A DNA stretch of 64,000 bases from Mayamaea pseudoterrestris (GCA_027923505.1 BROI01000022.1:1-64000), one strand, 5' to 3'; counted from the stretch's first letter, positions 1-64,000 are shown. Numbers and translations are program-made. The notes: generated from the sequence alone by a model not told the origin.

Positions 1-3000
1 ACAGCAGGCCATGTATACACCCAAATGACACCAGAATGGTGCCAACATCATTTTAGGCTGCGCTACAAGATGGTATGCCTGGCTGGTGTCTAAGGATGGC
101 AATGTATTTGGTGACAACTTGTCACCAGTCTCAGCCCGCAGATGCCTTGACATTCAAATGCCCCTACAGCAGGCCATGTATACACCCAAATGACACCAGA
201 ATGGCGCCAACATCATTATTTAGGCTGTGCTACAAGATGGTATGCCTGGCTGGTGTCTCAGGGGATGGCAATGTATTTGGTGACAACTTGTCACCAGTCT
301 CAGCCTGCAGATGCCTTGACATTCAAATGCCCCTACAGCAGGCCATGTATACACCCAAATGACACCAGAATGGTGCCAACATCATTATTTAGGCTGTGCT
401 ACAAGATGGTATGCCTGTCTGGTGTCTCAGGGAACGGCAATGTATTTGGTGACAACTTGTCACCAGTCGCCCCCGCAGATGCCTTGACATTCAAAATGCC
501 CCTACAGCAGGCCATGTATACACACCAAATGACACCAGAATGGTGCCAACATCATTATTCAGGCCGCGCTACAAGATGGTATGCCTGGCTGGTGTCTCAG
601 GGACTACAATGTATTTGGTGACAACTTGTCACCAGTCTCAGCTCGCAGATGCCTTGACATTCAAACGCCCCTACAGCAGGCCATGTATACACCCAAATGA
701 CACCAGAATGGTGCCAACATCATTATTCAGGCTGTGCTACAAGATGGTATGCCTGGCTGGTGTCTCAGGGAACGGCAATGTAATTGGTGACAACTTGTCA
801 CCAGTCTCAATCCGCAGATGCCTTGACATTCAAATGCCCCTACAGCAGGCCATGTATACACCCAAATGACACCAGAATGGTGCCAACATCATTATTTAGG
901 CTGCGCTACAAGATGGTATGCCTGGCTGGTGTCTCAGGGGACTGCAATGTATTTGGTGACAACTTGTCACCAGTCTCAGCCCGCAGATGCCTTGACATTC
1001 AAACGCCCCTACAGCAGGCCATGTATACACCCAAATGACACCAGAATGGTGCCAACATCATTATTCAGGCTGCGCTACAAGATGGTATGCCTGGCTGGTG
1101 TCCCAGGGGACTGCAATGTATTTGGTGACAACTTGTCACCAATCTCAGCCCGCAGATGCCTTGACATTCAAATGCCCCTACAGCAGGCCATGTATACACC
1201 CAAATGACACCAGAATGGTGCCAACATCATCATTCAGGCTGCGCTACAAGATGGTATGCCTGGCTGGTGTCTCAGGGGACTGCAATGTGTTTGGTGACAA
1301 CTTGTCACCAATCTCAGCCCGCAGATGGCAGGACATTCAAATGCCCCTACAGCAGGCCATGTATACACCCAAATGACACCAGAATGGTGCCAACATCATT
1401 ATTCAGGCTGCGCTACAAGATGGTATGCCTGGCTGGTGTCTCAGGGGACTGCAATGTATTTGGTGACAACTTGTCACCAATCTCAGCCCGCAGATGCCTT
1501 GACATTCAAATGCCCCTACAGCAGGCCATGTATACACCCAAATGACACCAGAATGGCGCCATCATGATTATTTAGGCTGTGCTACAAGATGGTATGCCTG
1601 GCTGGTGTCTCAGGGAACAGCAATGTATTTGGTGACAACTTGTCACCAGTCTCAGCCCGCAGATGCCTTGGCATTCAAATGCCCCTACAGCAGGCCATGT
1701 ATACACACAAATGACACCAGAATAATGCCAACATCATAATTTAGGCTGCGCTACAAGATGGTATGACTGTTTTTTGACTCAGGGGACTGCAATGTATTTG
1801 GTGACAACTTGTCACCAGTCTCAGCCCGCAGATGCCTTGACATTCAAATGCCCCTACAGCAGGCCATGTATACACCCAAATGACACCAGAAAGGTGTCAA
1901 CATCATTATTTAGGCTGTGCTACAAGATGGTATGCCTGGCTGGTATCTCAGGGAACGGCAATGTATTTGGTGACAACTTGTCACCAGCCTCAGCCCGCAG
2001 ATGCCTTGACATTCAAACGCCCCTACAGCAGGCCATGTATACACCCAAATGACACCAGAATGGTGCCAACATGATTATTCAGGCTGCGCTACAAGATGGT
2101 ATGCCTGGCTGGTGTCCCAGGGGACTGCAATGTATTTGGTGACAACTTGTCACCAATCTCAGCCCGCAGATGCCTTGACATTCAAATGCCCCTACAGCAG
2201 GCCATGTATACACCCAAATGACACCAGAATGGTGCCACCATCATTTTTCAGGCTGCGCTACAAGATGGTATGCCTGGCTGGTGTCTCAGGGGACGGTAAT
2301 ATATTTGGTGACAACTTGTCACCAATCTCAGCCCGCAGATGCCTTGACATTCAAATGCCCCTACAGCAGGCCATGTATACACCCAAATGACACCAGAATG
2401 GTGCCAACATGTTTATTTAGGCTGTGCTACAAGATGGTATGCCTGGCTGGTGTCTCAGGGAACGCCAATGTATTTGGTGACAACTTGTCACCAGTCTTAG
2501 CCCGCAGATGCCTTGACATTCAAATGCCCCTACAGCAGGCCATGTATACACCCAAATGACACCAGAATGGTGCCAACATCATTATTTGGGCTGCGCTACA
2601 AGATGGTATGCCTGGCTGGTGTCTCAGGGGACTGCAATGTATTTGGTTACAACTTGTCACCAGTCTCAGCCCGCAGATACCTTGACATTCAAATGCCCCT
2701 ACAGCAGGCCATGTATACACCCCAATGACACCAGAATGGTGCCATCATCATTATTCAGGCCGCGCTACAAGATGGTATGCCTGGTTGGTGTCTCAGGGGA
2801 TGGCAATGTATTTGGTGACAACTTGTCACCAGTCTCAGCCCGCAGATGCCTTAACATTCAAATGCCCCTACAGCAGGCCATGTATACACCCAAATGACAC
2901 AAGAGTGGTGCCAACATCATTATTTAGGCTGTGCTACAAGAATTTATGCCTGGCTGGTGTCTCAGGGGACTGCAATGTATTTGGTGACAACTTGTCACCA

Positions 3001-4212
3001 GTCTCAGCCCGCAGATGCCTTGACATTCAAATGCCCCTACAGCAGGCCATGTATACACCCAAATGACACAAGAGTGGTGCCAACATCATTATTTAGGCTG
3101 TGCTACAAGATGGTATGCCTGGCTGGTGTCTCAGGGGACTGCAATGTATTTGGTGACAACTTGTCACCAGTCTCAGCCCGCAGATGCCTTGACATTCAAA
3201 GGCCCCTACAGCAGGCCATGTATACACCCAAATGACACCAGAATGGTGCCAACATCATTATATAGGCTGCGCTAGTCAACATGATGGTATGCCTGGCTGG
3301 TGTCTCAGGGGACTGCAATGTATTTGGTGACAACTTGTCACCTGTCTCCTCCCGCAGATGCCTTGACATTCAAACGCCCCTACAGCAAGCCATGTAAACA
3401 CTGAAATGACACCAGAATGGTGCCAACATCATTATTTATGCTCTGCTACAAGATGGTATGCCTGGCTGGTGTCTCAGGGAATGGCAATGTATTTGGTGAC
3501 AACTTGTCACCAGTCTCAGCCCGCAGATGCCATGACTTTCAAACACCCCTACAGCAAGCCCTGTAGATTCCCAAAATACACCAGAATGGCGCCAACATAA
3601 TTATTCAGGTTGCGCTACAAGAAGGTAGGCTTGGTGGGTGTCTCAGGGGATGTCAATGTGACTGGTGAGAAGTTATCACCAGTCTCAGCCCGCAGATGCC
3701 ATGACATTCAAATGCCCCTACAGCAAGCCCTGTAGGTGCCCAAATTACACCAGAATGGTGCCAATGATTTTGGTAGGCCCATACCGTGACCAAATTTAGC
3801 CTGATTGGTGCCAGCAGCCTTTTTTCCAGTGCTCTACAAGATGCATTGTCTGGCTGGTCCCCTGGTAGACTGCAATGTGATTGGTGATATCTTGTCACCA
3901 GTCTCAGCCAGCAGATTCCATGATTTTCAAACACCCATACTAGAGTAATATGTATGCCCAAATCATGCCAGAATAGTGCTAACATCCTTATTGTAAGTCC
4001 GCTACAAGATGCTTTGCCTGACTAGTCCCTAGGTAGACTGCAATGGGATTGGTGACAACTTGTAACCAGTTTAAGCCAAAGGATGCAATGATTTTCAAAC
4101 ACCCATACCTAGAGCCATGTGTATGCCCTAATCATTCCAGAATGGTGCTTACATCCTTAATTCAGGTGCGCTACAAGATGCATTACCTGGCTGGGCCCTC
4201 AGTAGATGGCAA
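1..4212. repeat. Tandem satellite array A, 169-bp monomer, ~25 copies in window (continues past window start)
   Basis: Motif AAATGACACCAGAATGGTGCCAACATC recurs every 169 bp (equivalent ORF starts at 866, 1035, 1204). Copies are near-identical to ~3270, then progressively diverged. Confidence 0.98.
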
Positions 4213-4754
4213 TGCTGGGATCCCCGTTTTGGCCGACGAACAAAGCAACATTGAAAAGGACATCGACACGGTCTCAGCGGCACCAAGACACGGAAGATCC
4301 CGTTCACGACCACACTCCCACGACGGCGAGAGTAGAAAGTCAGCCACTGGCTCAAACCCTACACACTTCACCGTACCCGAAGAAGTCACGACTGACAACC
4401 GTAGAAAGACTACCACAAGCACATCGAATACTGGAACCGGCGTACACAGCGAATGTTTGGCCCCTACAGAGCGAAGCCGTGCAAACACTACCAGCAGTGA
4501 AGACTATACTGCCAATTCTGTAGACGGACGAGAGCCATCCCGCCTACGGGATGGCCAGTACAAAATGACACGACCGGTAGACAATATACATACGTATGAA
4601 TGAGAAGCCACTTTTGGATGCGAAATCGACCGCTTCACTTTCGTCTCATTCTAGAGGATCTACTAACAATAGATTCAAAGTTTCCCCAGTCTTTTAGCGT
4701 TTAAACCGTCTTTTCTCCCTACTCCACGCGGACCTTCATCTTGGATCTCAAGCA
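4213..4754 (+). repeat. 5' LTR of copia element 1 (542 bp)
   Basis: TGCTGGGATCCCC...GATCTCAAGCA, near-identical to 14513-15055. Confidence 0.96.
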
Positions 4755-4892
4755 AAGTAATTACTTGCCGATTGAACCAAGATCTTTTTACCAAGTTTCC
4801 AAAGCATTGAACAAAACCGGACGCGGATTTCTTCAAGCCCTTTCTGTCAACCTCGAATTTCCAACGCTCTGTAGCAACAAGCGGAGTATTGA

Positions 4893-6598
4893 GTGAGCAA
4901 GAGCAAGTCTACAAGCGACCCTTTTGCCTTTATCTTTCAGTTTACCTCGAGTCGGATCAAGCGTTTGATCAAGGCCAACGTTGTCGAGCAGATTTCAAGT
5001 CTCCATCAGTTGAGCAGAACTACTTTACCTAGTCTGCCCGCTTCTCCTCCTCCTCTTCTTTCTCAACCTGTTTCAATTACTGAACGGCCCAGTAATCCGT
5101 TCCCGCCCCCTAAAAAGCAGAAGCACATTCCACCGGCCAAAACCCGACAGCCTCGCCTTTCCACACCCCTACCGTCAAGCGAAGCCTTGCCAAAGACAAG
5201 CGTTTCGCCTGGATCTTTCGAGGCATTCTACCGCCGCCTTCATCAAAGCCAATCGACCCGGAACAAGTTTGTGAGCAGCGCTTCAATCAGTTTAAAGACC
5301 TTGCCAACAATGAAGTGTTTTACAGTCACATTGCGGAAGAATTCAAAGAAGAAGGATTAGCAAAAGTTGCCGAGTCAACCGCACAATCAGGCGTCGAAAC
5401 AAGTTACATCGACAGCAACGTACCCTTTCTCAAAGCCTTCATCTTTTCTCCAAAGTCATTAATCTTCCTTGACGAAAAGCGAGCAGACTTTTACAAGAGC
5501 CTTGATCTTTGCCGACCGAACAATCCTTTCACGCCCGAAGAGAAGGAGATTCTTCTACTAGAAGACACTTTGCGCAACGAGCGAGACGAATTCGAAGCAA
5601 AAGACCTATCGCATCCAGTAACTCTTTACTTCCTCAAGAAGACTCGTTTCCTGCTTCAAAAGGACGAAGAAATCAGACGTCAAGACTTGCAAAGACTTTC
5701 TGAAGTACCAGATATAAACACAGAGACGACGTGCGCTTGTTCTGTGTGCATCTGTTTGTAAACACACGCATCCCTCGCCAAGCAGCAACTCATCGCCAGT
5801 CAACGAGCAATTAGAGACATCGCCAACAAGCATGACGCATACTTGCCGATCAATCAATTCACTTCGCCAACAAGAAGCAAATAGCGCCAGTTAGACAAGC
5901 GCATCGACACGAGACCATAGCAACAAACTCTTCGCTCTCAACTTTCAAGCACTTACCAAGAAGCACCTCGCATCGCAACAGTTCAAAGCGTTGCAGACCG
6001 TCGTCAAGCACTTCTTCAACAACGAAACAGACAGCGACAAGCAAGTCAAGAGCGCGCATCAACAACGCAACAAGCTTCGATCAATCTTCAACGCAATCGA
6101 ATCACTGTTAGTCAAAGACGCAATCAACGTCGCAACGAAACGAACAGCAATCGTCCTTACCAACAGCGTTTAAGACAACAACAAGCGAATCGAAGCGTCA
6201 CGCCAACCCGACAGCAAAACCGAACCTCCAATCCAATCCTTCGAGTCCAGCCTCGCATCAACGACACGCGCAACACTACAACTCATCATACACGCGATAT
6301 AAACAGTCTTCAAGCTCAAGTAACTCGTTTAAATCATCTTCTTAATCAACAACAACGACAGCTGCACTTACAAGCTCAACGAAATCGACAAGTGACAAAT
6401 CAACAACGTGTCCATCGTCGCGATCAACACGCTCAGCAGTTCCACGCTCGTTCACGTTTTCAAACTCCGTCACATCAGCAACTCAATTGGCCACGTCAGC
6501 AACGTTTAGCTACCCCAAACCGTCAATCTTCATTCGCCGACAACAACGTTAGCTATCAACGTCCAACCAATAGCCAAAACTTTTACTACTCATTCTAA
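4893..6598 (+). pseudogene. Disrupted extra ORF (ORF0) upstream of gag in element 1, Q/R/N-rich C-terminal part
   Basis: ORF pieces 4893-5360 and 5315-5761. The latter frame is open again from 5921 to 6598 and ends 8 nt before the gag ATG. No recognisable domain. Confidence 0.45.
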
Positions 6599-6606
6599 TC
6601 GCAACC

Positions 6607-9359
6607 ATGACCGACCAACAAGAAGACATAACTATGAATGCGCTCTACAAAACGCCAAAGATAACCAATACCATCGAAGCCTTTCCATCATGGTTCAACC
6701 AGTTCAAGAATCATGCAAGAATTGCAGGCTGCCGCCGTCCTATAAGAGGCAGTCGACCCGAGCATTTACCAGCTACTCAACATGAAGTCATTACTGATCC
6801 CGCAGCGAACGCAACAGCAGACGAAATCCAAATCATTCGAAACCAACAAGCGGAACGCAAGCAGAATGAAACGCTCATGCAAATGCTTTCCATCGCATTG
6901 TCGCCATTCCCCGAGTTGAACGACCATCTTGTCGGAGCAGAATCAACAGAGTATCCAGGAGGCGAAGCTTGGAAGGTTATCAACGCATTGGAAATCAAGT
7001 TTTCTCCAGACAAGTTCATGGCGCCAACACTTTACCGACGAAGCATTCAAAATCTCAAGCTCGAACGACCAACTGCAAACCCTCAAGACCTCATCGACCT
7101 CATGCAATCGCAAGCCATCAAGTTCAACCAAACGCTTCTTGCAGAAGACCTGATGGCTACGCTCATGAACAAACTGCCGCCTCAATACTGCCTCGCTTTA
7201 GCACAAGAGCAAAAGACCAAGCAACGCGCCCTGACCAAGACCGAAATGGAGGGCGTCGTGTCGACCAGGACTGCAGCAGAATGAAGAAGCTTTACCCGCA
7301 AGGTGACAACGTTGTCTCATAGATGCGCGACCAAACCGCACAAGAAACTTCACGCCAACAAAACACTCGTCAGCATCAAGCGCCGCCAACTCGCAATGAA
7401 CGCCCACAAACCAACTATAACAACACGCGAAATCCGCCATCATTCAAATGCTACCTTTGCCATCAACCGTATCATCGAAGCGCCGACTGCTTTGAACGAG
7501 TCGAAAACGCCCATCGTCGGCCTCGCGGATGGAACACCCGTCTGTCAATTGAAGCTCGTCGTCAATTGGAAGATGAAGAAGCACGAGAGCAACAAGAGCG
7601 GGGTTTAGAACGACCAAGAGAGCGTCCTCGCAATTCAAATCGACATCAAGATCGTCGTCTTCCTCAAGATGATCAACAAGAAGACCGTCGATATCGCCAG
7701 AATCGCAACAACGAGCGCACAAGAGACCAACCAAGAGACAATGATTATCGTCGTCGAGATCATCAAGAGCAACCGCGTCAACTTGAGCATCAAAACCATC
7801 GTCAAGAGCCTCACCCGCGAACCATCATGCGCGAACAAGTGCCTCGTCAAGCGCCATTACTACTCGAACAAGGACTTGCAGCAGTACACGAAGCCCTTCA
7901 GTTGACTCAGCGATCGCATCGTTCCTCATCGCAACGTTCCTCTTCAAGCCGCCGTTATCCTTCTACAAACTCAAGGAGCGAATTTGCCTTCATACATGCC
8001 GACTTAGTTGACGAAACTTATCCAGCACTCCCTACTCGCACTCCTGCAGCTCCAACACCGTCGCCTTTATATCCACAAACCAATTGGCGTGGTCTACAGC
8101 CACATCAGATTAAAGACTATTCATCGGAAGATGATTCATCAATCGAGCAGCAACCAGCACCACCAACAACTCGAACGAAACGCACAAGAACAACGTCAAG
8201 CTCCACCAACAAGAAGCAAGCTGTCGAATTGGTGCCTTTAACAAAGTCGTCCGCAACGAGTGAGTCACCAAAGCCAAAGCCAAATCTTCCATCGTCAAAT
8301 CTTAATGGACGCAGTTGGGCATCCATATGCGGCGACCCAAGCACAAGTGATGATGAAGAAAGCGACTTTGAAGACGACTTCGTCAACAGCAAGACTCCAA
8401 CCGAGCAAGAACGGAAACACTTCAACACTTTAATTCAAAACATTGAAACACTTGAGCAAACGAAGCAAGAAGACGGGAAGGGTCTACCATTCCATGAACA
8501 AGACAAGCCAAGTAAATCAGAGCAACAAGTGCACTCATCAATTGAAGAGCAAGCAAACAATCTCAACGATCCCTACCACGGCTACGACGCTACGCAAAGC
8601 ACCAATAACGTCACAACGAGCAGCGACACAACTGAAACCACCAATCTTGAGCCAACAATCACAAACGCCAACGAATGCGACACACATGAGCGCACCGACA
8701 ACGTCACAACTTGCAGCGCTGATAAAGATTCAACTCCAACAACAAGTCCTCCAATTGAATTGAAAGAAGAAGAAAGTGTAGAAGAACTGGTAGCAACAAG
8801 CTTTGCGCAATGGCGAGGAGACTGGCTACCCAAAGACTTTCTTACAGCAGACGAACTAAAAGAAGTCGAGCACTTGTATCCAACCTTTGCTCCAAGAATT
8901 CCAAACAACATTCCACCACAAGCCAACTCGAGTGATCTACCGCCATTCCATGTCATGCAAAGCGTCCTGTTCATCAATCCTCCACTGTACGAGCTATCGG
9001 ACGCCGTAAAAGTGATGTTTGCAGATCTACAAGAATTCTTTCTCGAGCACATAGCCATGCCACACGCCTTTACGCATCAAGAAGCAATTGACTCAACGCG
9101 AGACCGCTACTACCAATACACTGGTCTTCGAGTCTGGGATACAGAGCGAGTCGAAATCATCATGAGCAATCCTGGCGACGAAGAAACCAATTCAGACGAC
9201 GCAACTTACGATTCAGATGCATACCCAAGCAGTCAAAGTTACGGATCAGACTCCTTCACATACGAAGGCTATCAAGCTTTTCTTCAAGCATGGGAGCACC
9301 GCAATCAAGCGCCTGAACATGTCGTCTCTCGGCAGACGAAACCACCATTGAGCAAATAA
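6607..9359 (+). pseudogene. gag: gag of copia element 1 with long C-terminal extension (frameshift near 7270-7320)
   Basis: Copia gag-like 'AFPSWFNQFKNHARIAGC'; CCHC knuckle CYLCHQPYHRSADC at 7449-7490. Confidence 0.8.
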
Positions 9360-9552
9360 AGAAGGGATGAGCAAGACATCGAAACAAACCCTGCAAAGCG
9401 CCCGCCGCCATGCTAGAACGTTTCAGCCAAAGGCGTTTCCTCAAGGATCTCATCTTCTGGTTCGAAGAAATCAATGAAGAAGACGAAGAAGCACTGTTTG
9501 ACGAACGTTTAAAAGTTGTCATCAATCATGCAATTGCCAAGGAGGTCAAAAG

Positions 9553-12500
9553 ATGAGCACTCGAAGGAACATTGCGAACCCGCAGCACCCTAGAAGAAGA
9601 CCTCCGCAACGTCGGCTTGGAATTCATCAAAGACTTAACGACTTTCAACTACCTCGATCAATTTCCAGAAAGCGAGAGAGAAGCAGAACGACAGGAACTA
9701 CTAGACCTCCTTGCAGAACGCTAGGCAAGAGACGCACGCGAAGCAGCAGAGCAACGTGCACGCAGATACCAGCCTCCAGCTCGCAATTCAAATCAACTGC
9801 AACACGAAAGCCCAAATCCATTCAATGCATTGAGAGCGCCAATGCCTACACACGAAAAACAACAACCCACAAGACCTCGCTCAACTCCATTACGGTAACC
9901 AACTTGGATATCTTGAAGCATCCTGAAATCTTCATCGGCGATACCGCAGCAACCGTCGACTGTACACCTCATCCAGAAGGCCTGTTCGATGCCCGTCAGA
10001 TACGAAATGAAGGCATCACAATGGGAAATCAAACAGTCGCAGACATTCAAACCATGGCGAAGCTGGCCGTCGCGATCGATTTGGCAATCCTCTCTACCAA
10101 GGAGTCCTCAACAACGTTGCTTACGCGCCCGACTGCGCCTTCAATCTGTTCAGCATCACTCAACGTTTAGCGACAGGATGGAACCTCCGCAGCGGCAACA
10201 AGAAGATTTGGCTAGAGAAAGAAAACCAACACTCCATCGTCTTCGACTTGCTGATTCCTACCAAGCGAGGTCATCTTTACTGCATGTACTTGAGACGAGT
10301 CATTCCAATGCCATTAGTTCAAGCGCCTCGTAACGAGTTCGCCATGATTGCAGCCAACTTGCTTCCGACACGCCGTCTCTCCTACAAACAAATGCACGAA
10401 CTGTGTGGACACCAAAGCCCCCAAATGACACTCGCAATTGCCAAACACTTCAAATGGGAAATACATGGATCGTCCAAGAACAAGTGTGTTGCCTGCGCAA
10501 TAGGCAAAGCCAAGAAACAACCGGTCCCTCAAATATCACCACGCATCCGAGCCACAGAACCAGGCGAGCGACTCTACATGGACCTTTCTTCATTCAGAGT
10601 CATGAAGAGCAAATCAGAACTTGGATTCTCCTCCATTCAACCGCAATGGCAACTCATTGTCGACGAAGCGACAGGCTACAAGCACAGCGCCATGTACCGC
10701 ACAAAAGGGGAAATCGTCGAGCCGACATGCCAGATGCTCTACTACCTCATCCAACGCGGCATTACAGTCAAATACCTTCGAATGGACAACACTGGAGAGA
10801 ACCAAGCACTAGCCAAATCAATGAAGAGCTCCGCTTGGAAATTGCCGATCGAAATTGAATGGACCGCAAGAGACACCCCGCAGCAGAACAGCCTTGTCGA
10901 AATTGGATTCCCGACGCTCAACAATCACACGCGAGCCATATTCACCGCTCAAAACATCATTTTCTCGTTTCATGGTCCTGGCACCGTGCCTCGAATACGG
11001 CAATCTGCTATCGCGACAATCGGCACTCTAGCGCAGACTTCGGATTCAAACACCTCTACGGGACCCAGTCGCCCATCAACAAGAAACTACATTCATACGG
11101 CGAAGCAGTCACTGTCCTGATATCCGGATTAAAGTCTCATCTAGCACCAAAAGAATTCCAAGGCATCTTTGTCGTACAGCAAAATCACCCGAGCAGATGC
11201 CGTGCGTCTTCAATCCCGAGACCAATCGCGTACATGACGTCAAGGACGTCACATTTCTTCACCGACCGTACTTTCAACCTAAGCCCCCGCGTCACGAAAT
11301 CGTCACTACACCACTCATTGACGTCATTTCCTGCAGCAGCAACTACAGCAGTCTTTTCTCACCGCATCACCATGGGAATCTGCCGCCGCCACCCGCGAAA
11401 TCTCCAGACGACAAGAACAAGAAGAAACCAACGTTCCACACTAAGCGCCTCCTGACACGATCTACCTCACTGATTGATCTGACTGACCATGACACTCCAG
11501 AGGCATCGGAAGTCTCACCAACAAACTCAATCCAATCAGCTCCCGACACCTTCAACCCAACTGCACTTACAATATTCCATCCAAATGCACATGCACCAAC
11601 AAATGCAGAAGAAGAAGTGGCAGACGCACCCAATACGCCTCAATCTCCAAGAGCGCATCCTACAATTGCTGATCGACAAGCGGACGCAATACAAAGACAC
11701 ATCGCTCGATTCTCATCAAACCACTCACGAGGATCACAAAGCTCAAGATCATCTACACGCTCCACCCGATCCAATCCTGGTGGCTTGCGTCGCACTACAC
11801 GAGAAACAAGAACACCAACTCGATTCGATCCGACCAATCCTGCAACATTCGCCGCTATACTCGCCGCACTCGACGAACGATTCGGCAATCGCACAACACT
11901 ATACAACGCATGCGACAACGGCTATGACAGTGACCGATCAGCTGAATCAGAATATGACAAGTACTGCGAGTCTGACGAGCAAGAATTCCACCGCCGACCA
12001 TATGACGACCAGCAAGACGAAGAATCAGTCTCATCGAACGGGTCCATACCTCCTCTGGTACCTCGAAATGACGACTACAGCAGCGCAGGTGACAGCGAAG
12101 CTCCTGAACTATGGGGCAACGAAGACAGTTTCTGTTTGCCTACACAAGATCAACGTTACGAAGCTGCCTACGAGCCATCACACGAGCGCAATGACGACTC
12201 CGTATCATTAAATGATTCCATACCCGACTTAGTCCCAAGAGCCGACGACCATAGCAGTGCAGGAGACAGTCAAGCAATCGAGCTGTGGGACATTAATGCA
12301 GACGACGATGAATATGAAGAAGAGCTCACCCAAGCAAATGGACGTCCCGCACCTCAACCAGCCGCACCTCAAGCGTCTATCGAAACAGTGATCACGACTC
12401 GAGTCTCCAATGTTTGCAGCCCGACTCTTCAACTCGGGAAGGGTTTCAACCCAGATGACCATGAAGATAAAACATCTATACTAGTCACCGAGACACAAGA

Positions 12501-13257
12501 CGAAAGCGACGAGTCGACAAACCAGCAAATCGATCTACCGCCAGAACAACTTGCCATCATGGCCGACCTCCTACACGTTCCCTCTTCAACGATTCTCGAC
12601 GACACACATACATCCGTCCATGATTCGCCATACCAACAAGAAAACGACCATGAAGATCAACAAAGCTTCCATAGCGCCGACTTGATCCCTGCAGAAATCC
12701 ATTTAAACCTCGACGAGACAAGCGAACCACCGAACGAGCCCACAAATTCCACCTTTGAATACTTCTTCCGCGACATGCCCAGCACGCCGTCTAGTGCAAG
12801 CATCTTCTACGACGCGTCTCCCATTCCCACACTCGGAGAGTTTGCGTGCGTTGGAGCGGGCATTGGAGGCGGATTCATCAACACAGAAGAGTTGCATACG
12901 ATCAAGTTCAAGCAAGCCATGGGCAGCCAAGCGTCCCGAATGGATCAAGGCAATTCACAAGAAGGACACTCATCAGCACTGCACAGTCCAAGTCGTGTCT
13001 CGCAGCATGATACCACCTCGAACAAAGTGCATGACAAGCAATTGGGTGCTCAAGAAGAAGTCAATTGGAACAGACAAAGCACGAATCACAGCAAGAGGCT
13101 ACGAACAAGAAGACGGAATCCATTACGACAGCAACAAGATCTCATCTCCAGTAGCATCGCCAACGTCCATCAAGATTGTCACAACTCTTGCCATCATGAT
13201 GGGATACGAGCCACACATCTTCGATATAAGCGGAGCCTTCCTCTACGGCACGTTTGA
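9553..13257 (+). pseudogene. pol: pol: aspartic protease, integrase and long acidic integrase C-terminal linker (several frameshifts)
   Basis: Protease-like IFIGDTAAT (~9930); HHCC motif HELCGH...CVACAIGK; core motifs LYMDLS, IVDEATGY, YLRMDNTGE, TPQQNSLVE. Confidence 0.85.
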
Positions 13258-14903
13258 CGAAGGCCACGAGTGCTACATGCACATACCTGAAGGTTTCCAA
13301 GACGACTATCCACCCAATCACGTTTGGCTACTCAAGCGCACGCTATACAGGAACTGTGCTGCGAGCGTTCTGGGACCAACTGGTCAAAGCACTTCGACAG
13401 ATAGGATTTGAACGGAGTGTTGCCGACCCCTGCCTGTTTTACAAACAAGATGGTGACCGCCACATGCACATCGTCTCGCACATCGACGATCTCCTGTTAA
13501 GCGGCCCTCCGGACATGATTGAAGACACCAAGAAACAACTTCTACAGCACTTTGACGGCGAAGATGGTGGACCAATGGACGAGTACATCGGTTGCAAGAT
13601 TGAACGAGGCGAAAACTACATGCGATGGACGCAACCAGTCCTCCTACAAAGCTTACAAGACGAGTTTACAATCCCTCCGCCGAAGCGCCAAGAGGCATGC
13701 GTTCCTGCTCAACCCGGGACGGTGCTACCATGCATCAAAGAAGGCGATCCTTCCGCTCTGAGCAACAACAAACAGACGATTCTTCGACAAGGCCTAGGCA
13801 AACTACTTTACCTCGCCCGATGGTCTCGACCAGAGACACTCTACGCCATAAATGACTTATGCCGAGCCATGAAGACGGGAGAAGAAGCCCACGAGAAAGC
13901 CATGTACCGAGCCATCCGCTACATGTGTGCAACACCAAAGAGAGGCAGACTGTTCCTCCCAAACCGCGAGTATACCGGCCCAAACCACGTCTTTATCATC
14001 AGCGCCAGAAGTGATTCAGATTACGCCAAGGACCCTGACAAGCACAAGAGTCACTCCGGTGGCATCACATACCTTGAAGGCGTTCCCGTAGCCGAAGTTT
14101 GCCGCCTACAGAAACACGTCTCCCTTTCAGTAACTGAGTCCGAAATGTCCGCAGGCACCGACGTCATACAAGACATGCTTCACACACATGCCATTCTTCA
14201 GTCAATAGGCCTCAAAGTCCAACTGCCAATGGTCCTGGAAATGGACAACAGCGGCGCAATTGACATCATCAACAGCTGGAAAACAGGAGGGCGCACACGC
14301 CATGTTGACGTTCGCCACAACTTCGCTCGAGAGCTCAAAGAACACGGCATCCTCCTTGTCAAGTACATTGAAACCAAGAAGAACACTGCCGACATCTTCA
14401 CCAAGAACTTGGACCTTTCTACCTTCAATCGCCATGCACGGATCCTAGTTGGAGAGGATGAGTACTACAAGATGGATTCAATGCCTGAAGCCATCGCTCT
14501 CCAAGGGAAGGGTGCTGGGATCCCCGTTTTGGCCGACGAACAAAGCAACATTGAAAAGGACATCGACACGGTCTCAGCGGCACCAAGACACGGAACATCC
14601 CGTTCACGACCACACTCCCACGACGGCGAGAGTAGAAAGTCAGCCACTGGCTCAAACCCTACACACTTCACCGTACCCGAAGAAGTCACGACTGACAACC
14701 GTAGAAAGACTACCACAAGCACATCGAATACTGGAACCGGCGTACACAGCGAATGTTTGGCCCCTACAGAGCGAAGCCGTGCAAACACTACCAGCAGTGA
14801 AGACTATACTGCCAATTCTGTAGACGGACGAGAGCCATCCCGCCTACGGGATGGCCAGTACAAAATGACACGACCGGTAGACAATATACATACGTATGAA
14901 TGA
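12755..14903 (+). pseudogene. pol: pol: reverse transcriptase and RNase H of element 1 (frameshifted); last frame runs into the 3' LTR
   Basis: KARITARGYEQ, FDISGAFLYG, ADPCLF, HIDDLLL, SDSDYA, SVTESE, RTRHVDVRHNF, ADIFTKNL. Confidence 0.92.
14503..14512 (+). promoter_or_regulatory. Polypurine tract of element 1
   Basis: AAGGGAAGGG immediately before the 3' LTR. Confidence 0.85.
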
Positions 14904-15055
14904 GAAGCCACTCTTGGATGCGAAATCGACCGCTTCACTTTCGTCTCATTCTAGAGGATCTACTAACAATAGATTCAAAGTTTCCCCAGTCTTTTAGCGT
15001 TTAAACCGTCTTTTCTCCCTACTTCCGTACGGACCTTCATCTTGGATCTCAAGCA
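14513..15055 (+). repeat. 3' LTR of copia element 1 (543 bp)
   Basis: Matches the 5' LTR except for two isolated substitutions and one clustered change near 15024-15030. Confidence 0.96.
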
Positions 15056-15120
15056 GGCAATGGGATTGGTGAGAACTTGTCACCAGTCTCAGCCAGCGGA
15101 TGTCAGGGTTTCCAAATGCA
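15056..15120. repeat. Terminal remnant of satellite A
   Basis: GGCAATGGGATTGGTGAGAACTTGTCACCAGTCTCAGCC continues the monomer interrupted at 4212. Confidence 0.85.
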
Positions 15121-15362
15121 CTTTCACCATGTTTTTACTTATTCCAGCCTGGTTGATGGATATCAATCCATATTTGTATCAACAGTATGTGCAGGAAAGA
15201 AGGCCAGCCAAGAGCTTTGGTGGTTCAAAGCTTACTGCTCGCGCACGCTTTGGAATACTAGCAACTACAAAGAGTCCACTACTGGTAAACATTCATTGGC
15301 TGAAAAGAGCGAGCCACAGCCTTCACGCATGCGATGCATGGAATCAAAGTTTTACAGTAGCC

Positions 15363-16190
15363 TTACAAACCTGCTTCAGTCTTCCATGAACTAATCTTTT
15401 CCCACTGATTTTGCGAAAACCATCCACTCGAAAGGCAAGTAGAAAACAGCATTTGCATGTGAAGACGATAATTGACTGGATTGTCGCTGTAGCGTCTGAC
15501 AAGAGCATCCCGGCATGCTTGAACGCAGTTAAAGATTCGATTCGGATCCATTAAATTATTAGTTGGGCCGTCCATGTATCGTGAAATGAGTTGGGACAAT
15601 TTCACGACGGAAAATCGATTGAAATAGTAATTCCCGGTAAAAATTCCAGGCACAATTTCGTTTCCCTTTAATCGAGCATTAATGGCAGCAAGCTCCTGAG
15701 TCAACTGGTCATTCTGGGTACGTAGCGCTAATACGCTGTTGCGTAATGTGGTCAGCTCTTGATTGGCAGCCATGTGCTGATTCACCGCTTTATAGTACAT
15801 GTCCTCCCAATGAATTGCCTCACTCATAAGATTCACATGCTCCGCCTGGAGTCTTACTATTTCTGTCTTTAGCGCTTCAGCGTCATCTACTGGTCGGCAG
15901 TGTTGCTTGGCGTCGGAAATGCTTCCTGTCCATTGACAGTTTCTGTCGCAGTTTCCGCACTTGACGTTGACGTCACTCCAGATGCGATACAATATCGATC
16001 CAGCAGCCATGGCAGTCGGCCTAGTGTTCGGAGCCCGGCAGTTTGGACAGTTGCCGGCGCGAGGCAAGCAAGAGTTGCAGAATAAATGTTGGCATTGGGT
16101 CAAGACTGGATCGACTGGAATGTTCAAGCAAATGGAGCAAGTCAAATGAGCGGATAACTCGTCGGGCTTTAGAGGGATTGGAGGATGCAT
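15363..16190 (-). CDS. C3HC4 RING finger protein with TRAF-like zinc finger and coiled coil (putative E3 ubiquitin ligase)
   Basis: CSICLNIPVDPVLTQCQHLFCNSC...CPNC; CGNCDRNCQWTG...HC; coiled coil. Confidence 0.85.
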   Translation of the reverse strand: MHPPIPLKPDELSAHLTCSICLNIPVDPVLTQCQHLFCNSCLPRAGNCPNCRAPNTRPTAMAAGSILYRIWSDVNVKCGNCDRNCQWTGSISDAKQHCRPVDDAEALKTEIVRLQAEHVNLMSEAIHWEDMYYKAVNQHMAANQELTTLRNSVLALRTQNDQLTQELAAINARLKGNEIVPGIFTGNYYFNRFSVVKLSQLISRYMDGPTNNLMDPNRIFNCVQACRDALVRRYSDNPVNYRLHMQMLFSTCLSSGWFSQNQWEKISSWKTEAGL

Positions 16191-17004
16191 GGCGTGAACA
16201 GCTAAGAAGTAAGGTCCGGTAAAACAAACGCAGCGATGGACACTGGACAGTGATGGTCATCATTGCATGCCTCCATCGAACGATGGTTGTCCGATTTCTG
16301 TCGTGTCGCAGCAGTTTCAATTTGGCGTCTTCCGGTACTCAGCGAATTCTCGTTTTGTTCTTTGGGATGACTTTGGAGTTGCAGTAGTAATCATGATGAC
16401 TTAAACAGACTTGTAAGAGTTCAGGATCATTCATCCCATATACATTGGTCCCGAAAAGATACACTACACTAGATTCCAGTTGCAAGCGCGTTGGAGGAAC
16501 TGTAGGATCATCGGGCTAAACAAATTTGATCCAACAATTTTCAACGGCTTATGCCAAGAATTGCCTTCTACGAATGATGGCGCATTTGAATTTTTTTTGA
16601 ATGCCTTGCGCACTCCAAACTTTGGCGCCTATCAGATTGCCACTTGTGGTAGCGCAGGGAAGAAAATGCTGCTTCACCGCTTCCGCAAGCTTCGCGACGC
16701 ACTCACTGTCAGTTCGATTATGATTGTAATTGAAATGTTCTGTTGAACACAAACGAGCAAAAGCTTTTACCAGCTGCAGTGTGCAATAAAAATTTTGCGT
16801 TACTCAGGTGCATTAGTAGGCGAGAACGAGCGAGCACTGATGATCGAACACCTGCTTGGAAGAGGACTCAAAGCAGCCCGTGAAGTTGGATCGAAGAAGC
16901 GCGTACAAGTTACCGTACTTTTGCTATGGTACGATATACAATCTATGTAGTTGTACTGCGGCTTAAAGTAGTAAAACCATTAATAAGGCTTGCCTGAAAT
17001 AAAT

Positions 17005-20000
17005 TTAGGCACTAAAGTTAGCAACGGCTTTGAGGTCAACCTTGTTGACTTTCTCGGCGAATCGCAGGCTGCAAAGGCTTTCATGAAAGTGCCCGCTAAG
17101 CGGATTGCAGCAAATGATGGCAAGAGTTTTGGAATTTCCTCCGAGGCTATCCTGCAAAAGGAAGGTAAGCTTTGATTCGCGAAATGGAATATTCTTGTCG
17201 CCCGCTTGTAAGCGCTCAATGACATTCGAAAGCGTGCTGAGACTTTTGTTGATGGCTTTCGTCTCTTCAAGAAGTGCTCCCTGTTTTTTTGACAAAGGGT
17301 GAGAATATTATATTCGATATGCGAATGATAAACACAATTGGAAACTTACACCAACATGATGGGTCCCACTCTTGTCTAGGCGTTCACTTCCGGCCAAGTC
17401 ACACACATTCAGCTTCCCCTGTCGAACGCTACCATCCTGCATCGTGACCGCGAAGTGAATTGTAAATATCATATGGCTACGGGAGCTTTCTTTGTTGGAA
17501 GCGGTAGCTTTCACACAGCGCCGACTCTGTGCCAAAGCAAGTACCTTCATGACATCTTCTCCGCTCGCCGTTGGAACGACGGTGTTCCCAACAACTTCTT
17601 TCGAAGTGACTTTCAGCGAGATTTCCTTGCCACCGGGCCCAGCGTTGTTGCCCAACAAATCAAAAACTTTCTCGTTGTATACTTCTAAAAGCTCGACAGA
17701 GAGACACACACTCGATGACCCACGAGAAAGTTCTTCGATTTCGTGCTTTGCACCAAAAAGTTTGCGGACTGCGCGCCCAATAAGGCCTTCGCATTCGTCT
17801 TCTCCCAACATTGTGTAGGTCTGGTGTAATACAAAAGATGTTAGCGGCCAACGAAAAGTCAATGACAAACCATACCATATATCAGTCGACTGACCTTGCC
17901 GCTTCCAGTTTGCCCATACGCAAATATTGTTACATTGAATCCGTCGACTGCACTCTGAACGAGAGGTTCCGTTGCGTCCCATACGTCTTCTTGTCCATGC
18001 TCGGGTGAGAAGACGCTATCAAAACCGAATTTCCACTGCTTGCGACGCTCCTTCAATCCACCGCGATCCTTGTGGGGCTCTGTCACAAGAATCAAGTTCT
18101 TGGTAAGATCGTCGCCAGAAGTGCACGCTTGCATCTTTGTGCTATCACTACGATCGTAGACACCAGGATAACGAAACAAGGCTGAATCGATGCCTTCCTT
18201 TCGCGTTACATCGCCATTATCTTTGGTGCCCGTGATCTCATGCGGCAGGGGAGGACGGACACGCACAAAGACCCGAATGTTACCGGCAAGTTGCATGACA
18301 CGAGCATGAAGATCGCGACGAACAAGAGCCCCTTCATGCAGCTTGCGGTACAGTTCGTTTTCGCGCTCGTTAAAGCCAGCCATATTAGTGCGAGCATCAT
18401 CTCGCTCCTGTTGGGTTGTCTTTAGCTCGCGCTCTCGGGCATGCAGCTTCTGCTCCATCTCGCGCAGCTTTACCTGGAACAATTGCTCACGCTCCGTCAA
18501 TCCTTGAACATTATGCAGCTCTGCTTCAGCTCGTTCCTTTGTTTGCTCCAGCTCACTTTTGACCGTTTCGTGCTGAATACGCTCGTTCGATAGCTCCAAT
18601 TCCAACGACTCTAGCTGCTCCGACAGCAGCCGCTTGGCTTCTTCGGATTCCTCTAGCTGACGTCGAGCAAACTCCAAAGCAATGTCGCGCTCTTCGAGCT
18701 GTTCCGAGAAGGATTGCTCTATCTCACCAAGCCGTTTGGCCATGACGGAGCTCTCTTCTTGTTTGTCAAAGATGCTTTGTTGAGCTTCACCTAGCTGTCG
18801 AAACAGTTCGCCAATCTTTGCATCCTTCTCAGCCATTGCAGTTTGAGTGACTTCAACCTGACGGGCCGACTCGTCTTGTTTTGCATCAAAGTCGGATTGC
18901 TGCTGCAAGATCTGACCCTTTAGCTCTTCAATCTCGCCCTTCAAGCATGAGATTGTATCAGTAAGCTCGATCATCGATTCATCATTAGCGGCCAGTTCCT
19001 TCGAAGCTTGTTCTAGCTTTGATTCAAGCTTCGGAATTGTCACCTTTTGTAGACTGTCGACAATGGCTTCATACTCCTTCACTTTTACATTGACATCTAA
19101 ATTCACTTGTTCCAGTGCGTTGATCTCATCGACCAAGATGCTATTCTTCGCCAGCAGTTGCTGGTAGTCCGTTCCAAGATTTTCCTTCTCTTCTTCCATC
19201 TGTTGGCGAAAAGCATCCAGCGCGCTCTTGCTTGAGTCTAGCTCTTGCTTGAGACCCGCTATTTCCTGTTCCAATCGATGACACTTTTCCAGCTGCTCTG
19301 TCTTTTCGCCGCGCACAGCCGTTAACTGCTCCTCTAAGCGCATTTGCGCTTGCTTAAGCTCGTCAATTTGCTTGTTGGCGTGGCGTTCATACTCCTTGAG
19401 CTCCGTTTGCAGGCGAGTGGTGGCGACGAGGTGCTCATTCTTGTCGTGTTGCCACTTTTCGCTCGTGTCTTTGAGCTCCGTCTGCAGATTGTCATTCTTT
19501 ATCTCCAGCTTTTGATTCGTCTCTCCAAGTTTCTCATTCTGCTGCCCAAGATTTTCAACGAGTAGCTGAATCTGGCCATTATCGCCGCTGGAATCGCTCG
19601 GTTTGAACTGCTGCATCAACTCCTTGATGCTTGTAAGAATGTCATCCTTGTCAACGTGCTTGGCTCGGCCGCCCGATTCCGTCAAGGACGACGCATCGGT
19701 CGAATGATCGGAGGCAGTTTCGCGTTGGCTAGTCGGCGGATCCGCTTTCGGAGGCGAGTCTGGGAAAGAGTAGTCCTGGCCCATGGAGTTCATGTCAAAC
19801 TCGAGAAGCTGCCCTTTGGCTCGATTGGTCTCGACGCGAGAGCGACTGTAGAAAGGATTATGGTGTCAGAATATTTGGATAAGCTCAACAAAGCTTCGCT
19901 TGTCGCCAGTGAACGTACCGCTCCTCTTCCTTGTCGAGCTCCATTTGCCGAATCTTGGCTTGATCTGGAGGCGAAAAGGTAAGCTGCACTCCGCCTCCCT

Positions 20001-20418
20001 TTTGCATCATGCTAGGCGGAAGCTTGTTCTTCTTGGCCGAGCGAGTGATGCGAGGCGACATTTCTCCTCCTCGTTCCTCTGCTACCTAATATTGGAGAAG
20101 AAAAGATGCAAAATTCAGAATAGGTACAAATGATGATGGTGGTAGATCTAAAATTTGCCAACGATGGAGCAGCATGCGAAACTTTTGGCGTACCACATAG
20201 TATGGAGTCGTTCCAGGCTTGGCATTCTCCTTGGCAGCAAGTGATTCCGACGAGTTTTGACGCGACAAGGACTGGCGCCGACGAATAATGTTCTTGGGTC
20301 CGACGCTAGTGGCAGAGGAAATGGTGGCTGGAAGCGACAGGCGCTTCTTGTTGCGTGAAGCGCTCGAAACACTGGAAGCTCGCTTGCGCGATGCGTCGCG
20401 GCTGCTGGCGAGAGGCAT
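17005..20418 (-). CDS. Kinesin-14 family C-terminal motor protein (multi-exon)
   Basis: Long coiled coil, then GNIRVFVRVRP, FAYGQTGSGK|T, SSRSH, DLAGSE, INKSLSTL, FRESKLTFLLQDSLGGNSKT. GT-AG intron at 20193-20086 and others near 19.9, 17.85 and 17.3 kb. Confidence 0.92.
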
Positions 20419-20736
20419 GCCTGCTAGTAATTATCGAGATGATTGATGAATAGTCTAAAGTCTTTGCTTCATTAACTGTAAGAGCAACTCTCCATCGTCG
20501 AGTTGCCGGAAAGTGGTCGTTGATTGCGCGATGATGGCTGATCGAGCCGTTAAGATACCTTCCGATGTCGCTGCGACAAAAGCTGACAAAATTTTTGATT
20601 CTACATCGCACCGGTTTTGGCCGGTGACCAAGAAAAATCATCGTTCCATTTTCGACGCGAAGACAGCGTCAATGCTTCACAAACAAGCACTGTTCAACGC
20701 ACTCGAGAGAAAAGAACACGTTATAAGTGATTAAGG

Positions 20737-21639
20737 ATGTCGACTATCTTGTCCCCGCCGCAAAATGGGAACAGCCTCTCCAACGAAGAACAAATTACCT
20801 TGACATTTCGACAGACGGCATGCTGGCTGGCAGCTCAAGCAACGAGGGAAACAAAAGCTTTGAATGTCAAATGCGCGATGGATGATAATGCACCAGAAGA
20901 GTTGGATACAAGTTTACTTCCGTCCATGCAAGTAGCTCAGTATCTTTTAGACAATGGTCATCCCGGATTCATTCCGGCAAAGCTTCATACAGAATTGATG
21001 TCACGACAAGGAGATGAGTCAATTACTAGTGAAACAATCAACAAGGCTGACAATACTGTTGAAGTTTATTTGCCATGCTGCAAGCAATGTGGAGCGGTTT
21101 TGCAGCCTGGCCATGACGGAACAAGGGTGCGAGTAATGGCCGAACTTCGAGCATCTCGCACACGACGACGACGCGCACAAGCCAAGCTAAGAAGGCAAAA
21201 GAGAATTCGAAAGAATGACGTGCAATATGCACGCATACACGACTATGGTCAGCAGATGAATGACTCGAGTGACCGATTGCAGGAGCAGTGCTTGCAGCTT
21301 ACTTGCGGCACGTGCGGAGCATGTACGTACGCGCCAACGCATTGCGACAATAAGAACGATGGTAACATGGGTAGCACAGAGTCTCTGAATGCATCAAAGA
21401 TGCAAATTACAAACAAGGTTCGACCAACTGCTTCCAAAAGCAAGCAACAAGCTGTAGGTGGTGGTAGAAACAAGCCAGCTACCAGCAACGACAATTTGGA
21501 GTTTATCCGCCTTCCGACTTCCAAACGACCGTCTGATACTCCGGCGCAGCTACTAACGCTCGACCAGCCTCGCAAAAAGAAGAAGAAAAAGCAAGCCGCC
21601 AATCCTCTGATGGACTTTTTGTCTTCACTGAATAGTTGA
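20737..21639 (+). CDS. Rpr2/Rpp21/Snm1-like zinc-binding protein (possible RNase P/MRP subunit)
   Basis: CKQCGAVLQPG...RVR...LTCGTCG pattern, basic stretches, C-terminal poly-K NLS. Confidence 0.5.
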   Translation: MSTILSPPQNGNSLSNEEQITLTFRQTACWLAAQATRETKALNVKCAMDDNAPEELDTSLLPSMQVAQYLLDNGHPGFIPAKLHTELMSRQGDESITSETINKADNTVEVYLPCCKQCGAVLQPGHDGTRVRVMAELRASRTRRRRAQAKLRRQKRIRKNDVQYARIHDYGQQMNDSSDRLQEQCLQLTCGTCGACTYAPTHCDNKNDGNMGSTESLNASKMQITNKVRPTASKSKQQAVGGGRNKPATSNDNLEFIRLPTSKRPSDTPAQLLTLDQPRKKKKKKQAANPLMDFLSSLNS

Positions 21640-22076
21640 ATCGTTTGTCAATAGGCACATTCGTTACTGCGCTTTATCTGAACGGAATCATTGCAGCATT
21701 GGATTCAAAATTTATAACACGTATCATGATAGCGACTTTGTGAGAGCTAAAAGGCTGCGCTCCTGTATTAATGGCATTTTGCATTGCTCGACGATACGAC
21801 GAGCGACGAGGAATATCAAGCTGCTAGTTGTTTGGGCTGCATCATCCACGAACCGTAGCCACGGACTGCGTGCTGCAAAATAACTACATACATGCTGACA
21901 TCCTTCTTTACATACGTCGTTACAGCAGGTAAAGGTTCTGCCTTTGTCTACTTGCGCAGCCAAATGTCAACCTTCGTCGCTTGAATTCATTTATTATATA
22001 TATTAAGTCTCAACCACCCTTTGTCAAATCTACGCACATTATATACTCACAAGAGGCGAGTAGCAAGGTCTCCTTG

Positions 22077-22134
22077 TTCAGCTGTGCGCCTTGCCAGCTT
22101 CGAATTCGAAGCTGGTTTGGCTGTGCAGCGTCAT
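22077..22134 (-). promoter_or_regulatory. Eukaryotic SECIS element (form 2) in the 3' UTR of selenoprotein K
   Basis: mRNA sense: AUGAC-GCUGCACAGCC-AAA-[CCAGCUUCGAAUUCGAAGCUGG]-CAA-GGCGCACAGC-UGAA, i.e. AUGA/GA core, ~11-nt helix II, unpaired AAA and an apical stem. Confidence 0.8.
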
Positions 22135-22270
22135 TCGGCGGCAGCATTTCATATACTGCTTTGCCAGAGCCTTGCATGCTCATCACTCTTGTGCACGGGA
22201 GCAAATAATTTCGTCTGCCGCTACAGTCTTCCTCGCCTTGTAGCAGCAGACGCGATTCTTATTGCCCCCA

Positions 22271-22737
22271 TTATCTGGCTCACCCGCCGCCAGCGGCGCA
22301 ATCCACCGTCCCTAAATCTCGCACGCCGCGAATGTTTGCGCCAGGTCTTCGTCCAAGTTGCTGGCCGCCACCATAGGAACCAGATGGATCTCTGTATGAC
22401 TTTCCACCGTTTCGTTGCGCAAAGGTACGCTTCTGGAATATCATGAAAGGGAGAGTAATTTGGTGAGAAAGTAATACACGAGCAAGTAGAGTGACAGCGT
22501 GACTCGGGCGTGACAGGCAGCGTATACCAACGATGCTGCCACTCGTTTCGTCTTTTGGCATCAATTCCTCCCAAATCAAAAACTTACAGATCCAGCTTTA
22601 CTTTCAATCGCTTTCGGATTAGTTATAGTCACAAAGAATAGCGTAATCAAGGACCAAACGGAGGCAAACATGTCCTGCACCATTCGAAGCCAGGACTTTT
22701 TGGCGCCGACGGTGCCGTCGGGAGCTATGTATGGCAT
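22271..22737 (-). CDS. SELENOK: Selenoprotein K (SelK/SelG family), 2 exons (22737-22588, 22432-22271), 103 aa, Sec at in-frame TGA 22282-22280
   Basis: MPYIAPDGTV...single TM...G/R-rich tail ending CAAGGG-U-AR*, matching the SelK GGUGR-type end. Phase-0 GTAAGT...CCAG intron; downstream SECIS. Confidence 0.88.
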
Positions 22738-23087
22738 TATAAAGCTTGTATGTGATTCTGTCTGTAGAAGCTTGATGAAAGTATTGTAAGTTGCGCTAGT
22801 AGTAGTTGCAGCAGCTGCGTTATTGTGCCTTTCGTCATGGTCGTCGAACACCAAGCAGCAGTCATCGTGCAATCGTGAATACTGTTCCGCATGACGTGAA
22901 ATGCCACGTGGAAAACGTCAATCGGCGCGGCGCGCGCCAACGAAACGTTCGGCCATGGCGCAACACGACAGACGGATGAAGCAAGTTCTTTCAGCGACGG
23001 AGCGGCTTGCATCGCCCAAATTTTTTTCTATATACAGTTCTGATAAATATTTGTAGCTGACCCAATCAAATTGCAAGTACTAGCAAA

Positions 23088-23645
23088 ATGTCAATAAACT
23101 CTCCTTCACCTACCGGTAAAGCATCATTTGTTCCAACTTGCGACTTGTTCGATAGATATCCAGATGACGCCCAAGTCCCCGAGCTGAACTGGAGGTCTTT
23201 TGGAAAGCGAAAACAGTTTTGTGGAAAGATTTATACGATCCAGTGTCCATGTGACGACAATTCACGGGTCAAGGAGACGCTTGAGCTGGATGGCTATGGA
23301 TATGGACGAGTGCTGATTGTAAACGTCATTGGACGCGACCCTCTTACGCGACATGACTGCGCCATGATGGGAGCCATGCTTGCCAAGGCAGCGGTGAAGA
23401 CTTCGTGGGAAGGGGTTATTGTCAATGGTCGCGTGCGTGATGTAGATGAGTTGGCTCAGGTGGACCTTGGAATTCTAGCCCTCGGCTGCACGCCGCGGAA
23501 GTCTGTTCGTAGAGGCAGTGGCGAAGCATCCTTGCCAGTCGATGTGGGAGGCGTCACTATTTACCCAGGAGATTTGGTATTTGCGGATAACGATGGAGTC
23601 GTGGTGATGGATCCGGCCATATATCGTCCGTACAGTAGTCTGTAG
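23088..23645 (+). CDS. rraA: RraA/MenG family protein (HMG aldolase/oxaloacetate decarboxylase-like)
   Basis: TCDLFD, SFGKRKQFCG, DDNSRV, AMMG, WEGVIVNGRVRD, PGDLVFADNDGVVV. Confidence 0.88.
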   Translation: MSINSPSPTGKASFVPTCDLFDRYPDDAQVPELNWRSFGKRKQFCGKIYTIQCPCDDNSRVKETLELDGYGYGRVLIVNVIGRDPLTRHDCAMMGAMLAKAAVKTSWEGVIVNGRVRDVDELAQVDLGILALGCTPRKSVRRGSGEASLPVDVGGVTIYPGDLVFADNDGVVVMDPAIYRPYSSL

Positions 23646-23767
23646 TCCGTGATACATAAAGTTGGTCCAGTTTCGGAAAATTTTAGTATCATTATAGTCT
23701 ACAATCATTGTATATGGCATGGCGTATCAGTTCTATGCATGCGCTTCAGCGTCTCTTTTCGTTCATT

Positions 23768-24900
23768 CTAATATTCCTTGGGTCCTTCCTCTCGTTTCGA
23801 TTCGACTTGATAACCAATAAAGTCTTCCACCGTCCAGTTCAAGTGCTGACGAACGTGAGCTGCAAACTCCGGAGACACCATTCGACTCTTCTTGGGAGTA
23901 CGATTCTGCGGATCCTTGGGCACGCATTGGCGCTTCAACCCCGTCCACTCCTCAATCTTGGTGAGCAAGTGATCCGTTCCCTTGCTCAGCAAGTACTCGT
24001 ACTGAACGACCCAAAGATCAGACACGCCTTCGTAGTTAACGACGGAAAGCATGTTGCGAATCTTGTCGGATCGCATTTCAAGAATATTGTCATACGGGAG
24101 ACCAGATCCGTCGTTGCGCATTTCGTAAAAGGGTTGATGCTCCGAGTAGCGAATCGTGTGATTGTATTCGGCGCGTGGAACTGGTTCCAAGTTGCAGCTC
24201 ACCAAGTCGCGATACAAAAAGTCTTCTTGGCATTTTGTTGTTTCATCCTTGATCAGCAAGTCTGTTCCAATGCGTGGCATGGTCCATGTTTTCGTCATAA
24301 AGGTATACCAATCGTTTTGAGCCGATGGCGATTGCGTCGAGGCTGTAGGAGTCGTCCGTAAATGTGCCGGAGAATGGTGAGGAACATGCTCCATGGCCTT
24401 GAGCCAGTCATAGGGGTTGCGAAACTGCGCCAATACAAGAGTATCGTGCTTGTATTTGCTGGCATTAACGTATTGGAACCAATGCTTGTAGCGCGTCAGT
24501 CCTCGAGTGACAACGACGGAATGGTTAAAGCATTCAGCAATGTGACTAACGAGTGACATGGAGGGAAATGGAGGTGAGTGGAAAGCCCTTGTGCTTTGAG
24601 AATTGCACCAAAACACTTTTGGCAACATTCAACTTACTCAGAAGTCCATCGCGTGCCACTGTTTCGTTCGCCAAGAATGGCAATCTGACGAATGGGTCGA
24701 GTGAGTGGAACCGCTGTTGCAGTGCGCACTTGTGCTGCTGTCTTGACAATGGTGGATGTGGAAGCTTCGCGAGGCGTTGGCTGAAAGTCTTCGTACTTTA
24801 GCAACAGGCTCACCACAACGACGAGTAGAAACATGGAAAAGACATAGAGTCGTCTCCGACCGCTGTCTCTGGAGGAAGGAACGTGGCTGCTGTTCCTCAT
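23768..24900 (-). CDS. Type II membrane sulfotransferase-like/P-loop protein (2 exons, intron ~24638-24560)
   Basis: N-terminal TM; IAILGERNSGTRW, YKHWFQ, FRNPYDWL, VQYEYL motifs. Confidence 0.55.
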
Positions 24901-25470
24901 GGTCGAATGCTTTTTGGAATGCAATTGTTCCGTCGTAGGAAAATGATGCAGCAGCAGCGAATGCAGTGAGAGAGCGCAAGCAAATATTTCGGCCTTCACT
25001 TTCAACAGCAGACACGCAATCCAATGTAAACCTGGAAACCTTTCGTGGTTGTTACTCGGAAGGCTGAGCTGCGTGAGCCAGTACGTATCTGCAAATGCGC
25101 TTCCTCCTTCGTTTGGCGCAACCAACGTTGCGAAAAGGCGTGACTCGTGTGGTGGCGCTTTCGGTTCCGCTCCAGGCGCACGTGTGACCAGCCAATGCCG
25201 CGCCAGCCTGCCAAAATTTCGATGAACCACAAGATTCCAAAAAGAAGGTTTGGTAGCTAAAGCACATGTTAAGCATATTGGATTGACTTCTTTTCGGGTA
25301 AACGACAGGTATTCATTGCTTGCAATATTTGGCGGAGATGGATAAGTAGGCACGCTCAAATACTACTCGAGTACAACGTTTATCTACCGGCACATCCAAA
25401 TCATTCCAAATGTTCACTATGTAAGTATTTTAAAATATGTAACATTCTTCTACTCTTGTTTCCATCGACT

Positions 25471-28400
25471 CTATTCGTATTTAGAGATGAGCTGGTTGTT
25501 GGCATTGTTAATGTCCTTGAAGTATTCGGACGCTTCCTCCGTCGTCATGTCATGATCCTCTGGCTTGAACTTGTCGGGATGATAGACGCGGGCAAGACGA
25601 CGGTAGGCAGTCTTGATTTCCACCTCGGTAGCATCGACAGATACGCCCAAGACCTCGGCAGCAGCGGCATCCTTTGCCTCTCGCTCGCGCTCCTCGTGTT
25701 CCTCAAAGTCGTCATCGAAGTAATCGTCGTAGTCATATCGGCCTCCGCCAAAACCACCGCCGCCGAATGAAAACGTGTGACCTCCAAACTGGAAACGACC
25801 ACCAAACATGTGGCGAAGCAACTCCTCCTGCAACTGACACTGTCGGCATCGACAATGATATCCATGACGGCCGCCGCCAAAGGCGCCTCCAAACGAGTAT
25901 GACTGCTGGCGCACTCGTTCGCGTGCTTGCTCCTCGTGCCGCCACTGGGCATACCGGGCCTTTCGCGCTTCGTATTCGCGACGGCGCTGCTCATACTCGC
26001 GCTCCTGTCGGCGGCGCTCTTCGGCCCGGCGGCGACGCTCCTCCTCCTCTTGGCGGCGTATCTCCGATTCTGCCTCGCGCATTTCCTGCTCCTCCTGGTC
26101 GCGGCGGGCCATCCAAACGTTCAAGTAAATGTCGACATCAGGTGAATCACGCATGCCGTCGATTTCGCTCTTGAAAATCTCCGTCATGATACCCTTTATA
26201 TAAAAAACGTCCGGGATCGACACCAGGTGAACAGGATCCACTGGGCGCTTGGCCTTGCTCGCCTGCTTGTTTTCTGGCACATGCTCCAAATTACCAGCAG
26301 AAATGTGCATCTCAAACTTGCTTTTCCCCTTCTTTGAGTCAAGCGACACCAAATAAGCTTCCTTGGCATGGTCCCATCCAAGAATAACTCCGGAACGATC
26401 GTTCAGGTCTTGCTGTTTCATTCCTTTGACAATAATGCGACTGCACGTTTCGTTCTTGTAAATGGCACGATACGTCTCTCGAGCGGCAGCATACAGCTTG
26501 TCCATGGCGTCGTTGTCGCGCCGGAGGATTGATGCATCAATCTTGTAGACACGCTTAAACTCGGCCAGACAGAGCTTAACGATAAGCTCCTTGAATTCAT
26601 TCTCCTTCGCTATCTCCGTCGTCCAAAACTCGGTGCGTTCCTGGAACTTGACTTTTAAGTCATCATGGAATGACTGCCGGCGATCCTGCTTGGCAGCCTT
26701 TCGCTCGGCGGCGCGCTCCCGACTGATACGCAGCTCCTCTTGAATTTGCAACTTTCGTTCTTCCTCACGCTGCTTGGCTTGTACATTCGCCTCTCTGACA
26801 GCCGCTGCAGCATCTTCTGGTACATCGTCGTATGGATTCAACTCGCGACGTCGAGCTCCTTTGTCGGCCAATTCTTGCGCCTGGGCTGCCAACTCGGCTT
26901 GCTTTTTAGCGATTGCTTCAGCTTCGGCCGTCGCTGACTTTTCAGCCTCTTCGCGCGCCTTGGCCTCGAGAGCTGCTTGCTCGCGTGCCTTAGCTTCCTT
27001 TTCCAAGCGCTTGCGTTCCTTCTTGGCGGCATTGCGAGCCTCCTTGTAGCGGGCTAGTTCTTCTGTACTCATCGATGCAGTTTCCGTGTCATCGAACTCA
27101 GCCGTCACCGACGATGATTGAGCTAGAGGAACCACTTGCAGCTTTTCCTTGTCGGCAAGACCATTTTTCGGAAATCGCGCATGAGATGTATTGTTACTTG
27201 CCGTATCAATTGAAGGAGCCGTCACTTCCTCCTTCACCTCCGAGGTGATGCCGGGCGCACCGATCTGTTGCGACTTGTTGCGAGGTCGCCCTTTCTTCGC
27301 TTCAGAACCATGTTTACCATGGCTATTGCTTTTCGTGATCTGCACCGTTGACGGCATCACCGACTTTGACTCCATCAACAAGTTGGCACTTTCGTCGACT
27401 ATTTCGACTGGATTGTTGAGCTTGTAGGTGATAAAGTCACTCGTCGTTATGCTTGAGTGAATCTCCTTGAGTCGCGGCATGACTTGTGCCAGAACGTGCA
27501 TGGCTTCTTCCGATGGCCCAAGTGCTGTAAACAAAGCCTCCTGCTGCCGCGCTTCATTCTTTTGCGAGCTAGCGTCCCAGATTGCTCGCGCAAGATAGAC
27601 TGCGCCAAGAGACGAAGGAATCTGCGAGCACAATTCGACCAGTCCCGACACTGTAATTGGAGAACCTTCTTGCAATTCTTTCCGCTCGGCAGGTACAGCT
27701 ACTGGTGGCGACGTGACTTTTACCGGCGCATCTCGCTGGGCTCTCTTCCGCTGCTTTGTCTGCTTCGAAGCCGCCGGAGCTGACGACTGTCTACTAGCGT
27801 CTGCTTGCTGCTTGGTCGATGTCAAAGGACGGCCAACTGGTGCCTGCGCCTTCAACAATAATTGTTCCTCTAACTCTTGGTGAGTCGGAAAATTCTCTTG
27901 CGTTTGTGCCACGGCGGCATCCTTCTCGGCATGTTTATTTGCCATGCGCTGTGTTTCCTCTTCACCCTGCGTGCGCGCTACTTCTCGCCCCTTTTGCACT
28001 CGGTCAGCGTCATGTAAGTGTTGCGTCAAATCTGCCGACGCAAACTCCAGCAAGCGCTGTCGCTCCTGCTCCTGCAGCAATACATTCAACTCGTGTTCGT
28101 CCTGCTGCATATCTTGCACGTCCGCCGCATCATACATGGACATGTTTGCCGCGTGCAAATCGTCGTCCTCGCAATTCGCGTCTATTACTTTTGATTTAAT
28201 TTGCTTTGATCTTGAGGTATTGCTTGCAGTTGGTTCCGAGGCGGCTGTATTCGTGTTTGCTTCGGCTGTAGAATAATTCCACTCGGGCGGATGACCAAAC
28301 CAACACTCCTTCTTCTTGCAGCGGACTCCAAATTTGCACATTCGCTTGACTTTAGTTTCTGCTGATGTAGTTGAGTGATTAACTGTATTTATGCTGGACG

Positions 28401-29094
28401 CATCGGGAGAAGCAATTGCTGTTGCTGCTGGAGGAGGATGCGAGTAATTGCAGCCTGCAAACTGACACTCGACTCCGAACCGACAAGCTTTTGCTGACTT
28501 TGTCGCAGCTGCTTTCGCCATCTTCCCTTTAATAGTAGTAGGGGACTCGCTGCTTTTATTTAATGTAGGTGCATTGTGATGGCGGATTGTCGTTTCATTA
28601 TTAGTATTTGCTTGTGGTGCATCATTCTGTGTCTCGACCATACCATTGCTCACCATCGTCGCTTGAAACAAAGGATGCGTATATTTACATTTCTTCTTCT
28701 TGCAGTTCGCTCCGAATCTACATTTTCCAATCTTCTTCGTTGACTCCGCCGCGGAAGAATTGCTAAAGTTGGCAGGGGTTGTCGCTGCTGTCGTCTTTTG
28801 CTGCTGCGTATCAGTATTGCTCGCCGGCATGCTGCTACCATTCGCTGTCTCGCTTTCACTAAACACAGGATGATTGAATTGACAAGATGCCAGCTGACAG
28901 GATGCTCCGTATCGGCAGCGCGTGTCTGCAGCCTCGGAAGGCGCCATGGTGACTTGAGAGACTTTGAGAATGCTTTTGCCGCTGCGTCGTGAGCAGCTGC
29001 TTCGGTTCGAAGATGACAGGACTCGGTTACTGTGCTTTCGTCTTAAATGGCAAGAAGGGGGAAATCGTGGATCCATGTTATTACGGAAGAGCAA
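25471..29094 (-). CDS. Large protein with four CCCH zinc fingers, coiled coils and a C-terminal DnaJ domain (true start probably MAPSEAA ~28948)
   Basis: CRYGASCQLASCQFNHP, CRFGANCKKKKCKYTHP, CRFGVECQFAGCNYSHP, CKFGVRCKKKECWFGHP; J-domain VLGVS...IKTAYRRLARVYHPDK...FKDINNA. Confidence 0.88.
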   Translation of the reverse strand: MLFRNNMDPRFPPSCHLRRKHSNRVLSSSNRSSCSRRSGKSILKVSQVTMAPSEAADTRCRYGASCQLASCQFNHPVFSESETANGSSMPASNTDTQQQKTTAATTPANFSNSSAAESTKKIGKCRFGANCKKKKCKYTHPLFQATMVSNGMVETQNDAPQANTNNETTIRHHNAPTLNKSSESPTTIKGKMAKAAATKSAKACRFGVECQFAGCNYSHPPPAATAIASPDASSINTVNHSTTSAETKVKRMCKFGVRCKKKECWFGHPPEWNYSTAEANTNTAASEPTASNTSRSKQIKSKVIDANCEDDDLHAANMSMYDAADVQDMQQDEHELNVLLQEQERQRLLEFASADLTQHLHDADRVQKGREVARTQGEEETQRMANKHAEKDAAVAQTQENFPTHQELEEQLLLKAQAPVGRPLTSTKQQADASRQSSAPAASKQTKQRKRAQRDAPVKVTSPPVAVPAERKELQEGSPITVSGLVELCSQIPSSLGAVYLARAIWDASSQKNEARQQEALFTALGPSEEAMHVLAQVMPRLKEIHSSITTSDFITYKLNNPVEIVDESANLLMESKSVMPSTVQITKSNSHGKHGSEAKKGRPRNKSQQIGAPGITSEVKEEVTAPSIDTASNNTSHARFPKNGLADKEKLQVVPLAQSSSVTAEFDDTETASMSTEELARYKEARNAAKKERKRLEKEAKAREQAALEAKAREEAEKSATAEAEAIAKKQAELAAQAQELADKGARRRELNPYDDVPEDAAAAVREANVQAKQREEERKLQIQEELRISRERAAERKAAKQDRRQSFHDDLKVKFQERTEFWTTEIAKENEFKELIVKLCLAEFKRVYKIDASILRRDNDAMDKLYAAARETYRAIYKNETCSRIIVKGMKQQDLNDRSGVILGWDHAKEAYLVSLDSKKGKSKFEMHISAGNLEHVPENKQASKAKRPVDPVHLVSIPDVFYIKGIMTEIFKSEIDGMRDSPDVDIYLNVWMARRDQEEQEMREAESEIRRQEEEERRRRAEERRRQEREYEQRRREYEARKARYAQWRHEEQARERVRQQSYSFGGAFGGGRHGYHCRCRQCQLQEELLRHMFGGRFQFGGHTFSFGGGGFGGGRYDYDDYFDDDFEEHEEREREAKDAAAAEVLGVSVDATEVEIKTAYRRLARVYHPDKFKPEDHDMTTEEASEYFKDINNANNQLISKYE

Positions 29095-29287
29095 GCAGTA
29101 GACTATATAGACTATAAGGAGTATGCAATGTTAGAGTGGCTTATGTTATGTCATACTATGTTTAATGTCTAACGACAATTCCTATTGCGTAACTCAAGTA
29201 CCGTCGTCAAGTTGGTCCATGTAAACGATTGTGCTCATTATAGCTGTCACGCCCAATGGTAAACCAAGCAACAACATTGCGTCACTA

Positions 29288-30177
29288 TTACTTGTTGGAT
29301 TTCAAATGCTGCTGCTTCTCCATGTACTCGACGTATTCGTCAATCAAAACTGGCCAGGCGCTTGTCGACTCGTCGTAATTGCTCAAGTCTTCGCACTCGA
29401 GCGAAAAGTCCAAAAACGAAACCCACTGATCCAGCGTCACCCGCGCATAGCTCTCGGTACTTTCCAGAAACTGGCAAAAGGACTCGAGTCGACTATTGGC
29501 GACCCGTTCCTTCAACGTTAGCTTGAGCAAGGCAATGACCAAATCCTTGTCAAGCGTTCGGTGCGTTCCCTGTCGATTAAACTGAAAGCAAAACTTGAAG
29601 AAGTCTTTGAACTCTATATTGTCCATGAATCCAGTATCGAGCGTTGGAACGATATTCTTAAACTTTGCCCACGAGTCCAGATTCAGATTGGCGCAACCTT
29701 CAATCCATTCCGTCTGGCTAATTTCACCCGGCCGATCCTCCGATCCTAGCTTCCAAAGCAGAACCAGAATGCGGACATCCTCCGTAACGTCCATGTCAAG
29801 CTTTTCGCCCAATTGAGATATACCTGATGGGAGATGAGTAAGCGAGAGACACGGCTTGGAATGAGAGAGTCATTACAGCAAACAAGCCTACACGACTTGC
29901 ATAACACTCTGCTGCAAGAGGCGCTCTTCGTCGCAATCAAAAAGTTCTCTTTCCTTCACTATTTATACAAGAATTTCTCACCTTCCATTCCCATGACGGT
30001 CGGGTCATCCGCGTCCGCCAGCTCGGAAAACATGAGTCCCGACGATGATGGTTCTTTTCCAGCAGCAGCAGCCTTCTTCTTCTTGTTGACGGATCCCTTG
30101 AACATGTCAGTTTCTTTCGTAGGACTAGTATTAGTAGACTTTTTACTGCTGGATTTGCGCTTGCGTGTTGCTGGCAT
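29288..30177 (-). CDS. DCN1: DCN1-like cullin neddylation protein (multi-exon)
   Basis: DVRILVLLWKLG, FKDFFKFCFQFN, DQWVSFLDF, SNYDESTSAWPVLIDEYVEY (PONY domain); exon 1 from MPATRKRK. Confidence 0.88.
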
Positions 30178-30600
30178 GAATTGTTGATACAATGCAAGCA
30201 AGAATGTTGTTTGGTTCGACTTGACGACCCCAGGTTTCACGCGCAGAGAAAAATGAAGGTCAAGTCAAGTCGTCGCTTTAGAATATTCAATCAGAACAGC
30301 AGGAGAGAAACTACAGAGTTTACTAAAATCTTGATAGCCGAATCAAAAGTTGCAGTATAACAAGGAGCTGAAGTGTATGAAATGGTACATCTCGCTCTCA
30401 CGGAGGCATCTGTATGGTGAATCCGCTTGCGGCGACCAAGGATCGTTCGAGTACCGATGCGATTCAATTTGATGTGCTTCCACGTGTTTCTTCATAACCG
30501 GTCCGACATTTACTTCGGCGTGATCGCAGTGATGAGCGAACAGCTGGTTCGATTCGATTCATAATCATCTCATCGATCCATTGATTCATATATTAAAATC

Positions 30601-31500
30601 ATGTTCCGTCCACAACCACAACAACAGCAGCAACCACAGCAACAAGCCGTCATTGCCTTGCCCGATCCTGGAGATGTTGGCGCCATTATTGTTCGAGGAG
30701 CCAAGAATTTCGCTCGCCGCTACAAGATTGTCACTGGTTCCTATTTACTTGGCGTTTGCATTCTACTCTTTTTCGGTGCGGGCATTCCATTGTCACAGCA
30801 GCAACGACGCGACTACAATCGCATCATGGATTCCATTGACTTGCAGGCAGAGTATGCAGCCTCGCAGAATTACTGGCGGGCGCGTGAAGCCTACTCGGCC
30901 ACCAAGGGATGGTTCTCCTGCGACGATTTGTGCCAACGCAACAAGCAACGTATGAATCAAGCGGAACAGAAATTGAATGCCATTCGAAAGGAAGGAAATG
31001 CGAGAATGACGGATGCCAAGCGAGTCGCTGGAGTCTTTAGCGAGATTGCCGTGGATGAAACCAAGGATACATTTTGGCAGTACTATCACGGCGCCAAGCA
31101 ATTTGCCAAGCGACAAAGCATGTGGGACATGATGTTCATGGGAATACGATCCATGTCACGAGGAAGAGATGAAAGCTGGATCGAGTTTGGTTTGAAGGTG
31201 CTGCTGAATGTCCTCATTAACTTGAGCATGGGTTTGATCATGGCACTTGTCTTGTTTGTCTGCAACGTCTTTTCAATTGTCCGAAGCTACTCGACAAATC
31301 CTGTGACTGCCGTCGCATTCTTTGTGGGAGCTTCCTGCGCAGCCTTTTCCTTTGTGGCAACTTATCTATTGGCCGTTTACGGAGCTGCTGCTGGATCAGT
31401 GTACGGATTGCTCAAGTTCGCCGAAGCTTCACAACGACAACGGATTGCGGATCAGCGACGAAGAGAAGGCATCAATTATCAGCGGCCTCATTATGACTAG
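30601..31500 (+). CDS. Multi-pass membrane protein of unknown function
   Basis: 299-aa ORF with an N-terminal TM and several C-terminal hydrophobic helices. Confidence 0.7.
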   Translation: MFRPQPQQQQQPQQQAVIALPDPGDVGAIIVRGAKNFARRYKIVTGSYLLGVCILLFFGAGIPLSQQQRRDYNRIMDSIDLQAEYAASQNYWRAREAYSATKGWFSCDDLCQRNKQRMNQAEQKLNAIRKEGNARMTDAKRVAGVFSEIAVDETKDTFWQYYHGAKQFAKRQSMWDMMFMGIRSMSRGRDESWIEFGLKVLLNVLINLSMGLIMALVLFVCNVFSIVRSYSTNPVTAVAFFVGASCAAFSFVATYLLAVYGAAAGSVYGLLKFAEASQRQRIADQRRREGINYQRPHYD

Positions 31501-31682
31501 TATCATATAAGGTTAATATAAAGATTGCATTTTCAAAAGATCTGTCTGTATTGTAGATAAGCAATGGCGACAAAGATTATTATGCAAAAGCGTAACAGCC
31601 CACGTCTACCTTCAATCATGGCAAGCATAAGTAATAAGTATGCACCGCGCGGCTCCCAATAATCGATAATTTACCTCTTCGA

Positions 31683-32252
31683 CTATGAATGCGCCTTGCC
31701 AGCAACTTGACGTTGGATCAACGCTTTCAGCTTGTTTTCATCCGATCCAGAATATCGTTCCACTTCTTGGCCGTTTTGCATGACAAGAAAGGTTGGCAGA
31801 AGCGCCACCTTGTACTGATTCGCTACTTCATCCACAGAATCTGCATCGATTGTCACAAAAATTGCATTAGTATGCTCTGCGGCAAGTGATGCAAATACCG
31901 GTTGAATGGACTTGCATGGTGCGCACCAGCTAGCCGTAAATTTCGCAACGACAATTTCGTTGGAGTGTAGCAGCTGAATCCATTCCTGTAACGACGCCAC
32001 GACTCCAACGCATCCATCATCCGCTTCCAATGATGCTACTGTCTCTGTCTTGCTCATGTTGCAGCAGTCGTCAACCTTTTCCTTCTTCCTCCTTGGCTGA
32101 AGTTGGAGAGTCGTCAAGAGCCATGCTTCTAGCGACTTTGGAAGGAGACCAAAGCTCGATAACTTTTCGATAATCCACCGTAGACCCCACACCAATAGAG
32201 GCAGCAAGGCCGAGTATGGTATACAGACACCTCCAATGCAGCAGAGCGCCAT
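31683..32252 (-). CDS. Thioredoxin with N-terminal Cys-rich hydrophobic anchor
   Basis: KFTASWCAPCK active site, LPTFLV cis-Pro motif; N-terminus MALCCIGGVCIP followed by a hydrophobic stretch. Confidence 0.9.
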   Translation of the reverse strand: MALCCIGGVCIPYSALLPLLVWGLRWIIEKLSSFGLLPKSLEAWLLTTLQLQPRRKKEKVDDCCNMSKTETVASLEADDGCVGVVASLQEWIQLLHSNEIVVAKFTASWCAPCKSIQPVFASLAAEHTNAIFVTIDADSVDEVANQYKVALLPTFLVMQNGQEVERYSGSDENKLKALIQRQVAGKAHS

Positions 32253-32588
32253 GGTATGAAGCGAAATTGTAGTTGCAAATGATGTGGTCGCGAGAATGAA
32301 GCATTCTTACGTCGCACAGCCGTCGCAGCGATACTGAATCCAGCTATCATTGTTTTGCCTCGTAGAGGTTTGTATCGCTACTTTTACCTATTCAAGTATC
32401 GCCGGACTCGAGTAGAGGGTCAACTAACAAAAAGGTAGATTGAATAGACATACTTTTTTGTTTGATAGCCTGATTCGCAATGCCTTCAATGGATATGCCT
32501 CGCATGCGATCGCTTGACTGTGAGAACACTGTTTGGCGAGCCGTTCATCACTGTTGCTGCTCCCTGCCTTCGTTCAGAGAACAACAGG

Positions 32589-33362
32589 ATGGTAGTCCGT
32601 AGTGGCTTTGAGATACAATTGGTCCATGCGGAATCCAAGATCCCCTTTAAGGAGCATGAAAGGGACGGGAAAGTTTATGTGGAAGTAGAACCTGACGTTC
32701 AGTATTATATTGCGATTCGTCGCATAAATTTGGACGGACCGGCGGTGGTACTGAGTACGTTTCGTGTAGATGAAGTGTCGCTTAGATACGTTTGCCAGCA
32801 TGGGAGGCATCTTCCACCGAAACCAAACTTCTTGGGTGATTGGAGTCGCAACAACGGAACCAGCAAGATAACTGCTATGCAATTCACCAAACCAAGCGCG
32901 GCAGACAAAGGTAAGGGATACAAAGGCAAGACCGGAAGAGTCACGGTTACTTTGCATGCTGGTGTTCTTCATGGAACCACACAAATTGGCGACATAAGCT
33001 CCAGCTATCGGCCAAATCCCGTTGTTGATGCCGTGAGGTTGTCTGCATGTACAAAGAAATTCATACTTTCCACGCAAGGTCGATCAACATATTCGGTCAA
33101 ATCGAATGAGGAATTTATGCAATGCTACACTTGCGGAGCGTTGATTGACAGAATTTCGCTCAGATACTGCACAGCTTTGGGGTTGATGGACGCAGGCATA
33201 CTCCCGAAGCCCGACCCTTGGGCATTGCAGCGTTTGAAGCGGCCCGCACTCAGTGGACAATTGAGAGCTCCATTTAAGCAAATGATACACCCCGACGAAG
33301 AGAAAGTTATTGATGTCGTTGATTTGACTGATGAATCGGCACCGCCAAAGTACACGTGGTAA
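32589..33362 (+). CDS. Hypothetical protein (has a tandem paralog downstream)
   Basis: Long ORF; aligns with the 33780 copy (GFEI..VHA...FKEH..DGK.Y..VEPD.QY.IAIRR; GALIDRI...YC.ALGL..AG.L..PDPW). Confidence 0.7.
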   Translation: MVVRSGFEIQLVHAESKIPFKEHERDGKVYVEVEPDVQYYIAIRRINLDGPAVVLSTFRVDEVSLRYVCQHGRHLPPKPNFLGDWSRNNGTSKITAMQFTKPSAADKGKGYKGKTGRVTVTLHAGVLHGTTQIGDISSSYRPNPVVDAVRLSACTKKFILSTQGRSTYSVKSNEEFMQCYTCGALIDRISLRYCTALGLMDAGILPKPDPWALQRLKRPALSGQLRAPFKQMIHPDEEKVIDVVDLTDESAPPKYTW

Positions 33363-33779
33363 AAGTGTGCGCAAGAATTGTTGATGCGTCTCAAGCAATC
33401 ATCGCTATGCCTTTCTTCTTCTAACACCGGAACGAGCTTAGAATTAATCGTCTCATAAACAAATTGAGCAAAGCTGTGTGTCAACATCGCCGATAGGTAC
33501 AATACGGTTACGTCGTAAGCATCGCATTCGACGGTAGTCTACCGCGGTACTCTTTAACCGCTGTGACAAGGAAGTTTTCGTTCTCGAGGAAATTTCTTTG
33601 CCATTGCGCCTCTGCTAACTGTGAATTCGATCACATCAAAATTTCAGCCGGAGCTGCATGCACCTACCCAGTCCGTCTGTGGCGAGCTTGCTGCTGTGTG
33701 CGCATACATCGCTTACTGCCGTTCTCTAACTTCTCTCCGCATCCAACTTCCCGAGCAACCGCGACCTTGACTATTGACC

Positions 33780-34410
33780 ATGGTAAGGACTAGCGGTTTT
33801 GAAATAAAGATCGTTCATGCTGATGACACGAAGATGTGTTTTAAGGAACATAAGAAGGATGAAAAGGACGGAAAGATCTATTTAAAAGTGGAGCCAGACG
33901 CGCAATATTTTATCGCTATACGCCGAGTGCGAGGGGGATCTTCCGTAGTTTTGAGCAGCTATCGAGTGGACGGAAAGGCACTTGGATACTTCGGACAGCA
34001 CCAAAAGAAAGTACCAGCCCAATCCATCGATTGCAGCTAATCATATTTCTCCTTGCAACAAGAAATACCTGCTGTCAAGCCAGGGACAGACATTCATCTC
34101 AAGCAAATTGGATCATACAAAAAAGATGAAAGAATACACCAGAGGAGCATTGATTGACCGCATAACTTTCAATTACTGTTCAGCACTTGGGTTAGTCGAA
34201 GCAGGCGTTCTTTCACAACCGGATCCGTGGACCGTGGAGCATTGGAAGAACCCAGCTAGCCCCTGCAGTAAACAGGAACAAGCATCGTTTAAAGCTTCTC
34301 AGACACCCAGATGACGATAACAAACTTATCGAATTCGTTGACCTAACCGACGAGACTGTGGTACCAAAGTTTATGGATGGTTTCTGCCGCACCGTTGCTG
34401 ATCCTAAATA
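33780..34410 (+). pseudogene. Internally deleted, frameshifted paralog of 32589-33362
   Basis: N- and C-terminal homologous blocks lie in different frames (33774-34040, 33982-34314); the middle segment is missing. Confidence 0.6.
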
Positions 34411-34480
34411 GGCCGATTCGTAGTACAAACCACATAGTTATTTTTGCATGTATAGGTAGTGGCTCACTAATGTACAAGCT

Positions 34481-35179
34481 TTACCTCATCTCCATCAGCA
34501 CTCTAGGCGCCGTCGTACAGCTTGTATGCATCTGGGCCTCCTCTTCGTCGCCTTTCGCAAGAAGAATACCAAACTTGGAGGTGCAGCGAGAAAACTCTAA
34601 ACTCCGCTGACGCAAAAGCTTACCCATTTCGTCTGGTGAGTAATCAGCGTTACCGCGTAGGTTCCTGAATTGCGACACGACAGCTCGCACGGCACAGCGT
34701 TGATGGCGCATCAAAAGAGTGCTCATGTGTCGCTCCATTCCACGTGCTTCTGATACGGCCAGTATCGCCGACGCCTCTGCCATGTCAAGATCCTCATGCT
34801 TGCCCGGAGTGCGCAATGGCGACTCGAAGAGACAGTCGATGCTGATCAAATACTCTGGATGTATTCTCGAGAACAAGTGGCAGTATACTCGGGCGGCGCG
34901 TTTCTTCAAACCAATCTGCTCCTGGGTGAGGTAAACCTTTCGCTTGGCCTGCTGCGAAACAGCGTCGTAGACAAAGATTTCTTCGTTGATGCGATTGTGC
35001 TCGTCCACACAAAATCTGACCCTGTTTCCGGCTTTTCCATCCGCGCTAGACTCACTGGAGCTATCATCCGAGTCTATATCCATTGTCGTCGTTGTCGCAA
35101 ATGAGGCATTGCAGTCGCATTCGCAGTCGGCCGTCATGGATCTTTTGGAGGACAACTGGTTTACAATGGACAGATCCAT
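34481..35179 (-). CDS. Hypothetical protein, VRF...RG(M/L)E family
   Basis: RVRF, VYLT.E, ARGME and LA..D motifs shared with the 37820 gene. Confidence 0.6.
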   Translation of the reverse strand: MDLSIVNQLSSKRSMTADCECDCNASFATTTTMDIDSDDSSSESSADGKAGNRVRFCVDEHNRINEEIFVYDAVSQQAKRKVYLTQEQIGLKKRAARVYCHLFSRIHPEYLISIDCLFESPLRTPGKHEDLDMAEASAILAVSEARGMERHMSTLLMRHQRCAVRAVVSQFRNLRGNADYSPDEMGKLLRQRSLEFSRCTSKFGILLAKGDEEEAQMHTSCTTAPRVLMEMR

Positions 35180-36617
35180 TGTAGAAAGCTGGCTATTGCG
35201 AGCGTTGGTTTCTGTTTGCGGGGGCAAACGGAGAGATTTATGTTTGGTGGCCGTCGTGTGTTGCTGTCGAATTGTCAGATTATGCAGATCGACTAATCTT
35301 GGTTTTGTCCAAGTCTGCGCAGGATCTGAAAAAATGAACACGCCGATGTGACCACAATCGACTACAGCCTTCATGCTGACTGGTCAATGCTTATTATTAC
35401 AAAACATCAATGGACAAATCAAATTCTCCGATACCTGAGCATTACCACCTTGACATTCTCCACGCAGTCTTTTTCATAATATACGACCGATCAATCGTGA
35501 AATATGACGCCATGGGCTATTACAGTTTGATCAGAGTTTGAGCTGCCCCGTGACTGAGCAATGTCAAAATGTCCCTCAACTTTGTCCAAGATCTCTCGAT
35601 CCCGAGTGCCGTCTTCGCTCTCATCTATGAAGCTTCTAAACGAGTGTTTCAACAAGTGGTTTGGCTTGACAGGACTAGAAGTAGAAGCGATAACAATCGC
35701 TGTTGTGATACTTGTACTCTAAAGGCTGCAAAGGCGACGCATTGAGACACGTCACGCTTGCATTGCGCAGTCTCCATTAAAACAGCAAGTTGCCCGGCCG
35801 ATGCTGGTGCTTTTTCGCTAGGATTGGCAGTGGGTGAATACGTCAAGGCAAAACATTGACAATAAAGGCCGGTAGTTGTTGTACGGCAAAACTTAGCAAA
35901 TGCCACAGGGGCAGCAATTTTGTCGCACCAACCTTGACAGCTATCACACCCCGGCTTCTTTAATTTTGACCAAGCTAAGGCACACACCTCGTACCTGGCA
36001 AGTAATCCTCTTGAAGTCCAAAGTTGTTACTTGATCACTAGAGTAGCAGTGGTATGAAGAATGGCTAATAAAAAGTACTGACGGGCTCCATTCTTGAGTA
36101 TCGCTACGACATTGATGACACAGACATCGTCATCCTTGCTTAAGCCCTTTGGGTGCCGATCCTTTGGCGCAGCCGCGTGCCACAAAACGTGGGATCGTTT
36201 CGCCATCTTCAAGCACGCCGCCACTTCCATCTCCAACAAAGGTATGTTAAGGAGGAGAATGGTTTGCAAGTGACGGGAGAATGCTGAGCAATCATGGTCA
36301 TGAAAACGGACGTGCCGATATTATGTAGCGAGTCGGCCGCTTGGCGTGGTTGCAGTCGACACGTCGTTTCAGTACGGCTGATACAGCCCGATATTCCAAT
36401 GCATTGGATCATGTTGCTCATCGTCATGATGGTCCAGGCGTCGTCATATCTGGCTGACAAGCTTGCCTTCTTCGTTGCTGCTGTCTCATGTTTTTCATCG
36501 CTCGCTTCCGGCACGATCTCATCTTCTTCATCATCTTCATTTCGCTTGATCCAGATCCTCTTCGGTCACGCTGTCACCTTTCACGCTAGCTTATTCTTCA
36601 CATAACTACGTTACAGA

Positions 36618-37538
36618 ATGACGAGCCGATCACATTCCAAACCACTATCACATCGACGAGCCCTTTCATTGACCATCCTCCTAGCTGCTTCCTGTTTAAA
36701 TGGCTTGTCGGCGTTTGTCGTGAACCAAAACATTTTTAATAGTCACGATGCACGGACCCACTCACGAGAGCAACTGGAACAACGCTGTTTCGTCTCTCCA
36801 TCACGACCAACCATTCATATTTCATCATCATCACCATCTTCCACTCGTCTCTACGCTTTCACGCCTCCTCGTCGCCGCGTCTTGGAGTGGATCAAGCGCG
36901 TCGCCTTTGGCGGTCTCGTCGCATCAAGCGTTCCAAACGTGGCGCTCGCCGACGGCGAGACAGACATTGTCAACAATCCCACTCCAGGTTCCGTCATTGC
37001 CATGGAGTTTAGCAACTTGGACGGTGTCGCAGGCAAGACGGGGACTGTCAAGATTCAACTGTATCCGGAATGGGCGCCCAAGGGAGTGGAGCGCTTTGAG
37101 GAATTGACGCGGGTGGGCTTTTGGAACGACTGCCGGATCTTTCGCGTCTTGCCGGGATTCGTCGTGCAGTTTGGCATTAGCGGCGATCCATTGACGCAGG
37201 CAAAGTGGCGCGGCAATAACCTTTCGGATGATCCCGTCAAGGTGTCCAATGACAGAGGTACAGTCACCTTTGCGACGGCGGGGGCGAATACTCGAACGAC
37301 GCAAATTTTTATTTCGACGCGCCCGCAAGGCAATGCCTTTCTTGACAAGCAAGGGTTTGCTCCCATTGGTCGAGTCATTGAAGGCATGGACATTGTGGAT
37401 CAATGCTTTGCGGGATATGGAGAAGGTGCACCGGCTGGCAAAGGACCTAACCAAGGATTGATTCAGTTGCGAGGCAACTCATATTTGAAGGACCAGTATC
37501 CACAGTTATCTTACATTTCCAAGGCGGACTTTGTTTAG
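36618..37538 (+). CDS. Cyclophilin-type peptidyl-prolyl isomerase, probably plastid thylakoid lumen
   Basis: WAPKGVERF, FRVLPGFVVQFG, RTTQIFI, GFAPIGRV; signal peptide plus SA-F motif, then RRR...ALA lumen-targeting signal. Confidence 0.9.
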   Translation: MTSRSHSKPLSHRRALSLTILLAASCLNGLSAFVVNQNIFNSHDARTHSREQLEQRCFVSPSRPTIHISSSSPSSTRLYAFTPPRRRVLEWIKRVAFGGLVASSVPNVALADGETDIVNNPTPGSVIAMEFSNLDGVAGKTGTVKIQLYPEWAPKGVERFEELTRVGFWNDCRIFRVLPGFVVQFGISGDPLTQAKWRGNNLSDDPVKVSNDRGTVTFATAGANTRTTQIFISTRPQGNAFLDKQGFAPIGRVIEGMDIVDQCFAGYGEGAPAGKGPNQGLIQLRGNSYLKDQYPQLSYISKADFV

Positions 37539-37819
37539 AGTGAAAGGAATTGGAAATCACACACGGCAGCTACTATTATTATCACTATAACGAAAAACTA
37601 TTATATACAAAGTAATTGCATGCATATTGTGCTTACTCGTACTTACTCGTTCTGATAGGTGAGACTTGCGACGATGCTCAGCATCGTATTTCGTCGCCCG
37701 CCAACCACAGGCTTTGAATGCACTTTGAAATACAAAGACTACTACTGACAGCTGTAGATAGTATTATCGACAATTACCGTAGTAAATTACAACATTGAGA
37801 GCAGTGTTCCGAGTTCCGA

Positions 37820-38611
37820 CTATAGATACAGGAGGGTCGACGACTCGTTCTCTTCCGCAATCAAAGCATCCGAAAGCTCTGTGCCCTCAAACACGTCAAA
37901 ATTCTCCTGCATGGCGGCAAAGTCCAGCTGCGCGAGTAGCAAGGCCCAATCCTTGCTTGGCTTGGTCAACTTTGAGCTGTACTTTGCCAGTGCTTGACTC
38001 TCGTCTATACCATTTGACTTTGACGATTGTTTACGCTGTGCCTTGACCAACTTGTGAACAACCTTGCTCTTCATGGAATGCCGATACGCTCCGGCTTCGC
38101 TGTGCAGCTCCAGTCCGCGATAACCATGGTTGAAGCCTTCCTGCATGAGTCGAGGAGCGTGCATCACTAACGATTGTTGCTGTCGCTGCTGCGGCGACGA
38201 CGGACTCGCCTTGTCCGCAGCCACCAGTGACTTGTGAAAAGAGGCGCATGTTTCCGTGAATCGTTGTATGGAATCCGAGTAGTAGACGGAAACTCCAGCA
38301 GCTTCCGACATTAAGCTCATCTCTTCCTTGGTGTACCAAACGTTTTCGCGAATGGGTTCGAGCTGCTTGCGTGTCGCAACAATATGAATCTTGTTTTGTC
38401 GCGTATTGAAGCGAACTTGCTTGGAAACGCTATCTTCTGTGAGAGAAGATTGGTTCGAGTCTCGTCGCCGCTGACCGGATCGTCGCGTCATGTTGTCAAT
38501 CCCTCGCATCAAAAAGGACGCCGACACGGAGGAGGACGATCGCGGACGCACCTTCTTTTCGGTTGTGATCATCGTCATTGCTTGATCTTGTACTTGAGCA
38601 GTCTTTGTCAT
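37820..38611 (-). CDS. Hypothetical protein, VRF...WY...RGLE family
   Basis: KQVRFN, VWYTKEE, YRGLE, LAQLD motifs. Confidence 0.65.
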   Translation of the reverse strand: MTKTAQVQDQAMTMITTEKKVRPRSSSSVSASFLMRGIDNMTRRSGQRRRDSNQSSLTEDSVSKQVRFNTRQNKIHIVATRKQLEPIRENVWYTKEEMSLMSEAAGVSVYYSDSIQRFTETCASFHKSLVAADKASPSSPQQRQQQSLVMHAPRLMQEGFNHGYRGLELHSEAGAYRHSMKSKVVHKLVKAQRKQSSKSNGIDESQALAKYSSKLTKPSKDWALLLAQLDFAAMQENFDVFEGTELSDALIAEENESSTLLYL

Positions 38612-39309
38612 GTTGGGTGTGTCTTGTTGTAAGTATGAGGTCTAATGAGATGCTGGTCGGCAGGGCCCAAGACGCTTTGGTTTGTGCAGAATGCAGGATC
38701 CCGGTGAATTTGCTGCATGCGATTTCGAAAGAGCGACATGCGCGAGTCGTGCCTGCCGGCGAAATTATTCGCAATCGGGACCCAGGGCATAAGTAATGAA
38801 TGTCAAAAGTCATAGTGAGCCTCACAGAAACGTCAATCGGCGTCAGCTGGCGACTCCGTGAACCGACGACCAATCTCGAGGACTCTTCTCATTCGCAACG
38901 ACCTGACGAGTTTCAAGCGTTTAAACTGGCAGCGGGGAAGGCTATACTCTTCGAGCATAATTGACGGCACACACAGGGGAGGCAGTAGAATTTGGGAGTC
39001 AGTCCATTCCGGATGAAGGAGATGCCTCAACTATTACCTGGACATTGCGCACCTTCTGTGCCTGATGGGTGGCGGTACGATGAATGACGACGCGCTTTGA
39101 TGACCGCAAGAATTTCGCACCATGAACCATGAAGCGGCAACGTCAAATCTGCCTTCACCGTGAGCCACTGCCAGCCTCTAACGAAGCATGCTTAACAGAA
39201 TAGCATTGTATAAAGTGGTTACTCATATTACAGGAAGATATTAGCCAAAAACCACCCAGATGGGAGATCTGCTTTGCTACCAAAGAACATACGTCACAAG
39301 GCGCACATC

Positions 39310-40026
39310 ATGCCACCAACAGAGCTGAGCCTTGCGCTTGCGTCATTTGAATGGGACCGAGCAGTTTCTATAATCAACAGAGACCCGAAACAAGCCAAAG
39401 TGTGGACACTGAGGCTCGGTTTCTATGAGGGAACGCACAATTCCGAACTCCTTCCCCTTCACGAGGCCTGCACTGGCACGGCTCCCCCAAGCGTCGCCCA
39501 AGCACTACTACAAGCTTATCCAAAGGCGGCGCAACTACCTGAAAGTGCCTATCAGCGACTACCACTACATTGCGCTTGCCGCAAGCACGCCGATGCGGAA
39601 ATCATAGACTTGCTCATTGACTCGTTCGCTGAGGCGACGTTAATACCCGATAGTCTCGGACGACTACCCATTCACTATGCGCTAAGCAATGGAGCAAGTG
39701 ATGCCGCAGTGATTGGGCGATTGCTGCAAGTTGGTCCAGATTGTGCCCGCGGAGTGGGTGATCGCAACTGGACGCCGCTCCATGTTGCCTGCTGCTGCGG
39801 TGCCAGTGTTGGCGTTGTTGAGCAATTGCTGCGCCTGTATCCAGAAGCAGCCGTCATACGGACACTCAAAGGCTCATCTGCCGCTGGACTGTTGAACAAG
39901 AAGGAATGTTTGCACTGGAAGCAGTTGTATAGCCTCTTGATGCAAGCCAAGGACGATTTCGACCGCACCTTTGTGGATCCGTTCGAAGCACATGTTAGAA
40001 AGGTGGAAGATTTGATGCTTGTATAG
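39310..40026 (+). CDS. Ankyrin-repeat-like protein
   Basis: Repeated LPLHEAC, LPLHCAC, LPIHYAL, TPLHVAC helical motifs. Confidence 0.85.
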   Translation: MPPTELSLALASFEWDRAVSIINRDPKQAKVWTLRLGFYEGTHNSELLPLHEACTGTAPPSVAQALLQAYPKAAQLPESAYQRLPLHCACRKHADAEIIDLLIDSFAEATLIPDSLGRLPIHYALSNGASDAAVIGRLLQVGPDCARGVGDRNWTPLHVACCCGASVGVVEQLLRLYPEAAVIRTLKGSSAAGLLNKKECLHWKQLYSLLMQAKDDFDRTFVDPFEAHVRKVEDLMLV

Positions 40027-40277
40027 CAGAAGTCAAACCAATGGCTGGGTCTTGGCAATACTCTATCTTGTACATAGAGTAACTTTATCATGCTATTGCT
40101 ATGAAAGATGGGTCTATTCTTGTACGACAACTTGCTGTGCGCGATGCCGTGAGATTTGTGCGACACGTGTTGAGAACCGGTCCGACGTTTCAATGCATCG
40201 CCAACAAAACGTCCACCGCCAAAGAGACGAACGACGCTGCACCCCAATGGCTGTTTGTAATGGTCTAGGCGAGCATC

Positions 40278-42434
40278 ATGTATCCTTCTGCGAAGAGTAA
40301 AAGTATAGTTCATGACTACGCAACTCTGCAAAATTTGCGACAATCTGCTGCGGGAGTCAAGCGACTCGTCGGAGGACTGGCCGTCGTCATTGTCGGAATA
40401 GCCTCCGTTGCAGCAATTGCCAATCGATCAAGCCTGATAGAGTCGTTCTCGACAAGCACACGAAGGCGACTGATTGTATTTAGCAGCTACTCGGATGGCT
40501 TAGTGGCGAAGAAGCAGCAACGACATTTGTCCAAGTTGGGCATTCACCACATTGTTTTGAACCAATCCGAGCAGCATCGCTTCGTTGCCGACTACTGCTA
40601 CGATGCACTGCTTAGGTACGAAGAGTATCAGCGAGACGAACGACAAGTTCATTTTGCTGCCGAGCTATGGAAGTATTGCGCCCTTTCGTCTGGTTTGGCA
40701 AAGACGGTCGCCTATTTAGATTTGACAAGTCCAGTGCTGCTGCATTCAAATCAATTGCGGCAAACATTGCAAACTCCACTCAATATGGCTGTCTTGTCAA
40801 GCAGCTACGAGCCAAAGACTGTGCATGGATCATTGCTGGTGTTTCAAAAGACTCAGCAATCTACAATTGCCTTACATATGCTACAAGTATTGCGCGATAC
40901 ACCCATCAAAGTGTTGCAGCAAAAGCCACTCCTGCTTTCAAAGCTACTGTACGCATTACTCGCTCAAAGTCTGCAGGTAAAGGAATTAATAGCAGGAGTA
41001 GAATACCATCAGTGGAACTTGCTGGAGCAGCGCTGTCAAATGTCGGCGCTGTCTGCAGGACAAGGCACCGCAGATAGCAAAGGGCTCGAAGCAACTAGCT
41101 TGCGCAAGTCACATCACTGTCCACTGGTCGGCGACTATTGCTGCGTCGTGCAAGATGTTACACAGCATGGCATTGTCATGATGAATCGACATCCAATCAA
41201 TCCATTGCCAGAATTGTCGTCAGTGTCGGCAGATTTTCTGCCACTTCCGTTGAATGCCGTCGCAGATGCATGGATCAACCACAAGGACTTGCCCTACATT
41301 ACAACCCTTCAAGTGAAGGAGCGAACAGCACGACCAAAGGCACTTGAAATGTCCATGCCGCAGCGTTTCGATGACTTGCTCCGCAATAATTGCTTACCAA
41401 GTGACGCCTGTAATACTTGCTTGGCCGAAAGTGACGGCTGCAGCGAGTGCATGAGCGATTGTGGGTGCTACTGCAAAACGCTTTGCAAGGAAACGTCGGT
41501 GGCGTTACCAGTCACGTTGCGCCTATCCGCGCGAGCACCAATCTACCATCGAGACGTCAATCGGCTGGTGCCACGGATCGTTCATCAAACGTGGTACGAA
41601 CCGCTGGATGCAAACGAATATCCAGATTCCAGCCGACTAGCTCAGTCCTTTCGCAAGTCGGGATGGGACTATCGATTCTACACGGACGCTGACGCTGTAA
41701 CATTCCTAGAAACACACTTTCCACCCGAAGTTCTTCAAGCATACAATGCTCTCTCACAAGCACACTTACAATCGCACTTGTTTCGATACTGCGTCGTGTT
41801 CATCTTTGGCGGACTCTTCGCGGATATTGACCTTCTCCTCGAGTCTGCTGTGGAGTTGGCGATTGAACCGGATGTTGGCTTCATGGCGGCCATGGATGAG
41901 CCGACGAAAGTAAATAGCTGCTTGTCGAAATCATTCTTTGCAGCGGCACCTGGTCATCCGTTTCTGGCAAGAGCTATTGAGACTTTGGTGAACCAAGTCC
42001 GCAATCGATTTTCGCTTGTGGACATGGACAACGCATATTGCCCAAATCCCGGCTTGTTTGCCATCCGCTACGACAAGGCAAGCTTTGTTACTGGTTCATG
42101 TATGCTTGGAACGTCGGTGAACAGAGTTGTCGGACGACCACCTATGTTTCCTTTTAATGCCGGGGAACTGAATCACTCCCAGTCCAACTTGCCGGGGCGC
42201 ACAATCATTCTGAAGCAGCATAAATACGACATGGGCGGTAAACGATTTACTTCTGTCGACCGCAACCTCATTGTCGCCGTCGCCGATGTAGAGGTTACCG
42301 AGGAGAGTGACGAGCATGAAAAACTAACAAACCGAACAGTGGAATTTGGTGGCCGCTTTGAGTTTGAAGCACTTTACAATGACATGATTCGCGCCAACGA
42401 AAAGGTCCGAATCCATATTGAGCATGGACACTGA
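40278..42434 (+). CDS. Type II membrane glycosyltransferase, GT32/Och1-like DXD family
   Basis: N-terminal TM; VPRIVHQTW, WDYRFYTD, LFRYCVVFIFGGLFADID, AAPGHPFL. Confidence 0.85.
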   Translation: MYPSAKSKSIVHDYATLQNLRQSAAGVKRLVGGLAVVIVGIASVAAIANRSSLIESFSTSTRRRLIVFSSYSDGLVAKKQQRHLSKLGIHHIVLNQSEQHRFVADYCYDALLRYEEYQRDERQVHFAAELWKYCALSSGLAKTVAYLDLTSPVLLHSNQLRQTLQTPLNMAVLSSSYEPKTVHGSLLVFQKTQQSTIALHMLQVLRDTPIKVLQQKPLLLSKLLYALLAQSLQVKELIAGVEYHQWNLLEQRCQMSALSAGQGTADSKGLEATSLRKSHHCPLVGDYCCVVQDVTQHGIVMMNRHPINPLPELSSVSADFLPLPLNAVADAWINHKDLPYITTLQVKERTARPKALEMSMPQRFDDLLRNNCLPSDACNTCLAESDGCSECMSDCGCYCKTLCKETSVALPVTLRLSARAPIYHRDVNRLVPRIVHQTWYEPLDANEYPDSSRLAQSFRKSGWDYRFYTDADAVTFLETHFPPEVLQAYNALSQAHLQSHLFRYCVVFIFGGLFADIDLLLESAVELAIEPDVGFMAAMDEPTKVNSCLSKSFFAAAPGHPFLARAIETLVNQVRNRFSLVDMDNAYCPNPGLFAIRYDKASFVTGSCMLGTSVNRVVGRPPMFPFNAGELNHSQSNLPGRTIILKQHKYDMGGKRFTSVDRNLIVAVADVEVTEESDEHEKLTNRTVEFGGRFEFEALYNDMIRANEKVRIHIEHGH

Positions 42435-42528
42435 TGCTGGAGATCTGAAGGAGTCTATTTATATTAGTAAAAATGATACAGTTGAATACAAATGTTTCAA
42501 TTTTAGTTTAACTTAAAAGTGATTCGTC

Positions 42529-45075
42529 TCATGGTGGGACGACTCGTATAAATATTTCTTGGTAATGCTTGTCGTGTAGCCGATAGTCTGGATAATCCTT
42601 GTCCATGACTGGAATCCATGAGAAGTCTCGGGGCTCAGAGTCTAGTCTTGGCTGTCGTTCGCCATAGAGTCCCTCGATTCGTCGCTTACCCATTGTATAA
42701 GCGAGACTGAGCAGCTCCGCATCACGTTGACCACCCCACAACAAAAACTCCTTGTACCAACTACATCGAAACTCTTGGCCATAGCGCGTTCCCAAGTCAT
42801 GCATGATAACATCGTCATCGAACCATTGAAACGGAAACTCGTCGTATACGCTCGATTTAATTTCGTCTTGCGGCCGTTTTTCGTTTGACGTTATTAAGGA
42901 AATGGACTCGTTGTAGTATGCAATTTGGCGAGAAGGAATCCACGTTGTAGATTGACGAACAAACTCTTGCATCGACTGGGGTTTCCTCCTTGGTTCCTTG
43001 GCATAGAATAAGACGCGACGCGCTCGTTGTCGGCGTATTTTGACCATTTGCCAAACACTAGTACCAGGTCTTTTCGCTTTCCTCATTCGGGCACCTACTT
43101 CCTCCAACTCCATTTCATCAAAAACATCCAGTAGCTGACTGTCTGTCGCTTTCATGAACGACGGCTTCTCGGTGTATAGCGCCAGTAAGACTGTCTTGGC
43201 AAATAGAGCGGCAGGATCTATCCGAAGCAACGCCAAATCTGCATCCGTCATGCTACCTTCGTGGTGTTCAGGCAACCAAAAAATGGTCCATCCATCCACA
43301 TCATGCTTTCCATTCTTGGAGCGCAGAACATCAACATCAATTGTAATGCTTTCATCAAAGGAGTCGCCGTCTTGGCTGTCTCGTAGATCAATTGGATTGT
43401 CGGATAACATGTTTCGCACAAATCGGCTCTGCCCCGAAACAAAGGCAAATCGGCAGACTTCATCATCGGGGGAGTCGTCTGGTTTTGGTTGCTCCAAGTA
43501 CTCAAAGGCAGTCGAAAAGTTGCCAAAGTATACGGAATAAATACAACCATCACTCGCCTCGCGAACCAATTCCTTGATTTCGTCAAACGCTGAAGGCAGG
43601 CACTCATAGTCCTCGCACATGGATGCACACGGAAAATGGTCGCGCGGCACTCCGTAAAAGTCCAAGTAATCTGCCTCAGTAACGGCATTGCCCAAATGGT
43701 CATGCTCGTCAAGCTCAATCCACGCGCCAGTCTCCTTTTTATGATGCCGCTTGAGTTGATAGTAGGTGATTTCTGGGGTGACGCCCTCGCCCGAGTCAAT
43801 GTCCACCACCATTTGCCGCGCATAAATGGATCGAAAGCCTTGCGCCTTCTTTGCATTGTATTCGAGACCTGTCAATATACAGGCCATGGCATTGGTCACG
43901 TACATTTTTTCGTGCATGTAATAGTCCGCCACTGTCGTGGGCGATGCCACCATGGGACCGTATAAATAGGGAAGGTGCAACAGTGTCGTTGAAAAGCCGT
44001 ACATGCTTTGGTACGTCTTGACCAAAACTGACGCCAGCTCGGTCCATGGCGTTTCCGTCGAGTCGTTGGATGTCACGTAGACGAACCGAGGTTGGTGCCA
44101 GCGATCATGTGATGCATTGTAGACTTGTGCCACACACTGGAGTGCATCATTCACGAGTTTCAGTCCACTCTTGATGGCGTAGAGTCTCGTGTTTCGTTCC
44201 GACAAGACTGAATCATATTCCGGCGGATAGGTTGCCAAGTGTATCACATGCGTCGGTTGAAAAGCGACCATTCGGTCCTGGACACTGTCGTCATGGTCTG
44301 TTGAAAAGTCTGCACTCGGAACAATGAGCTGCATGCGGTCAATGCCTCGCTTCAAATCTCGATAGTTTTCCATTTGTTCGAGTCGGTCCTTTTGGTGATT
44401 GGGAAAGAGCGGATCTATGCCTAAAATATCCTTGACGCCGCATTGAGTTGCGAGAAAGAGTGCGAGAGGCTGACCCGGTGGCTGCGTCAACACATTGGTG
44501 ATGATAACGCGCGACGTTGAATCCATGTTTGCATTCTCGCATAGTATCTGCCAATTGTGCTTCCATGGCATGATGACTCGCTGAGGTGTCTTTTGCCAAG
44601 GTCCAGTTGGTAGGGCATCGGATTGGCTACGTGCGTTGTTGGATGGCAGCCGTGTCCGTTGCTGACGCTTCTGATTGAGCAGGCGAGGCGAACCTTTGTC
44701 GGTTTCTGATTCCTCTTCTTCCTTTCTACTTTTTCTTCTCTCGTTGTCAGTAGATTGATCTCGTCTTTGAGACTGTAGGTGAAGTGCATTGGAAACGTTT
44801 TCATCGGAAGTTGTTTGTCGTTGAAGGTCAAGGACGAATGGGTTCATGGCACTATGAATTCCCTGCTGATGCAGCCACACAATGTTCCATCCAAACTTTA
44901 CAAACACACACAACGCAAAGGATGCTCTGATCCACGGAAACTTGCGACAGGAAGCTGTCGATGGTGAACAGACAAAGTGGTTACTGTTGCTGTGCTGGAG
45001 GTTCAATTGGTGGTGGCCATTTGCTGCGCGATTGGAAGATAAAGGTAATCGTTCGCGACTTGATTTTCGTTTCAT
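42529..45075 (-). CDS. Type II membrane protein: degenerate nucleotide-sugar epimerase (SDR)-like domain plus DUF616/TOD1-like C-terminal domain
   Basis: RVIIT...ILGID, PTHVIHLA, RFVYVTS, YQSMYGF...LYGP (epimerase-like); FRCSWYKE...RD...SLAY (DUF616-like). Confidence 0.6.
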   Translation of the reverse strand: MKRKSSRERLPLSSNRAANGHHQLNLQHSNSNHFVCSPSTASCRKFPWIRASFALCVFVKFGWNIVWLHQQGIHSAMNPFVLDLQRQTTSDENVSNALHLQSQRRDQSTDNERRKSRKEEEESETDKGSPRLLNQKRQQRTRLPSNNARSQSDALPTGPWQKTPQRVIMPWKHNWQILCENANMDSTSRVIITNVLTQPPGQPLALFLATQCGVKDILGIDPLFPNHQKDRLEQMENYRDLKRGIDRMQLIVPSADFSTDHDDSVQDRMVAFQPTHVIHLATYPPEYDSVLSERNTRLYAIKSGLKLVNDALQCVAQVYNASHDRWHQPRFVYVTSNDSTETPWTELASVLVKTYQSMYGFSTTLLHLPYLYGPMVASPTTVADYYMHEKMYVTNAMACILTGLEYNAKKAQGFRSIYARQMVVDIDSGEGVTPEITYYQLKRHHKKETGAWIELDEHDHLGNAVTEADYLDFYGVPRDHFPCASMCEDYECLPSAFDEIKELVREASDGCIYSVYFGNFSTAFEYLEQPKPDDSPDDEVCRFAFVSGQSRFVRNMLSDNPIDLRDSQDGDSFDESITIDVDVLRSKNGKHDVDGWTIFWLPEHHEGSMTDADLALLRIDPAALFAKTVLLALYTEKPSFMKATDSQLLDVFDEMELEEVGARMRKAKRPGTSVWQMVKIRRQRARRVLFYAKEPRRKPQSMQEFVRQSTTWIPSRQIAYYNESISLITSNEKRPQDEIKSSVYDEFPFQWFDDDVIMHDLGTRYGQEFRCSWYKEFLLWGGQRDAELLSLAYTMGKRRIEGLYGERQPRLDSEPRDFSWIPVMDKDYPDYRLHDKHYQEIFIRVVPP

Positions 45076-45644
45076 GCTTGAATGAATTGTTGCGTAGCTT
45101 TATAGTATGTATACAGCTTCTCCTGGGAGACTCAAAGTGGACATGAACCCATGTCCATGGTCGTCGGGTGGAGGCGCGAGCCGAGGGGGTGCGCTTTGCG
45201 GCAAAGTGAATGTCGCACCGAGTTCGACTTTATCGCCAAAAATTATTTGTGTGTCGCACAGTGACTCTTGTCGAGTACCGTTAACAACTGGTCTCTCAAT
45301 GTCACTATGATACTCGTAGGATAGCTTTGCGGCAAAAAAAGTGCTACCGGTACATCAACCTGATCGAGACAGTTGAAATAATGGTTGATGATTGCTTATT
45401 ACCATTGTGATGGTTACGAAGTGCTGGACAAAAAAACGCCCAATCAGTCGTGCATGGTATCGTGAAAGCAGCCTCGTCGAGCGCTCCCTTGGGTGCAAAT
45501 CGTGATGCGATACAATGGCCCGAGTGAACTTAATCGTCAACAGCCAAAGTCGGCCTGCTTCATGACGATGACTGACCTTTCCAATCCAGACATTCTAAAC
45601 ACATCGCATCAAACAACAACTCTACAAGTCGATCATACATCACC

Positions 45645-46253
45645 ATGAAACCAACGCCATCAACACCCGAAATTGACGATAGTTCTCTCGACTCTGAGTC
45701 GAGTGCAGCCGTCGTCAGTTTGTACAATTCGTGGAGTTCCAGCGGCGACGAAGGCTTCAACAATGAAGACGATGACTCGTCGTCGCTGAATGACCAGCAG
45801 CGGCATCTCGATGACATATCCACCATGACGGAGCAAGAGCTTTACAAAGAATTGCAGAAGCGATGTCGACCAGAAGACATACCCGTCACGCCAGTGTTGA
45901 AACCGCCAAGGAGTCGTCCATTTTGCCTATACATCAACTTCATGGGCCAGAAGCGCGACTGGTCAGCGCCAAAGCCCACAACGACGACGACTATGACTCC
46001 TGCTGCTCCACCCGTGCAACCAGTCGAGTGCAAATCGGAGTTCAAGTTGGACTTTGAGGATGACGCTGATGGCTACCTTGCCATGATCGAGTCACAATCC
46101 TTGTCGGAGAGTCTTCACAGCCATTTCGACGAAAGCGAAAATGACTTGTTCGACAGTATTGTCCAAATCCACAAGCGACCTCGAATTGACGAGGACGAAA
46201 GTCCTCTCAGTCCAATTAGCGTTCACGATGAATTCTACTTTTCGCTTTATTGA
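45645..46253 (+). CDS. Hypothetical acidic low-complexity protein
   Basis: 202-aa ORF with ATG in gene-like context; no domain recognised. Confidence 0.5.
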   Translation: MKPTPSTPEIDDSSLDSESSAAVVSLYNSWSSSGDEGFNNEDDDSSSLNDQQRHLDDISTMTEQELYKELQKRCRPEDIPVTPVLKPPRSRPFCLYINFMGQKRDWSAPKPTTTTTMTPAAPPVQPVECKSEFKLDFEDDADGYLAMIESQSLSESLHSHFDESENDLFDSIVQIHKRPRIDEDESPLSPISVHDEFYFSLY

Positions 46254-46883
46254 TGAGTGGAAGCGAATGGAATTGCATTTTATATGTCAGTCAGCGGTCA
46301 GCGCTGCTCTGCACGGAAGATTCAGTCGACGGACGCAGATGCGCCCGCAGCACGTATGCTTTATATCAGTATCAGATGACTTTAAAGAATAGAACCATTT
46401 TATTTATATGTATAAATGAGTATACGCATGTGTACAGTAATTCGCCTTCTGTGTAAGACGTCCCAACCAGGAACGAGGGATGATTGCGGAGCCTGTAGGT
46501 GCAGAAAAAGCTGCCAACGAGAGAAGTTAAAATGCTGTAAAATGCGCTTTTCCTTTGTTCAGTAACCGATGTGATTCCGTCGCCTTGGCATGCATCTGTG
46601 CATCTACAACTATAACGTCCTGCTGAAAAAAGTATAGAGCATAATTTTGACAAGATTGGTGCGTCCTTGTGCACGACTGCAGCGAAACAGCTGACGTTTC
46701 TGACATCTTAAAGCCACTAAGACATCGCATTCATTTCGGCCGACAAACGTCATGGATCGCGTCCACCCAAGAAAGACGACGACGATGGGACGAGATCCTT
46801 CTTCATTGCGTCGTCGACAACGAAGGCAATCTTACTTGTCTGCTCTGTCACTACTGAAGGAATAAGAAATAAACAACATTATC

Positions 46884-48036
46884 ATGGTGTTCCGTGCCTT
46901 CTTCCATTTGTCATTGCTGACATCGTCATGCTTTGCCTTTACATCTCGCGCGAGCAGCGCCTTTTTGGGCGGTTCTTCAAGCAGCCTACGCAGCAATGTT
47001 CCAAGGTCGGCCTCGCAACTAGACATGAAGTATACGCTAGTGCTGCTTCGTCACGGAGAGTCGACATGGAATGACCTAAACAAATTCACAGGTATGAAAG
47101 TGGCGGTGCGAATCGATCGAACATTGGCCAAGAAACGGATGAGAACTGGATTCGCGACGTGCCATTTACTTTATTTTTAGCTTGCAATCTTGTTCTTAAC
47201 ACTGCTTTGCGCTTTTCATTGCTGTTGCAGGCTGGGTCGATTGCCCGCTCAGTCCAAAGGGCGAACAGGAAGCGAGAGCCGGCGGAAAGCTGATGAAGGA
47301 GGAAGGATTCAAGTTTGACAAATGCTACACGTCCACCTTGAAAAGAGCCATCAAAACGCTCTGGCTGGCCTTGGAGGAACTAGACCTCATGTACCTTCCG
47401 ATTGTCAACACTTGGCGGCTCAATGAACGTCATTATGGTACGTAAAATGTTTTAGATTCATGACTGGTTCTTGGTGTTGCATTGCTCTTGCATCTTACGC
47501 TTCGTTTGTGAATGCATTGTCATTGACATTATCCTCCAGGCGCACTACAAGGACTAGACAAGCAGGAGACTGTTGACAAGCATGGCAAGGAGCAAGTTTT
47601 AATCTGGCGTCGCAGCTACGATATTCCTCCTCCACCCGTCGATGACGACTCAATCTACTTTCCTGGCAACGATCCCATGTACAAGGATGTTCCCAAGAGC
47701 GACTTGCCGCATGCAGAATCTTTGAAAATGACAGCGGAACGTTTCATGCCAGAATGGGAGAAGGTGCTTGTGCCTGAAATCAAGAGTGGCAAAACGATTC
47801 TCATTGCGGCTCACGGCAACACACTTCGCGCCTTGGTGCAGCACTTGGACAATATCAGTCCCGAAGTCATTTGCGAGCTCAATATTCCGACTGGAGTTCC
47901 ACTTGTCTACGAGCTGGATGAAAACTTGAAGCCAATTCCGCACAAGGATGCGATTGCGCCACTGCAGGGACGATACCTGGGTGACCAGGCCGAGATTCAA
48001 AAGCGAATTGGTGCCGTCATGGCGCAAACCAAGTAA
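46884..48036 (+). CDS. gpmA: Cofactor-dependent phosphoglycerate mutase, plastid-targeted; exons 46884-47091, 47231-47437, 47540-48036
   Basis: [58 protein letters not shown]; signal peptide with FA-F; GT-AG introns in frame. Confidence 0.95.
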
Positions 48037-48246
48037 GGCAAGCCATTCTATAGCAGTCTAAATTTAATCTTGTATTCTAACCGCTACATACGATACCTAC
48101 TTTGCTTCTACCTGTACAAATTAGCTTCATTAACCGTCACAGTCGATGCATGATGCCATCGTAGCGAGTACTGATGCGACACGACTTCGTTCGAGTTCCG
48201 ACGTGGTTCGTCCCGTTTTTCGTCTCATCCACCGCAGAATTTGACC

Positions 48247-49356
48247 ATGATGATGATGCAGTTCAACTTGCTGGTGCTCGCATCATGCCTCGCTACCAGC
48301 CTTGCATGGACAAGTTCTAAAGTACATGTATCCAGAGTTAGCGCGACCACTCTGTTTCAGTCATCAACGGCTGACGTCTCCGTCCATCCAGCCGTCGGCC
48401 AAGTCGTTTCGGTCGAGTGTCGCCTTCAGCCCGTTGGCGATTTTGTTCCGGAACCATTGATTGATGGAGTCGTTCTGCACGAAGAAGATCCAGCACAGAA
48501 TCTAGTTTTTGTACTCGGCCGAGGAAACTACTTGCCGGGACTCCATGATACGATTTTAAGTATGAAGATTGGCGAGCAAATCAACGACGCTATGCTCGAC
48601 GCTGGATGGGGCGAAGTGAATCAAAACTTAATTGCGACGGCTTCGTTTGCAGACTCTGGAGTTAGCAAGGAGCAAATCAAAATAGGTTCGCAGTTGCAGC
48701 TTGCCAATGGCATGACTTGCGTCGTGACGGCCGTGACGGACAAGGATTTTACCATTGACGCGAATCCGCCCATGGCCGGCGCCGTCTACAAAGCATCAAT
48801 CAAACTACTTGGAGTCGAAGATGGACCAGTAATTAGCAAGTATTCCGACGAGCTAAAGTCTTCTAGTCGCTATCAGGCATTCACCTGCGCGCTCGGCTGC
48901 TTTTGGGGAGGTGAGCTCTTTTTCATGCGTCAACCTGGTGTCGTGGGAACGTCCGTCGGATACACGCAAGGAAGCGTCAATGACCCGACCTATCAGCAAG
49001 TCTGCAGCGGATCAACTGGCCACACGGAGGCCCTTGTTGTTACTTATGATCCTGACATTATTTCTTACGACAAGCTTTGTCACCTCGCCATGGATCGGCT
49101 TGGCGAAAATAAGTACTTGCTCAACCAGGTCGGCAACGACCGAGGCACCCAATACCGACACGGAATATATTACCATACTCCAGAGCAAAAGGAAGTTGCG
49201 AAGGCTGTCGTTGCGTCCTTTGGCGAGGATTGCAAGACGGAATGTTTGCCGGCTGACGAGTTTTACTACGCGGAGGATTATCACCAACAGTACTTGCTCA
49301 AGGGCGGACAGAGCGCTCGGAAAAAAGACTCGACAGTCATTCGCTGCTATGGATAA
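48247..49356 (+). CDS. msrA: FKBP/SlyD-type PPIase fused to peptide methionine sulfoxide reductase MsrA, probably plastid-targeted
   Basis: FVLGRGNYLPGL...IDANPPMAG (SlyD-like); GCFWG, GYTQG, TGHTE, QVGNDRGTQYR, AEDYHQQYL, RCYG (MsrA); signal peptide with LA-W. Confidence 0.9.
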   Translation: MMMMQFNLLVLASCLATSLAWTSSKVHVSRVSATTLFQSSTADVSVHPAVGQVVSVECRLQPVGDFVPEPLIDGVVLHEEDPAQNLVFVLGRGNYLPGLHDTILSMKIGEQINDAMLDAGWGEVNQNLIATASFADSGVSKEQIKIGSQLQLANGMTCVVTAVTDKDFTIDANPPMAGAVYKASIKLLGVEDGPVISKYSDELKSSSRYQAFTCALGCFWGGELFFMRQPGVVGTSVGYTQGSVNDPTYQQVCSGSTGHTEALVVTYDPDIISYDKLCHLAMDRLGENKYLLNQVGNDRGTQYRHGIYYHTPEQKEVAKAVVASFGEDCKTECLPADEFYYAEDYHQQYLLKGGQSARKKDSTVIRCYG

Positions 49357-49766
49357 TCTACTAGGTTCGTAGGGTATGTAAATTGAGCGTTAGCGCTATG
49401 CTGTGATAGGACCTATTCAAGCGAGTTATAAGCATTGCCAGGTAGCTAGGCGTCGCACTGGTTTTGAGAAGACGTTTTGACCGTTGGGGCTTCGATTCCC
49501 AGCGCGCCAGAGGCGCTGCCGATCACTATGATGGCATGCCTAGCGATACATTCGCTGCCGTCTAAAATTTCCAAGAAGAGGCTTCTACATGATAATTGGC
49601 TCCAAATTTTTGACGCAAATCTATCAGCTGAAAGAAGACGATAAGAAATTTATGGGACAGGAACTCGATAAAGCAGCCGACACCATCACTGTTTCGTCGC
49701 GAAGACACTACTTAACAACATAGCAGCAATCAACGACATTTTCCTAGCAGCCTGTTCTAAATCGTC

Positions 49767-52463
49767 ATGGGGATCCAAGGGCTTCTGCAAGGTCTCAAGT
49801 TTGTTACGACTCCAGGAAATATTACTGACTATAAGGGACAAGCCGTCTGCGTCGATGGAAGCTCCTGGCTGCACAAATCGGTTTATAGCATTGCCGAGCA
49901 CTACGTCGAATGTATCGAACAAAAAGGCCTCGACCGACGCTGCATCAACGTTGCATCTTCCTATATCAAATCTAGATGCGATGAGCTACTCACTTTTGCG
50001 CAGGTCCGTCGGATATACTTCGTCATGGACGGAAAGCGATGTCCTCTCAAAGCTGGAACGAATGCCGATCGAGACAACCGTCGCGAGGACAATTTAAAGG
50101 AAGCTCGTCGACTGAAGCAGCATGGAGACAATGACGGAGCCTATGAAAAGTACAAGGCTTGCATAAAAATTACCGAGCGACTCACCAAGGAAGTTGCTGC
50201 AAGCTTGGCAAGGGCGTTTCCGGATGGTCGGGTCGAGTTGGTGCATTCGCCGTACGAGGCGGATCCGCAGCTTGTCAAGCTTTGCATCGATGGACACTGC
50301 AGCGCCATCATAACAGAAGACTCGGATGTTCTCGTCTACTGCGCAGCTGCTCGTCAGATGACTCCCGTACTGTTCAAGCTGGATCGAAAGAATGGGCAAT
50401 GCCAAGTCGTTTCCATGGCTTGGTTGCTCTGCCCAAACAACAACCTCTCTCGTCGAGCGCAACCTTCTGACCAAGACAAAAAGAGAAAGGCCAACGGAAT
50501 CGAGGCAACACTGGAAGCTTTTGCAGCTCGAGAAGCTCGTGAACCTGGTCTAGGCGTTCGTCTCTTTGTGCAAGCCTGCATACTTTCCGGCTGCGACTAT
50601 GCCGTAAACGAGCTCGACGGCGTTGGCCTTGTGAATGCATTCAAAGCAATTCGCAGCGCCATTCATCGAAGCGATGATGATCGTTTTCGTCACGTCATGA
50701 CTCTTTTGCCTTCAAAGGCATGTAAAAGCATTGATAAGATTGAGTACGAGGAGCTCTTGGCCAAGAGTGAAGCAGTATTTTTTCATCATCCAGTCATGGA
50801 ATCCACGGGACGAGTCGTCTATCTGGTAGATTCTACCGAGCATGGATCTCATTTTCCGGTTCTGGAGCGCTTTGGTGGGGATATTTTATTCATTGGGGAT
50901 GTACTGCCTCCAAACGAGTTGCTGCAGGACAGCACTAACCTGCCGCCAGTTTCTGAAATTGTAGTCAAGCACAAGACAAAGAGCGGCCGCGAGACACGTC
51001 GCGCTGCCAAAGTTTCATACGATGAGGGCTTGCGACGCACCAAGGAGGTCGCTCCGATGCTGAATCCGTACCTTAACGCGAAGAAGCGAGGACAGGATGG
51101 CAGTCAAAAGCAAACTGATGCTGCCGCGCAACTTGCTGGAAAGCGCAACCCCTTCGCTTCGTTCGTGGTTAGAGGCAAGGAAAACGAGAAAAGGGATAAC
51201 GGGGTAGCGCGGCGTAGTAACCACAAGCTCAACTTTGTGAAGTCGGCTGCTAATGGAATCGGGGTCAAAGCGTTTCTAGACAAGTTGCTCCCTCCTCCGC
51301 ATCAAGAGCAAGAACCATTGCCTCGAGAAAGAGCTACAATTCATGAATCACAAAGTGAACGCTCCACCAGGCATCATCAACATGATTACGAACATGAAGT
51401 GCCGAGTAGCGACAAGTATTCGAAACTGGGAACAAAGCGGCAACGTTTATCTGAACCCGCTTGCCAACAGCTCCACGATTACGGGTCACGCAAGCAGCCC
51501 ATAGATTTGGACAACATGCTCGAGCAAGATGCGCATTCCCACCAAGCAGGTTTGTATGAACAAGTTAATGCGTTCCAAAAATCATCGTGTGACTCGGAAT
51601 ACAACTCGCAGGAGCCGGCTCATCCATCATTCAGGCGATACAAAGATGAGCGTCGCGGCCAATCCTATCCTGCACACAAGGCTCCTTCTACTTTTTATGA
51701 TCTATGCGGATCGGAGACTGTCACAGATCAATCGTCGCGGACTATGAATCGTCCCTTAAGTCATGCCGATACAACACTTAGCTATCGCTCGTCCGTGCAT
51801 TCGTCTGTCAGACGTGATGACCTTGAGGATGTTTCTGTGGTGCGACGCCAGGGCATACTGCCACTGCAGCCTAGCGAAGGATTGCTTGACCCTCATGCGC
51901 AACATACACAATCGTCATCGAGCAACGTGCCGCCAATAAACGCCGCCGACAACCAAGATCCATTTGATGTCCAGGATCGCTCGTTTTCTTTGGGTCAAGA
52001 CGTTCCGCTATTCAATCGTCACATCCATGATATGGCGGGGACATGCCTTGCGGACACAAATGAGTGCCCTCGCCGGATAACAAACGAGTTTGCAAAGTCC
52101 CTGTATCCTCCTCCTCTGGCCATGCCAGCAGCATCACCTCAAAAGCAGCGTCCCTCCTTCGCGTATGATGAGTGGTTGGAATCTCCTCAAATCAAGGACC
52201 AGATCATGAATGCACGAGAACTCCAAGCCGACGATATTCTCAGCTCGCCAGAATCATTCAGTATGCGTCCCAGCAATAGTACGAATCCTGACAGGCCTTT
52301 AATCATGGCGACGAATACGATCGGCCCAGCCAAGACTTTCCGAAATCGCTTTCAGAGCACGAATCCGCAAGGCGCAAGGAAAGGCTTAATTCCCGTTCGA
52401 GCCAAGCAACGCAATGGACCGCTGCAAGGGTCGCTATCGAGGTATTTCTCTCGACGAAATTAA
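49767..52463 (+). CDS. EXO1: Exonuclease 1 (XPG/Rad2 family)
   Basis: MGIQGLL, VDGSSWLHK, VMDG, SPYEADPQL, IITEDSD, CILSGCDY; disordered C-terminus. Confidence 0.93.
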   Translation: MGIQGLLQGLKFVTTPGNITDYKGQAVCVDGSSWLHKSVYSIAEHYVECIEQKGLDRRCINVASSYIKSRCDELLTFAQVRRIYFVMDGKRCPLKAGTNADRDNRREDNLKEARRLKQHGDNDGAYEKYKACIKITERLTKEVAASLARAFPDGRVELVHSPYEADPQLVKLCIDGHCSAIITEDSDVLVYCAAARQMTPVLFKLDRKNGQCQVVSMAWLLCPNNNLSRRAQPSDQDKKRKANGIEATLEAFAAREAREPGLGVRLFVQACILSGCDYAVNELDGVGLVNAFKAIRSAIHRSDDDRFRHVMTLLPSKACKSIDKIEYEELLAKSEAVFFHHPVMESTGRVVYLVDSTEHGSHFPVLERFGGDILFIGDVLPPNELLQDSTNLPPVSEIVVKHKTKSGRETRRAAKVSYDEGLRRTKEVAPMLNPYLNAKKRGQDGSQKQTDAAAQLAGKRNPFASFVVRGKENEKRDNGVARRSNHKLNFVKSAANGIGVKAFLDKLLPPPHQEQEPLPRERATIHESQSERSTRHHQHDYEHEVPSSDKYSKLGTKRQRLSEPACQQLHDYGSRKQPIDLDNMLEQDAHSHQAGLYEQVNAFQKSSCDSEYNSQEPAHPSFRRYKDERRGQSYPAHKAPSTFYDLCGSETVTDQSSRTMNRPLSHADTTLSYRSSVHSSVRRDDLEDVSVVRRQGILPLQPSEGLLDPHAQHTQSSSSNVPPINAADNQDPFDVQDRSFSLGQDVPLFNRHIHDMAGTCLADTNECPRRITNEFAKSLYPPPLAMPAASPQKQRPSFAYDEWLESPQIKDQIMNARELQADDILSSPESFSMRPSNSTNPDRPLIMATNTIGPAKTFRNRFQSTNPQGARKGLIPVRAKQRNGPLQGSLSRYFSRRN

Positions 52464-52596
52464 TATCCTTTGCATACGAGTACAGAATTCGATATAGCCA
52501 TTCGTTAAAGTAAAAATTTCTACCGTAGAGCAGCGACGTGCCAATGCCCCACCTCGGCAAAGACCCCTAACAATCACCTGCGTTCAGGTCAATTAT

Positions 52597-54092
52597 TTAC
52601 ATGGCCGACCGCCGGCGATTCATTCTTCGACGAGGCGGCCCATTGCGATGCGCCTCATCAATCTTCTTTTGATTCTCAAGAAACTCATGCGCCTCCTCTC
52701 CCGACAAGACCATCTGATCGACAACCGTGTTGAACGATTGGCAATTGTTGCACTGCACTCCCAAAAAGTGCCAGGCGCGATTCCTCTCCTGTTGCTCACA
52801 GTCATTGCAGGTAATGTTCACTACGCGACAAAGCTCCGGCGGCACTGGCTGTAGCGCAACACCTGCCGCCATGGCACTCCAGGTTGGCAGCATTCTCTCC
52901 CGAGTTTCGGCCGTCTTTTTGCACACGGGGCATCGACTATCATGCGCCGCAAGTTGTCGAAAGCAGTCCCAGTGAATGGCGTGTCCGCAGGGCATCTCGT
53001 GCGAGGCACTCCGAGAACTAAAAAGATACTCCTGACAAACGGGGCAATTGCTTCTGTATTTGCCTGCCTTACAATTATGGTTATCATAAAGAGTCTTATC
53101 AATGCACATTCCGCACTCGTGGCAATGCTGAAAGTTGTGAGCGCCGCCAACCCGGCAGAATCCACAGTCGGCGCAATGATAAGGAGCTTCCTCGTCCGAC
53201 ATCCAAAGGTTGCATACATTGCAGTGATAAGCACCGAATGGAGTTCCGCAGCTGACGCATTGGTTGCTGTAGTTAAGTGACCAAGAGAATGATTTACGTG
53301 AGGAATGGTTGTAAAAGTGCATATATATCTCTACGAAACACAAAATACTTACGTCTTACTGGACTGTCTCGTAAAACATTCTCGACAGATGACTTCGCGA
53401 ATGGCGAATCGATCAATCTCATGGTGCGTATCCTCCTGCTGCTGCACTTGATGCATGGTTGTAAAGCTCGACGGCAGCGAGGCTGATCGATGAAAGCGAC
53501 GTCCTCCATTGTTAATTTTCGGCGGCAAGTTGGGACAGTCATCGTGACATATGCGACAGCCAAAGGCCATGCCACAGCATGGACTGATTATAGTGCATTG
53601 GCGCTCGTAGTGCGAGCAGTAGGGCCGCGTTATCTCGGTCCGACGAGTTTGCTCATTGCAAATGGTGAAGCCGTCGTCCGCCATGTGATTGTCTCCGTCA
53701 AACTGCTCCAATCCATCGTCTTCGCCATATCCATAGACATTCGTTGGCGGCGACTCGTCTCCGTATCCATATGGATTGCTTCCGTAGCTTCTCGTACTTT
53801 CGCCTCCGCTGACACTCGACTGTGCGCTCGTGACTCCACTTTGGTAGCTGTGCACACTCGCACCTCCGTTACTCAGCGACGCCCTTCGACCATCCATCAA
53901 ATGCTGAATGGATAAACGCTTCTCCATGGGCGTCAATTGAACATCGCTCATGATTGCCTTGATACTTGCGCGTCGCTCCCTTTGCTCCGTCTGTGACATT
54001 GATCCTCGTCGCGAAATGGATCCTCTTCGCGTAGGAGGAGCCATCTCCTCGTAGCCCATGTCCATTTCTTCCAAGGCCGCGTCGTCCGGCAT
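52597..54092 (-). CDS. RCHY1: RING finger and CHY zinc finger protein (RCHY1/Pirh2-like); intron ~53352-53267
   Basis: CSHYERQCTIISPCC, CRICHD, HEIDRF, YHCADCGFCRVG, NCPVCQEYLFSS, PCGHAIH, CNDC...WHFLGVQC..CQSFNT. Confidence 0.92.
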
Positions 54093-54309
54093 GATTGCTA
54101 TCAGGTTGCTGTAATAAGGAAAGTAATGCTGTTGAATTGTGTGAGGTTCTTCCAATCTTCATTCGCATGGCCATAACTTGCCGAAACTCCGAGCGTGATC
54201 TTCACACGCAGAGTGAGAGTCATTCTCGGTCATTTTTCAGAAACGTCTTTTCAATCCCGCTCTACCTTGGGCAATGACATCCAAGCTGCCCTACCGGTAC
54301 CGGTACCGC

Positions 54310-55240
54310 AGTCGCAGAACTAGGAGACTAGGTACTCGTAAAGATGAATGCATTACACTTTCAACATAATGAATCAATGCTTGTCATCTGCCAGCCTTGA
54401 ATGTACACAGAAATTGGCCATTAGAGTGGGTCATAGGGGCATGACATAAAGGCAGTCTCTGTCACAGAACATGGGGACTAGATGGGCTTGCAATTACTGC
54501 ATTGCACTTTCTACATCATGAAACAATGCCTGTCAACTGCCAGCTATCAATTGATACCTCTCTAGTGTTTGGAGTGGGTTTTGTCAGCCTACTTTTGTGG
54601 ACAAGCTTAGGGACTAGGAATTCTGGCAGTCCCTGTCTCAGAACATAGAGACTCGATGGGCTGGCAATGACTGCATTGCGCTTCCTATATCATGACACAA
54701 CACCTGTCAACTGCCAGCTATCAATTGATATTACTCTGGCATTTGCAGTGGGTCATGGCAGCCAGCTACTGGGGACAAGCCTAGGGACAAGAAATTTGGG
54801 CAGTCCCTGCCGCAGAACTTGGAGACTAGATGGGCAATTGATGACTGCATTGCACTTTCTATTTCATGAAACAATGTCTATCAACTGCCAGCTATCAATT
54901 GATACCTCTCTGGCTGTTGGAATGGGTCATGGCAGCCAGCTACTGTGGACAAGCCTAGGGACACAAATTTCTGGCAGTCCCTGTCGCAGAACTTGGAGAC
55001 TAGATGGGTAATAGATGACTGCATTGCACTTACTATTTCATGAAATAATGCCTGTCAACTGCAGGTATCAATTTATACCTCTCTGGCTGTTGGAGTGGGT
55101 TATGGCAGCCAGCTACTGGGGACAAGCCTAGGGACGCGATATTCTGGCAGTCCCTGTCACAGAACATGGAGACTAAATGGGCAATTGATGACTGCACTGC
55201 ACATTCAACATCTGGAAGCAATGCCTGTTAACTGCCATCT
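54310..55240. repeat. Tandem satellite array B, ~174-bp monomer (left part)
   Basis: AT(G/T)ACTGCA(T/C)TGC recurs at 54493, 54667, 54841, 55015, 55188; first monomer degenerate. Confidence 0.95.
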
Positions 55241-55552
55241 TGTAACTTGTAAATCAAATCGTTGCACCTTTCGCTTGTAGCTGTCCTTGGATGGCCAATC
55301 CAAGCTTGCAGTTGCTACAATACGAGAGACGAATAAATCGCTTTCTTAACTCTTCAAGCTTAGTAAGTCTGCTTGTTTCTACTCTATATCGCACTAGTTT
55401 CAGCAATATACTTGTTGAATCGCTTCGAAGCCGTCGCTGCCACGCATCACGCGATCGTGAGGCTGTGGTGAGCCGCGAGTGCCGCTGTGTCACCCTATCG
55501 GACATTCGGTGTGACTTGCCCGATTTTCGCTGTTTTCGTTCGCATCCTGCAA
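55241..55552 (-). repeat. 3' LTR of element 2
   Basis: Same as 62093-62404; preceded (element sense) by PPT GAGGGGAG at 55553-55560. Confidence 0.95.
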
Positions 55553-55569
55553 CTCCCCTCAAGTCATAC

Positions 55570-57428
55570 CTAATAGTTAGATTCCTTGAAGAGCAGGTTC
55601 TTTAAGTGCTTGCTTGCCGTAGCCCGTGGAAGAAACTTGGTAAGTACATCCGCCGGGTTTGTCGTTCCCATGATGTGGTTGAAATTAATAATTCCCGCCG
55701 CAATCGCTTCGCGTACACGGTGAAATGCCAGTGCATTGTGTCGCTTCGTCAGACTAGAGTGCGGTAGGTTGCTGCTTTGCGTTACCGACTTGTTGTCTCC
55801 AAACATCCATGAAGGTCCGTCGAGCGGAACTCCCAACATGCGTAGCGTGAAGCGAAGATCCATGATCTGCTCCGTGCTCACTCTCGCTGCTACAAACTCC
55901 GAGCCGTACGTCGCCGTCTCGACCGTCGCTTGGCGTTTCGAAAACCAATCAACGACTGTTCCATTCAACATGTGTAGCATGCCCATCGCTGCCCGTCCCG
56001 TCGTGTAATCGTGGTACAGGTTCGCATCTTCGAACGTTGACATTCGCACCGCCTTGCCGCGCGGCGTGGGCATGTTCCACGGAAGCTCTTCGCAGATCTT
56101 GCCGTACACACTGTAATCCCAATCCATCTTGTCAACTGTCGCGTATCGCTCGTCCGTTGGAATCGAAACGTTGAATCGAATCGCTCCATCCGGGTATCTT
56201 CGTAAGTATCCGCAAATATGCTTCAACCGTTCCAAGTGCCCCGCTCGTGGCGCAGCTCGGAATCTCCCCATAGTCATGACAGCACAGTGAATGTCGAATC
56301 GACATAAACTTACTGCCCATTGCAACGCACCAATTATCGATTGATACTTCGCAATTCCGTCGTCGTCAAGTTCTTTCGTTTCGTCGAGTTCCGGATGATC
56401 GCCGTCGCGTAGTGGACTTGTCCGCGGTCGCGGTTCCTCGCCGAACATTTCTTTGTAGTTCGCTAGTAGTCTTGTGACGTACTTCTTCGCTCCGAAGCAG
56501 AGTACGCCGTCGTCGTCTCGCCAAACGTCTGCGCCCAAATGATATGCCAATGGACCGACGCCCTTCAACTTGTAGTTGTAGTTCTCAATTAAAAGATCCG
56601 TTAGTTCCTTCGATTCTTCATCGCTATCGCTAAATCGTCGACATACACACAAACGTATTCGTAGTGCGTGCCTTTATCGCGCATCCACACGTCCGGTTCT
56701 GCGATACACGGCATGAAGCCAATGTCGCGGAGCGTGTCTGCAAAGTGCTCGTGCCAGCGTGCGCCTGACGTGCGAAGACCGTATAATGCCTTCACGATCG
56801 TGAGCGTGTGACCCTCGAGCTCCCCGAACTCCGGACCTGCCACGATATAAACCTTCTCTTTCGTTTTCGCTTCCAAGTATGCGTTGCCGACGTCAGCTGC
56901 CCACAGTTCCAGACCGTTGAGTTCCGCTAACATCGCTACCATTCGTAGACTTCGCAATGACACAACGCCCGAGTAAACTGAATCCTTCGGCGGCTCTGTC
57001 ATATGTCCTCCTGCAACGAGTCGTGCTTTCCGTCGCAAATCGTGCTTGACATCGAATATCATGTGCACGTTTATTCGTTTCCACGGCGCCGGCATAACCT
57101 TACCGACTCCTTGATCTGCGAACGTGTCGTAATCATTTATCTGATTTAATTCCGTTCGAATCGCATCCGTCCACAGCGTGTTGCCGTTGATCTCGTCGAG
57201 AGCTTTCGCATCTTTATAATTGCGCAGCAACCTTACGCCGAATTTGTAGCGTACGCCGTTTGCTTTCGATTTTCGTTTCGCCGCTGTTACCATCTGTCGA
57301 AACTTCTTTCGCTTCCGAGTGTAATGCTCCAGCTGCTTCCATCCTGGCTTGTCGAGTAAGCCGTGCTTGAGTCCATACTCTGCGATCGTTATCGGATCGT
57401 CCTTCTTCATGATCGCGAGAGGCTCCAC
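55570..57428 (-). pseudogene. pol: pol RT and RNase H of element 2 (one frameshift near 56605)
   Basis: RKARLVAGGH, ADVGNAYL, KALYGL, EPDVW, YVDDL, ATVETATYGSEF, LTKRHN, ADVLTK. Confidence 0.92.
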
Positions 57429-57452
57429 GTCGTCGTTCCGTCAGTCCATTCG

Positions 57453-58645
57453 ACGAGAACGTTACTTGAACTTCCTTTGTATGTCGGATCGTTCGGTTTC
57501 AAATTAAGCTCGTGTCCGATTACCTTCGTGAATACCCACTGAGTCGCCGGATCGTTTCGTATATCTTCGTCCATCTGTCGTTCGATTAAATCCGACAGTT
57601 CGTTGTAACTTATTAAGTCTTTCGCTGGCTCTCTCCCATTTGGATTAGGAAACCTTTCGTCGTTTCGAGTAGCTCGTTATCGCGTACTTCGATATATTCG
57701 CATACAGTCGCTCGCATTTTCTGACCGTTTTCGTGTTCCCTTACGAACGTGCGTCCGATGAGTTCGCTTGGAGAGAACAGAGGGCATTTATTCCCTGATT
57801 CTTGCTCAGCCCTTCTGAAGAACTTCGCTGGTACGTTGGCGTGGTTCGCCATCGGAATTGTTTCTGTCGTCGTTTCCTTCGTAGTTGTCGTGACTACTTT
57901 CTGTCACATGCGTGCTATGGTAGCGTCCTGTCGCGAGATCTGGAGTTTCAAATTTCGCTCGCTTGCGCGTGTAGCTTCTTCAGAAATCTCCCTCCAGACT
58001 CAGGGAAGGGAAGGCAACTCGTGGTAACAAGTAGCTGCGCGAGACCACGCTACGAGAACGTTACTTGAACTTCCTTTGTATGTCGGATCGTTCGGTTTCA
58101 AATTAGCTCGTGTCCGATTACCTTCGTGAATACCCACTGAGTCGCCGGATCGTTTCGTATATCTTCGTCCATCTGTCGTTTCGATTAAATCCGACAGTTC
58201 GTTGTAACTTATTAAGTCTTTCGCTGGCTCCTCCCATTTGGATTAGGAAACCTTTCGTCGTTTACGGTAGCTCGTTATCGCGTACTTCGATATATTCTCG
58301 CATACAGTCGCTCGCATTTTCTGACCGTTTTCGTGTTCCCTTACGAACGTGCGTCCGATGAGTTCGCTTGGAGAGAACAGGGGCATTTATTCCCTGATTC
58401 TTGCTCAGCCCTTCTGAAGAACTTCGCTGGTACGTTGGCGTGGTTCGCCATCGGTTGTTTCGTCGTCGTTTCCTTCGTAGTTGTCGTGACTACTTTCTGT
58501 CCATGCGTGCTATGGTAGCGTCCTGTCGCGAGATCTGGAGTTTCGAAATTTCGCTCGCTTGCGCGTGTAGCTTCTTCAGAAATCTCCCCTCCAGACTCAG
58601 GGAAGGAAGGCAACTCGTGGTAACAAGTAGCTGCGCGAGACCACG
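57453..58645. repeat. ~595-bp tandem duplication inside the element 2 integrase C-terminal region
   Basis: ACGAGAACGTTACTTGAAC...GCGAGACCACG occurs at 57453-58049 and 58052-58645; copies differ mostly by 1-bp indels. Confidence 0.9.
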
Positions 58646-59421
58646 TTGGAGCGCGGAATCGCCTGAAGCGTGTCGTCCGTCAGACCGAGGAAAAGTCATG
58701 TGCGGACCGCTATTCTCTGCGATGCCCACGAATCGGCCGTTGCCAGATCGTACCGCCGAGGGAAAGCTCCCCTGCGCCTCAAACGTGACCGGTTCCCACC
58801 ACTTGAAATGTAACAAAGGCGAAATATCCGGCAGATTTCCGAACGCAACTTCCGTTGGCGTGCGCCATCCCAGCGATTTCGTCGCGAGGACGTTCAGTAT
58901 CATGATTACGAATTTAATCAGCAAAACCCAGCAATGGCCTGGCGAACCAGAATCTCGTTGGAGGTTCTCCATCATTGGCTTAATGTGCGACGTGTGACGT
59001 TCGCATGGATTTTGTTCTGGATGACCCGGTTCTGTGGTCACTGAGGAATATTGTACATCCGACAGAGATCCTCGCAGCCTTGCCAGTCTCCGACTTGGCA
59101 TTGTCGCTGAGCAGTCCGTTAGGAGCGCCCACTTCGCGGATAAAATCCTCTAACGCGTTTGACATTTCGCTCTCCGACTTCATCGGGTAGCCGCGCGTGT
59201 AAAACTTTCTCGTCCAACAAGAGCTGCATCTTAGTAGCTCCCCACGCCCTAAATTCCATCATCCAAAGCTGGCGTGTCAGAGTGTATCGTGTCCGTGGCG
59301 AATAGTTCACGCAACCGCTGAACGTTCGCGCCCGGAAATCGTGATTTCGTGGTGTCGAAATGGTAATCGCGGGTGTGCGCTGAGATGATACCATGCTTCC
59401 GTGTGACAAAGTCTGTTGCAA
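58490..59421 (-). pseudogene. pol: Integrase core of element 2 (multiple frameshifts)
   Basis: ALEDFIREVGAPNGLLSDNAKSE, TEPGHPEQNPCER, SLGWRTPTE...PDISPLLHF.WWEPV, GRFVGIAENSG. Confidence 0.85.
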
Positions 59422-59755
59422 CGCTCAGTCGGGACCCATCCGGAGGTACGGCCGAAGAGCATTATAGTCCGGTTCCTTGCTTCTTAGCTTCCGCAAATTA
59501 ACCGTGGAAAACTGAGCGTGTCGCACGCACCGATTGATCAGTACGTCAAGTTCGTCGCCAGTGCGTGTCGGCGTGTGACGATTGCGGTGCGTGATACCGT
59601 CATCATCGAATCGTTCGTCGAAAGATCCATAATCTGATCTCGTTCGTCGAAATCGTCGTGCGCGTGCTCGACATCGTAAACAGTCGGGTCCCACGGCACG
59701 TCCGACGTCATGATGACAGTCGGATACTTATCCAAATCATCGAACGTGGGTTTCG

Positions 59756-61942
59756 TCACGTCCAAGTACACCAGGCCATCGCGAATTGCCAATGGCAAAA
59801 CGTAGCCTCAATGTTCGTCGTAATTCGTTGCGTTCCGCCAAACATGGTCGGAATATCGTCGACGCGATGTCCCATTGCGCGCAATTGATTCGGGCAATGA
59901 ATCGTCGGTCCGTCTCGCTTTAAAGCATACTGGTGACACAGAAGCAGAATGGTTTCGCCACTAAGGGTCTTTGCCAGTCCAGCTGCAGTGCCAATCTTGA
60001 GAGCTGGGACAATATGATCGTCTATACCAGTCACATCCACCTCGGCGTTCGTTTCCGAAACGACGAGCATGTCTCCTCCGCATAAGCCTCCGTTCGCGCC
60101 GCTGTCGATGAGCGCGCCTTCGTTGATCCGCTCGTAGTGTGCGCGATTGACGCGCATACGACGATGCATGTTGAAGCTGAATGTACCTCGTCCGGTGTTA
60201 TCAGTCGTCAACGATCCTGTCACTTGCTGAGTTGTAGTACTCGCATTGTTCGCTTGCAGAACCGATCGTGCAGCCGTTTGGACTGACATTCCACTATTGC
60301 CGGGCTGAATATTAATCGTGCCAGGAACGCTTGCGTGATCGTTCGCTACAGATTCCGTCGCGTGACGCTCTTGATGCGCCGCGTTGACTTGCGTCTGCGT
60401 CGTAGCCGTGCCTCGTTGGTTGCGCGGTCGCCATCCGTTTTCGGGTGTCTTGGGCGCCGTCGCACGCTTGTCCTTCAACTGCTTTCGCTGATCAAACTTC
60501 ATCTCCAACCAGACTTCATCCTTCACGCTCGCGTGAGGTTTCTTCATGATCGCTGCAAATCGTTCCGCCGATAAGCCGCTTGGAGTCGCGCCGCCATTGC
60601 CGCCGCCGCCTCCTTTCGTTCCACTAGACTGCGCTTGATTGATTGTGCGCTTAGTCTTCGTCGTCGATGGGTGTTTCTTGTCATACTTGATGCAGCACTC
60701 TTCTAAGTGCGCGTACAACTGCGCGAAATTGTCTTCCGAGTCGTGTTGCCCCATGTGTTTCTTGATGGCAATCATTCCGTCAAAACCTGCTAGTGATGCG
60801 CTGAATCCTGTGTGCTCGGAGAAAGCGTCGCGTAGCATGTCGTATCGTTGTAAACCTGTCAGAGCTTCTGCGTCCATTTCGAGCAGCCAGATGACTTTCT
60901 TGTAGAACAGTGCGAGAAATTCGATCGTCGGCCGTGACCACTTCTCGGTCAGCCGCATTCCCTGCAGTTCCGTTCGCGCGCGTTCCTTCTCGATGTGAGC
61001 AGTAGCGCCTTCTTCGTATCGCGTTCGCAATCGTTGGTAGACTTCGCGTCCGTCCATCGTCTTCTTGAACTGCTGTACTGCGAGTGATGCAGACGGAGTT
61101 CGACAGTGCGTGAGAAAGATCCTGTATACAAACACATTCTTCTTTGCATACGCCTTCTGTTCTTTCGGTCCCTTTTCCTTCGGGTCATAATCGTCGTCAA
61201 AGACTTCGTGGAAGTCATGCAATGTAGCGATGACTTTCAACTCGGAAATCCACTGTTTCCACGAGGAATCCAGCTTCATTTCTTTACAATCCTTCGCCGA
61301 GAACTTGATAGACTTCGTAAATTGGTCTGAATACTTCTCGTCGTCTTCGTCGTCGCCGAGGTCCAGTACGGATGTTGGTGACTGCTTCGTGTCCACGTCC
61401 ACACTCGTCGGTGGCACCTTGTCGGCCGAGTCAGGCTTCGACTCGTCGCCTTCGTTCGTTAGCGTGGAGTCCTTGGATTCGTCCTTCTTGGATTCCGTTT
61501 CGCTTTCCTTCGCTGGAGGTTTCGCTCCGCTTCCGCTGCCCACGCTCGCAATGTTGCGCGCTTGGACTCGTTCCTTCGCTCGTGCTGTGACGAACGTCGC
61601 CAGCGTTTCGGTGGTCAGTTGCGACCATGTCTTGATGTCCGGCGACTCTTGCGCCAAATACCATTCGATCGCGTTCGTGATCGTGCGTTGTTTCATCTTC
61701 GTTAGCGAGTGTTCGCTCGTTTCCTGCGTGACATTGTCGCCATCGTCAGTCGTCGTCGTTGTCGTCGTCGTGACGTTCCACTTCGTCGCGAAATCGTCGT
61801 ACTCCATCTCAATCAGTTGCGTAAGCGATTCTACTCCGAGTTCGTCAAATAACTCCTTGAACTGAGGATCTTGGAAAACGCCTACGTTCTCTTCGTAAAC
61901 ATGCGCAAACGCCGCGTCTTTCTGCGCGCGAGTTTCCGCCAT
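59756..61942 (-). CDS. gag: gag-protease of element 2
   Basis: Long ORF with gag-like region (WKQWISEL...DGREVYQRL) and protease ALIDSGANGG. Confidence 0.85.
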   Translation of the reverse strand: MAETRAQKDAAFAHVYEENVGVFQDPQFKELFDELGVESLTQLIEMEYDDFATKWNVTTTTTTTTDDGDNVTQETSEHSLTKMKQRTITNAIEWYLAQESPDIKTWSQLTTETLATFVTARAKERVQARNIASVGSGSGAKPPAKESETESKKDESKDSTLTNEGDESKPDSADKVPPTSVDVDTKQSPTSVLDLGDDEDDEKYSDQFTKSIKFSAKDCKEMKLDSSWKQWISELKVIATLHDFHEVFDDDYDPKEKGPKEQKAYAKKNVFVYRIFLTHCRTPSASLAVQQFKKTMDGREVYQRLRTRYEEGATAHIEKERARTELQGMRLTEKWSRPTIEFLALFYKKVIWLLEMDAEALTGLQRYDMLRDAFSEHTGFSASLAGFDGMIAIKKHMGQHDSEDNFAQLYAHLEECCIKYDKKHPSTTKTKRTINQAQSSGTKGGGGGNGGATPSGLSAERFAAIMKKPHASVKDEVWLEMKFDQRKQLKDKRATAPKTPENGWRPRNQRGTATTQTQVNAAHQERHATESVANDHASVPGTINIQPGNSGMSVQTAARSVLQANNASTTTQQVTGSLTTDNTGRGTFSFNMHRRMRVNRAHYERINEGALIDSGANGGLCGGDMLVVSETNAEVDVTGIDDHIVPALKIGTAAGLAKTLSGETILLLCHQYALKRDGPTIHCPNQLRAMGHRVDDIPTMFGGTQRITTNIEATFCHWQFAMAWCTWT

Positions 61943-62092
61943 CGTTGTCGTCGTGACAATGTTCTTGCTATCACCTGCGGAACTTTCCGGGCCAAGAACC
62001 AACGTGCGTCCACGTTACTTCGTAAATCAATAGTACTCTTCGTCGATAAAGTCTCTATGCCGAGGCAATGAGTCTCAAGACAGTGTTAATCT

Positions 62093-62404
62093 TGTAACTT
62101 GTAAATCAAATCGTTGCACCTTTCGCTTGTAGCTGTCCTTGGATGGCCAATCCAAGCTTGCAGTTGCTACAATACGAGAGACGAATAAATCGCTTTCTTA
62201 ACTCTTCAAGCTTAGTAAGTCTGCTTGTTTCTACTCTATATCGCACTAGTTTCAGCAATATACTTGTTGAATCGCTTCGAAGCCGTCGCTGCCACGCATC
62301 ACGCGATCGTGAGGCTGTGGTGAGCCGCGAGTGCCGCTGTGTCACCCTATCGGACATTCGGTGTGACTTGCCCGATTTTCGCTGTTTTCGTTCGCATCCT
62401 GCAA
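62093..62404 (-). repeat. 5' LTR of element 2
   Basis: Same as 55241-55552. Confidence 0.95.
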
Positions 62405-64000
62405 CATCTATGAGTTTACACCCCTCTGGCTGTGTGAGTGGGTTTTGTCAGCCTGCTACTGGGGACAAGCCAAGGGGCACAAAATATTGGTAGACCCTGT
62501 CACAGAACTTGGAGCCTAGATGGGCTAGCAATGACTGCATTGCACTTTCTACATCATGAAACAATGCCTGCCAACTGCAAGCTATCAATTGATACCTCTC
62601 TGGCTGTGGGAGTGGGATATGGCAGCCAGCTACCGGTACTGGGGATAAGCCAGGAACACTAAATTCTGGCAGTCCCTGTCACAGATTTTGGTGAGTAGAT
62701 GGGCCATCAATCACTGCATTGCACTTTCTACATCATGACACAATTTCTATCATTTGCCATTTATTTGTTTACATCTCTCTGGATGTTGGAGTGGGTCATA
62801 GCAGGCAGCTACTATGAGCAAGCCTGGGGGCACGAAATTTGGGCAGTCCCTGTCGCAGAACTCGGAGACTAGATGGGCAATTGATGACTGCATTGCACTT
62901 TCTACATCATCAAACAATGCCTGTCAACTGCCAGCTATCACTTGATACCTCTCTGGTGTTTGGAGTGGGTTTCGTCAGCCTACTATTGTGGACAAGCTTA
63001 GGGACTAGGAATTCTGGCAGTCCCTGTCTCAGAACATAGAGACTCGATGGGCTGGCAATTACTGCATTGCGCTTCCTATATCATGACACAACACCTGTCA
63101 ACTGCCAGCTATCAATTGATATTACTCTGGCGTTTGCAGTGGGTCATGTCAGCCAGCTACTGGGGACAAGCCTACGGACAAGAAATTAGGGCAGTCCCTG
63201 TCGCAGAACTTGGAGACTAGATGGTCAATTGATGACTGCATTGCACTTTCTATTTCATGAAACAATGTCTATCAACTGCCAGCTATCAATTGATACCTCT
63301 CTGGCTGTTGGAGTCAGTCATGGCAGCCAGCTACTGGGGACAAGCCTACTGGCACGAAATTCTGGCAGTCCCTGTCGCAGAACTTGGAGACTAGATGGGC
63401 AATTGATGACTGCATTGCACTTACTATTTCATGAAACAGTGCCTGTCAACTGCAGGTATCAATTGATACCTCTCTGGCATTTGGAGTGGGTCATGGCAGC
63501 CAGCTACTGGGGACAAGCCAAGGAGCAAGAAATTTGGGCAGTCCCTGTCTCAGAACATGGAAACTAGATGGGCTGGCAATGACTGCATTGCGCTTTCTAT
63601 ATCATGACACAACACTTGTCAACTGCCAGCTATCAATTGATACCACTCTGACGTTTGGAGTGGGTCATGACAGCCTGCTACTGTGGACAAGCCTAGGGAC
63701 TCAATATTCTGGCAGTCCCTGTCACAGAACATGGAGACTAGATGGCCAATTAATGACTGCATTGCACATTCAACATCTGGAAGCAATGCCTGTCAACTGC
63801 CATCTATGAGTTTACACCCCTCTGGCTGTGTGAGTGGGTTTTGTCAGCCTGCTACTGTGGACAAGCCAAGGGGCACAAAATTTTGGTAGACCCTGTCGCA
63901 GAACTTGGAGCCTAGATGGGCTAGCAATGACTGCATTGCACTTTCTACATCATGAAACAATGCCTGCCAACTGCAAGCTATCAATTGATACCTCTCTGGC
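62405..64000. repeat. Satellite array B continued (runs past window end)
   Basis: Monomer starts at 62531, 62710, 62884, 63058, 63232, 63406, 63579, 63753, 63927. Confidence 0.96.

Follow-up and report, generated by a model that had tools for sequence, protein, structure and literature searches.

Two unrelated satellite arrays of nucleosome-length monomers, each interrupted by a young copia retrotransposon, flank a gene-dense stretch of the diatom Mayamaea pseudoterrestris

In the 64,000-nucleotide stretch of DNA from the freshwater diatom Mayamaea pseudoterrestris analysed here (the window), a gene-dense diatom segment is flanked by two unrelated arrays of nucleosome-length satellite, A and B, and each array carries one young copia retrotransposon (E1 and E2, respectively). 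Our preferred reading, to which we give a probability of roughly 0.55, is that these are ordinary non-coding satellite blocks bordering a compact euchromatic gene block and serving as safe havens in which the copia elements have been retained. The original prediction, made from the sequence before this analysis, had proposed two arrays, each with a different copia element, and TRF, BLAST and the comparison of LTRs and target-site duplications (TSDs) all bear this out. Its proposal of a diatom origin also holds, as an MsrA gene between the arrays shares 95% identity with a Mayamaea pseudoterrestris protein and the ends of E2 pol are 100% identical to proteins of this species.

The two satellite arrays

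1-4212: array A, 169-bp satellite (TRF and monomer-consensus BLAST), continuing past the window start
1-3554: homogeneous core monomers of array A (consensus BLAST)
954-972: one example, in an array A monomer, of the 19-bp dyad TGGTGACAA-C-TTGTCACCA
3555-4212: degenerate edge monomers of array A (consensus BLAST)
15056-15102: right GGCAA TSD copy of E1 (15056-15060) with the remnant of the last array A monomer, consensus positions 98-144
54311-55240: left part of array B, 174-bp satellite, ending in the five bases CATCT, which form the left copy of the E2 TSD
62405-64000: right part of array B, opening with CATCT, the right copy of the E2 TSD, keeping the register of the left part and continuing past the window end

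Array A holds about 25 head-to-tail monomers of 169 bp and array B about 14.5 of 174 bp, the long arrays that characterize satellites. TRF called array A at 1-3764 (169 bp, 22.3 copies, 92% matches) and array B at 54451-55237 (83% matches) and 62420-64000 (78% matches), both with a period of 174 bp. In BLAST comparisons the 22 core monomers of array A are 92.5-98.2% identical to their consensus and the edge monomers 74-85%, while the monomers of array B are 75-89% identical to their own consensus. A homogeneous core with decayed edges is the pattern expected under unequal exchange and gene conversion, by which array A may have been homogenized; it would represent a recently homogenized, very abundant 169-bp family, and array B an older, more diverged 174-bp family. 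Higher-order periodicity was absent among 18 array A monomers. The arrays show no similarity to each other (best BLAST match 8 nt, E=1) or to E1 or E2 (BLAST), and Rfam and tRNA scans of the window returned no match, so the satellites do not derive from a known RNA gene.

No other stretch of the array A monomer is as well conserved as the dyad, which is intact in 19 of the approximately 25 copies, a conservation that hints at a putative bound protein and thereby at some role other than junk DNA. Folded as DNA, one monomer from each array did no better than shuffled sequences (z = -0.41 for A and +0.30 for B), and an exact-match scan of metagenome contigs with a 20-mer of array A gave zero matches. 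Two candidates from array B were discarded: the palindrome TATCAATTGATA, considered as a possible box, occurs in 9 of the roughly 14.5 monomers and is not their best-conserved part, and the 118 metagenome-contig loci of a 16-mer are chance matches, because neither consensus monomer matched there by BLAST at E<=1e-3.

Two young, decayed copia elements

E1:
4208-4212, plus strand: left TSD copy, GGCAA
4213-4754, plus strand: 5' LTR, 542 bp, TG..CA
4755-14512, plus strand: internal region, with several frame changes
around 6574-7500, plus strand: gag with CCHC knuckle, from reading of translations
around 9900-10040, plus strand: protease, from reading of translations
10107-10958, plus strand: integrase, from reading of translations, with a long low-complexity linker downstream
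12838-14489, plus strand: RT/RNase H, from reading of translations
ending at 14512, plus strand: purine tract AAGGGAAGGG
14513-15055, plus strand: 3' LTR, 543 bp

E2:
55241-62404, minus strand: Ty1/copia element of 7,164 bp, with the TSD CATCT on both sides
about 55241-55553 and 62093-62404, minus strand: LTRs, approximately 313-317 bp
55573-56610, minus strand: RT C-terminus/RNase H
56613-57425, minus strand: RT
57453-58645, minus strand: internal tandem duplication of approximately 600 bp
59810-61942, minus strand: gag/protease

E1 occupies 4213-15055 (10,843 bp) with GGCAA on both sides. Its LTRs, which have TG..CA ends, are identical at 538 of 541 aligned bases and those of E2 are 100% identical; both insertions are young. 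The satellite register is kept across E1, and array B is in register on both sides of E2. Since E1 inserted into the last, degenerate monomer of array A, merely about 47 bp of satellite (15056-15102, by BLAST) lie to its right.

Both elements belong to Ty1/copia, each having two LTRs, a 5-bp TSD, a copia-type RVT_2 and the integrase before the RT, as seen in E1 from the order of the two regions listed above. The Pfam RVT_2 matches lie above the cut-off (E=5.7e-10 in E1 and 2.8e-21 in E2), and the Pfam rve model matched neither element. In tblastn both are colinear with full-length copia polyproteins (E2 with the 1965-aa relative P0242), and the integrase region of E1 aligns to a copia polyprotein of 1456 aa over residues 379-643 (32% identity, E=2e-42). 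The two are deeply divergent, with 22% identity in RNase H. Three large ORFs of the elements, searched against PDB sequences, gave nothing useful.

Both elements had been described as full-length, which is right in that each runs from LTR to LTR, but neither is intact: the reading frames of both are broken, with E1 coding spread over frames 1, 2 and 3, and E2 showing repeated frame changes besides its duplication, so that neither retains an intact gag-pol. These broken frames may stem from assembly indels. The plus strand of E1 is T-poor (T 18-20%), which in part lengthens many of its ORFs, and for this reason only those ORFs there that could be aligned to copia proteins were counted as genes. 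In the two RNA runs, no cover was seen over the central part of E1.

A subtelomeric location of the satellite blocks, or a mis-assembly joining satellite to a gene block, could also give the observed layout. Subtelomeric satellites are known in stramenopiles, such as the ~98-bp repeat of Ectocarpus (described in parts of PMC11541908), and the published M. pseudoterrestris genome is a Nanopore assembly (PMC9724779), satellites being prone to mis-assembly. However, neither strand of the window carries a TTAGGG dimer, and telomere hexamers, at 3 and 5 copies, are rarer than expected by chance. Both elements have exact TSDs and the satellite phase continues across them; mis-joins would yield neither. 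Furthermore, an independent short-read DNA contig (15074-15614) of single-copy depth and with 2 differences runs from the satellite remnant into the flank of the genes. Empty-site alleles and contigs across LTR/satellite junctions were absent among the matches listed. Taken as a whole, we hold this explanation to be very improbable.

The gene-dense segment

15363-54155, both strands: gene island with at least 20 long ORFs (ORF scan and Pfam)

As predicted, the roughly 39 kb between the arrays are gene-dense, at least 64% being long ORF: the 20 ORFs that reach 200 aa or more together occupy 25,217 of 39,208 bp. Pfam names in the island include RING, kinesin, DnaJ (DnaJ/CCCH), cyclophilin, ankyrin, MsrA, XPG nuclease and CHY/RING, as well as a glycosyltransferase. 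The kinesin gene lies under RNA contigs from which two introns are spliced out, contigs from two RNA runs extend over 15585-16194, and expressed genes begin approximately 260 bp past the array A remnant. The segment had also been said to be free of any recognisable LTR element, and indeed BLAST and tblastn detected no copia match in it and BLAST no copy of either satellite monomer.

Abundance of the 169-bp repeat

Abundance was assessed from the contig records of two DNA runs from two studies (X1 and X2) and of two RNA runs, mapped on positions 3001-23000 of the window. In X1, 64,439 of 555,133 records (11.6%) fell on this interval and in X2 12,961 of 182,933 (7.1%), nearly all of them on array A; the RNA runs gave 85 of 63,006 and 50 of 54,812. 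Summed depth in the bin 3001-3667 reached 3.5 million (X1) and 438,000 (X2), compared with about 95-190 and 24-46, respectively, in gene bins. The summed depth of array A is thereby some 10^4 times that of single-copy genes, although these figures, which concern array A alone and not array B, are sums over contigs rather than copy numbers and are inflated by overlapping short contigs. The share of DNA-run contigs and the summed depth on array A together point to the 169-bp repeat as a probable major satellite of the genome as a whole. The E1 family is also multi-copy (400-1,800 vs. about 110 in X1). In RNA, satellite A reached summed depths of 35.8 in one run and 7.75 in the other, a signal that trace DNA could explain given the DNA excess of this array, and for that reason no conclusion on transcription is drawn from it.

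Descriptions of diatom genomes usually call them satellite-poor, and, to our knowledge, the diatom centromeres characterized so far are all short low-GC sequences. If the 169-bp repeat accounts for a considerable fraction of the DNA sequenced from this ~30-Mb genome, then the assembly and the k-mer genome size probably fall short of the real genome, diatom heterochromatin has an unstudied component, and a raphid pennate besides Phaeodactylum would offer a concrete centromere candidate. Should the repeat instead be local or modest, the window represents ordinary retrotransposon survival in gene-free DNA. The abundance of the repeat in the DNA runs is new, and satellites are absent from the published repeat table (0 bp in Table S3 of PMC9724779), in keeping with the earlier suggestion of a satellite architecture undescribed in a diatom. 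The titles and abstract openings of the literature found mention no diatom satellite and no satellite-based diatom centromere.

Retention or targeting of the insertions

Two unrelated Ty1/copia lineages have each made one recent insertion into satellite. Selection would purge insertions in gene space, whereas gene-free satellite, presumably in a heterochromatic state, would tolerate them. With long ORFs taking up at least 64% of the DNA nearby, retention in gene-free satellite is the simplest reason for where the insertions lie.

The two-for-two placement and a 9-mer common to both sites could instead mean active targeting, with both lineages directed to satellite by an integrase tethered to a satellite-bound factor or to a sequence motif. 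Both elements in the window lie inside satellite, for which the joint chance is 0.02 under uniform insertion, but this rises to 0.11 if non-ORF DNA alone is permissive, and only two insertions are available. Both empty sites carry the 9-mer TAGATGGCA, oriented alike with respect to the element and with the two TSD positions offset by 4 nt along it, and the 8-mer AGATGGCA has just four occurrences in the window; the 9-mer was, however, found post hoc. E1 carries approximately 430 additional residues between the integrase core and the RT compared with its relative P0124. A chromodomain, on the other hand, was not found: among the 20 ORFs of E1 and E2, Pfam gave no Chromo match at E<=1, and the precomputed Pfam lists for the best 120 longer relatives listed for each element do not include PF00385. 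Given the low RNase H identity of the two lineages, any shared specificity would need to be convergent or host-mediated. Active targeting is in our judgement distinctly unlikely, and safe-haven retention is preferred.

A possible centromeric role

The 169-bp satellite might also be the centromeric repeat of this diatom, the left end of the window being the edge of a regional satellite centromere, array B a pericentromeric relic and the copia elements centromere-associated. A holocentric arrangement, with many short CENH3-bound arrays along every chromosome, would be equally hypothetical. Array A has the apparent very high abundance and recent homogenization and the nucleosome-length monomer that such a role would suggest, and its conserved dyad is a candidate protein box. 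The window contains no Phaeodactylum-type low-GC block, in line with the contrast to Phaeodactylum drawn originally; when clusters of 100-bp windows of <=32% GC over about 1-3 kb were sought across the 64 kb, six intergenic patches qualified, each at most approximately 170 bp long, and the lowest 1-kb GC content was 43.9%. Retrotransposon-associated centromeres are moreover described for other stramenopiles: those of Phytophthora sojae hold the copia-like CoLT (PMC7082073) and those of Ectocarpus the element ECR-1 (PMC11541908).

Against this, abundance alone is compatible with any heterochromatin, expressed genes lie very close to the array A remnant, and the array A monomer does not fold better than shuffled sequence. 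The characterized centromeres of Phaeodactylum and the predicted ones of Fistulifera are furthermore short, low in GC and without highly repeated elements (as excerpted in 10.1101/2021.11.10.468027). A centromeric role for the array is unlikely, though worth keeping in view. A fuller version, in which the 169-bp repeat is the Mayamaea centromeric satellite and the first satellite-based case in a diatom, the dyad is a box for a kinetochore or satellite protein, and copia elements integrate beside it at a TAGATGGCA-like site, is a long shot.

Comparison with known systems

Copia-like retrotransposons of diatoms are named CoDi. Such elements, mentioned in part of PMC11541908, resemble E1 and E2 in having a divergent Ty1/copia pol that Pfam recognizes scarcely beyond RVT_2. 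E1, at 10.8 kb, is about twice the usual length, and relatives of both E1 and E2 are abundant in environmental assemblies.

The CoLT regions of Phytophthora sojae reportedly span 211-356 kb. CoLT is likewise a stramenopile Ty1/copia element with near-identical LTRs, many frameshifted copies and a location in gene-poor repeat regions, but it is clustered in transposon-rich, CENP-A-bound regions for which the passages concerned describe no satellite (PMC7082073), whereas the Mayamaea elements are single insertions in tandem arrays. Phaeodactylum tricornutum and Fistulifera solaris are raphid pennate diatoms, as is Mayamaea, and their centromeres (predicted in the latter) are 1.4-2 kb long, have a GC content of 36-42% or less and contain no highly repeated elements (Diner et al., 2017, as summarized in 10.1101/2021.11.10.468027). 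In contrast, the Mayamaea arrays have 46-49% GC, equal to that of the genes.

Centromeric satellites of plants and animals, for instance alpha satellite or CentC with its CR elements (PMC3648361), share with array A a nucleosome-length monomer, a homogenized core and LTR elements within the array. The Mayamaea elements differ in being Ty1/copia without a chromodomain rather than chromovirus Ty3/gypsy. The ~170-bp arrays in the euchromatic arms of Tribolium castaneum (PMC4675708) are alike in monomer size, in forming short to medium arrays beside genes and in comprising more than one family; the present case differs from them in its compact, ~30-Mb diatom genome and in an array A that is seemingly far above the copy number of one local array.

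Two satellite arrays around a gene island

The host had been taken for a diatom, and this holds: the MsrA gene (48562-49353) is 95% identical, without gaps, over all 265 residues of the Mayamaea pseudoterrestris protein, and the pol ends of the copia element E2 (within 55573-60958) match an annotated 1602-aa protein of that species at 100% and 99.7% identity. Judged from these matches, the DNA is that of M. pseudoterrestris or a very close relative; with MsrA only 95% identical and the transposon protein identical, the window may come from a sister strain or from a haplotype that has diverged. The genome report for this species describes 30.6 Mb in 41 Nanopore contigs with 2.97% heterozygosity and 19% repeats, chiefly Ty1/copia; in its Table S3, satellites amount to 0 bp and unclassified repeats to 2.26 Mb (PMC9724779). 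The satellites reported here are undescribed for M. pseudoterrestris, and among the papers listed by full-text searches, no title or abstract opening describes satellite DNA in a diatom or a diatom centromere built on it.

With Tandem Repeats Finder, 1-3764 is a 169-bp array (22.3 copies, 92% matches), and 174-bp arrays lie at 54451-55237 (83% matches) and 62420-64000 (78% matches); searching the window by BLAST with each consensus monomer refined the array borders. The layout is as follows.

1-4212: array A, 169-bp satellite
4213-15055: element E1, copia, 10,843 bp
15056-15102: remnant of array A, 47 bp
54311-55240 and 62405-64000: array B, 174-bp satellite, monomers 75-89% identical to their own consensus
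55241-62404, minus strand: element E2, copia, 7,164 bp

By BLAST, array A holds 22 monomers with 92.5-98.2% identity to the consensus, which drops to 74-85% in the edge monomers (3555-4212), and no higher-order period was present among 18 monomers. Since the best words common to the two consensus monomers are 8 nt long (E=1), arrays A and B are two unrelated families, and BLAST with both consensus monomers found no copy of either in 15103-54310. GC content is 46-49% in the arrays vs 48.9% in the gene island. The array A monomer contains a perfect dyad with 9-bp arms, intact in 19 of ~25 monomers; when 23 monomers, decayed ones included, are aligned, no other stretch is as well conserved, which hints at a putative bound protein; the whole monomer folds no better than shuffles. 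One monomer (3212-3385) measures 174 bp. Near its edge, array A is disrupted for ~35 bp after 3764 (3764-3800 irregular), a point at which 250 contigs of DNA run X1 carry on into the canonical monomer.

Between the arrays, 20 ORFs of at least 200 aa make up 64% of 15103-54310, with Pfam matches to RING, kinesin, DnaJ/CCCH, cyclophilin, ankyrin, MsrA, XPG and CHY/RING. Copia polyprotein tblastn queries matched only E1 and E2, and none in the gene island.

The 169-bp repeat is very probably a major satellite

Abundance was assessed on the array A/E1 side by mapping public contigs of four sequencing runs to window positions 3001-23000. Two runs from two studies are DNA-like; the other two are RNA, because their contigs skip two short kinesin introns (17280-17348 and 17821-17894), which these spliced contigs confirm in both runs.

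Contig records mapped to window positions 3001-23000
X1, DNA: 64,439 of 555,133 (11.6%)
X2, DNA: 12,961 of 182,933 (7.1%)
X3, RNA: 85 of 63,006 (0.13%)
X4, RNA: 50 of 54,812 (0.09%)

Summed contig depth, which is inflated by overlapping short contigs and is not a copy number, reached 3.5 million (X1) and 438,000 (X2) in the satellite bin 3001-3667, against ~95-190 (X1) and 24-46 (X2) in gene bins. Even after discounting by an order of magnitude, this points to thousands of monomers, so that the 169-bp repeat is very probably a major satellite of this genome and more than a local 4-kb array. A contig at single-copy depth (15074-15614, 2 differences) runs from the satellite remnant into the flank of the genes. 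Among the contigs listed, none crosses an LTR junction or carries an empty-site allele.

Two broken copia elements of different lineages

The original prediction described arrays, elements and genes accurately, but the full-length elements cannot be called intact. Both are broken: E1 is spread over three reading frames, and the frame of E2 shifts several times; some of these breaks could be assembly indels. E1 has LTRs of 542 and 543 bp (TG start, CA end; 538/541 aligned positions match) and a GGCAA target-site duplication (TSD) on both sides. Its left flank stops at monomer position 104 and its right flank restarts at ~98, so E1 went cleanly into the degenerate monomer with which array A ends. 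Copia-type reverse transcriptase (RVT_2) scored 39.6 bits (Pfam cut-off 31.6). In an alignment with a 1456-aa copia polyprotein from an environmental assembly, the integrase region matches residues 379-643 (32% identity, E=2e-42), and this relative is colinear on E1 through gag, protease, integrase, RT and RNase H. On our reading of the translations, a CCHC knuckle, a protease motif, and an integrase zinc finger with catalytic residues are putatively present.

E1 is 10.8 kb long, though the polyproteins of its relatives reach only ~1,450-1,590 aa. A long extension follows its gag zinc knuckle, and ~430 additional acidic, low-complexity residues, carrying a ~30-residue motif twice, lie between the integrase core and RT (11300-13200). 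The plus strand of 4755-14512 is strongly biased (T only 18-20%, A+C ~60%), so long stop-free frames are expected by chance and several of its ORFs need not be coding. In X1 the E1 family reached ~4-16x single-copy depth, with variant letters at many sites in all covering contigs, which indicates a small multi-copy family. RNA contigs of two runs covered the leader (4335-6335) at a depth of ~7-13 and had loose ends at 5038, 5193 and 5591, and none covered 7003-11004. Transcription seems to come from variant copies that differ from the window copy upstream of 5193.

E2 has identical LTRs of ~313-317 bp, a CATCT TSD on both sides and an RVT_2 match of 76.7 bits (same cut-off), and a 1965-aa relative is colinear on it. 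Array B returns in register after the element (start-to-start spacing 7343 = 7169 + 174). Between its integrase and RT regions this element, with its 100% identical LTRs, carries an internal tandem duplication of ~600 bp at 97% identity (57453-58645). Residues 385-984 of the 1602-aa protein match E2 at only 53-69%, with shifting frames, which points to either a copy of chimeric origin or a gene model in which frameshifts were skipped. Both elements have purine tracts upstream of the 3' LTR; since no nucleotide similarity was found between them and their RNase H regions are only 22% identical, they belong to different copia lineages.

Targeting, retention and the centromere question

Both insertions (2/2) lie in satellite, which makes up 14.8% of the window's non-element DNA; the chance of this is 0.022 under uniform insertion and 0.107 if insertions are tolerated only outside ORFs. 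One observation favours the satellite targeting that the original prediction proposed as possible. The 9-mer TAGATGGCA occurs in both reconstructed empty sites (4203-4212; 55233-55240/62405-62412) and shares the orientation of the element inserted there; the TSDs GGCAA (E1) and AGATG (E2, element orientation) are 4 nt apart on it, and the 8-mer AGATGGCA has only four occurrences in the 64-kb window, every one in satellite. With two sites and a motif noticed post hoc and unplanned, this is a lead rather than a result. Pfam revealed no chromodomain in E1 or E2, and for each element the 120 best-listed longer relatives have none in their Pfam lists. Ordinary satellite DNA, with retrotransposons that would be retained where the DNA is gene-free, gives the most economical account.

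The interpretation in the original prediction is thus supported in part: centromeric, holocentric or heterochromatic status is putative, and a satellite-based centromere is a live possibility. No telomere repeat dimer occurs in the 64-kb window, and the low-GC, telomere, dyad and folding results do not decide centromere function. Windows of 100 bp with at most 32% GC amount to six intergenic patches of at most ~170 bp each across the 64 kb, with no low-GC block, so the Mayamaea window differs from the Phaeodactylum type of centromere, whose low-GC signature is missing from it.
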